DNA from: an uncultured bacterium | Lineage (GTDB): Bacteria > Auribacterota > JACPWU01 | DNA length: 32,000 nucleotides | Assembly: GCA_964640155.1 (NCBI GenBank) | Contig: CAZXEQ010000007.1 | Location: forward strand, 120,001 to 152,000 | Reading direction: 5' to 3' | Shown here: in pieces, positions 1 through 32,000 of the stretch | How the letters are laid out: the number at the start of each line of letters is the position of its first letter | Position numbering within the stretch: position 1 is the first letter of the stretch | Notes under the pieces: model-generated | What the model was told of the DNA's origin: nothing | The model's input: the letters and a program-made list of their open reading frames with translations, nothing else | The model's database searches: none | Translations under genes and position numbers: made by a program

Positions 1-1
1 C

Positions 2-3000
2 GAAAAAGTTGCTAGAGGAGATTTTCAGGCTGATGAATGGAATGGTGAGGTTGAAGCAGCTTTTGGAAGGGCTTGGACCATTTTAAGAGAACGTGCAAAA
101 ATTTATGTAATTGAGAGAGAAATGATTAAGGCCATGGAAGTTTATGCTGTAATGGAAGATGTTTTAGCTGATTTTGCTACTTCAACGAATGTTCCTGATA
201 GTGAAAGTATTTCCCAATTGGGCGCTCATTTAAAAGCAGATCTTCAATTTTTGTCGAATGAGTTAGTGTCTTCCATGGATTATATTTGGACTGATTCGAC
301 GGCATTATTAAGATCAGATGAAAATGCTCCTTATCATTTGGCGGCGACTTATTTAAAGATCATTTTGGATGTGAATGCTGGAGTTCAAAGGGGAGAGAGC
401 TTAGGAGGAGCAGGAGTAGATAACTTTATGGGGATATCTTGGACATTACTTAGGAATAGAGCAGCACTTCATGTTCGTCGAGGAGAATTTGATGAAGCTA
501 GGGCTATTTATGCTGTTATGCGAGGAGTGTGTAATAATTTTATAGAATCATTTTACCTCGAAGCTGAGGAAAGACAGGTGCGTGAAGAATTTATTGTTCA
601 AAAATCGTTAGATTTAGATCGCGGTTTAAGCTCCTTAGCTTTGGCTCAAGCCAGAAGAGCCTTGGATGAAGGGAAAACGATTGATGTAATAGCAGATTTT
701 CTTTTGCCTGTGATTACAGCCAGTAAGGACAGTGAACTTATATCGATTCAAACTCAGGCTTCTGATTTTTTAGTTTCTAATTTACAGGAAAAAATGAGTG
801 AGGGGGAAGCTCTTTTTGAAGTAACAGCGCAAGCTTTGTTAACAGGGGATTGGGCTATTGGTGAGGCAAATCTTAAGGTAATAGAGCCAGTATTAAATCT
901 TTTAAATAAAGTAAGGTTGGAGTCTTTGTATGATGGAAAAGTAGATTCTAAAAGAGTAGACGCTTTTAGAGAAAGAGGAGGTGCTTTTAAACAAGCTTTT
1001 GCTTTTGGAAGTACTCGGTTTGCTGAATTAAGAAAGATGACTGATCTTGAGAGAACAATGATCGTGGGGGGATTTGAAGCAGCCAGAGCTTCAATAAACC
1101 AGCTGATATTGGTTTGCAAAGTTTTCCCTGGTGAAGAGGCTTGCTATGCAGAGATTTTGATTGCGGTTTTTGACCAAATCCAACAATTGTATGGAGAGCA
1201 AAATCCAGTTGAAGCATCTAGAATTAGATCCGAAATTCTGGGGACTCAAGAGAGAATAGCTCATGAGAGATCTCAAGATGCAAAACTTCCTGAATGGAAA
1301 AAGTATTTTGAAGAAAATCTTTTGCCGCGTATTTCATTGATTGAAGATTTAAGACGAGTGGTTGCAGCTCAAGGGAGCAGAGAGGATTTGGTGGCAGAGC
1401 AAGTGACTGCTGTGAATACTGTGCTAGTTGCAGAGTTGGCCAATGCACTTCATCATTCAGGATTAGAAACTCTTGCTGGAGAGTTTAGGACAGCTGTATT
1501 TGCTCATTACACAGCTAAAATCGATGAATATTTAACTGCTTCTCCTATCAAAATAGATGAGGCCAAAGAAGCTCTGGCTGTTCTTGAAGCTGTTGATAAA
1601 GAGAATGCAGCTATTGCTGTTTATCGACCAAAGGTGAAGGGAAAAACTCCTGTCCTAGATCCCGTTGAAAGAGCGTGTGCTGCTTTGGATGCAAATTTGA
1701 CGGCTGCTAATATTCAGGCTGTAACAGAAACTTTTGAAGAATATGAATTTGGAGAGAAAGATCTTGAAAGAGTTTTTGATTCTCTGAGTAAAGCTGTGGA
1801 AACCCTTTCGGATATTGAAGAAGTGAGCGAGAGTGATTATTCTGCATTAAAAGCAGGACTTGAATCTGCTGGAAGTAAGATAGAATCAGATAGTCAACTA
1901 GCAACGTGGGCGATAGATGCGGATTCTCCTCTTCGACTTCAAGCTAAGTATTTTCAAACAACTGTTTGGGTGTCAAGTACTCGACGTTTATTAAATCGTT
2001 TTAAGAAATCAAAAAAATTAGATGATTTAAGAGCTCTACTTGATGTTTTAGAACAATATCCTAATAAGAAAGGTAGAGAATTGTTAGGCTTTGCGGAAAG
2101 TTTAGCTGATGTATTAATTGAAAATGGAATAAATCTCAGTTTAGAAGATGGAGTTTCTGCTTTATTTGCTCGAACCTATCAACTGCTGGATGATATCAAT
2201 TCTGTATCTGTAGAGGTGGTGACATATCCGGGTTCATCTTCTAAACCTTCAGGTCTTCCTCCCCTTGAACCTGGAAGTGTTTCTAGCCCATCTTTTTCTA
2301 AAATAAAATCTCCAACAGCTATTTCATTAGATAGAGCAACTTCTTCCCGAAAATTGTCGTCTTCTGCTCTTCCTGCTCTTCCTAAGGGAGAAAAAACTTT
2401 AAAGAGGGCAAAGGTTTCCCTTTTAAATGAACGAAGATGTGAAGTTTTGAAGGGGATAGGGAGTAAAGAATTTTCGGAGATAGCAAGAGTATTTAGTAGA
2501 GGAACATGGGTTATAGAGCGAGGACAAATTAGAAGCTTTGCTAATCTTAATGGCCTATTTCGTGAAGCAAACCCTCCTTTTAATACATTAGGAGAAGTTG
2601 TTACAGATTCGGAAGCGAAAGAGAAAGTTTTTAACATGCTTTCTTCTCTGTTTGTTTCTAGATTGGAAGAAGTATCTGATGAAATAAGTAAAGGGAGTGC
2701 TGAAGTAAAAAAATTAGATCTTGCTGAAAAATTAAGTCTAACTTTTTTAAAGGCTGCTGAAGCTTTTGTTCAAAGATATGAAGTCAGTGGTTTGCCAGCT
2801 AGTCCAAGTCTCGCTGCTTTAAGAGCAGGAATAGCTGAACATCTAAAAAGAGGCATTAGAGATTTAGTGATTGCTTTAGAAGCTCAAGGAGATGAAGCTG
2901 CTATTTTAGATGAAGAAGGAGCAGAAGAGAAAGCAGCAGCATTTTATCAAAGAGCAATGAATCTTTATGAAAAGTTTAATGCTCTTTTGTTGGATGATCA

Positions 3001-6000
3001 GAAACTGGATTTTAGTGACATATTTATTTCACGAGTGAAAAAAGCAAAAGATCTTATTGATCAGGGCAGTATAGATGCAACTAAGTCAGATTCCGCTGAA
3101 AAGTTAAGTCTTCTTCTTTTGAATGCTGCGCGAATCTTTATTGACAGATATGAAGCAAGGGATTTGTCAGCTAGTTCGAGTGTAGTTGCTTTGAGAGCGG
3201 GTATAGCTGAACATTTGAAAGGAAGTGTTAAGGATCTTGCTTTGTATTTTTCTAATGAAGGAGATAGAGCGGCTGCTGTCGGTGGGATAGAGGCTGAAGA
3301 GAGTACAAATCTCCTTTATCAAAGAGCTGTTAATCTTTATGAAAAATTAAATGCTCTTTTGCCAGACGGACAAAAGATAGAAGCCAAAATTATTCGAGCT
3401 CTTAATGCAAAGATGGGAAAAGATTCAGATTGGAATGCAATCGAAACGGAAGCTTTGAGTATCACTGCTTCTCTCACTGCTGATCAAAGAAAAGAAATTT
3501 TGATTTGGGTTCAAGGCTGGATAGCTGAACCAGGAAGAGAAAAGTTTAGAATTCAAAAAGTTTTAGGAGCTGGAGAAAAAGGTCTTGTTTTTTTAATGAC
3601 TCGTCCAGATCTTAAAGGGGGACAAGAAGAAGTTGTTTTAAAGGCAAGTTTTATTGCAGCTGGAGATGAAAGTGTTGAAGTTAAATATGATCGATACTTA
3701 AAAGAATTTTCTAAAGATCCTGCTCTTCCTATCGATCATTTTGTGAGACTGCTGGATGCTGGACATGCTCCTTCTTCTTCTATTGAATGGTCTATTCAAT
3801 CATTTGCTGATGGTTTAGAAGGACCTTTTATCAACGCACAGGAGATGGGGCAGGAAACGGATGATTCTAGGAAGTTTGAGCATGGCAATTCTTTTGAAGG
3901 TCATTCAGTTGTTTATGATACTCGCCCTGATGAACAAATAGATCTTGCGATTCAATTGGCTCAAATTCTTGCTCATTTACAAAAGAAGAACATAGTTCAT
4001 GCAGATTTTCATGAAACCAATATTCAGATAAAAAGAGATTCCTCAGGACGTAGGAGAATTGTTGTCGTTTTGGATCCAGACAATTCGACTGATGTGGATC
4101 CTGATCATCTTTGGACGGTTGTACATATCCCATTAGATGCCTTAGAAAGAAAGGGTGCTTCTAGCCGATTGAGTTTGGTGGGTGTAGACGACAGTATAAA
4201 AGTTGATTTAATTCCTGTGTCTGGCTGTGAGGGTGGTCGTGTAAATGTACATCCTGATCAAAATCTTTTAGTTGTTCAACTTAAGATTTCTAGAGAGAAG
4301 ATGTTGGGGAGAAATAAGGGCTTGCCATTCACATTTACGTTTAATGATAGAGAAAATAAATTTGAGATTACACCTGTTTTACGTAAAAAGACTTCAGATG
4401 AAAAAGCTCAAGCTAACATGGATGTTCAGTCAGGTGTTCGGTTGATGCTTGAGCTATTGACAGGTAGAATTATTGATCCTACGCAGCTTTTCAAAGAAGG
4501 CAGACGTATTTCCTCTATTCAAAAAGACCAAATGCTAAAGCATTGGGCAGAAGTGATGAAAGTGGATATCTCTGCTTTGCCTGCCTCAGTAAGTGAGTTA
4601 GCTCCTAAAATTCTAGATGCAATTTATAAGCTTTATGAAGGCAAATCTACACTTGAGGAATTTGAAGTTGAGATGCGAGCGTTTCTTGCTATTCTTTCTC
4701 CTATTTTAGCTCCTGCTGCAAAGCCTGAAGCACCCAGACCACCACCGCCTGGAGCAAGTGCTCCTCAACCTCCTGTTGAGCCACCATCTCCAGCAGCTCC
4801 TCCTGCTGCACCTGCAACATCTGCTGCCACAGAAGCGGCAACAGATGTGGATACGCTTTTGGATAGGGTAGAGAATGTACTTCAAAGTACAGATTTTGTA
4901 GATTTAGTTGAGATTCGCAATCTTTATGATGGAGAGAAAAGCCCGGTGATGATTCTTAAAGAAGAGACTTTTTCGCCAGAACAAAGAGCACGACTAGAGG
5001 CTTGGCCCTCATTGCTTCATGCTGCTTTTGAGCGTTTTGCTGTAACTACAAATGCACGTAGAGATCCTCATAGCAGAGCCTTAGACGAACTTAATCAAGG
5101 AAAAGCAATACTTGTTTTCTCTACTCTGTTTCGACTTGTAGATTCAATGATAGGTGTTTATGCCCAAGAAGAATTAGATGATTCAACAATCAGGAAGGAA
5201 TCACAGCTTCTTTGGGGAGAATATAATACAAACCATGATTCTGTTTTACAAACTAAAGGACAAACACTCGATGCGGCAACCGAACAAAAACCTTTCTATA
5301 GAATTATAGCAGACTTATATCAAGTTGCTGATAAGACATTACCATCTACAGAAAGAATTGATGCAGCTAGAATTCGTGAGGTCAGAAGACTTGCAGGTTT
5401 AAGAGTCAGTACACCTCCAGCTTCTGTTGCTGCGATTACTTTTACTAGGGGCGCTAAATTTAAGGGAGGTAAAATAGAAAGGACCGTCATTGCAGTAGAA
5501 GGAGACGAAGTTATTTGTTGGGTTAATGAAGATGGAACTGAATATGTCGAAAAAGGCCCTTCTCTGATATTAAGAGAAGCTGTAACAAATGCACGAGCAA
5601 AACTCTTAACCTACGAAGCTTCTACTCCTGCAGCTATTGCAGCAGCTCAACCTGCGATTGAGGTCTATGAAAAGGCAATAGGTGCTAGTGTAAATGTGTG
5701 GGAGGGCAGAGCGGATAATAAGATTTCTTTGGCAGATCTTCAGGGGCTCATCCCAACAGATGATTCATTAGATGCAGGTGATGCAATCATAGATGCACCT
5801 TCGGCTGGGGGTGAACCTGCACTTGCTGTGGGTCCTGCTCCAATGAGAGCGCCGACATATCCTTCTCCAGCGATGCCTGTAGCTGCTACGGGGCCATCAT
5901 CCTCAGCACCTGTTACGCCTCCCACAGCTGCGTCAGCGCTTCCTGAAACAGAGATATCTTTATCAGGAGAGCTTTCTGTATCAGTGGAGGATTTGAAAGG

Positions 6001-9000
6001 AAGGGTTTTAACGCTGACATTAGGAACAAGCAAATATTTCAAAATGGAAGTCAGTGTTGTTTATGATGAAGAGGAAGGTCGATTTATTTTATTTGATGGA
6101 GATGGTAAAGGTAATCATCGGTTTTTAAATGAAGGGGAAGTAATTACTGTAGGGCGTAAAAGAGCAGACTTGGAAACAGTAGGAATTTCAGATTTAGCAG
6201 ATTTTGAAGTTAATAATTCCAGTCTTTCAGAATTTAGGACTCTTATGGCGCATAAACAGATTTCTGTTTCTATTCAAGGAGGAAAACTGATTGTCAAAAG
6301 TATTTCGGACAAAACAACGCTTTATCATGCTGAAACAGTTGTTTTACCTATAGCTCCTTCTATAAAAGATCCAATAACAACGGCAGATGTTGTTCAGGGA
6401 GCAAGCAAACCTTCTCTTAACCATCCTGCATGGAATGAAGATTGTGGTTTTGCAGAAATAATCAATGGCTGGGTTGTGACAGGGGTTTTTGATGGTATGG
6501 GAGGTTATGGTGGTGGAGAGTTAGCTAGCAATATTACACGAATGATTGTGCATGCGGCACTAAAACGGGACTTTTCTTCTGGTGTTAATGAAGACAGTAT
6601 TCCTCAAATTCTTGCCGATGCTTTTTTAAAAGCGCAAGAAATTATTCAATTCATTGTATCTTTGAGAGATTTTCTTCAAAGCACACCTGAGCAACTTTTG
6701 GGTATTGCGGAAGCTATGGAACGAGAGCACGGTGTTAATAAAGACGAGTTTAATGATTTGCTCTTGCGTATTGTCCGAAGGGGAAAACCTATTTCTGAAA
6801 TGGGAACTGCAGCGCTTGTGCATGTCGTAGTTCCTCAAGCTGATGGAACTTCCAATGTTTATCTTATTCAAGCAGGAGATGTTCGTACTTATCTTGTTTC
6901 TTCTGATGAAACTTTTGAACCTCTCACAGTTGATAATATTTCTGGCAGCGACGATGGTTCCCTTAAAACAATTACACTTGAGCAAGTGAGAGAAAAATGG
7001 AAAGCGTCTCATCTGCAGGCTTTAGTTACAGTTGAAACGGATAGAGATTTAGGGGCTTTAGGGCCGATTGAAAGGATTATGTTTAATAGGCGACATACGG
7101 TTGAAAATGTTCTTAAAAGGGATTACAAACCTGTCATAACAGTTGCTAAAGGTGTGAAAGGAATACTTTTGACAATGACGGATGGTGGACATGACCCGTT
7201 GATTGATCGTGTAATCGAAGAAGAGTTTAAGGCAGGATCCATTGCTGAAGCTCCTCAAAGAATTCTTCGTCGAGCAAGAAGTGTGAAAACAGGTCCTCGG
7301 GCTAAAGACGATGATGCTCTCATTATGGTAACCCAAATGCCAGAAGTTGTTGCAAAATCTGCTTCTGCTTCGGCCGGCCCGTCAGCAGGTGCGCCAGCCC
7401 CAGCTTCAGCACTGGTTGCTGCGCCTACATCTGCTGCTCCTCTTCAAGTAAACGTCGGAGATGTTTTCCTGGCTATAACAGGGTTGAGGCGCGTGGTTGT
7501 TCGAAAAGATGGTGATGCTCTTTATTGTATAACCACGAATGGAAGCAATATTTATTTAGAATCATTGGATGTTGCAAAGATTAGATCAGATGTTAATACA
7601 AAGTTTCTTGCACCTGCTACCTCTAATACTACTGATCAAGAGCATATTGACAACGCTTTAAAACCAGGAAATGTTTTTAGCAATGCAACAACCAATGAAC
7701 ATCTTATTCTGGTCTCAGAAGATCGAACAACAGGCGCGATGTTTTTCTTAAAAATTGTGGGAGATTTAACAGATTTGAGTGCTGTAGATACGGCTACAAT
7801 TGAAACGGGCTTAACTATCAATGATGTTTTAGGTAAAGCTTGGGCTTATAACAAAGATGTAAGTGCGAACCCCACTTTGGGTGTAGAGGTGGCGAAAGTT
7901 ACTGGGGCGATAAATAAGCTTGAGGCTGCAGGTGCTACAGTTGTAAGTGGTAGCGTATGGCTTGATTTAGAGAGACAATCCCTGGGGATTGATTTTAAAA
8001 ATTATAATCAAGGAGATGTCATTATTGATCCCAATGTTTCAGATAATGAAGGTAGAAAAATAGGAGATTCTTATCTTTTTATTATGGAAGATGGAGATAA
8101 TGCTATTTTTTATTCTTTCGGGAAAAAACAACTTATTCATATTTCAAAGGTAGAAGTTATAGAGGGAATTAAATCTAAAAATCTTCAATATAATCATCGA
8201 GATCAAAGCCGAGCTGCTCATGAAAAAATGGCGAAAGATTTTGAGCCATTTCTACGGACGATAAATACTATTCCTCTTACAGATATTCAAGATGAAATTA
8301 TTCCTCAAAGCAATACGATCAAAATAGATCCTAGACAATTGGGTAGAGACCGTTTTATGACTTTAACTATTCCTGGTAGAAATCCAGGAGAAACCGAAGA
8401 ATATTGTTTAATGTATGATGTTCGAGTGGACAAAGTGATCGTTTGTCCCTTCTTTAAGACGGGTCTTAAACAATGGGCTTATTTACAGCCTGGATCTAGT
8501 CCAAAATATAAACAGACAAAAACTCCCAGTTTTATGAATCATGTGGAAAAGCAAATTACTCTTTTTAGAGATGTAAATGGTCAATTAGTTATTCGGGCTT
8601 TATCTGCGGACATTTCTCTTCAGGTTTATCCGGGTGCATCAAATGCTCTTAATATGCATGTGGGAAAAGAGGTGGTTTCTGATGGGAATGAAAAAGCTTA
8701 TGCAGAACAAGCTGCTCGTTACCATGCTTATCAGAGTGAAGATGCCTTTTTTACTTTATTTTTACGCCGAGCTGCTGTTTTAGGTCTTTGTGATGGAGTC
8801 GGAGGGCGTGATGCTGGAAATATTGCTAGCCAGGTGGCGAGTCTTTTAATCCAGGCTTCTATCAAAGATTTTATGAGTGCTCATGAAGGTACAGGTCGTC
8901 CGTTAACAAACAAAGATATAAAAAATTGCTTAACTCTGGCAATTCAATTTGCAGATAGAAAAATTTTTGAATTATCCCAAATTGAAATTAGCGATATTGA

Positions 9001-12000
9001 TACAGATGGAGCAGTGGTAGTGGGTAGTCCTCTTGAGGATTTATTTCAATGGGATTTGAGAGGAGATGATTTAAATCAAGTTTTGATATTCGTTACAACG
9101 GCTTTAAAAGCAGCTCGGGATAATCGACCAGGAGAGGCTAAACCATTTTTGGGTATGGCCACGACTGTTGTTGTAAGTGTTGTTTTTGTAAATGACAAAG
9201 GAGAGCAAGAAACCGTCGTTGCCAATGTCGGAGATAGTCGAGCTTATAGGGTGTATGAAAATGGAAGTGTAGAAAGAATTACACGAGATGATGGGGCTAT
9301 TTACAATACGATCACTGAGGCTGTTGATGAAGAAGTGATTCCACTTGGAGCAGGAGATCAAATCCTTTTAGATCCTACAAAAGCTTCTGAGATTTTTGAA
9401 AGCTTAGATGCAGGTTTGGATGATACAGGTGTTTCTGAAGATCGAATTAGAGAATATGCGCAGATTTATCAAGGAAAAGGAGCTATTACTGCTGCAGATG
9501 CTGCAATCATTCTTACCGATCATACGACTGAAGCTGCTAGAGTTATTTTTCGCAAAGTACATACATGGCGGCTACTGAATCTGGCTATTTTCTTAAGTAA
9601 ATATGATAGAAAGTATGAAGGGTTGCAGAAGTTGGTAACGGCTTTAGATGGTGCTCAGTTAGAAAGTATTTTAAGCCGTTGTGGTGTTCCTGATCCTGAG
9701 CTTCAAAGAATGTCAGTTTCTGGTCGAGTGTCAGCAGAGCTTTTGGCCCAATATGTTAAGCAATACGAGGAAACCCATTCTAATTTTGTTCACTTCCTTC
9801 AAGAATCTTTAATAAAGGCTTTTTATAAAAAGTGGTGGCAGGATGATGTCAAGCTAGAAGAGGTTGGGATGGATGATCATGGATTAGCCAAAAAGCTATA
9901 TTCTTCTAGGAATACAATTTCAGCAAGTGTTGGCAGGGGTCATTTTACAGGAGAAAGAGGCCCAAGATTCTTTAGTCCTAGTGGAACAGGCAAAGGACGT
10001 CTTATTGTTGTTTGTGATGGTGGTCCGGATAATGTTCCAGACCGACAGTTGGAAGAAGCTATTGAAAAGAAGTTAAGAAAAGGCGCTTCTTTTGAAGATA
10101 TACCTATAGAAGAACTGTATGTCACAATGGCACGTGACAATGTGGATGCTGAAAGATCACAAACTGCAGATGATGATATTTCCTGTGCTAGTGTTAAAAT
10201 GCCTGTGAAGCTTGCTGCTCCTGTTGCTTCGACAAGACCTGCACCACCTCCTGTTGTACGACTTGCAGCAAGCGGTGGAGTTGCTGCGGGAGCCCCGGCT
10301 CAGCCAGGGCAGCCGGGAGCGAAAGTTCAGGTGGCACCAGGATCTGCTCAAATGTCAGACGCTAAAAAAGCTGCTGCTGTGGGAGTAGCCCCGGAATTAC
10401 TTAAGAACGACCGATTAATTAATTCTTCTATACAGGATTTGAGATCATGGTTTTCATCTTTAAAAACTCCTTGGAAAGTAATAGGTGGAGGAGTGATTAT
10501 AGTAAGTCTTATAGGCGTTGTAGTATCAGGAGCAGCGGTTTCTATTATAAGTTTTCTTAATCCGTTTGCAGTAAATCTTCTCATTGGAGTTGGTAGTGCA
10601 ACACTTGTTGGATTTTTATTATATTCTAAAGTTGATAAGACAAGTGAAGATAGATGGCCAATAATTATTATCCCCACCATACTTACATTTCTTTCTATGA
10701 CGGCAGGAAGTTATATTGTGATGGATAGTTGGAATTCTTTAGTGAATTGGCTTAATAATTTTATTGCTCATATTGCCACGTCTTCTGATACAAACTCTTC
10801 TTCTCCTGTGACTATATCGACCGCGTCTATTACAACTTTATTTAAACCCCATCGTACAAAGCAATCTACGCTGACTTTAAAAGAATACGTAGAAAAAATT
10901 TATGAGATTTATTCAGATCTTTCTACTCAGAAATGGGTTAAGAGAAGTTTAAAAATATTTATTGTGATTGCGCCTCTTGTTGTATTTTTATTTCCTCAGC
11001 TTGCATTTGCAAATAACGGTTCCGTCTTAGGATGGAATGCTCCGACTTTTGTCCTAATTTCACTTATTCTAGCTGCCATTGTATTAGGTGTTAGAGCTAA
11101 TTTGAGAACCCATAAACTTGAAAGACGGGCTCCCCTTACAAAAGATTTGATGAATTTACATCTTATCGAAAGGCTTTTAAAGGAACATGGCAAAAGTGCT
11201 AAATCATCTCCTCCTGTTGAATTTGTCCTTACAATGGAGTCGCCAGATGATTTTCATGTGGCTGCTGCCCTTCCTGGTGGGGAAGTACTTACAAGTAGGT
11301 TTGATAGAGACACAGAGGACGAACTTAATCAAAAAAATAAAGAGGCTCAGGAACATGTCCGTGACTATTGGATGAGGCGTAAAGGGTATGTGCCGCAATT
11401 TATGGATAGTGCTTTTGGCCTTGGCATTAGGAATAGAATTAAATTCTATGCAGGAATGTTTTATAGAGCTGATAAACCTGCAAATGCAGAAGCATCATTC
11501 CTTCGAAGAAACATAAAAAATGAAACTGTACAATTTGAGATTGGAATCAATCTTCAGCTTTTAGAATATCCTATGCTTTTTGAACTTTTTCTTGTTCATG
11601 AATTTCACTATGCCGATTTGTTTATTTTTAGAGAAACTGTTAGGGAGGGGAAATTGGGAATACCTCAAGAGCAACAAGCTCGTTTGTCTGGGTATTTTCT
11701 TGGAGAATTTAATGATGTGGGGGCGGCCGTTAAGGAAGGTTTTGAAGAAACAACTATTTATTTTGAGGATTTTAAATACTTTCTTTCTTTAGAGCCAGAA
11801 CAGAGAAAACAAATTATCAAGGGTCTTGAGAAATTAAGAACTCAATATCCTGGTGTTACAATTTTTGAGTCTTTCTTTAAAGTATTCAGCGAATTGGCTA
11901 TGTATACTCTTTCTGATGATTCTGAAAAACACTTAATGGGTTTAGCAATAGAATTGGCAAAAAATCAATCTACAAGTAATAAAGAAGTTTTTCCAAAATA

Positions 12001-14116
12001 TGAACGAGCGCTTGTTCCCTATGGAGTAAGCCTGGTTGATCATGCGCTTTCTGTTCACAGAATGTTAATGTCATTTGGATCTTTAACAGAGGATGAAGTT
12101 GAGAGCATTTTAAAACGAAAAAAAGTTTTAGAATTTATAAATCCCATTCCTAGAGGTTATGAAGCAAATACTCCAGCAGCCAGTGCACGTGTTTTGGGGA
12201 GAACAGTAGAGCGTATGAGAGGAGTGAAAGGAGGTCCTGCCAGTCATTTTGCGAGCCCCTTTGGGATGGGAGTCGATGCTGGACTTGCTCCCAACAATGA
12301 GGATGCAGGTATAGTGATACAGAAATTGATGAACGCTATGGAAGATTCAAAAACTTTAAGTGAAAGACAAATTCAAAATGGTCCAAGAGTTGTTTTTCAT
12401 CAAGAAGATAAAGCTGTTGCAGATCAAGTTGAAAGTTTTATGGGAACAGAAGCTTATCGTACGTTAGGGGATGGAGTGAAACAAACTCTTCAAAATATAA
12501 GAATTGCGCTTTTACCTCCGGATCAAGATTCGGGGGATCAACCAGCTCAAATATCCATTGTCGAGAATCCTTTGGGGGCAAGTTATGCCCATTACGGTCA
12601 AGATGAAGAACCTTCTATATTTATGAGAGCGGAGTTTTTAAAACGATTACTCACGTTAAAAAATGGACCTCAAGTTTTTGTAACATTACTTAAGCTTGAA
12701 AGTAATCGTTATGAGCATCGGCAAGGTGGTAAAGAAGATAATCGTTCTTCTGCTCAAGTGGTTAAAGATGCAGGTATCACAAGAGCTGAGCTTTCAGCTT
12801 TATTGGATGCGATTGTGGATATTGAATCGGATATTCTTTTAGAAAGAAAAGATTTAGATGTGACTGAATTGATTATTCGCTCGGCGACTGTTTTAGAACA
12901 CAAAGCTGATCAAGCCAGTGTAGATAATATTATTTTAGGAAAGTTGAGAGGAAAACTTCTAAATGTTTTAGTTGCCAAACTGGCTCAGAGAATGAAAAAT
13001 CAAGAAGAGCGTTTAAGTCAAATTCGAGCTGCTGTGACAAAGCTTGAAACAGCAAGAAGTAAAGATGAAGGTCATACTTTAGTTAAGGCTTTAAATGAAG
13101 CTTTGGGAAATATTCAAAATATTCAATCTATTGGGTTTGATCTTTTGATGGGGGAAGTGGTTGTTTATACTTCTGATGGAAAGACTCAAACGGTAGAACT
13201 TGGGGCTGCTTCTCAAGCTCTAAGTCTTATGATTGAAAAGTTAGTTGGAAATGTACAAATGGTAGTATTGGATCTGCCTGCTGGTGAGGACCCAGATGAA
13301 CTCTCAAGTTTTCTTGAAAATACAATCGGAATTTTGATGAATCCGGATCAAAGATCTTTAGCCCGAGATGAAAAGCCGCTTTCGATTGGAGATTTGACTG
13401 CACAGCGTTTGAAGATAGGGGATGGAGAATTGGTTCATGTGGGGCGAGGAATAGGTAACTTAAGAAAAATGACAGCTAAGACAAAGCATAATCTCACAGC
13501 ATTGGATGCAGTTAAATTTTTTGATGCAGAAGCAAATAAAAATACAGAACATCCTGTTCTTATAGAAGCAGCACTTTTACAAGCAAAATTGGCTTTGTTG
13601 GAAGGCTCCGAACGAGAAGCTTTTTTAAAGCTCTGTGAAAAATATTATGCTGTGATTCGAGGACAAAATATAGAAGGACTGTCGGCAGAAGTTCAAGAAG
13701 CTTTATGGAAAAATTACAATAAGTTTTCCCAATTACCTTCTGATTTTAGAGTCGTTATTCTATCAAGTGAAGTAGAGCGTACAGATGAAATGAAAGATGC
13801 AATGATTTTAAAATTTAATTCTGAGCAAAGAGATCAACCTAATGCTCTTACTCAAGTGATGAGTTTCGCTTCTTATGTTGCCAATGTAGGTAAAGAAGCT
13901 GCAAAAGGTGATTCTCGGGCTGCAGAAATGTTTGAAGCCCTTCTCAAAGCACTCTATGCTGGAGACGAGGAGAAGATGCAAGAAATACTAGATAATATGT
14001 CTTTGAAAGAAATTTTATCTAACCCAGAATTCGTTTTCCCTCCCATCAATACCCATTTCATGCAAGATCTGGATTCCTTCTTGCGGGCCCAACGCACCGT
14101 CGAAGCGATGGCGTAG
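2..14116 (+). CDS. Giant multidomain membrane-anchored protein, 5'-partial in this window (helical/TPR-like N-region, kinase-like domain, two PP2C phosphatase domains, Pro/Ala linkers, TM cluster, unknown C-terminal region)
   Basis: The frame has no stop from nt 2 to TAG 14114-14116. The ORF track starts at ATG 122 (4664 aa), but codons 2-121 are also open and continue a repeat motif. The longest competing ORF in the other five frames is 152 aa. Recognisable kinase-like and PP2C motifs are listed as separate features. Confidence 0.92.
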   Translation, partial: EKVARGDFQADEWNGEVEAAFGRAWTILRERAKIYVIEREMIKAMEVYAVMEDVLADFATSTNVPDSESISQLGAHLKADLQFLSNELVSSMDYIWTDSTALLRSDENAPYHLAATYLKIILDVNAGVQRGESLGGAGVDNFMGISWTLLRNRAALHVRRGEFDEARAIYAVMRGVCNNFIESFYLEAEERQVREEFIVQKSLDLDRGLSSLALAQARRALDEGKTIDVIADFLLPVITASKDSELISIQTQASDFLVSNLQEKMSEGEALFEVTAQALLTGDWAIGEANLKVIEPVLNLLNKVRLESLYDGKVDSKRVDAFRERGGAFKQAFAFGSTRFAELRKMTDLERTMIVGGFEAARASINQLILVCKVFPGEEACYAEILIAVFDQIQQLYGEQNPVEASRIRSEILGTQERIAHERSQDAKLPEWKKYFEENLLPRISLIEDLRRVVAAQGSREDLVAEQVTAVNTVLVAELANALHHSGLETLAGEFRTAVFAHYTAKIDEYLTASPIKIDEAKEALAVLEAVDKENAAIAVYRPKVKGKTPVLDPVERACAALDANLTAANIQAVTETFEEYEFGEKDLERVFDSLSKAVETLSDIEEVSESDYSALKAGLESAGSKIESDSQLATWAIDADSPLRLQAKYFQTTVWVSSTRRLLNRFKKSKKLDDLRALLDVLEQYPNKKGRELLGFAESLADVLIENGINLSLEDGVSALFARTYQLLDDINSVSVEVVTYPGSSSKPSGLPPLEPGSVSSPSFSKIKSPTAISLDRATSSRKLSSSALPALPKGEKTLKRAKVSLLNERRCEVLKGIGSKEFSEIARVFSRGTWVIERGQIRSFANLNGLFREANPPFNTLGEVVTDSEAKEKVFNMLSSLFVSRLEEVSDEISKGSAEVKKLDLAEKLSLTFLKAAEAFVQRYEVSGLPASPSLAALRAGIAEHLKRGIRDLVIALEAQGDEAAILDEEGAEEKAAAFYQRAMNLYEKFNALLLDDQKLDFSDIFISRVKKAKDLIDQGSIDATKSDSAEKLSLLLLNAARIFIDRYEARDLSASSSVVALRAGIAEHLKGSVKDLALYFSNEGDRAAAVGGIEAEESTNLLYQRAVNLYEKLNALLPDGQKIEAKIIRALNAKMGKDSDWNAIETEALSITASLTADQRKEILIWVQGWIAEPGREKFRIQKVLGAGEKGLVFLMTRPDLKGGQEEVVLKASFIAAGDESVEVKYDRYLKEFSKDPALPIDHFVRLLDAGHAPSSSIEWSIQSFADGLEGPFINAQEMGQETDDSRKFEHGNSFEGHSVVYDTRPDEQIDLAIQLAQILAHLQKKNIVHADFHETNIQIKRDSSGRRRIVVVLDPDNSTDVDPDHLWTVVHIPLDALERKGASSRLSLVGVDDSIKVDLIPVSGCEGGRVNVHPDQNLLVVQLKISREKMLGRNKGLPFTFTFNDRENKFEITPVLRKKTSDEKAQANMDVQSGVRLMLELLTGRIIDPTQLFKEGRRISSIQKDQMLKHWAEVMKVDISALPASVSELAPKILDAIYKLYEGKSTLEEFEVEMRAFLAILSPILAPAAKPEAPRPPPPGASAPQPPVEPPSPAAPPAAPATSAATEAATDVDTLLDRVENVLQSTDFVDLVEIRNLYDGEKSPVMILKEETFSPEQRARLEAWPSLLHAAFERFAVTTNARRDPHSRALDELNQGKAILVFSTLFRLVDSMIGVYAQEELDDSTIRKESQLLWGEYNTNHDSVLQTKGQTLDAATEQKPFYRIIADLYQVADKTLPSTERIDAARIREVRRLAGLRVSTPPASVAAITFTRGAKFKGGKIERTVIAVEGDEVICWVNEDGTEYVEKGPSLILREAVTNARAKLLTYEASTPAAIAAAQPAIEVYEKAIGASVNVWEGRADNKISLADLQGLIPTDDSLDAGDAIIDAPSAGGEPALAVGPAPMRAPTYPSPAMPVAATGPSSSAPVTPPTAASALPETEISLSGELSVSVEDLKGRVLTLTLGTSKYFKMEVSVVYDEEEGRFILFDGDGKGNHRFLNEGEVITVGRKRADLETVGISDLADFEVNNSSLSEFRTLMAHKQISVSIQGGKLIVKSISDKTTLYHAETVVLPIAPSIKDPITTADVVQGASKPSLNHPAWNEDCGFAEIINGWVVTGVFDGMGGYGGGELASNITRMIVHAALKRDFSSGVNEDSIPQILADAFLKAQEIIQFIVSLRDFLQSTPEQLLGIAEAMEREHGVNKDEFNDLLLRIVRRGKPISEMGTAALVHVVVPQADGTSNVYLIQAGDVRTYLVSSDETFEPLTVDNISGSDDGSLKTITLEQVREKWKASHLQALVTVETDRDLGALGPIERIMFNRRHTVENVLKRDYKPVITVAKGVKGILLTMTDGGHDPLIDRVIEEEFKAGSIAEAPQRILRRARSVKTGPRAKDDDALIMVTQMPEVVAKSASASAGPSAGAPAPASALVAAPTSAAPLQVNVGDVFLAITGLRRVVVRKDGDALYCITTNGSNIYLESLDVAKIRSDVNTKFLAPATSNTTDQEHIDNALKPGNVFSNATTNEHLILVSEDRTTGAMFFLKIVGDLTDLSAVDTATIETGLTINDVLGKAWAYNKDVSANPTLGVEVAKVTGAINKLEAAGATVVSGSVWLDLERQSLGIDFKNYNQGDVIIDPNVSDNEGRKIGDSYLFIMEDGDNAIFYSFGKKQLIHISKVEVIEGIKSKNLQYNHRDQSRAAHEKMAKDFEPFLRTINTIPLTDIQDEIIPQSNTIKIDPRQLGRDRFMTLTIPGRNPGETEEYCLMYDVRVDKVIVCPFFKTGLKQWAYLQPGSSPKYKQTKTPSFMNHVEKQITLFRDVNGQLVIRALSADISLQVYPGASNALNMHVGKEVVSDGNEKAYAEQAARYHAYQSEDAFFTLFLRRAAVLGLCDGVGGRDAGNIASQVASLLIQASIKDFMSAHEGTGRPLTNKDIKNCLTLAIQFADRKIFELSQIEISDIDTDGAVVVGSPLEDLFQWDLRGDDLNQVLIFVTTALKAARDNRPGEAKPFLGMATTVVVSVVFVNDKGEQETVVANVGDSRAYRVYENGSVERITRDDGAIYNTITEAVDEEVIPLGAGDQILLDPTKASEIFESLDAGLDDTGVSEDRIREYAQIYQGKGAITAADAAIILTDHTTEAARVIFRKVHTWRLLNLAIFLSKYDRKYEGLQKLVTALDGAQLESILSRCGVPDPELQRMSVSGRVSAELLAQYVKQYEETHSNFVHFLQESLIKAFYKKWWQDDVKLEEVGMDDHGLAKKLYSSRNTISASVGRGHFTGERGPRFFSPSGTGKGRLIVVCDGGPDNVPDRQLEEAIEKKLRKGASFEDIPIEELYVTMARDNVDAERSQTADDDISCASVKMPVKLAAPVASTRPAPPPVVRLAASGGVAAGAPAQPGQPGAKVQVAPGSAQMSDAKKAAAVGVAPELLKNDRLINSSIQDLRSWFSSLKTPWKVIGGGVIIVSLIGVVVSGAAVSIISFLNPFAVNLLIGVGSATLVGFLLYSKVDKTSEDRWPIIIIPTILTFLSMTAGSYIVMDSWNSLVNWLNNFIAHIATSSDTNSSSPVTISTASITTLFKPHRTKQSTLTLKEYVEKIYEIYSDLSTQKWVKRSLKIFIVIAPLVVFLFPQLAFANNGSVLGWNAPTFVLISLILAAIVLGVRANLRTHKLERRAPLTKDLMNLHLIERLLKEHGKSAKSSPPVEFVLTMESPDDFHVAAALPGGEVLTSRFDRDTEDELNQKNKEAQEHVRDYWMRRKGYVPQFMDSAFGLGIRNRIKFYAGMFYRADKPANAEASFLRRNIKNETVQFEIGINLQLLEYPMLFELFLVHEFHYADLFIFRETVREGKLGIPQEQQARLSGYFLGEFNDVGAAVKEGFEETTIYFEDFKYFLSLEPEQRKQIIKGLEKLRTQYPGVTIFESFFKVFSELAMYTLSDDSEKHLMGLAIELAKNQSTSNKEVFPKYERALVPYGVSLVDHALSVHRMLMSFGSLTEDEVESILKRKKVLEFINPIPRGYEANTPAASARVLGRTVERMRGVKGGPASHFASPFGMGVDAGLAPNNEDAGIVIQKLMNAMEDSKTLSERQIQNGPRVVFHQEDKAVADQVESFMGTEAYRTLGDGVKQTLQNIRIALLPPDQDSGDQPAQISIVENPLGASYAHYGQDEEPSIFMRAEFLKRLLTLKNGPQVFVTLLKLESNRYEHRQGGKEDNRSSAQVVKDAGITRAELSALLDAIVDIESDILLERKDLDVTELIIRSATVLEHKADQASVDNIILGKLRGKLLNVLVAKLAQRMKNQEERLSQIRAAVTKLETARSKDEGHTLVKALNEALGNIQNIQSIGFDLLMGEVVVYTSDGKTQTVELGAASQALSLMIEKLVGNVQMVVLDLPAGEDPDELSSFLENTIGILMNPDQRSLARDEKPLSIGDLTAQRLKIGDGELVHVGRGIGNLRKMTAKTKHNLTALDAVKFFDAEANKNTEHPVLIEAALLQAKLALLEGSEREAFLKLCEKYYAVIRGQNIEGLSAEVQEALWKNYNKFSQLPSDFRVVILSSEVERTDEMKDAMILKFNSEQRDQPNALTQVMSFASYVANVGKEAAKGDSRAAEMFEALLKALYAGDEEKMQEILDNMSLKEILSNPEFVFPPINTHFMQDLDSFLRAQRTVEAMA
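2723..3382 (+). repeat. Internal tandem duplication inside the giant CDS: two copies with a 372-nt (124-aa) period and a conserved 96-aa core
   Basis: Copy 1 starts AEKLSLTFLKAAEAF at 2723 and copy 2 starts AEKLSLLLLNAARIF at 3095. My ungapped hand alignment gives 53 identical residues of 96, including ALRAGIAEHLK and YQRA-NLYEK-NALL. The similarity is also visible at nucleotide level. Confidence 0.85.
3545..4690 (+). other. Protein-kinase-like (PKL superfamily) domain of the giant protein, atypical catalytic loop
   Basis: Gly-rich loop LGAGEKGLVF (GAGEKG at 3566-3583); VLK lysine motif; catalytic loop IVHADFHETNIQI (3998-4021) in place of HRDLKPEN; LDPD in place of DFG; subdomain-IX-like DVQSGVRLMLELLTGR around 4425-4470. 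Confidence 0.6.
4709..4842 (+). other. Pro/Ala-rich low-complexity linker 1 of the giant protein
   Basis: APAAKPEAPRPPPPGASAPQPPVEPPSPAAPPAAPATSAATEAA; a locally GC-rich stretch. Confidence 0.8.
5792..5953 (+). other. Pro/Ala-rich low-complexity linker 2 of the giant protein
   Basis: DAPSAGGEPALAVGPAPMRAPTYPSPAMPVAATGPSSSAPVTPPTAASALPETE. Confidence 0.8.
6434..7333 (+). other. PP2C (PPM-family) Ser/Thr phosphatase domain 1 of the giant protein
   Basis: PPM motifs occur in the canonical order: NEDCGF (6434), GVFDGMGG (D at 6491), MGTAALV, QAGDVRTYLV, LLTMTDGGHD, DDDALIMVTQ (ends about 7333). Confidence 0.75.
7339..7447 (+). other. Pro/Ala/Ser-rich linker 3 of the giant protein
   Basis: EVVAKSASASAGPSAGAPAPASALVAAPTSAAPLQ. 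Confidence 0.75.
8729..10201 (+). other. PP2C (PPM-family) phosphatase domain 2 of the giant protein, split by an insertion of about 205 aa
   Basis: YQSEDAFF (8729), GLCDGVGG (D at 8792), GMATTVVV, ANVGDSRAYRV, then an insertion at 9293-9907, then RNTISASVG, LIVVCDGGPDNV, ADDDISCASVKM (ends 10201). Confidence 0.75.
10207..10350 (+). other. Pro/Ala/Gly-rich linker 4 of the giant protein
   Basis: KLAAPVASTRPAPPPVVRLAASGGVAAGAPAQPGQPGAKVQVAPGSAQ. Confidence 0.75.
10472..11092 (+). other. Cluster of 5 (possibly 6) predicted transmembrane helices in the giant protein
   Basis: Hydrophobic runs: VIGGGVIIVSLIGVVVSGAAVSIISFL; FAVNLLIGVGSATLVGFLLYS; WPIIIIPTILTFLSMTAGSYIVM; LKIFIVIAPLVVFLFPQLAFA; APTFVLISLILAAIVLGV. 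The last is followed by the basic stretch RANLRTHKLERR. Confidence 0.7.
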
Positions 14117-14148
14117 CATATTTACTTTTAACCTTAAGTTCTAGCCAG

Positions 14149-14154
14149 TATAAT
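14149..14154 (+). promoter_or_regulatory. Possible -10 box (TATAAT) immediately upstream of cinA
   Basis: A perfect TATAAT lies 8 nt before ATG 14163. I see no Shine-Dalgarno sequence and only weak -35 candidates, which would imply a leaderless or near-leaderless transcript. Confidence 0.25.
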
Positions 14155-14162
14155 TAACCTTA

Positions 14163-15422
14163 ATGAAAAAAATTATCACTATCTCTACAGGCACGGAGTT
14201 GATGTTGGGTTATGTCATGGACCAAGATTTTGGATTTATGGCAAAGGAGTTTTCCAAAATAGGATGTCCTGTGTATCGCCATTACACGGTTGGGGATGAT
14301 TTTAAGGAGCTTCAAAAAGTTTTTGCAGAAGCTCTTTTTCTGTCTGATATTGTTGTTCTATCAGGGGGATTAGGTCCTACCACAGATGATTTGACCCGAG
14401 AAGTGGTGTCTAGCGTCCTCAAAAGGCCTTTGGAGATGAACAAAACTGTTCTAAAGGATCTTAAGCGTAAATTTCATAAAAGGGGCCTAGAAGTTCCTCT
14501 ATCTAATGAGAAGCAAGCTCTTGTATTAAAAGGAGCAAAAGTGATTTCCAATCACTTTGGAACAGCTCCTGGAATGTACATTCAAGAAAAAAAGAAAAAA
14601 ATTTTTTTACTTCCAGGTCCACCTTTTGAATTAAATCCCATGTTTGAGAGAAATGTAAAAGCTGTTATTCAAGCTGCGATTAAGAAAGATCGACTTCGTT
14701 TTATAAGTTTTAGAACTTTTGGAATTCGGGAATCAGATGTTCAAGAAAGAATGAGTAAAATTTTTAAGGATGCTCCAAAATTTTTGAATGGTCTTGGATA
14801 CACGTCGTCACCTCATGGTGTGGATGTTCGAGTAGCTGGTAAAGAGCGAAGTTGGGATAAACTTTTTTCTTTTATTCAACGGCTCGAAAAAGATCTTAAA
14901 GAGTGGATTTATGGATTGAATCGAGAATCAATGGAAGAGATTGTTGCAAAATTATTATTTCAAAAAAATAAAACTTTAGCCATTGCTGAATCTTGTACAG
15001 GAGGACTTTTAGCTCAGAGACTTACCAGCATTTCTGGGATTTCTAAGGTATTTAAATTAGGTGTTGTTTCTTATTCTAATGAAGCAAAACAAAATATTTT
15101 AGGTGTTCGATCAAAAACTCTTCAGAAATTTGGTGCTGTGAGTCAAGAGGTTGCTTCAGAAATGGCTTTAGGTGTTCGCAAGAAAGCTAGATCTGATTTT
15201 GGTGTATCTATCACAGGCATTGCAGGTCCAACAGGGGGATCTCCTGAAAAACCTGTAGGGTTGGTGTGGATTGGTTTAACAGATGGTAAAAAAACTTATG
15301 TGCAAGAGCATCATTTTCTCGGCAGCCGCGATGTAATTCAATTCAAAGCCTCTCAAGCGGCGTTAGATATGTTGAGAAGATTATTACTGCATCAGAATCG
15401 AGCGAACCAAGAAATTATTTAA
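14163..15422 (+). CDS. cinA: CinA-family competence/damage-inducible protein (MoCF-type domain plus PncC-type NMN amidohydrolase domain)
   Basis: GGLGPTTDDLTRE motif in the N-terminal domain and LAIAESCTGGLLA in the C-terminal domain; positioned upstream of recA. Confidence 0.9.
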   Translation: MKKIITISTGTELMLGYVMDQDFGFMAKEFSKIGCPVYRHYTVGDDFKELQKVFAEALFLSDIVVLSGGLGPTTDDLTREVVSSVLKRPLEMNKTVLKDLKRKFHKRGLEVPLSNEKQALVLKGAKVISNHFGTAPGMYIQEKKKKIFLLPGPPFELNPMFERNVKAVIQAAIKKDRLRFISFRTFGIRESDVQERMSKIFKDAPKFLNGLGYTSSPHGVDVRVAGKERSWDKLFSFIQRLEKDLKEWIYGLNRESMEEIVAKLLFQKNKTLAIAESCTGGLLAQRLTSISGISKVFKLGVVSYSNEAKQNILGVRSKTLQKFGAVSQEVASEMALGVRKKARSDFGVSITGIAGPTGGSPEKPVGLVWIGLTDGKKTYVQEHHFLGSRDVIQFKASQAALDMLRRLLLHQNRANQEII

Positions 15423-15488
15423 AAATGGGTCCCGGATATCCCACGGGACTGCTTCGCTGAAAGATTTCCGGGATGACAAGCTAAAATA

Positions 15489-16043
15489 ATGCGTATTTTT
15501 ATTGCAGTTGAAATTCCTCATGAAATTCGAGAAAAAATCTATAAAGATTTAGTGCCTCTGCGTAAAACCTTCCCAAAAGTTAAATGGATTCGTCCTGAAA
15601 ATCTTCATTTAACTCTGAAATTTTTAGGAGAAGTTTCAGAGAAAAAGCTTAAAGTTATTCATGAGAAAATATCGGATCTTTCATCTTTCAAATCTTTTTC
15701 GATTAAATTTTTGGGTTTAGGTGGTTTTCCAAATTTAAGTCGTCCAAAAGTTATTTGGATGGGGATTGATCAAGGGGAGGAAGAACTATCTAATATAGCT
15801 TCTTATCTAGAATCTGAACTGGAAAAAGTGGGATTCCACCTTGAGAATCGCTCCTTTCAAGCACATTTGACTTTGGCAAGAGTAAAAGATTTTAGAGAGG
15901 TAAAAGGCTTTTGCGAAAAAGCCTCTTTTTTTGATAAAACAAGCTTTGCGAGTTTTTCGGTAAATATGGTATCTTTGATACAAAGTTCCCTGACTCGGGA
16001 GGGAGCCACTTATCAATGCTTGCATCAGATAAGGTTAGGTTAA
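15489..16043 (+). CDS. thpR: RNA 2',3'-cyclic phosphodiesterase (2H phosphoesterase, LigT/ThpR family)
   Basis: 184 aa with the two H-x-T-x motifs of the family (NLHLTLKFLGE and QAHLTLARV). Confidence 0.88.
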   Translation: MRIFIAVEIPHEIREKIYKDLVPLRKTFPKVKWIRPENLHLTLKFLGEVSEKKLKVIHEKISDLSSFKSFSIKFLGLGGFPNLSRPKVIWMGIDQGEEELSNIASYLESELEKVGFHLENRSFQAHLTLARVKDFREVKGFCEKASFFDKTSFASFSVNMVSLIQSSLTREGATYQCLHQIRLG

Positions 16044-16091
16044 AAGGCGTATAACTTTTACAATTTTTCATTTTAAATAAAGGGGCCAGCA

Positions 16092-17147
16092 ATGCCAGAG
16101 TCAGCCACATTACAAGACAGACAAGAGCAGAAAGAAAAACAGGAAAAAACGGATTCAGGAAGAGATAAAGCTTTAGAAGTTGCAGTTGGTCAAATTGAAA
16201 AACAATTTGGTCAAGGGGCCATCATGCTTTTGGGATCAGATCGTCCGGTGGTTCCTATTTCTGCTATTTCAACAGGGGCACTGTCTTTAGATATCGCTTT
16301 AGGAATTGGGGGAGTTCCGCGAGGACGTATTGTTGAAATTTTTGGACCTGAATCTTCTGGTAAGACAACATTAGCTCTTCAAATTGTGGCCAATGCCCAA
16401 AAAGCAGGTGGAAAAGCGGCATACATTGATGCAGAACATGCACTTGATCCCGCCTACTCAAAAATAATCGGCGTAGATATTCAAAGCTTACTTATCTCTC
16501 AACCTGATTGTGGTGAAGATGCACTCAACATTGCTGAAGTTTTGGTTCGTTCCAATGCATTGGATGTTATTGTTGTGGATTCGGTAGCAGCATTGGTCCC
16601 TCGTGTTGAAATTGAAGGCGAAATTGGTGATCAGCACATGGGGCTTCAAGCCAGACTGATGAGTCAGGCTTTAAGAAAATTAACAGCATCCATTAGCAAA
16701 TCAAGAACCTGTGCTATTTTTATTAATCAGATCAGAGAAAAAATTGGTGTGATGTTTGGCAATCCTGAAACTACACCGGGTGGACGCGCGCTTAAATTTT
16801 ATTCATCTGTGCGGTTGGATATTCGACGTACAGGATCTATCAAAGATCCTAAGGGTGTTGTTGTGGGTAATCAAGTAAAGGTTAAAGTAGTAAAGAACAA
16901 AGTAGCACCTCCTTTCCGTGAAGGTGAATTTGATATTCTTTTTGGAGAAGGTATTTCAAAAGAAGGTACAGTGGTGGATGTAGGAGCTGCTTTGGGCGTT
17001 ATCGAGAAAAAAGGGACTTGGTTTGCCTATAAGAATGACAAGTTAGGACAGGGCAGAGAACAAGCGCGCGATTTCTTGAAAAAAGAGAGAGCCGTGATGC
17101 AAGCCATTGTGAAGGAAATTAAGGAAAAGACAGGACTTAAAGTTTAA
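16092..17147 (+). CDS. recA: Recombinase RecA
   Basis: Walker [13 protein letters not shown]; [37 protein letters not shown]; SD-like AAAGGGG upstream. Confidence 0.97.
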
Positions 17148-17162
17148 TTTTTATTAAAGAAG

Positions 17163-17264
17163 TAGTTCGTAGTTAGTAATTCTGCGCCAGAGGCGCATCC
17201 GCCTTTAGTGGAGTATTTCGCATTGTTAGCGAACTACGAGTTACATGTACGAACTATTTTTTTT
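17163..17264 (+). terminator. Rho-independent terminator embedded in a compound palindrome between recA and alaS
   Basis: TAGTTCGTA (17163-17171) pairs with TACGAACTA (17248-17256), followed directly by T8 (17257-17264). An inner perfect hairpin TGCGCC-AGA-GGCGCA lies at 17183-17197. A second copy, CGAACTAC (17231-17238), offers an alternative pairing partner. Confidence 0.6.
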
Positions 17265-17288
17265 GTTTGAATGTATGTAAGGGATAAA

Positions 17289-19934
17289 ATGCAATCAAAA
17301 GAACTCCGGAAATCATTTCTAAATTTCTTTGCTTCTAAAGGCCACACCGTTGTGGCCAGTGATACTCTTGTGCCTAAGGGAGACCCAACACTTCTTTTTA
17401 CAACAGCTGGGATGGTTCAGTTTAAACCTCTTTATGCAGGGGCTCCTTTGCAATTCAAAAGAGCTGCAACTTGTCAAAAATGTTTGCGAGCCGGAGGAAA
17501 GGGCAGTGATTTAGAAAATGTGGGAAAGACGATTCGACATCACACCTTTTTTGAAATGCTTGGAAACTTTTCTTTTGGAGATTATTTCAAAGAAGATGCG
17601 ATTGTTTGGGCCTGGGAATTCTTAACAAAAATTGTCAAACTAGATCCTGAAAAGTTGTTTCCTTCTGTTTTTAGAGATGATGATGAAGCCTTCTCTATAT
17701 GGCATAAAAAAATAGGACTTCCTGAAAAGAAAATTGTTCGATTAGGAGAAAAAGATAATTTTTGGGGCCCTGCAGGGGATTCAGGAGCTTGCGGACCATC
17801 CTCTGAAATTTATTTTGATTTGGGTCCAGCCCGAGGTTGTGGAAAATCAACATGTGCGCCTGGATGTGATTGTGAACGTTTTATAGAAATATGGAATTTG
17901 GTTTTCCCTCAATTTGATCAATCGCCTGATGGAAGTCGAAAACCTTTAGCCAGACGCGGCATTGATACAGGAATGGGTTTGGAGCGCGTTACTTTTGTTT
18001 CAGAAGGACTGGAAAGTAATTACGCAAGCGATCTTTTTAAACCCATCATTCACGAAATTTCGAAATACACTTCAAGACCATATGGTAGTGCAACTCAAAT
18101 GGCCTATCATGTGATTGCAGATCATGTGAGGGCTTTGACATTTGCTATTGGGGATCAAATCACTCCTTCCAATGAAGGTCGGGGCTATGTCTTAAGGAGA
18201 ATTTTGCGACGTGCAAGTCGATATGCTCAAAAGTTAGAAATTCGAGAGCCTATTCTTTATAAGTTAGTTGCAATTGTGGTGGATTTAATGAAAGAAGTTT
18301 ATCCAGAGCTTGTTGAGACAAGAGAAAATATTGCTCGAATGATTAAATTTGAAGAAGAAAGATTTATCGGAACAATTTCTTTTGGACTGACCGTTCTTGA
18401 AGATTTAATGAAAACCCAAGACTCTAGTTCTTTAGGAAATAAAGGTAAGGTCATTTCAGGTGAAGACTTATTTAGACTTTATGATACTTATGGATTTCCC
18501 CTAGAAATGGCTCAAGAAGTAGCAGAAGAAGAAGGTTTCTCTATTGATGAAGTTACATTTAAAAATCTTATGTCCAAGCAAAAAGAACGATCCAGAGCCA
18601 GTTGGGTCGGAACCAGTCAAGTTGGTAAAGCGGTTGCTTTGGAAGAGCTAAAAACCAAGATTGGCTCGACAGAATTTTTGGGGTATCAGGGTTTGTCCAG
18701 CGATGCGAAAGTTTTAGCAATTTTAAAGGATAATGCTGGAATTCCAGAGGCTCAAACGGGAGATAAAATAGACATTATCTTAAATAGATCTCCTTTTTAT
18801 GGTGAAGGGGGAGGACAAATTGGGGATAAAGGAATTTTGAGCACTCCTCAAGGTGAAGTACAAATTTTAGATACTCAGTGGCCCATTGAAGGTCTTACCG
18901 TTCATCATGGACAGGTGAAGAGAGGTGTTGTACGGGTCGGAGATGAAGTTTTGGCTTCTGTAGACCCTGCGACACGGGCAGCAACAGCTAGACATCACAC
19001 AGCAACGCATCTGTTACATTATGCTTTAAGAAAAGTCCTTGGGACTCATGTGAAACAGGCAGGTTCATTGGTAAATCCAGAACGATTTCGTTTTGATTTT
19101 GCTCATTTCACAAAACTTGCAAATGTTGAACTGGAGCATATTGAATCTTTGGTCAATGAAAGAATAGTTGAAAACACACCTTTAAGAACACTAGTGCTTC
19201 CTATTGAAGAAGCTCGAAAAGTGGGTGCGATTGCCTTTTTCGGTGATAAGTATGGAGATGTTGTGCGAGTGATTGATATTGGAGGATACAGTATTGAATT
19301 TTGTGGAGGGACCCATGTCAAGGCCACGGGAGAAATTGGGTTATTTAAAATATTTTCAGAGTCAAGCGTTGCTAGTGGAGTGCGCCGAATTGAAGCGGTT
19401 TCGGGACTCAAAGCTTATGAATCTGTTCGCCAAACCTCACAAACTCTTGCTGATTTGTGCAATCTCTTGAGCGTTTCTCCTCAAGACGCTTTTGTTCGAA
19501 TGGAAAAATTATTAGAAGAAAAGAAACGCTTAGAAAAAGAACTTCAAGCAGAACAAATAGATAAAGCTCAAGGAGAGCTTGCGCAGATTTTAAATTCTCC
19601 TAAGAAAATTAAAGATGCTCCGATCTATGTAGGTTCCTTTCAGGATTTAGATAGTCAAGCTTTACGTAATCTGGCCGAGCAGTTGAAAAGCAAAATCACC
19701 TCAGGTGTAATTGTTTTAGCTTCTCAAAAAGAGGATAGAGCTTTTATCTTAAGCATGGTTACAGATGATTTGATAAAAAAAGGTTTTCATGCAGGAAAAA
19801 TCGTCCAAGAACTTGCCAAAAAAGTGGATGGCGGTGGTGGTGGTAAACCCGAACTTGCCCAAGCAGGTGGTAAAGACCCTTCAAAGCTTCCTCAAGCCCT
19901 TGAGTTTCTCCCGGAGCTTCTATCTAAATTTTAG
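17289..19934 (+). CDS. alaS: Alanine--tRNA ligase
   Basis: N-terminus MQSKELRKSFLNFFASKGH, FTTAGMVQFKP, HHTFFEMLGNFSFGDYFK, editing-site HHTATHLLH and FCGGTH, C-terminal GGGGGKPELAQAGG. The ORF track starts at ATG 17271, but ATG 17289 is preceded by AAGGGA at good spacing. Confidence 0.95.
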   Translation: MQSKELRKSFLNFFASKGHTVVASDTLVPKGDPTLLFTTAGMVQFKPLYAGAPLQFKRAATCQKCLRAGGKGSDLENVGKTIRHHTFFEMLGNFSFGDYFKEDAIVWAWEFLTKIVKLDPEKLFPSVFRDDDEAFSIWHKKIGLPEKKIVRLGEKDNFWGPAGDSGACGPSSEIYFDLGPARGCGKSTCAPGCDCERFIEIWNLVFPQFDQSPDGSRKPLARRGIDTGMGLERVTFVSEGLESNYASDLFKPIIHEISKYTSRPYGSATQMAYHVIADHVRALTFAIGDQITPSNEGRGYVLRRILRRASRYAQKLEIREPILYKLVAIVVDLMKEVYPELVETRENIARMIKFEEERFIGTISFGLTVLEDLMKTQDSSSLGNKGKVISGEDLFRLYDTYGFPLEMAQEVAEEEGFSIDEVTFKNLMSKQKERSRASWVGTSQVGKAVALEELKTKIGSTEFLGYQGLSSDAKVLAILKDNAGIPEAQTGDKIDIILNRSPFYGEGGGQIGDKGILSTPQGEVQILDTQWPIEGLTVHHGQVKRGVVRVGDEVLASVDPATRAATARHHTATHLLHYALRKVLGTHVKQAGSLVNPERFRFDFAHFTKLANVELEHIESLVNERIVENTPLRTLVLPIEEARKVGAIAFFGDKYGDVVRVIDIGGYSIEFCGGTHVKATGEIGLFKIFSESSVASGVRRIEAVSGLKAYESVRQTSQTLADLCNLLSVSPQDAFVRMEKLLEEKKRLEKELQAEQIDKAQGELAQILNSPKKIKDAPIYVGSFQDLDSQALRNLAEQLKSKITSGVIVLASQKEDRAFILSMVTDDLIKKGFHAGKIVQELAKKVDGGGGGKPELAQAGGKDPSKLPQALEFLPELLSKF

Positions 19935-20008
19935 TTTCGTTCCTTCTTTTGTAGCAGAGATGAAGAAACTTTCCTCGTTTTGTGAATATTCCTCAATTTC
20001 AAAAACTA

Positions 20009-20037
20009 TTGACAAAGTAAGCCTCTATTCTTACAAT
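20009..20037 (+). promoter_or_regulatory. Sigma70-type promoter upstream of mraZ
   Basis: TTGACA (20009-14), an exact 17-nt spacer, then TACAAT (20032-37). Confidence 0.6.
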
Positions 20038-20073
20038 ATGGGTAAATATGGGATTTTAATGGAATAAATGGGA
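20038..20073 (+). promoter_or_regulatory. Four direct ATGG(G/A) repeats with roughly 10-nt period: candidate MraZ operator
   Basis: TGGG at 20039 and 20049, TGGA at 20060, TGGG at 20069, all between the -10 box and the mraZ ATG. This resembles the TGGGN direct repeats bound by E. coli MraZ at its own promoter. Confidence 0.5.
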
Positions 20074-20080
20074 AAAACTC

Positions 20081-20524
20081 ATGTTTCTTGGGATTTTTGA
20101 CCATCGCATTGACAACCGTGACAGGATCAGTGTTCCAGCGCGCATGCGTGAGGGGCTGTATGGGGGGGGCTCTGATCATCCTGTCATGACCATTGGATTT
20201 GAGAAATGTCTTTATATTTATTCAAAATCGCGATGGGAGAAGTTTGCCAATGGAGTGGAAACACTTCAAACCAGTAGTGAAAATGCCCGTCGACTTGAAA
20301 GATTTCTTTTTGCAAATGCCATTGAATGTCCAATAGACCCACAAGGCAGAATCGTCGTCACTAAAAGTCTTAGAGAGTACGCAGAGTTAAAAGATGAAGT
20401 TGTGATTGTAGGGGTGCGCCACCGAATAGAAATTTGGGATAAGGGTGGATGGCAAAGAGAATCACGAAAGATTAAAGAGATGTCTAAGAGTATTGCTGAG
20501 AAAAGCGCAGGGTTTTCAATTTAA
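20081..20524 (+). CDS. mraZ: Transcriptional regulator MraZ
   Basis: 147 aa; N-terminus MFLGIFDHRIDNRDRISVPARMR; a second half-domain DPQGRIVVTKSLREYA (the two DxxxR motifs). Confidence 0.9.
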   Translation: MFLGIFDHRIDNRDRISVPARMREGLYGGGSDHPVMTIGFEKCLYIYSKSRWEKFANGVETLQTSSENARRLERFLFANAIECPIDPQGRIVVTKSLREYAELKDEVVIVGVRHRIEIWDKGGWQRESRKIKEMSKSIAEKSAGFSI

Positions 20525-20560
20525 ATCAAAGCTCAAAATCTCTAACTCAAAGGACGGTAA

Positions 20561-20653
20561 ATGGAAAATAATTCAAAATTCAAAAATAAAGATAATCAGG
20601 AAAATTTAATTTTTTCAGATTTTTGGTTGTCGTTTTTAATATTTAGGTCTTAA
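20561..20653 (+). CDS. Candidate 30-aa small ORF (MENNSKFKNKDNQENLIFSDFWLSFLIFRS)
   Basis: ATG 20561 is preceded by AAGGA with a 6-nt spacer; the N-terminal half is polar and the C-terminal half hydrophobic. It is below the ORF-track size cutoff and has no support other than the SD. Confidence 0.2.
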   Translation: MENNSKFKNKDNQENLIFSDFWLSFLIFRS

Positions 20654-20682
20654 TTCTTGATCTAAAAATGAAAGGGGGGGCT

Positions 20683-21456
20683 ATGAATATGAATAGAAAT
20701 TTCAAAGCTCTTTTAAGTCAGTTCTGTGGATTTCACTTTTCAGAAGATGAAGCTCGGGAACATTGGTATTGTGTGACACATCATCAAAAAGGTCTTGAAG
20801 AGACCTTGGCTAGGCCTATTGGTTTTTCTGTTGCTCTGGCAGACTATTTTCTAAATGTTCTAAGAAAAAACAGAGAAATATTTATTGTAGAACCACAAGA
20901 TTTTATTCAAATGAAGGATTCTGCTTATCAGGATTCACTGACAGGCCTTTATAATCGTCGTTATTTGAAGGATTACCTGGAGAAGGAGTTTGAAAAGACG
21001 AAGCGCTATTCCATTGTCTTCTCCATTCTTTTTTTAGATATTGATCGGTTTAAAATTCTCAATGATCAGTATGGACATGCCTGTGGTGACCATGTGCTTA
21101 AGAGAGTGGCGGAGATTCTTAAGCATTCTTCTCGAAATTCAGATCTTGTTGCTCGATTTGGGGGGGAAGAATTTGTAGTTGTCATGCCTCAAACATTGGG
21201 GAGAAAAACGCTTGAGGTTGCTCAAAGATTAAGGCGAAATATAGAATCTCAAGTATTTGATGTTCCTGGAGTGAGGGAGCCTATTCGCCTTACGCTCAGT
21301 GGGGGGATAGCCACGTGCCCTATGGATGCTAAGAATTATGATGAATTGCTTCATCGGGCTGATCAGGCTATGTACTTTGCTAAGACTCAGGGGAGAAATC
21401 AGATTTTTCATTATCGGGATATATCAGAAAAGGCTTTAAGAGAAGCAAATCTATAA
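20683..21456 (+). CDS. GGDEF-domain diguanylate cyclase with an RxxD I-site
   Basis: LTGLYNRRYL, RFGGEEFVVV active site, RNSD five residues upstream. The ORF track starts at ATG 20668, but AAAGGGGGGG at 20671-80 looks like the SD for ATG 20683. Confidence 0.88.
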   Translation: MNMNRNFKALLSQFCGFHFSEDEAREHWYCVTHHQKGLEETLARPIGFSVALADYFLNVLRKNREIFIVEPQDFIQMKDSAYQDSLTGLYNRRYLKDYLEKEFEKTKRYSIVFSILFLDIDRFKILNDQYGHACGDHVLKRVAEILKHSSRNSDLVARFGGEEFVVVMPQTLGRKTLEVAQRLRRNIESQVFDVPGVREPIRLTLSGGIATCPMDAKNYDELLHRADQAMYFAKTQGRNQIFHYRDISEKALREANL

Positions 21457-21474
21457 TTAGGGCTTGTGGTGAAA

Positions 21475-23436
21475 CTATTGAGGATCTTGCAATAAGCGTT
21501 GTTTCGCATCTTCCTGATAGGGGTTTATCTCCAGTGCTTTCTTCCAAAATCTTCTTGCTTCAGAAAGATTTTTTAATTCTGCATAAACATCTCCTAAGTT
21601 TTTATAGGCATTGGAATAGTTTGGATTAAACTGAATTGCTAATTCAAACTCTTTTTTGGCCGACATCAATATATTCTGATTTCTATTTTTTTGCCATTCC
21701 ATCATAAAAATCACGCCTAAATTATTATGTGCTTCGGGATAATTGAATTGAAGTTGTAGAGCCTTTATAAATTCCTGTTTTGCTGCTTGGATGTTTCCTT
21801 CTCTTCCATAGGCGACTCCTAAATTCCCATGAATATGCGAACTGTTCGAAAGCTTGGCTGTTTCCTTCCAGATCGTCTTTTCATCTTTCCAGTCAAGGTT
21901 TCTAATCACCGTCAGCATACTGCAATAGATAACATAGATGGGAATAGGGGAGAAAATAATTTTTTTAAGTGTATCTTGAATTGAAAAATGAGGTTGAAGA
22001 CGAAGCAGAGAGACCATCCATTGACTCATACAAACAAAAATACCAATAGAAGGAATGTAAAGCCAATGTTCGGCCATGTTGGCATTCAGAGGCATGATAT
22101 CCATGAAGGGGATAAGTGCAATTAAAAAGAAAGCAAGACCGAAGAAAAGAGGTTTAGATTTTTTGTAGAAATAAAAAGTAAGTCCAAGTAATGTCAAAAA
22201 CCCTAGGAAACAAAAGATGTAAGGGAGTTCCTTAATGCTTTGGGGGAAGAAATGAAGAGCGTAGGGAGTACTGCGCTCCATATGAAGATTAAAAGGGAAA
22301 AGAAGTATCCAAAAATAACCAAGATCAAAAAAGTGTGTATCTACATTTCTGGCAAATCCAAAAAGGCTTCGAGTAAAAGTAGTAAATCTTAAAAAGGCAG
22401 GAATCTGACGGGCAGGCTGTTCTTTTAAAAGGGGAATATTTGCAAAGTCTAAAATAGTAGAACGAAGATAAAGATAAGCTCCTAATATCAAAAGAAAAGG
22501 TAAATATCTTAAGATGATATGGGACCACGTTGTTTTCTTTTGAACAGAAGGTGCGACAAGATCCGTTAGAATTAAATAAGCAGGAAGCATGATGGCCATT
22601 TCTTTTGACATGAGAGCAAAAACAAAAGCAATGATGCTACCTAAATAAGATAAAGTTTTCTTTTGAGTGTTTATGAAGTCTTTGCTTTTAATGTAAAGAC
22701 AAAGTGATGCAAGGATGAACATTGTTGCCAGAGAATCTGCTCGTCCAGCTATGTAGGTAACAGCTTCAGTGTGAACGGGGTGAACAGAATAGATTAAGCT
22801 TGTGATCAAGGCTAAATCTTTTCGTCTAAAAATAAGAAAAATATACAGATAAATAAGAATGCAAACTAAAGCATGAAAAAGTGTATTTGAAATATGAAAT
22901 ACAACAGCAGAGTTCCAGCTTTTGGCATAATCTGCTTGTGATTTTATAAAGAACTCGGCAATTTTATAATCAAGCATATAGGTTAAAAGTTGAGTTGGAC
23001 GCCAGAAATTGCTGTCTCGATCACCGCCCTTAAAAGCATTTTCCGTGAAAAATTGAGGAATATGCTTTGTATCGCGTAAATAGTTATTTTGAACAACAAG
23101 AATTTCATCATCCCATACAAATTTATTTTGGAATGAATTTGCATAAAGAAGGAAAACCAGGGAAAAGAGAAGACCTAAAACCACACAGTGAAATTTATTC
23201 GAAGATTGAAGAGATTGTGTTTGTGAAATAGGCAGAGGAGATGAAGTTTTAAAGTCAGGACTACCTGTTTTAAAACGTAAATCTTCCTCACGAGTTCTTT
23301 GAAGACGCAGATTATTAATGGCGTGTACAATGGAGGATTTATCAACTTTAAGATCTTCTGCCAATTGACGATTAGAACGGGTTCTAAAGTGGGTTTTAAT
23401 GTATTCTAGATCTGACTTCGTAAGCTTTTGGGGCAT
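21475..23436 (-). CDS. Multi-pass membrane GT-C-like (PMT_2/TMTC-like) protein with C-terminal TPR repeats and an HTH-like N-terminus
   Basis: FVWDDEILVVQNNYL motif after the first TM helix; about ten further hydrophobic segments; C-terminal TPRs (HGNLGVAYGREGNIQAAKQEFIKALQL, AYKNLGDVYAELKNLSEARRFWKKALEINP); N-terminal SNRQLAEDLKVDKSSIVHAINNL. Confidence 0.65.
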   Translation of the reverse strand: MPQKLTKSDLEYIKTHFRTRSNRQLAEDLKVDKSSIVHAINNLRLQRTREEDLRFKTGSPDFKTSSPLPISQTQSLQSSNKFHCVVLGLLFSLVFLLYANSFQNKFVWDDEILVVQNNYLRDTKHIPQFFTENAFKGGDRDSNFWRPTQLLTYMLDYKIAEFFIKSQADYAKSWNSAVVFHISNTLFHALVCILIYLYIFLIFRRKDLALITSLIYSVHPVHTEAVTYIAGRADSLATMFILASLCLYIKSKDFINTQKKTLSYLGSIIAFVFALMSKEMAIMLPAYLILTDLVAPSVQKKTTWSHIILRYLPFLLILGAYLYLRSTILDFANIPLLKEQPARQIPAFLRFTTFTRSLFGFARNVDTHFFDLGYFWILLFPFNLHMERSTPYALHFFPQSIKELPYIFCFLGFLTLLGLTFYFYKKSKPLFFGLAFFLIALIPFMDIMPLNANMAEHWLYIPSIGIFVCMSQWMVSLLRLQPHFSIQDTLKKIIFSPIPIYVIYCSMLTVIRNLDWKDEKTIWKETAKLSNSSHIHGNLGVAYGREGNIQAAKQEFIKALQLQFNYPEAHNNLGVIFMMEWQKNRNQNILMSAKKEFELAIQFNPNYSNAYKNLGDVYAELKNLSEARRFWKKALEINPYQEDAKQRLLQDPQ

Positions 23437-23479
23437 AAAGAGTTGTCACTTTATTTTAGAAGATAAAAAACCCATTTTA

Positions 23480-23977
23480 CTATCTAAAATTGCTAAATTG
23501 AAGAGGAATGGACAGATCTTTTTGTTTTAGAAAATTCATCACAGTTTGCAAATCGTCTTTGCTTTTAGCAGTAATTCGAATTTGATCGTTTTGAATTTGA
23601 GGCTGAACTTTGAGACCTAAATCACGAATAGATTTGTTAATTTCTTTTGCAATATCTGTGGGAATTCCCATTTGAAATTCAATCGTTTGCCGTACAGAGC
23701 CATCAATTCCTTGCTCCTCGTTTCCATATTTTAAAGACTTAAGAGGAACATTACGAGCTGCGAGCCTCTCCTTTAAAATGTCTAAGAGAGTCGCATATTT
23801 CATTTTATCTTCAGCAATAATTTGGATTTTATTCTCTTTACGATCAAAGTTGACTTCACATTTTGACCCTTTAAGATCGTAACGAGTTAAAACAATTTTT
23901 TTGGTTTGATTGACGCCATTGTCGACTTCTTGAAGGTCAATTTTTGAAATAATGTCAAATGAGTATTCGGACGGCAT
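23480..23977 (-). CDS. yajQ: YajQ-family (UPF0234) nucleotide/c-di-GMP-binding protein
   Basis: MPSEYSFDIISKIDLQEVDNGVNQTKK is a typical family N-terminus; a strong SD, AAGGAGGAATAA, lies directly upstream. Confidence 0.85.
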   Translation of the reverse strand: MPSEYSFDIISKIDLQEVDNGVNQTKKIVLTRYDLKGSKCEVNFDRKENKIQIIAEDKMKYATLLDILKERLAARNVPLKSLKYGNEEQGIDGSVRQTIEFQMGIPTDIAKEINKSIRDLGLKVQPQIQNDQIRITAKSKDDLQTVMNFLKQKDLSIPLQFSNFR

Positions 23978-24013
23978 TTATTCCTCCTTAAAAGAATTAA
24001 CTTTAGAATCGAT

Positions 24014-24946
24014 TTATTGTTTTTCAATATGACATAACGCTGCTTGATTCGCATCATATTTTTTCCAACTCACAGGCTTCTCATGACATATGGACAAAAC
24101 ATGAGAACAGACCTTTATGAAGGGACATATTTTCTCCCATTTAAAATCACGACGAAATGTTTCCCAAAGATTCTCTTGATGAACAATGTATTTTTCAGAA
24201 TTTATTAAGCGCTCTGTATAAGGATGAACCGCATATGTTTCTAAAGCCTTTACAGATCCTTGTTCAACAAGTTTTCCTTGAAACATAACAAGAATACGAG
24301 AAGCAATAGATTTTACAGCCTCCATATCGTGAGAAATAAAAATCAATGAAAATTCAAGCTTCTGAGATTTTTCTTTTAAAAGTTGTAAGATTTGTTTTCT
24401 TAAGAAGACATCCAAAGATGAGGTGATCTCATCGGCTATTAAAATACGAGGTTGCAGGCTTAAGGCTCGAGCAATAGCAACTCTTTGAAGTTGACCTCCA
24501 CTAAGTTGTCGAGGAGTACGCTGCAATAATGCCAAATCCAGGTCAAATTCTAAGAAAATAGATTCGATTCTTTTTTGAATATCTTTTGAAGGAATAAAAT
24601 GATGAATTTTTAGAGGTTCTGCCAATATTTCGAAAACAGTCATTCTCGGATTAAAAGAAGACATCCAGTCTTGAGAAATCATCTGAATGAATCTAGATTT
24701 TTCTTTTATGGTGAATTGAGATAGAGGCTGATTTTTAATAACGATCTCGCCTGATGTTGGTTTGAGTAATCCAATCAAAAGCTTAGCTAACGTGGATTTG
24801 CCTGAACCACTTTCGCCTACAATACCAATTTGCTCATGATCATTTAAGGTTAAGTCAAATCCTTCAAGGGCATAAGAAGACGCATTTTTTTGATAGCTTT
24901 TCGAAAGTTTATTAACTTTTAGCAGATTATTCATTCGTTTCACCAT
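24014..24946 (-). CDS. Opp/Dpp-type peptide ABC transporter ATP-binding protein (OppF-like)
   Basis: Walker A GESGSGKST, signature LSGGQLQR, Walker B ILIADE, and a C-terminal Cys-rich oligopeptide-transporter extension. ATG 24934 is an alternative start. Confidence 0.88.
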   Translation of the reverse strand: MVKRMNNLLKVNKLSKSYQKNASSYALEGFDLTLNDHEQIGIVGESGSGKSTLAKLLIGLLKPTSGEIVIKNQPLSQFTIKEKSRFIQMISQDWMSSFNPRMTVFEILAEPLKIHHFIPSKDIQKRIESIFLEFDLDLALLQRTPRQLSGGQLQRVAIARALSLQPRILIADEITSSLDVFLRKQILQLLKEKSQKLEFSLIFISHDMEAVKSIASRILVMFQGKLVEQGSVKALETYAVHPYTERLINSEKYIVHQENLWETFRRDFKWEKICPFIKVCSHVLSICHEKPVSWKKYDANQAALCHIEKQ

Positions 24947-25946
24947 AAAGCCAGCAACGTACCTCTTGTTCTTCTTTAATAAAGACAGGAGGCATTTTTT
25001 TTGTGCAAATAGATTTTACATCGGGACAAAGGTGAGTGTAGGGACAAGCATTATGAGAATCTACTTTCTGTAGTTTTTGATGGGATGCTTTTTCAACTCC
25101 CATTAAAGCTTGTGTATAAGGATGAAGAGGGTTGTTTAAAATTTTTTGCGCAGGGCCTTGTTCAACTAAACAACCTTTATACATGACTAAAATTTGATGA
25201 GAAATCGATCCTATTGCTTTTAGGTCGTGAGAGATTAAAAGAAGCGTTAAATTTTTCTGAACGTTTAATTCTTTTAATAGATGCAAGATGCCCCATTTTA
25301 ATGTGGGATCTAAAGCAGTGGTGGGCTCATCAGCAATTAAAAGTTTTGGATGATGAAGGAGAGCTAATGCAATCATTAAACGTTGAAGTTGTCCTCCACT
25401 TAATTGATGGGGGAAACTTTTTAAGATTCTCTTTTCTTCGTAAAGCTGAACCTGATTCAAAACTTCTGAAATACGAGAAATAGGTAAAGAGCCCAATACC
25501 TCTTCAAACTGTTTTTGAATTCGAATAGAAGGATTAAAAAAGGTAAATGGATTTTGAAATACAATATTGATTTGTTTGCCTCTAATTTTTAAATAATCCT
25601 CATCACAAATTTGAAGAAGATTCAGCCCTTGATATTCAATTTTTCCAGAAACCTTTATCGATGGAAACTTGATTTTTAAAAGTCCCATCAAACTTAAGGC
25701 TGTAAGTGTTTTCCCAGAACCTGATTCCCCAATGAGTCCTGTGATTTGATTTTCTAAGAGAACAAAAGAAAGATCTTCAACAACTTTTTTATATTTACTG
25801 ACAGGGCCGTTATTTATCTGACGGTCCGACAGGACTTTCGATCGGCCCTGTAGTACTACAAGTTCTTGATGTGTATTATAAACTACGGACTTGTTAGTAT
25901 GAAGATCGTCTTTAAATGCAATATTAAGATTCTGAATGGAAATCAC
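24927..25946 (-). CDS. Opp/Dpp-type peptide ABC transporter ATP-binding protein (OppD-like)
   Basis: GTG start; Walker A GESGSGKT, LSGGQLQR, LLIADEPTTALD, and a C-terminal HPYT plus 4-Cys extension. There is an extra insertion of about 30 aa near the N-terminus. Confidence 0.88.
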   Translation of the reverse strand: MISIQNLNIAFKDDLHTNKSVVYNTHQELVVLQGRSKVLSDRQINNGPVSKYKKVVEDLSFVLLENQITGLIGESGSGKTLTALSLMGLLKIKFPSIKVSGKIEYQGLNLLQICDEDYLKIRGKQINIVFQNPFTFFNPSIRIQKQFEEVLGSLPISRISEVLNQVQLYEEKRILKSFPHQLSGGQLQRLMIALALLHHPKLLIADEPTTALDPTLKWGILHLLKELNVQKNLTLLLISHDLKAIGSISHQILVMYKGCLVEQGPAQKILNNPLHPYTQALMGVEKASHQKLQKVDSHNACPYTHLCPDVKSICTKKMPPVFIKEEQEVRCWLYGETNE

Positions 25947-26746
25947 AGACTCTCCTTAATATGAGCTTGACGTCTAAGGCTATCGCTAATGAGGTTTAAA
26001 CTTAAAATAATTAAAGCAATGAGGAGGCCTGGGAAAAAACTCCACCAAGGAGCAATGCGAAAATAGCGAGCTCCCTCATAAATCAATTTTCCCAAGGAGG
26101 GAAGAGGTGGAGGAGAACCAAATCCTAGAAATGATAGACTTGCTTCTGAAAGAAAAACGGAAGAAAGTGTCATGACAGAAACAACCGAGAGAACGGGCAC
26201 ACAATGTGGCAAAATATGACGTAGCAAAATATAAAAATGTCCTGCCCCCAACAGACGTGTTGAAACAACAAATTCCTTGGCTTTGATCGTTTGTACCGTT
26301 GCACGGCTGATACGGGCCATTGAAGCCCATCCTGAAACAATTAAAGAAATTAAAATGGTGGTATTTCCTCCTCCTAAAACTGCACACACAGCAATTGTAA
26401 GAAGTAATGAAGGAAATGCTAACATGGCATCAATAAGCCCAACAATGATGGCGTCAATAATGCCTCCGAAATATCCTGCTAAGACCCCTAAGAAAGTTCC
26501 GATTAGAATAATAAAAAAGGTAGCTAAAAGTGCCGTTTGACAGCTTTCTTTAAGAGCAAAAACTGAACGAATAAACAGATCTCGTCCCAATTGATCTGTT
26601 CCAAAAAAATGAGTCATACTAGGGGATTGTGGTTGAATCACGAGATTGACTGCCAGAGGGTCATAATGACTTAAAATAGGGCCTAGGAAGGCTAAGAGTA
26701 AGAGAATGCCAATGATGAATAGCCCTGAAATGCGTAATTTATCCAT
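25943..26746 (-). CDS. Peptide ABC transporter permease (OppC/DppC-like)
   Basis: Multi-TM protein with an RHILPHCVPVL-type motif. Its stop overlaps the OppD-like start by 4 nt. Confidence 0.85.
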   Translation of the reverse strand: MDKLRISGLFIIGILLLLAFLGPILSHYDPLAVNLVIQPQSPSMTHFFGTDQLGRDLFIRSVFALKESCQTALLATFFIILIGTFLGVLAGYFGGIIDAIIVGLIDAMLAFPSLLLTIAVCAVLGGGNTTILISLIVSGWASMARISRATVQTIKAKEFVVSTRLLGAGHFYILLRHILPHCVPVLSVVSVMTLSSVFLSEASLSFLGFGSPPPLPSLGKLIYEGARYFRIAPWWSFFPGLLIALIILSLNLISDSLRRQAHIKESL

Positions 26747-27669
26747 TATTGTTTGGCTCGTAATTTTGGATTTAAAAAGTGGATAATCATGTCTGCAACT
26801 GCATTCACAAGAATAAAAATAACAGCCGAAAAAAGAACCATGCCCATGATAACAGGATAATCTCTTCTCCCAAGTCCAGTTAAAGCATATTTACCAATTC
26901 CTGGAATGCCAAAAATTGTTTCCGTAATGGCTGCACCGCTCAGTAAGCTCCCAAAATCAAGTGCGAGTGTTGTTAAAATAGGGGCCCAAGCATTCTTTAG
27001 CGCATGCATAAAAATAATACGACGACGTGATAAACCTCTAGCCCATGCGGCTAGAATGTAATCTTCACGAAAGATTTCAAGCATTTGGGCTCGGGTAATA
27101 CGAGCAATCATAGCTGCAGGGCGAATGCCCAAAACAATTCCAGCCAAAATAAAATTTAATGCTAAAGGACTCAAAGAATCAATTCCAGGTAAAGTATCAA
27201 TTTTTGAAGCAAACATCAGAACCAAAACACCTACCCAAAAAATAGGCAATGAAATTCCCAATAAAGAAAAAGTCATAATACTTTTATCCCATAAAGAATT
27301 TGGAAAAGTTGCAGATAAAATACCTATGGGGATTCCAACAAGAGCAGAAATACCTACTGCAAGTATTGCTAGCAAAAAAGTAAATGGAAATCTTTCAAGA
27401 AGACCGGAAATCACACTTTCCTGATTGAAGTAAGAGCGTCCTAAGTCTAAATGGAGGGTTCTCCAGATATATTTAGAGAATTGAATAGGCAAAGATTGAT
27501 CTAATCCCCATTGTTTTTTAAGACTTAGTATTGTTTCAGCATCTGCTCTTTGTCCCACAAAATTTTGAACAGGATCTCCAGGAACACAGTAGATGAGAAG
27601 AAATGTAACAAAAAGAACCGCTGTTAAAATAAATACAGTTCCAAGTAATTTTCGTAAAAAATATTTCAC
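26746..27669 (-). CDS. Peptide ABC transporter permease (OppB/DppB-like)
   Basis: GTG start; multi-TM; MHALKNAWAPILT-type motif. TAATG overlap with the next gene. Confidence 0.85.
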   Translation of the reverse strand: MKYFLRKLLGTVFILTAVLFVTFLLIYCVPGDPVQNFVGQRADAETILSLKKQWGLDQSLPIQFSKYIWRTLHLDLGRSYFNQESVISGLLERFPFTFLLAILAVGISALVGIPIGILSATFPNSLWDKSIMTFSLLGISLPIFWVGVLVLMFASKIDTLPGIDSLSPLALNFILAGIVLGIRPAAMIARITRAQMLEIFREDYILAAWARGLSRRRIIFMHALKNAWAPILTTLALDFGSLLSGAAITETIFGIPGIGKYALTGLGRRDYPVIMGMVLFSAVIFILVNAVADMIIHFLNPKLRAKQ

Positions 27670-27683
27670 TTTTTAACCTTTAA

Positions 27684-29240
27684 TCAATTAATTTCAATTT
27701 GAGTAAATTTCTCACCATTGTAAAGAGGATGGGGAGAAAAATTTTTTATTCTAGGTTGCTGAACCAGAATGCTTCTGGAGCTATATAAAAAAGTTATGGG
27801 GCAGTCTTCAACCACTTTTTCTTGAATCTCTCGATAAAGAAGATCTCTTTCTTCTTTATCACTCGTATATTGAGCTTTTTCAATAAGATGATTCACCTGC
27901 ACATTTTGAAAGCGGGTGTAATTGCCGCCATTTCCAAAATTGGTACTGTGAAAAAGGGGATAGAGAAAGTTTTCGGCGTCAGGATAATCTGCCCACCAAC
28001 TTAAAATAAAAAAATCAAAATCTCCGTCAATAAGACGTGTCTTAAATGCGCTCCATTCTTGAACAACAATTTTTGACTGTAAACCGGCTTCTTTTAACTG
28101 AGACTGAATGGCCTCTGATAATTCCAATGTTTCTTCATTTGCGCTTTGTAAAAGAATCAAAGGTTGATCGTTTAATTGCTTAGAGTGATTTTTAATCCAT
28201 TGCCTTGCTTCATCCTGCCCAAAAGAATTGAGTATCAATTTGTTATCTTGAAGGAGAACAGAAGGAATAGGGCCATTTAATAAAACAGCTCTCTCTTTTC
28301 GTAAAGTATGAACGATTGTTTTTTTGTCAATTAACGCATCGATCATTTTACGAAATTCTTTCTGAGAAAAAGGAAGTTTTTGACAATTGTATCCTAAATA
28401 ATAGAGGCTTAAATTGTCTTGAATCAAAATTTTGTCTTTCCATTGAGGTTGTTTTTGATAAAGAGGAATTTCTGGACCCGGAATTTCAATAATATCGAGT
28501 CGTCCTCTTCGAAATTCTGAAGAAACAAACAAAGTTTCTTTAATGATACGAAAGGAAATCCCATCAATCTTGGCTTTTTCTTCATAGTAGACGTCATTAC
28601 GTTTTAGGAAAATTTCATAGTCATGCTTCCAATAATCTAGAATAAAGGGGCCTGTTCCTATTAATTTATTTTTTAGAAAAGAATCTTTAGAAATAATACT
28701 CGCATTAGGCATGGTTAAAAGAGATAGAAAAGGTGAAAAAGGTTTTTCTAAAGTAATCATAATTTCATAGTTGTTTTTCTTCTGTAGCCCAATGAGATGA
28801 TCTGATTTTCCAGACCGAAAATCTTCAAAACCTTTTACATGAGATAAAATCCAAGATCGGCCAGACATGGTTTTAGGATGAGCGAGTCTTTCCAAACTAA
28901 AAAGAACATCTTCTGCCGTTAAAGGACTTCCATTTGAGAAAGATATATTTTCTTTCAGTGAAAAATGATAAGTCTTCCCATCGCTTGAAATTTCGCAGGT
29001 ACGTGCAAGATGAGGTTGGAGGTTTAAATCTCTATCGTAGCCAATAAGCGTGTCATAAATTAAAGCGCTGAGACGACCGCTTCGAACATCAGTCATCAGG
29101 GCCGGATCTAAAGTCGTAGGATCTGTGTCTAAATAAAGATGAAGAATTTTTGATTTTGAACTATTTTGAGCACAACTCCATGGCAGAGAAAAAATGAGAA
29201 GAGTTATAATGAGTAAAGATTTAAACCTAGATGTTTTCAT
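27684..29240 (-). CDS. Family-5 extracellular solute-binding protein (peptide-binding, OppA/DppA-like)
   Basis: Signal peptide MKTSRFKSLLIITLLIFSLPWSC; DTDPTTLDPALMTD motif. I place the start at ATG 29240, which forms an ATGA overlap with the upstream stop; the ORF track uses GTG 29246. Confidence 0.85.
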   Translation of the reverse strand: MKTSRFKSLLIITLLIFSLPWSCAQNSSKSKILHLYLDTDPTTLDPALMTDVRSGRLSALIYDTLIGYDRDLNLQPHLARTCEISSDGKTYHFSLKENISFSNGSPLTAEDVLFSLERLAHPKTMSGRSWILSHVKGFEDFRSGKSDHLIGLQKKNNYEIMITLEKPFSPFLSLLTMPNASIISKDSFLKNKLIGTGPFILDYWKHDYEIFLKRNDVYYEEKAKIDGISFRIIKETLFVSSEFRRGRLDIIEIPGPEIPLYQKQPQWKDKILIQDNLSLYYLGYNCQKLPFSQKEFRKMIDALIDKKTIVHTLRKERAVLLNGPIPSVLLQDNKLILNSFGQDEARQWIKNHSKQLNDQPLILLQSANEETLELSEAIQSQLKEAGLQSKIVVQEWSAFKTRLIDGDFDFFILSWWADYPDAENFLYPLFHSTNFGNGGNYTRFQNVQVNHLIEKAQYTSDKEERDLLYREIQEKVVEDCPITFLYSSRSILVQQPRIKNFSPHPLYNGEKFTQIEIN

Positions 29241-29944
29241 AGACACGCATGGATGAATGTTTCAAAAAGCTTTTGTTGTAACAAAGAACTTTCAAATAAA
29301 TCTTCCGGATGCCATTGCACACCTAAAATCCATTTCGAGTTCAAGCTTTCAATGGCTTCAACAACATTGTCTTTAGCTTGTGCAGAAATTTTAAAACCAT
29401 TCGCAAGATTTTTTACTGCTTGATGATGACGGCTGTTGACTTCAATTTCTGAAGGAAAAATTTTAGATAATTTCGAATCTGAAGCAATGGTAATTGCATG
29501 GGAGGAAGAACTGCCATCTTGTTTGCGACAATGAAGTTTTGAGCTTTGAGGATCTGTTAAGTCTAAATGGAGTGATCCTCCCATAGCAACATTGATAGCT
29601 TGCATTCCAAGACAAATTCCAAAAATAGGAATATCTTTTTTATGGGCTTTCTGAATTAAAGGAAGCTCAAATCGAGCCCGATTTTCTTCCGAGGGAGTAG
29701 GATCTTTTACATCTTTTTCTCCCCAAAAATGAGCAGGAATATCTCCACCTCCGGTTAAGAGTAGACCATCCATCTTAGATAATAATTCATGTGGTTGAAT
29801 GTCCTCATGCGCAGAGATTAAAAAGGGCAGACCGCCGCTTTTTTTAATAGCTTGTATATAATTCTCAAGCTTGGCTTTTGCCTGAACGCTCAAGGGCTCT
29901 TGGAAGCCTGTAATGATAGCAATTCTCGGTTTTTTACCTAACAT
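29237..29944 (-). CDS. Class-I glutamine amidotransferase-like peptidase C26 (gamma-glutamyl-GABA hydrolase/PuuD-like)
   Basis: Nucleophile elbow FGICLGMQ and His motif GVQWHPE. Confidence 0.8.
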   Translation of the reverse strand: MLGKKPRIAIITGFQEPLSVQAKAKLENYIQAIKKSGGLPFLISAHEDIQPHELLSKMDGLLLTGGGDIPAHFWGEKDVKDPTPSEENRARFELPLIQKAHKKDIPIFGICLGMQAINVAMGGSLHLDLTDPQSSKLHCRKQDGSSSSHAITIASDSKLSKIFPSEIEVNSRHHQAVKNLANGFKISAQAKDNVVEAIESLNSKWILGVQWHPEDLFESSLLQQKLFETFIHACL

Positions 29945-31524
29945 TATGATTCTCCAAAAGGTAGAAATCGACCTGATCGAGTGGAGGATGGTTGACCTTT
30001 TTCTAAAACAGGTTGACCATTCACAAAAACCATTTGAATTCCTTCAGAATCGAGTGTTGAATTTTGAAAAGTAGCGCGATCATTGATTTCTTCTATTTTC
30101 ATTAATACAAGATCTGCATAAAAATTTTCTTTGATCAAACCCCTTTTCTTTAGTCCTAAACGCCTTGCTGTCAAACCCGTCATTTTATGAATGGCCTCTT
30201 CTAGAGAAAGTATTTTAGATTCTATGACAAATTTCTTCAAAAAGCGTGGAAAGGTGCCATAAGTTCGAGGATGAACTACAGGAAGAAAGGTTTTCCCTCC
30301 TCGAGTTCTAGACGAAGCATCTGAGCCAATCATCGCCAAAGGATTTGTAAGAATTCTTTCTAAATTAACTTCGTTCATCGAAAAGAAAATTGCGTTTACT
30401 TGCATTTTTTCTTCCATCAAAAGATCAATAACAAATTCGCCCATTGATTTTTGGCTGATTTGTGAACATTCTTTCACGCTTTTCCCAATCCATTGTTTAT
30501 TGTTTTCTCCGGGTAAATAGGCGATCAAGGTTAAAGGGAATTGTCCGCCTAAATGGTCTAATTCATAAATAAGATTTTTTCGTGTTTGAACATCTTTTAA
30601 TCTTTCGACAGCTTTTAAATCTCCACCATCAAAAAGTTTTCGGGGAAGATAAGTATCCAATGAAGTATAAGAAGCAGTGTAAGGATAGCGATCCCAGGTT
30701 ATATCCATTCCACTTTTGACTGTTTTCTCAAGTATTTCTAAGGCCGCATCAATTTTTTTCCAGTTTTTCTCACCTGCTGTTTTAAGATGAGAAATTTGTA
30801 ATGGAACTTGTGCCTCTTGACTAATATCGATAGCTTCCTGAATAGACTCTAATAATTGATCTCCTTCGCTACGCATATGGGTTGCATAAAAACCGTCATG
30901 TTCAGCAACGATTTTCATTAATTCAATCAATTCTGGAGCTTGAGCAAAACAACCCGGTGTATAAATCAATCCTGTTGAAAGACCGCATGCGCCTTGTTCC
31001 AAAGACTCATGTAGAATTTTTTTCATCCATTCTAATTCATTAGGAGTTGGGGGACGATTTTCATGTCCCATACAAGCAAGACGCAGTGTGCCATGTCCTA
31101 CTAAAGTCATCCAATTCATGCTGGGTTTAGCTTGAGCAATGCGATTTGCAAACGAAGTTAAATCGTTCCATTCTGCTTGAAGTCCATATAAATCCAATTC
31201 GGTTTGAAAATGAGGGATAAACTTTTCTTTAAGAAGAAAGGGTGAGTAGCCACAATTTCCACAAACTTCTGTTGTAATTCCTTGAGTGATTTTGCTAGAG
31301 ACTTGAGGATCAATAAAAAAATAATGATCTGTATGTCCATGAATGTCAATAAAACCTGGGGAAAGAACATGTCCATCTGCTTTGATGGTATGACGGGCAG
31401 GAAGGTTTATTTGAGAAGCAATTAAATGAATGCGGTCTTTTAAAATAGCTACATCAGCTGTTTGCCCTAAATTTCCTGTTCCATCGACAATATAAGCTTT
31501 TTTAAAAAGATAGTCTACTTCCAC
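29944..31524 (-). CDS. N-acyl-D-amino-acid deacylase (D-aminoacylase, amidohydrolase superfamily)
   Basis: GTG start; AYIVDGTGN, PGFIDIHGHTDH metal-binding motif, family-typical length (526 aa). Confidence 0.8.
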   Translation of the reverse strand: MEVDYLFKKAYIVDGTGNLGQTADVAILKDRIHLIASQINLPARHTIKADGHVLSPGFIDIHGHTDHYFFIDPQVSSKITQGITTEVCGNCGYSPFLLKEKFIPHFQTELDLYGLQAEWNDLTSFANRIAQAKPSMNWMTLVGHGTLRLACMGHENRPPTPNELEWMKKILHESLEQGACGLSTGLIYTPGCFAQAPELIELMKIVAEHDGFYATHMRSEGDQLLESIQEAIDISQEAQVPLQISHLKTAGEKNWKKIDAALEILEKTVKSGMDITWDRYPYTASYTSLDTYLPRKLFDGGDLKAVERLKDVQTRKNLIYELDHLGGQFPLTLIAYLPGENNKQWIGKSVKECSQISQKSMGEFVIDLLMEEKMQVNAIFFSMNEVNLERILTNPLAMIGSDASSRTRGGKTFLPVVHPRTYGTFPRFLKKFVIESKILSLEEAIHKMTGLTARRLGLKKRGLIKENFYADLVLMKIEEINDRATFQNSTLDSEGIQMVFVNGQPVLEKGQPSSTRSGRFLPFGES

Positions 31525-31666
31525 GATTGAGCTTCCGATCTTGAAAACAAGGTTGTTTTACAAAGAAGGTCATAATATACTAAACATTCATAAGATTTAC
31601 TCATCACTAAGTATAATGAGATCACTCCAAAACATCTGCTAAAAAATTTTATTTTTTTAAGGTTGA

Positions 31667-32000
31667 ATGTCTGTGAAAATGAATAAAAACTTAAATCAAA
31701 ATCAACAGGGCTTCACTCTCCTTGAAATTCTTGTGGTCATGGCCATTTTGAGTATTCTTGCGGTATTGGTTGTTCCAAAACTTTCGGATCGACCTAAACA
31801 GGCAAAAAGACTTAAAACAGTACTACAAATAAAGTCTTTTCAAGAAGCACTTGAACAATTCTACATTGACGAGGGGTTTTATCCAAAAACAGATGAAGGA
31901 CTGGAACCTTTGATTAGGAAAAAACAGGACACTGCTAAGCAATATTTAGATACAGATCGTTTGCCTCTTGATCCATGGAATCATCCCTACCTTTATCTTT
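31667..32000 (+). CDS. gspG: Type II secretion major pseudopilin GspG-like protein (3'-partial)
   Basis: Hand translation gives MSVKMNKNLNQNQQ/GFTLLEILVVMAILSILAVLVVP (prepilin cleavage/methylation motif), then LPLDPWNHPYLYL, which resembles the GspG DPWG-x-Y motif. The frame is open to the window end. ATG 31679 is an alternative start. Confidence 0.7.
   Translation, partial: MSVKMNKNLNQNQQGFTLLEILVVMAILSILAVLVVPKLSDRPKQAKRLKTVLQIKSFQEALEQFYIDEGFYPKTDEGLEPLIRKKQDTAKQYLDTDRLPLDPWNHPYLYL

What the first reader, a model, noticed from the sequence alone, without database searches (positions are those of the whole stretch)
2..14116. Giant (over 4,700-codon) single ORF encoding a membrane-anchored multi-enzyme protein of unrecognised architecture
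One frame stays open for 14,115 nt in AT-rich DNA, where stop codons should be frequent. The best competing ORF in the other five frames is 152 aa. Reading the translation, I place the following in order. (1) Helical/TPR-like region. (2) 2 x 124-aa duplication (2723-3382). (3) Kinase-like domain (3545-4690). (4) Pro linker. (5) Helical block plus a small beta module. (6) Pro linker. (7) Beta-rich module. (8) PP2C 1 (6434-7333). (9) Linker. (10) Three small beta modules. (11) Beta-rich module. (12) PP2C 2 (8729-10201). (13) Linker. (14) A 5-6 TM cluster (10472-11092). (15) About 1,000 aa with no motif I recognise. I know of no characterised protein with this domain order. The flanking genes are core genes (cinA-thpR-recA-alaS), so the locus does not look like an obvious mobile island. 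Giant bacterial genes are rare, are reported mostly from uncultivated lineages, and are essentially uncharacterised.
Basis: partly seen in the sequence, partly recalled or inferred. Interest (0 to 1): 0.92.

Follow-up and report, generated by a model that had tools for sequence, protein, structure and literature searches.

The report
Half of a giant kinase-phosphatase protein
The long open reading frame is real, but it is only the last half of a 29-kb gene for a 9,702-residue membrane protein of an uncultivated bacterium; the protein strings a kinase-like domain and two phosphatases in front of a conserved tail of unknown fold that marks a small, undescribed family of very large proteins.

Summary
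The ORF is confirmed: frame 2 has no stop from base 2 to 14116, against 199-471 stops in each of the other five frames. It runs off the left edge of the window. On a Logan contig identical to the window, the same gene is called at 9,702 residues (about 29.1 kb), so the window holds its last 48%.

The "1,000 aa with no motif" splits in two. About 435 aa are shared only with one ortholog. The last 566 aa form a C-terminal module found in only 26 cluster representatives among 1.84 billion, always at the extreme C-terminus. It has no Pfam match and no PDB sequence or Foldseek match.

A 6,482-residue relative from another sequencing run is collinear with the window protein and also sits directly upstream of cinA. 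Complete relatives start with a signal peptide plus a second conserved module that heads many giant ORFs in metagenomes. Named members come from PVC bacteria (Auribacterota, Chlamydiota MAGs).

Best reading, at modest confidence: a membrane-embedded Ser/Thr phospho-signalling scaffold. This is a new variant of the known class of giant multi-enzyme PVC proteins.

The parts
2..14116 (+). 3' 48% of a giant gene: 4,704 codons plus a TAG stop. The ORF is open at the left edge of the window.
   Evidence: A gene call of 9,702 residues exists on an identical Logan contig.
2..2227 (+). Region rich in helix-forming residues (aa 1-742). It is weakly similar to P0001 aa 2351-2767 and 3281-3436.
   Evidence: 20-31% identity. 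Composition is 49% helix formers. Pfam gives only TPR_4 at E = 0.05. The fold was not tested.
2228..2293 (+). Pro/Ser-rich linker 1
2639..3373 (+). Tandem duplication of a unit of about 121 aa (aa 880-1000 and 1004-1124).
   Evidence: 51% identity, E = 7e-33. At the DNA level, a 47-nt repeat at 89% identity with 372-nt spacing.
3542..4690 (+). Protein-kinase-like domain (aa 1181-1563). It has the G-loop GAGEKG, the VVLKAS lysine, the catalytic loop HADFHETN (H1333, D1335, N1340) and DPD (D1358) in place of DFG. An insert of about 130 aa precedes the NMDVQ...LLTG helix.
   Evidence: It falls below the Pfam cut-offs, so it is called 'kinase-like'.
4697..4858 (+). Pro/Ala-rich linker 2
4859..5794 (+). 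Block of unknown fold (aa 1620-1931), ending in a small beta-type module. It is absent from the ortholog P0001.
   Evidence: No family hit.
5795..5959 (+). Pro/Ala-rich linker 3
5960..6433 (+). Beta-rich module 1 (aa 1987-2144). It was duplicated together with the start of the following PP2C domain.
   Evidence: aa 2080-2194 against 2843-2960, 26% identity, E = 1e-6. A profile search gives no PDB match.
6434..7336 (+). PP2C phosphatase domain 1 (aa 2145-2445), with motifs NED, DGMGG, GDVR, TDGG and DDDA.
   Evidence: NCBIfam Stp1_PP2C_phos 8.2e-10. Pfam PP2C 21.1 bits against a cut-off of 20.3. PDB PstP at 0.006 and tPphA at 0.016.
7337..7450 (+). Ala/Ser/Pro-rich linker 4
7451..8281 (+). Three small beta-type modules (aa 2484-2760), conserved in P0001.
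   Evidence: this region is part of a 37%-identity alignment covering aa 2481-3405. No family hit.
8282..8716 (+). Beta-rich module 2 (aa 2761-2905)
8717..10237 (+). PP2C phosphatase domain 2 (aa 2906-3412), with motifs SED, DGVGG, GDSR, CDGG and DDDI and a long helical insert.
   Evidence: Pfam PP2C_2 6.3e-8, 32.8 bits against a cut-off of 24. NCBIfam 7.3e-17.
10238..10327 (+). Pro/Ala/Gly-rich linker 5
10478..11107 (+). Cluster of 5 strong hydrophobic helices (aa 3493-3702), plus one weak sixth candidate in the 77-aa loop. The arrangement is the same in P0001.
11108..12415 (+). Region X (aa 3703-4138). It is shared only with P0001, at 22% identity. HEFHY aligns with HEQAH in P0001, so any HExxH motif is degenerate here.
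   Evidence: No family hit.
12416..14113 (+). Conserved C-terminal module ('C-module', aa 4139-4704). It is always the extreme C-terminus of its protein and ends in an invariant ...MA.
   Evidence: 26 representatives found. Alignment A1. AF2 model with pLDDT 83.3 and pTM 0.73. No Foldseek PDB hit at E < 1e-3, no PDB sequence hit, no Pfam or NCBIfam hit.
14149..14154 (+). TATAAT box 8 nt upstream of the cinA ATG, inside the 46-nt spacer. It is conserved in the orthologous locus L082.
   Evidence: No terminator-like site lies between the two genes.

Best explanation
WHAT IT IS (shown, about 0.9). Window 2-14116 is the 3' half of a single gene of about 29.1 kb. The gene encodes a 9,702-residue modular protein in an uncultivated bacterium, probably of the PVC superphylum.

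The visible half is a chain of modules separated by Pro/Ala linkers:
- helical repeats;
- one divergent protein-kinase-like domain with its catalytic Asp, Asn and Asp retained;
- two units of beta module plus PP2C phosphatase, both with intact metal-binding motifs;
- a bundle of hydrophobic helices;
- about 435 lineage-specific residues;
- a 566-residue C-terminal module that defines a rare, undescribed family of large proteins.

HOW IT MOST LIKELY WORKS (inferred, about 0.4). Complete relatives begin with a Sec signal peptide and a conserved N-terminal module of about 600 aa. By analogy with the collinear, syntenic ortholog P0001, I infer the following layout. The N-module is exported. A first bundle of 3 helices returns the chain to the cytoplasm, where the kinase-like and PP2C domains have ATP and Mn/Mg. 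The 5-helix bundle seen in the window then exports the last roughly 1,000 residues.

On this model the protein is a double-anchored transmembrane scaffold that holds an opposing kinase and phosphatase pair in cis. It would set Ser/Thr phosphorylation of itself or of nearby envelope proteins in response to whatever the exported end modules bind. It would thus be a giant, fused version of receptor-type PknB/PstP signalling.
For: GENE AND LENGTH. The ORF statistics are, and coding-type codon usage is shown. The identical Logan contig carries a 9,702-residue gene call.

EVOLUTIONARY REPLICATE. P0001 (6,482 aa, Logan run SRR22387960) is one ORF collinear with window aa 98-4704. Identity is 41% over the kinase-like domain, 37% over the beta modules plus PP2C2, and 37% over the TM bundle plus C-terminus. 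It lies directly upstream of a cinA that is 67% identical to the window's cinA. The reading frame is therefore kept intact across species.

ENZYMES. PP2C is supported. The kinase-like fold is supported. The residues H, D, N and D are invariant across the three kinase-like copies.

MEMBRANE. There are five strong hydrophobic helices, with the same spacing in P0001. P0001 also has 3 helices just after its N-module.

FAMILY. The C-module was found in 26 representatives out of 1.84 billion, always at the C-terminus, with the final M and A invariant. The N-module is shared by P0001, P0002, P0003, P0007 and P0013. In 44 of 44 metagenome ORFs examined, the N-module follows a segment with the n-region, h-region and AxA-type site of a Sec signal peptide; the hydrophobic 13-mer scores 2.0 or more in 34 of them.

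TOPOLOGY ARGUMENT. P0002, P0007 and P0013 have a signal peptide and no other TM segment, so their C-module is predicted to be exported. A 3+5 helix count is the only parity that keeps the C-module outside while keeping the kinase and PP2C domains inside. It is also the plain count of strong hydrophobic peaks.

CLASS PRECEDENT. Giant proteins with a signal peptide, TM helices and regulatory or enzymatic content are documented in Omnitrophota (bioRxiv 10.64898/2026.06.07.730766).
Against: - The 5' 15 kb of this gene was not seen. The signal peptide, N-module and first helix bundle are inferred from P0001 only.
- The positive-inside rule argues the other way. Both flanks of the window's helix bundle and the stretch before TM4 are K/R-rich, and a weak sixth segment conserved with P0001 would place the C-terminal 1,000 aa in the cytoplasm. 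No topology predictor was available.
- The kinase-like domain falls below every Pfam cut-off. It has DPD instead of DFG and an APH-like D-x-H-x-x-N loop, so it could phosphorylate a small molecule or be inactive.
- No phosphopeptide-binding (FHA) domain was found.
- TM-less relatives carry cytoplasm-type enzymes (MurA-like, AAA_5) behind a signal peptide. A purely 'own-cytoplasm' logic does not explain this.
- There are no expression or protein data.
Confidence: 0.4

Rival explanations
1. Exported or delivered effector platform. The signal peptide plus N-module and the C-module would be a conserved export, docking or translocation chassis. The variable middle (here kinase-like plus PP2C) would be cargo that acts in another cell's cytoplasm (host or prey), with the hydrophobic bundles inserting into a target membrane. 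The logic resembles MARTX toxins, which have conserved ends and variable central effectors.
For: - The same C-module is attached to unrelated, cytoplasm-type cargo: amino-acid kinase plus receiver (P0004), an EPSP/MurA-like domain (P0007), AAA_5 plus VWA plus beta-propeller (P0013), and LOG plus methyltransferases (P0018).
- Three paralogs occur in one MAG, Ca. Theseobacter exili.
- Complete TM-less members carry a Sec signal peptide, so the whole chain is predicted to be exported.
- The invariant free C-terminus ...MA looks like a recognition signal.
- Members occur in PVC lineages that include obligate symbionts.
- Giant PVC proteins have been interpreted in the literature as extracellular weapons (10.1101/2023.11.21.568195; PMC12057145).
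Against: - No secretion-system genes, chaperones or immunity genes lie nearby. The neighbours are housekeeping genes.
- No processing protease domain (CPD-like) or RTX/glycine-rich repeat was found. The HExxH motif is degenerate in the window protein.
- Internal helix bundles behind a Sec signal peptide would normally stop transfer in the producer's own membrane.
- Auribacterota are inferred to be free-living fermenters (PMC9324843).
- The gene's position is stably syntenic, not island-like.
Confidence: 0.2
2. Mainly structural giant tether. The helical repeats, linkers and end modules would form an envelope-spanning or membrane-organising scaffold, with the kinase-like and PP2C domains serving as degenerate binding modules (pseudoenzymes).
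For: - More than half of the visible residues are helical repeats, linkers and modules with no enzymatic signature.
- P0002 (3,658 aa) has both end modules and no recognisable enzyme at all.
- The kinase-like domain is highly divergent.
- The invariant C-module residues are mostly P, A, G and L, which are structural rather than catalytic.
Against: Both PP2C domains keep every metal-binding Asp motif. The kinase-like domain keeps its Gly-loop, Lys and H-x-D...N...D, and these are conserved between species that share only about 40% identity in this domain. That pattern argues for retained catalysis.
Confidence: 0.12
3. Member of the described Omnitrophota giant-protein types (Archaeovorin or dockerin type), acting in attachment and cell-wall degradation.
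For: [quoted passage not shown]
Against: The visible half has no SecA_DEAD, dockerin, TSP3, peptidase C39/S8, CAZyme or carbohydrate-binding domain. It has only 5-6 TM helices in 4,704 residues. Named relatives are Auribacterota and Chlamydiota MAGs, not Omnitrophota.
Confidence: 0.05
4. Assembly or annotation artefact: two or more genes fused by a chimeric join or by a sequencing error that removed stops.
For: The sequence is metagenome-derived. The Logan contig may come from the same reads as the window, so it is not a fully independent check.
Against: - A separate run from a different species, with 45% against 39% GC, has the same modules in the same order in one ORF.
- There are no repeats to seed chimeras.
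- Codon usage is uniform and there are no stops over 14 kb.
Confidence: 0.03

Closest known systems
Giant signal-peptide-plus-TM 'multi-enzyme / signal-transduction' proteins of Omnitrophota and other PVC lineages (West-Roberts et al. 2023, bioRxiv 10.1101/2023.11.21.568195; bioRxiv 10.64898/2026.06.07.730766; PMC12057145)
   Same: All are single ORFs of many thousands of residues in uncultivated PVC-type bacteria. They combine a signal peptide or TM helices with strings of divergent enzyme-like domains. Most of the sequence is unannotated, the flanking genes are ordinary, and cytoplasm-type enzymes sit behind export signals, which is an unresolved puzzle in both cases.
   Different: This protein has none of the hallmark domains reported there (SecA_DEAD, dockerin/TSP3, peptidase C39/S8, CAZymes, histidine kinases). 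It has few TM helices. Its cargo is a Ser/Thr-type kinase-like domain plus two PP2C domains. It also carries a conserved C-terminal module not mentioned in the passages of those papers that I read.
Bacterial Hanks-type Ser/Thr kinase and PP2C phosphatase pairs (PknB/PstP of Mycobacterium, StkP/PhpP of Streptococcus) and membrane PP2Cs (SpoIIE, RsbU type). This comparison is from established knowledge.
   Same: A kinase-like domain whose best PDB matches are StkP and PknB, and PP2C domains whose best matches are PstP, tPphA and Stp1. The protein is membrane-anchored, and opposing activities are encoded together.
   Different: Here everything is fused into one 9,702-residue chain, with two phosphatases for each visible kinase-like domain. 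No PASTA or FHA domain was found. The kinase has a D-x-H-x-x-N loop and DPD in place of DFG. The Pfam kinase models are not reached.
MARTX toxins (conserved N- and C-terminal repeat regions flanking variable effector domains). Named from memory, as an analogy only.
   Same: Very large single polypeptides in which conserved termini flank a variable set of central enzymatic modules that differs between family members.
   Different: No glycine-rich A/B/C repeats, no cysteine protease domain and no type I secretion genes were found, and there is no sequence or fold similarity. The family here uses an N-terminal Sec signal peptide.
TraB/PrgY/GumN - Tiki - ChaN/EreA-like superfamily (a lead for the N-module only)
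   Same: The N-module model has a split alpha/beta core. It has an N-terminal R-D-x-H...E-G motif and a C-terminal G-G-F-H motif, reminiscent of the paired GxxH motifs of that superfamily. There are weak hits to Pfam TraB_PrgY_gumN (E = 0.62, 1 of 5 members) and to the Foldseek target HopBA1, 5t09 (E = 1.4, probability 0.41).
   Different: Neither hit is significant. A helical insert of about 300 aa splits the core. The module was not seen in the window itself.

Membership tests
PP2C / PPM Ser/Thr phosphatases | Profile match to PP2C models | tested here: met
   Domain 2: Pfam PP2C_2 at 32.8 bits against a cut-off of 24, and NCBIfam Stp1_PP2C_phos at 7.3e-17. Domain 1: Pfam PP2C at 21.1 bits against a cut-off of 20.3 on the whole protein, NCBIfam at 8.2e-10, and PDB PstP and tPphA at 0.006-0.02. 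This is domain-level membership. The equivalog cut-off of 230 bits is not reached.
PP2C / PPM Ser/Thr phosphatases | Conserved metal-binding acidic motifs (xED, DGxGG, GDSR, DG, DD) | tested here: met
   Read directly from the translation. Domain 1 has NED, DGMGG, GDVR, TDGG and DDDA. Domain 2 has SED, DGVGG, GDSR, CDGG and DDDI. These motifs are conserved in P0001.
Hanks-type (eukaryote-like) protein kinases | Profile match above the curated threshold | tested here: not met
   Pfam gives PK_Tyr_Ser-Thr at 16.4 bits (cut-off 23.1), Pkinase at 12.5 bits (cut-off 31.7) and APH at 14 bits (cut-off 23.2). However, a profile of the three copies hits only kinases in the PDB, with StkP at 6.6e-4. The fold assignment is therefore probable, but family membership is not established.
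Hanks-type (eukaryote-like) protein kinases | Catalytic motifs: GxGxxG, VAIK Lys, HRD Asp, catalytic-loop Asn, DFG Asp, APE | tested here: inconclusive
   Present: GAGEKG, VVLKAS, HAD and N (within HADFHETN), and D of DPD. All are invariant in the 3 copies. Deviations: His replaces the catalytic-loop Lys, as in APH and choline kinases. DFG is present only in one P0001 copy. No APE motif was identified. There is an insert of about 130 aa.
FHA phosphopeptide-binding domains (my own lead for the beta-rich modules in front of each PP2C) | Sequence or profile similarity to FHA domains | tested here: not met
   A profile of 3 copies against the PDB gave one unrelated hit at E = 0.88. Pfam and NCBIfam gave no hit. 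The fold was not modelled.
Omnitrophota Archaeovorin / dockerin-type giant proteins | SecA_DEAD helicase, dockerin/TSP3, peptidase C39/S8 or CAZyme domains, and numerous TM helices | tested here: not met
   None of these domains occurs in the visible 4,704 residues, and there are only 5-6 hydrophobic helices. The unseen 5' half could not be tested.
MARTX toxins | Glycine-rich repeat regions, a cysteine protease domain and linkage to type I secretion | tested here: not met
   No such Pfam hits, no tandem repeats, and no T1SS genes in the window.
New 'C-module' family (defined here) | A module of about 520-570 aa at the extreme C-terminus, ending ...FPPI...D(I/L)(E/D)S(Y/F)(L/I)RA...E.MA | tested here: met
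   Window aa 4139-4704 aligns with 13 other members. P380, N433, P542, P543, M565 and A566 are among the 12 invariant positions. E-values run down to 8e-201.
New 'signal peptide + N-module' head (defined here) | A Sec-type signal peptide followed by a module of about 600 aa with R-D-x-H...E-G...G-G-F-H | not testable with these tools
   It is present in the syntenic ortholog P0001 and in P0002, P0003, P0007 and P0013. The 5' 15 kb of this gene lies outside the window and could not be fetched: genome, metagenome and viral scans did not find it.
TraB/Tiki/ChaN-EreA superfamily (N-module lead) | Significant profile or fold match | tested here: inconclusive

The most novel reading that the evidence does not exclude
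The signal peptide plus N-module 'head' and the C-module 'tail' could be a dedicated chassis for making, exporting or delivering giant multi-enzyme polypeptides in PVC bacteria. This would be a self-contained platform that carries interchangeable cytoplasm-type enzyme cargo (kinase/PP2C here; MurA-like, AAA+/VWA, amino-acid kinase and LOG/methyltransferase elsewhere) to the cell surface or into another cell. The tail would be recognised through its invariant free C-terminus. Both modules would then be new folds with a new function.
Probability: 0.15. Interest if true: 0.85.

Novelty: new variant of a known kind. Interest (0 to 1): 0.6.

Why it matters
If the reading holds, this is one of the largest bacterial proteins built around Ser/Thr phospho-signalling: 9,702 residues with a kinase-like domain and two PP2C phosphatases in one chain.

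It also yields two concrete handles on giant bacterial proteins, whose function remains uncharacterised in the papers I read:
- The first is a rare, sharply defined C-terminal module. Its predicted fold is confident (pLDDT 83), yet it has no Foldseek match in the PDB.
- The second is an N-terminal signal-peptide-plus-module head. It recurs on more than 100 metagenome ORFs, and about half of the ORFs examined exceed 3,000 residues.

Each module is under 600 residues, so it could be expressed and studied on its own. The family also sharpens a puzzle already raised for Omnitrophota: why cytoplasm-type enzymes sit behind export signals in giant proteins.

The biological role remains inferred, and giant multi-enzyme genes in PVC bacteria are already a known phenomenon. 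The finding is therefore solid and useful rather than revolutionary.

Tried and rejected
SEARCHES THAT GAVE NOTHING
- The search for homologous proteins timed out on the whole protein. It then returned nothing for the N-terminal 900 aa, for the PP2C region and for the C-module alignment.
- Attempts to fetch the missing 5' half failed. The N-terminal 400 aa were not found in the GTDB species genomes or in JGI metagenomes, and a 40-nt exact pattern was absent from viral contigs. The 9,702-aa protein is not in the representative library.
- The neighbourhoods of 80 recA loci (the best recA matches from the genome scan) contain no homolog of the giant. RecA, AlaS and CinA identities of 40-68% point to scattered phyla, so these markers do not resolve the taxonomy.
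- SRR8893623 is not mentioned in the paper library.

HYPOTHESES TESTED
- FHA for the beta-rich modules: not supported.
- A zincin (HExxH) peptidase in region X: the motif is HEQAH in P0001 but HEFHY in the window, and there is no family hit. I left it as a note.
- TraB/Tiki/ChaN for the N-module: only sub-threshold hints.

KNOWN TYPES CONSIDERED AND DROPPED
- Megasynthase (NRPS/PKS), RTX or adhesin repeat protein, and Omnitrophota Archaeovorin: no supporting domain or repeat was found.

OTHER
- There are no RNA genes or tRNAs in the window.


Full report
1. OBSERVATION

Frame 2 of the + strand has no stop from base 2 to the TAG at 14114-14116, which gives 4,704 sense codons. Over the same stretch the other five frames contain 199-471 stops. 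Their longest open runs are 66-196 codons, and the largest competing ORF is 152 aa. With 39% GC the chance of a stop is 0.072 per codon, so an open run of this length has a probability of about 1e-152.

In-frame codon frequencies correlate with those of the 13 flanking genes at r = 0.88, against 0.29 and 0.18 for the shifted frames. GC at codon positions 1/2/3 is 0.54/0.39/0.23. There are no tandem repeats, and the only dispersed repeat is a 47-nt pair. The ORF is real coding sequence.

2. THE ORF IS CUT BY THE WINDOW

No stop lies upstream of base 2. Looking up the neighbouring cinA product found Logan contig SRR8893623_18027 (36,978 bp). It is identical to window 4163-19030, with 0 mismatches in 14,868 nt. 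On that contig the gene ending just before cinA has a called product of 9,702 residues.

That places its start at contig position about 2,956, roughly 14,990 nt left of the window, with about 3 kb of other sequence before it. The call is therefore a complete one, not a contig-edge truncation. The window holds the last 48% of a gene of about 29.1 kb. I could not fetch the 5' half, and the 9,702-aa protein is not in the representative library.

3. ANATOMY OF THE VISIBLE HALF

The visible half divides into five groups of features.

- Linkers. Five Pro/Ala/Ser-rich linkers (aa 743-764, 1566-1619, 1932-1986, 2446-2483, 3413-3442) cut the chain into blocks.
- Phosphatases. Both PP2C calls are confirmed. 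Pfam PP2C_2 scores 32.8 bits against a cut-off of 24, and Pfam PP2C scores 21.1 against 20.3. NCBIfam Stp1_PP2C_phos gives 8.2e-10 and 7.3e-17. PstP and tPphA are the best PDB matches for domain 1. All acidic metal-binding motifs are present in both domains. Each PP2C is preceded by a beta-rich module, and the two module-plus-PP2C units are an old duplication (aa 2080-2194 against 2843-2960, 26% identity, E = 1e-6).
- Kinase-like domain. It falls below every Pfam cut-off. However, all 21 single-sequence PDB matches are kinases, and so are all 61 matches to a profile of the three available copies (StkP 6.6e-4, PknB 0.011). GAGEKG, the VVLKAS lysine, HADFHETN and DPD are present, and H, D, N and D are invariant across the copies. 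The D-x-H-x-x-N loop is closer to APH and choline-kinase-type kinases, so I call the domain protein-kinase-like, with substrate unknown.
- Helical duplication.
- Hydrophobic helices. Five strong helices lie at aa 3493-3702.

4. THE '1,000 AA WITH NO MOTIF' AND THE FAMILY

An exhaustive HMMER search used the last 1,200 residues against 1.84 billion representatives. It found only 26 proteins. All align to the last 520-570 residues, and always at their own extreme C-terminus. The alignment (A1) has 12 invariant positions, including the final Met-Ala.

This 'C-module' has no Pfam or NCBIfam match in any member tested and no PDB sequence match. An AlphaFold2 model is confident (pLDDT 83.3, pTM 0.73). 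Even so, it has no Foldseek hit in the PDB at E < 1e-3; the best is E = 9.5e-3 with TM 0.16-0.23. The roughly 435 residues between the helix bundle and the C-module are shared only with P0001, at 22% identity.

5. AN ORTHOLOG IN THE SAME GENOMIC POSITION

P0001 (6,482 aa, Logan run SRR22387960) is collinear with window aa 98-4704. It has the helical region, the kinase-like domain (41% identity), three small beta modules plus the beta-rich module plus PP2C2 (37%), the same five-helix bundle, region X and the C-module. It lacks the block containing PP2C1, and it has a second kinase-like copy with a canonical DFG.

Its gene lies directly upstream of a cinA that is 67% identical to the window's cinA, in a genome of 45% GC against 39% here. 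A reading frame of 19-29 kb kept intact across that distance is the strongest argument against an assembly artefact.

6. CONSERVED HEAD, VARIABLE MIDDLE, CONSERVED TAIL

P0001, P0002, P0003, P0007 and P0013 also share an N-terminal module of about 600 aa, at 26-40% identity, with invariant R-D-x-H, E-G and G-G-F-H. It follows a signal-peptide-like segment.

Between head and tail the content differs between members:
- kinase-like and PP2C domains in the window protein and P0001;
- nothing recognisable in P0002;
- an EPSP/MurA-like domain in P0007;
- AAA_5, VWA and beta-propeller in P0013;
- amino-acid kinase plus receiver in P0004;
- LOG plus methyltransferases in P0018.

The two members that seemed to lack the head (P0004, P0018) start 31 and 43 nt from contig ends, so they are truncated.

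Named members come from Ca. Theseobacter exili (Auribacterota, PVC group), which has three paralogs, and from 'Chlamydiota bacterium' MAGs. The window organism's own markers do not resolve its phylum.

The head is much more widespread than the tail. A scan of JGI metagenomes found 109 relatives. In the 45 loci analysed, the module starts at residue 26-277 of its ORF, and before residue 151 in all but one. Twenty-one of these ORFs are 3,000 aa or longer, and 18 of those are still open where the fetched DNA ends. In 44 of 44 ORFs examined, the module follows a segment with the n-region, h-region and AxA-type site of a Sec signal peptide, and the hydrophobic 13-mer scores 2.0 or more in 34 of them. 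None of the 79 loci has the C-module within reach.

The head model (pLDDT 74.8) is a split alpha/beta core with a helical insert of about 300 aa. It also has no significant PDB match. Sub-threshold hints to TraB/PrgY/GumN and to HopBA1 remain a lead only.

7. HOW IT MOST LIKELY WORKS

What is shown: one gene; a kinase-like domain and two PP2C domains with their catalytic residues conserved; a hydrophobic bundle; a family-defining tail; and synteny with cinA.

What is inferred: topology and role. TM-less complete members (P0002, P0007, P0013) have a signal peptide only, so their tail is predicted to be exported. Kinase and PP2C chemistry needs ATP and Mn/Mg. The plain count of strong helices is 3 after the head in P0001 and 5 before the tail in both proteins.

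A 3+5 count is the only parity that puts the head and tail outside and the enzymes inside. On that model the protein is a double-anchored transmembrane scaffold that carries an opposing kinase and phosphatase pair. It would be a fused, giant counterpart of receptor-type PknB/PstP signalling.

I give this reading about 0.4 for four reasons. The positive-inside rule favours a 6-helix bundle with a cytoplasmic tail. The 5' half is unseen. No phosphopeptide reader domain was found. The model also does not explain why TM-less relatives carry cytoplasm-type enzymes behind a signal peptide.

That last point feeds the main rival, at about 0.2: an exported or delivered effector platform with interchangeable cargo, analogous to MARTX toxins. 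The remaining rivals are a mostly structural tether with pseudoenzymes (0.12), a member of the described Omnitrophota types (0.05) and an artefact (0.03).

8. COMPARISON WITH WHAT IS KNOWN

Giant ORFs that combine a signal peptide, TM helices and multi-enzyme or regulatory content are documented for Omnitrophota and other PVC lineages (10.1101/2023.11.21.568195; 10.64898/2026.06.07.730766; PMC12057145). PVC phyla are known to be enriched in proteins over 5,000 aa (PMC11573180).

Term searches in three of those papers (the two preprints and PMC11573180) found no PP2C and no Ser/Thr protein kinase in giant proteins, and none of the passages I read mentions the head or tail modules. The Auribacterota genome paper does not mention giant genes (PMC9324843). 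The window protein lacks the hallmark domains of the described Omnitrophota types.

I therefore rate it a new variant of a known kind: a new family and domain order within the known class of giant PVC proteins. The phenomenon is not new and the function remains inferred, but the finding is solid and extends well beyond the window.

Noticed in passing
window 14117-14162; L082 29450-29507: The 46-nt spacer between the giant ORF and cinA holds a TATAAT (14149-14154) only 8 nt before the cinA ATG, and there is no Shine-Dalgarno sequence. The orthologous spacer in L082 has TATAAT 9 nt before its ATG. cinA may have its own promoter and a leaderless mRNA, rather than being read through from the giant gene. 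No terminator-like site follows the giant ORF.
   Followed up: partly
window 20009-20524 and 20668-21456: A near-consensus sigma-70-type site (TTGACA, 17 nt, TACAAT; 11 of 12 positions match) lies at 20009-20037, in front of mraZ (20081-20524). Downstream of mraZ is a GGDEF diguanylate cyclase gene, not rsmH and the dcw cluster.
   Followed up: no
loci L085-L163 (JGI metagenomes): A conserved 'signal peptide + N-module' head, with no Pfam match, starts 109 ORF stretches in JGI metagenomes. Of the 45 ORFs examined, 21 are 3,000 aa or longer, and 18 of those are still open at the end of the fetched DNA. Eight are stand-alone proteins of about 500-555 aa. One ORF (L162, on a 2.17-Mb contig) carries WD40 propellers and a Peptidase_M48 domain.
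   Followed up: partly
L164 32-7474; L165 44-12460: The family members P0004 (Ca. Theseobacter exili) and P0018 (a Chlamydiota MAG, annotated 'LOG family protein') begin 31 and 43 nt from contig ends. Their deposited lengths (2,480 and 4,138 aa) are therefore minimum values: these giant genes are cut off at the contig ends in public MAGs.
   Followed up: yes
P0001 aa 5607 (HEQAH), P0003 aa 1266 (HEFGH), P0013 aa 3814 (HELAH), P0025 aa 1187 (HELGH); window aa ~3870 (nt ~11610): Several family members have an HExxH motif upstream of the C-module. The aligned position in the window protein reads HEFHY, so a possible zincin-type site appears degenerate here.
   Followed up: partly
window 1-23000 against 23000-32000: GC skew is strongly positive (0.06-0.35) across the part of the window where genes lie on the + strand, and near zero where genes lie on the - strand. 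The coding strand is G-rich throughout the giant ORF.
   Followed up: no
window 23480-31524, minus strand: An ordinary gene set lies to the right of the giant gene: DUF520/YajQ, a five-gene oligopeptide ABC transporter (two ATPases, two permeases, a family-5 binding protein), a peptidase C26/GATase and an amidohydrolase. Nothing here is related to secretion or to the giant gene.
   Followed up: yes

Follow-up and report, generated by a model that had tools for sequence, protein, structure and literature searches.

We conclude, with moderate confidence, that the kinase- and phosphatase-encoding region described here is the central part of one giant gene of Candidatus Auribacterota (PVC group), and that its product is a membrane-embedded giant signaling protein in which the numbers of kinase and phosphatase modules are variable. 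The DNA analyzed was a single stretch of 32,000 nucleotides (the window). The order of domains in the chain was helical repeats, a Hanks-type kinase domain, Pro/Ala/Ser-rich linkers, two successive pairs of a β-rich domain and a PP2C domain, 5–6 transmembrane (TM) helices, and a tail of ~1,000 aa (Table 1). All 15 of the motifs quoted in an initial annotation were found where it had placed them, in a single frame (nt 2–14116, + strand). Its claim that a kinase-like domain shares a single polypeptide with two PPM/PP2C domains, both complete and divergent, was borne out by profile searches, hhalign, and motif positions.

Table 1. Features of the giant gene within the window
Feature	Position (nt)	Strand	Evidence
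3' part of giant gene, ~4,704 codons	2..14116	+	Frame open at 5' end of window
Tandem duplication of ~115-aa helical unit, just before kinase-like domain	2822..3520	+	BLASTP of halves
Divergent Hanks-type protein-kinase-like domain, aa 1138-1512	3533..4657	+	Family profile vs PDB, hhalign, Foldseek
Gly-rich loop GAGEKG (GxGxxG), aa 1149	3566..3583	+	First and last Gly invariant in three family domains
K1174, candidate β3 (VAIK) lysine in VVLK	3641..3643	+	Aligns with VAVK lysine of StkP and PknB
Catalytic loop HADFHETN, aa 1293 (H1293, D1295, H1297, N1300)	3998..4021	+	Aligns to StkP HRDLKPQN, PknB HRDVKPAN
DPD, DFG-equivalent; D1318 candidate Mg-binding Asp	4073..4081	+	Aligns to DFG of StkP and PknB
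Activation-segment insert, ~105 aa, predicted β-rich	4082..4396	+	D1318 to αF-like D1434, 116 residues
αF-like motif NMDVQSGVRLMLELLTGR (D1434)	4415..4468	+	NMDVQ and ML..LTG invariant in three family domains
β-rich domain N-terminal to PP2C-1, fold unassigned	5969..6376	+	Predicted strands, pLDDT ~55-67
PP2C-1 catalytic domain, aa 2095-2405	6404..7336	+	NCBIfam Stp1_PP2C E 1.8e-9; BLASTP vs PP2C-2 E 4e-7
β-rich domain N-terminal to PP2C-2, paralogue of nt 5969-6376	8318..8686	+	PP2C module comparison and alignment A2
PP2C-2 catalytic domain, aa 2862-3360	8705..10201	+	NCBIfam Stp1_PP2C E 8e-17; Pfam PP2C_2 24.7 bits vs gathering score 24
Hydrophobic TM cluster, 5-6 helices, aa 3449-3663	10466..11110	+	Hydropathy scan
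C-terminal tail, ~1,000 aa, function unassigned	11111..14113	+	Identity profile vs P0001

Extent and relatives of the gene

No in-frame stops were present between nt 2 and nt 122 of the window. The Logan contig SRR8893623_18027 was 100% identical to window nt 4163–19030 across 14,868 nt, and its gene call is a 9,702-aa product ending just upstream of cinA. The ORF within the window, taken from the first ATG in the frame, encodes 4,664 aa (512.7 kDa). Because the frame is open at the 5' end and a 9,702-aa product was called on an identical contig, we conclude that these 4,664 aa are only the C-terminal half; the window holds the last ~4,700 of the 9,702 residues, and the true start and the remaining 5,038 residues lie upstream of it. 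The scaffold of ~0.5 MDa initially proposed was therefore an underestimate made from a truncated gene, and the full-length mass, scaled by proportion from the window part, is ~1.07 MDa.

A search of 1.84 billion representative proteins yielded one relative only, P0001, a syntenic orthologue of 6,482 aa that is also upstream of cinA. The uninterrupted frame, the gene call on the identical contig, and this orthologue all support a single gene. P0001 has the same domain order and is 36–37% identical to the giant protein; its content is two kinase-like domains (K1 and K2) and one PP2C, located between two TM clusters, and its N-terminus opens with a signal-like hydrophobic segment. From this composition we infer that the numbers of kinase and phosphatase modules vary over evolution. 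The neighbors of the giant gene are the chromosomal core genes cinA-thpR-recA-alaS, and the G+C content is uniform. AlaS from the window was 94% identical to that of a Ca. Auribacterota metagenome-assembled genome, the next best matches being 51–52%.

Catalytic domains and membrane cluster

For the kinase-like domain, a family profile was made from an alignment (A1) of three domains, that of the giant protein and K1 and K2 of P0001. Against the PDB it gave 62 matches at E<1, the best being StkP (E 6e-4), and the 60 matches listed were all protein kinases or kinase-like domains, including the LanKC kinase domain. With manually entered comparison sequences of PknB, PKA, and APH, hhalign matched the domain to PknB with a probability of 96.1% (E 2.9e-9), in an alignment spanning the Gly-loop to the DFG position, and to APH(3')-IIIa with a probability of 0.9%. 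The best 50 Foldseek matches were kinase or kinase-like domains throughout, for an AF2 model of low overall confidence (pLDDT 53.8) in which the N-lobe had pLDDT 70–89 and the C-lobe was not resolvable. The initial annotation had proposed a check against kinase and PP2C profile HMMs. PP2C-2 was over its Pfam threshold and both PP2C domains matched NCBIfam Stp1; the kinase-like domain was sub-threshold in Pfam and matched only over the catalytic loop (Pkinase, 12.3 bits against a cut-off of 31.7).

The three family kinase domains are only 28–45% identical, yet they keep the Gly-loop glycines, the LK lysine, the H-x-D, the Asn, and the first Asp of DPD/DFG, the pattern expected under selection for catalysis. 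A Lys in LK context is present in all three; in the giant protein it lies in VVLKAS (aa 1171), and its alignment makes K1174 the candidate β3 lysine. The H, D, H, and N of HADFHETN are invariant, and the loop is non-RD, with His at the position of the Lys of Ser/Thr kinases. The first Asp of DPD (in LDPDN, aa 1317) is also invariant, and P0001 K1 retains DFG. No APE motif was recognizable in the kinase-like domain, and its αC Glu, E1195, is not kept in P0001, where K1 and K2 have Ala and Pro at this position. The canonical spacing from the DFG Asp to the αF Asp is ~36 residues, as judged by D184–D220 of PKA; the much longer spacing here reflects the activation-segment insert, which is present in all three domains and was modeled by AF2 as strands (pLDDT <50). 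The αF-like motif, which includes LMLELLTGR (aa 1441), appears equivalent to the Hanks DxWSxG...ELLTG, an equivalence drawn from the motif alone and not from a tool alignment. We regard the domain as a probable non-RD Ser/Thr kinase of atypical type, probably gated by the large insert.

The Pfam scores of PP2C-1 (PP2C, 18.2 bits; PP2C_2, 17.3 bits) were both under the gathering score. A joint profile of the three family modules (PP2C-1, PP2C-2, and the P0001 PP2C; alignment A2) had no PDB matches other than PP2C phosphatases (Stp1, 9e-13; PstP, 2.5e-8; tPphA, 2e-7), and PP2C-2 alone matched Stp1 (E 1e-6). The best 50 Foldseek matches to the PP2C-1 region model had the PPM fold throughout, with a TM-score of up to 0.62 for tPphA; this model was also of low confidence (pLDDT 49.9), and its metal sites were not resolvable. 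The motifs of PP2C-1 are NED (aa 2104), FDGMGG (2123), GDVR (2252), TDGGHD (2353), and DDDALIMV (2396); those of PP2C-2 are SED (aa 2871), CDGVGG (2890), GDSRA (3037), CDGGPD (3298), and DDDISC (3350, ending at nt 10201). The metal-binding Asp of the NED, DGMGG, GDVR, TDG, and DDD positions were invariant across A2. With every such Asp kept, both domains are probably active Mn/Mg phosphatases. A helical insert of ~230 aa between GDSR and CDGG of PP2C-2 (approximately nt 9305–9991) is shared with P0001. The two copies are 24% identical and are old duplicates, in agreement with the initial view that they did not arise by recent duplication. The β-rich domain before PP2C-1 is homologous to the regions before PP2C-2 and before the P0001 PP2C; an FHA identity for these domains was tested and found no support.

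The two copies of the helical unit preceding the kinase-like domain were 49% identical across 77 aa (BLASTP, E 2e-21). The TM cluster, whose helices correspond one for one in position to helices of P0001, agrees with the membrane anchor originally proposed; its helix count and orientation were derived from hydropathy. By the positive-inside rule, RANLRTHKLERR, which follows the last helix, and KWVKRSLK, which precedes the fourth, would fit a six-helix model with both flanks cytoplasmic. The tail had no match in Pfam, NCBIfam, or the PDB, and conservation within the family is highest there (aa 4105–4664 are 43–73% identical to P0001).

Mode of action and alternative readings

The kinase and both PP2C domains would lie on the cytoplasmic side, tethered to the membrane, and the likeliest arrangement would be a self-contained membrane-tethered phospho-switch. 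Ser/Thr sites in the protein's own linkers, or in partners that it recruits, may be phosphorylated by the kinase and then reset by the PP2Cs of the same chain. Judged from sequence, opposing writer and eraser activities would then be present in one chain.

An alternative that we consider possible but rather unlikely is that the kinase-like domain is a pseudokinase serving as a scaffold, for nucleotide binding or docking, that presents substrates to the PP2Cs, so that the chemistry of the chain is that of an eraser only. The Lys-to-His change in the catalytic loop, DPD in place of DFG, the missing APE, the ~105-aa insert, the αC Glu not kept in K1 or K2, the low Pkinase score, and the occurrence of the JAK2 JH2 and KSR1 pseudokinases among the Foldseek matches are all consistent with it; the conservation of catalytic residues despite low identity, and the DFG of K1, argue against it. 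We think it improbable that the domain instead phosphorylates small molecules or lipids, as a kinase of the APH/choline-kinase/YihE type, with one or both PP2Cs acting on non-protein phospho-substrates. The family consensus loop of APH-type enzymes is HGDxHxxN, which the HxDxHxxN loop here resembles. Pfam APH gave weak scores for the window (14.0 bits) and for P0001 (20.9 bits), whose precomputed Pfam record also shows APH as a faint match, and a bacterial kinase-fused PP2C reportedly acts on PtdIns(3)P (PMC11846826). However, hhalign favored PknB over APH(3')-IIIa, no APH was among the PDB profile matches listed, and the domain has a Hanks-type N-lobe and LMLELLTG helix.

It is improbable as well, in our judgment, that the protein is exported or surface-located and serves as a weapon or effector whose enzymes act on the proteins of another cell. 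PVC giant proteins have been read as devices for predation or attachment (bioRxiv 10.1101/2023.11.21.568195; PMC12057145), Vibrio splendidus Sppsk1, an effector, has both enzyme types (PMC11846826), and the proline-rich linkers and the signal-like segment of P0001 would suit such a role. Against this, the P0001 kinase and PP2C domains are flanked by TM clusters on both sides, the gene neighborhood is a conserved housekeeping one with no secretion-system genes near the giant gene within the window, and searches of the portion of the protein encoded in the window detected no domain of the SecA-DEAD, dockerin, carbohydrate-binding, or peptidase kinds.

Comparison with known systems

The initial annotation presented the fusion as a departure from separate proteins, but kinase–PP2C fusion as such is already known in bacteria. 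PP2C+kinase composites of Pseudomonas and Deinococcus were described in 2005, with P. aeruginosa gi|9947763 as the type example (Krupa & Srinivasan 2005; PMC1262709), and a 2025 survey lists the PP2C-Pkinase class as a recurrent architecture (PMC12088040). The characterized, membrane-anchored Sppsk1 has PP2C at aa 12–254, kinase at 389–545, and a TM helix at 571–593 (PMC11846826). The giant protein resembles these composites in having a Hanks-type kinase and PP2C in one polypeptide, and Sppsk1 in its membrane anchor. They have a single PP2C N-terminal to the kinase and are mostly from Pseudomonadota, whereas the Ca. Auribacterota protein has the kinase first and two PP2Cs ~600 and ~1,350 residues C-terminal to it in a 9,702-aa chain, with all three domains far more divergent.

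Among solved structures, both enzyme types are nearest to the PknB/StkP-PstP/Stp1 (PrkC-PrpC) pairs of Gram-positive bacteria: the kinase to StkP and PknB, the phosphatases to Stp1 and PstP. These are also membrane-associated with cytoplasmic catalytic domains, but are separate operon-encoded proteins, and their kinases have canonical HRD/DFG/APE motifs and PASTA sensors, whereas here both enzyme types are fused, PASTA is absent, and the kinase is non-RD with the activation-segment insert. In SpoIIE and KAPP, as here, PP2C is held at the membrane by helices of its own chain; unlike the giant protein, they have no kinase domain, and nothing corresponding to the FHA domain of KAPP was detected in it. 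Other giant proteins of the PVC group are the 'Archaeovorins' and dockerin-type giants of Omnitrophota (bioRxiv 10.1101/2023.11.21.568195), which likewise are encoded by very large genes and have TM-helix clusters and domains so divergent that they fall short of standard HMM thresholds. The Omnitrophota giants are interpreted as extracellular and contain SecA-DEAD, carbohydrate-active, adhesion, and peptidase domains, none of which turned up in the window part of the giant protein described here, whose recognizable content is cytoplasmic phospho-signaling enzymes.

A single reading frame encodes the kinase-like domain and both PP2C domains

The initial annotation had placed a kinase-like domain and two PP2C phosphatase domains (PP2C-1 and PP2C-2) in one polypeptide, a membrane-anchored scaffold of roughly 0.5 MDa. 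The fusion was confirmed: the interval nt 3545-10201 is contained in a single long plus-strand frame, the kinase-like and PP2C domains are encoded by the same open reading frame, and every motif quoted for them was found in its place (see table). The size was not upheld. The listed frame gives 4,664 aa with a mass of 512.7 kDa, which is the window portion of a product called elsewhere as 9,702 aa. The stretch from nt 2 to the ATG at nt 122 lacks any in-frame stop, so that the frame is open at the 5' window edge and the listed start is simply the first ATG. Window nt 4163-19030 are matched at 100% identity by Logan contig SRR8893623_18027 (36,978 nt), on which the gene ending just before cinA, at about nt 2956-32064, is called with the 9,702-aa product. 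From the open frame and this call on an identical contig, we conclude that the window covers only the C-terminal ~4,700 residues; the N-terminal 5,038 residues, roughly half of the protein, lie beyond it. Scaling from 512.7 kDa per 4,664 aa gives an estimate of ~1.07 MDa for the full protein. An exact look-up of the 4,664-aa sequence returned no record, because the true call is 9,702 aa.

Features of the giant gene and one neighboring locus; residues are counted from the ATG at nt 122 of the window
Feature	Residues	Nucleotides	Motifs (residue)
Listed frame		122-14116
Tandem helical units		2822-3520
Kinase-like domain	1138-1512		GAGEKG 1149 (nt 3566), VVLKAS 1171, HADFHETN 1293, LDPDN 1317, LMLELLTGR 1441
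Low-complexity linkers		4658-4801, 5800-5960, 7337-7440, 10210-10380
PP2C-1	2095-2405		NED 2104, FDGMGG 2123, GDVR 2252, TDGGHD 2353, DDDALIMV 2396
Small β-segments	~2440-2700
PP2C-2	2862-3360		SED 2871, CDGVGG 2890, GDSRA 3037, CDGGPD 3298, DDDISC 3350
Membrane-helix cluster (hydropathy scan)	3449-3663
His-Glu site	~3820	approx. 11590-11620	HEFHY
C-terminal domain	C-terminal 560 aa	12419-14113
mraZ and GGDEF gene		20081-21456

Several other segments of the protein were characterized. Directly upstream of the kinase-like domain, a helical unit of ~115 aa is tandemly duplicated (49% identity, E 2e-21). Low-complexity linkers rich in Pro, Ala, Ser, and Thr separate the folded modules and could serve as phospho-acceptor sites or flexible tethers. 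An SH3-like repeat identity was considered for the small β-segments and not adopted (shuffle z-scores ≤2.4).

The only relative found and the membrane helices

When 1.84 billion representative proteins were searched exhaustively with HMMER, a single relative emerged, P0001 (6,482 aa, E 6e-114; L001:10001-29449), which comes from a separate sample (SRR22387960) and, as in the window, has cinA next downstream. The two proteins are 37% identical in the kinase region and 36% identical from aa 2405 to the C-terminus. P0001 has two kinase-like domains (K1 and K2) and one PP2C domain, and lacks a counterpart of the PP2C-1 module. Because the window protein has one kinase-like and two PP2C domains, module copy number varies within the family.

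No relative was found when a genome collection was scanned with aa 1102-3376 or when two metagenome sets were scanned with family alignments, and word-indexed protein searches gave no match for the kinase region, for the PP2C-1 module, or for the C-terminal alignment. The last of these missed P0001 although it was part of the query; giant proteins therefore seem to be poorly indexed, and these negative results carry little weight.

Conservation within the family is highest in the C-terminal domain (43-73% identity, reaching ~70% over the last 160 aa). This domain, for which Pfam, NCBIfam, and the PDB gave no match, may form the protein's functional core. A metalloprotease of the HExxH type at the His-Glu site was rejected, because the motif is not conserved: P0001 reads HEQAH there, so that His-Glu is kept in both proteins and the zincin spacing is lost.

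The helices of the membrane cluster match one for one between the window protein and P0001. Positive charges lie ahead of helix 4 (KWVKRSLK) and behind the last helix (RANLRTHKLERR), a pattern that fits a six-helix model, predicted from hydropathy, with both flanks in the cytoplasm. At its N-terminus P0001 carries a signal-like segment, and a further transmembrane cluster lies at aa 836-918; the P0001 enzymatic domains thus sit between two clusters of membrane helices.

Identity and catalytic residues of the domains

The kinase-like domain missed the Pfam gathering scores (Pkinase, 12.3 vs. 31.7 bits; PK_Tyr_Ser-Thr, 16.3 vs. 23.1). Its sub-threshold matches, PK_Tyr_Ser-Thr, Kinase-like (14.6), APH (14.0), and Pkinase, all fell at the catalytic loop. 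A phmmer search of the PDB returned A-Raf, PknI, and the insulin receptor as weak, yet colinear, matches. When the window domain was aligned with K1 and K2 (28-45% identity among the three), the resulting profile had 62 PDB matches at E<1; all 60 of those listed were protein kinases or kinase-like domains, with StkP the best (6e-4) and PknB also at the top. In a comparison with reference kinase sequences, hhalign gave a 96.1% probability for the PknB kinase domain (E 2.9e-9, 165 columns, colinear from the Gly-loop to DFG), against 0.9% for APH(3')-IIIa and 3.9% for PKA. An APH-type kinase and a close similarity to PKA were accordingly rejected in favor of the PknB/StkP type.

The three aligned kinase-like domains share the Gly-loop glycines, the LK lysine, H-x-D-x-H-x-x-N, the first Asp of DPD/DFG, and NMDVQ...ML..LTG. 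The GxGxxG loop (GAGEKG, aa 1149-1154) and the β3 lysine K1174 are conserved in the family and align with those of StkP and PknB, and the catalytic-loop residues D1295 and N1300 are invariant. Other kinase hallmarks depart from the consensus. The catalytic loop is non-RD, with Ala in place of the Arg and His in place of the Lys of HRDxK; the P0001 loops read HGDFHEVN and HGDMHGDN. The DFG position reads DPD, with the Asp retained, and DFG is intact in one of the P0001 domains. From D1318 to the αF-like D1434 there are 116 residues, which include an insert of ~105 aa (aa 1321-1425), and the activation segment has no APE motif. E1195 aligns with the αC Glu of RFQRE/RFRRE; the same column is Ala in K2 and Pro in K1. 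As judged from these alignments, the kinase-like domain is a genuine yet atypical member of the Hanks superfamily, for which kinase activity is plausible but not assured.

In Pfam, PP2C-2 scored above the gathering cut-off of PP2C_2 (24.7 vs. 24), whereas PP2C-1, like the kinase-like domain, remained below threshold (PP2C, 18.2 vs. 20.3; PP2C_2, 17.3 vs. 24). Both matched the NCBIfam Stp1_PP2C (Stp1/IreP) model, with E values of 1.8e-9 for PP2C-1 and 8e-17 for PP2C-2. A joint profile of the two window modules and the P0001 module matched 16 PDB entries, every one a PP2C phosphatase; among them were S. aureus Stp1 (9e-13), PstP (2.5e-8), tPphA (2e-7), and PppA (0.02). In the same alignment the Asp of xED, DGxGG, GDxR, xDG, and DDD are invariant and in order in all three modules (D158, D175-G176, G303-D304-R306, D405-G406, and D447-449 in PP2C-1 module numbering); the DGxGG Asp is D2124 of the window protein in PP2C-1 and D2891 in PP2C-2, and these motifs align to NED, DGMGG, GDSR, and SDG of Stp1 and PstP. 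By these profile and motif matches, we conclude that both PP2C domains are real.

The two PP2C modules are only 24% identical (E 4e-7), in agreement with the divergence already noted for them, and their similarity begins in the β-rich domain ahead of each catalytic domain. An FHA identity for these β-rich domains was rejected: there was no Pfam FHA match even at E<=10, and hhalign against five FHA domains gave 0.6% probability. Between GDSR and CDGG, PP2C-2 has an insert of ~230 aa, which is common to P0001.

AF2 models of the kinase-like domain (pLDDT 53.8; N-lobe 70-89, C-lobe <50) and the PP2C-1 module (mean pLDDT 49.9) were of low confidence, because only three sequences were available. 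Foldseek searches with these low-confidence models gave, among the best 50 matches of each, only kinase or kinase-like domains for the former (TM-scores ~0.2-0.3) and only PPM folds for the latter (tPphA, 0.53-0.62).

Known composites, possible function, and genomic setting

Kinase-PP2C fusions have precedents. A 2005 report described proteins of Pseudomonas and Deinococcus that join a PP2C to a Ser/Thr kinase (PMC1262709). In a 2025 survey, Pkinase ranked with the domains most often partnered with bacterial PP2C, chiefly in Pseudomonadota, and such proteins were considered able to phosphorylate as well as dephosphorylate (PMC12088040). Functional work has been done on Vibrio Sppsk1, whose order is PP2C, kinase, transmembrane helix (PMC11846826). 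Combining writer and eraser on one chain is therefore a known principle, and the initial interpretation is partly supported. The giant protein resembles the Pseudomonas type and Sppsk1 in having kinase and PP2C within one open reading frame. Those proteins are of ordinary size and have one PP2C, on the N-terminal side of the kinase (PMC1262709, PMC11846826), whereas here the kinase comes first, two PP2C domains follow, and the chain is ~9,700 aa long and from another phylum. It further differs in its pre-PP2C β-rich domains, activation-segment insert, and extreme divergence. What is unusual is this length, the different kinase and PP2C numbers in the only two known members, a divergence so great that two of the three domains escape the curated Pfam thresholds, and the origin in an uncultured PVC phylum.

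In the favored reading, the kinase and both PP2C domains are probably cytoplasmic and active and would together form a membrane-tethered phospho-switch. Its targets would be the Ser/Thr/Pro-rich linkers of the protein itself or partners that it recruits, and the copy number of its modules would have shifted in evolution. The main competitor is a scaffold built around a pseudokinase. The His in place of the catalytic-loop Lys, the DPD, and the missing APE would suit it, but the Gly-loop, K1174, D1295, and N1300 are all kept, and we regard it as unlikely, though worth serious consideration. A kinase/phosphatase pair acting on small molecules or lipids is very improbable: the sub-threshold APH match is of that kind, but hhalign favored PknB over APH(3')-IIIa, and the PDB matches listed for the kinase profile were protein kinases or kinase-like domains.

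Least probable is an exported effector or weapon, as other giants of the PVC group are read. Giant Omnitrophota proteins carry SecA-DEAD, carbohydrate-active, and adhesion domains (bioRxiv 10.1101/2023.11.21.568195; PMC12057145). Unlike in these giants, of the Archaeovorin or dockerin type, no SecA-DEAD, dockerin, carbohydrate-active, or adhesion domain was found in the 4,664 window residues or in the first 5,433 aa of P0001, and the P0001 enzymatic domains lie between two membrane-helix clusters. Giant proteins of this phylum have until now been interpreted as extracellular devices for predation and not as cytoplasmic signaling machines. Should the domains be active, nature would here have built a kinase/phosphatase circuit on a single chain, and bacterial giant proteins would be functionally more varied than assumed. 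More ambitious, and in our judgment rather doubtful, is the proposal that the protein offers a first view of a separate class of PVC-group membrane proteins of ~0.7-1 MDa. In these a cytoplasmic kinase/PP2C string of variable copy number would act in cis on its own Ser/Thr/Pro-rich linkers, as a self-contained switch setting the conformation or assembly of a membrane-spanning scaffold, and the ~105-aa insert and pre-PP2C β-rich domains would be new regulatory or docking folds. For annotation, window-limited ORF calls and profile thresholds under-report such genes.

The G+C content is uniform across the window. AlaS shares 94% identity with its counterpart in a Ca. Auribacterota MAG; the matches ranking after it (51-52%) are from Ca. 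Euphemobacter and other PVC bacteria. No secretion-system, FHA, or defense genes were found in the window, and a role in anti-phage defense was rejected, PADLOC having given a single 15-bit match. The opposite strand encodes a TPR protein, DUF520, an Opp-type ABC transporter, a C26 peptidase, and an amidohydrolase. The giant gene is followed by cinA, a LigT/ThpR-like phosphoesterase gene, recA, alaS, mraZ, and the gene for a GGDEF protein. In dcw clusters, mraZ is usually followed by rsmH and the dcw genes; here it is followed by the GGDEF diguanylate cyclase gene.
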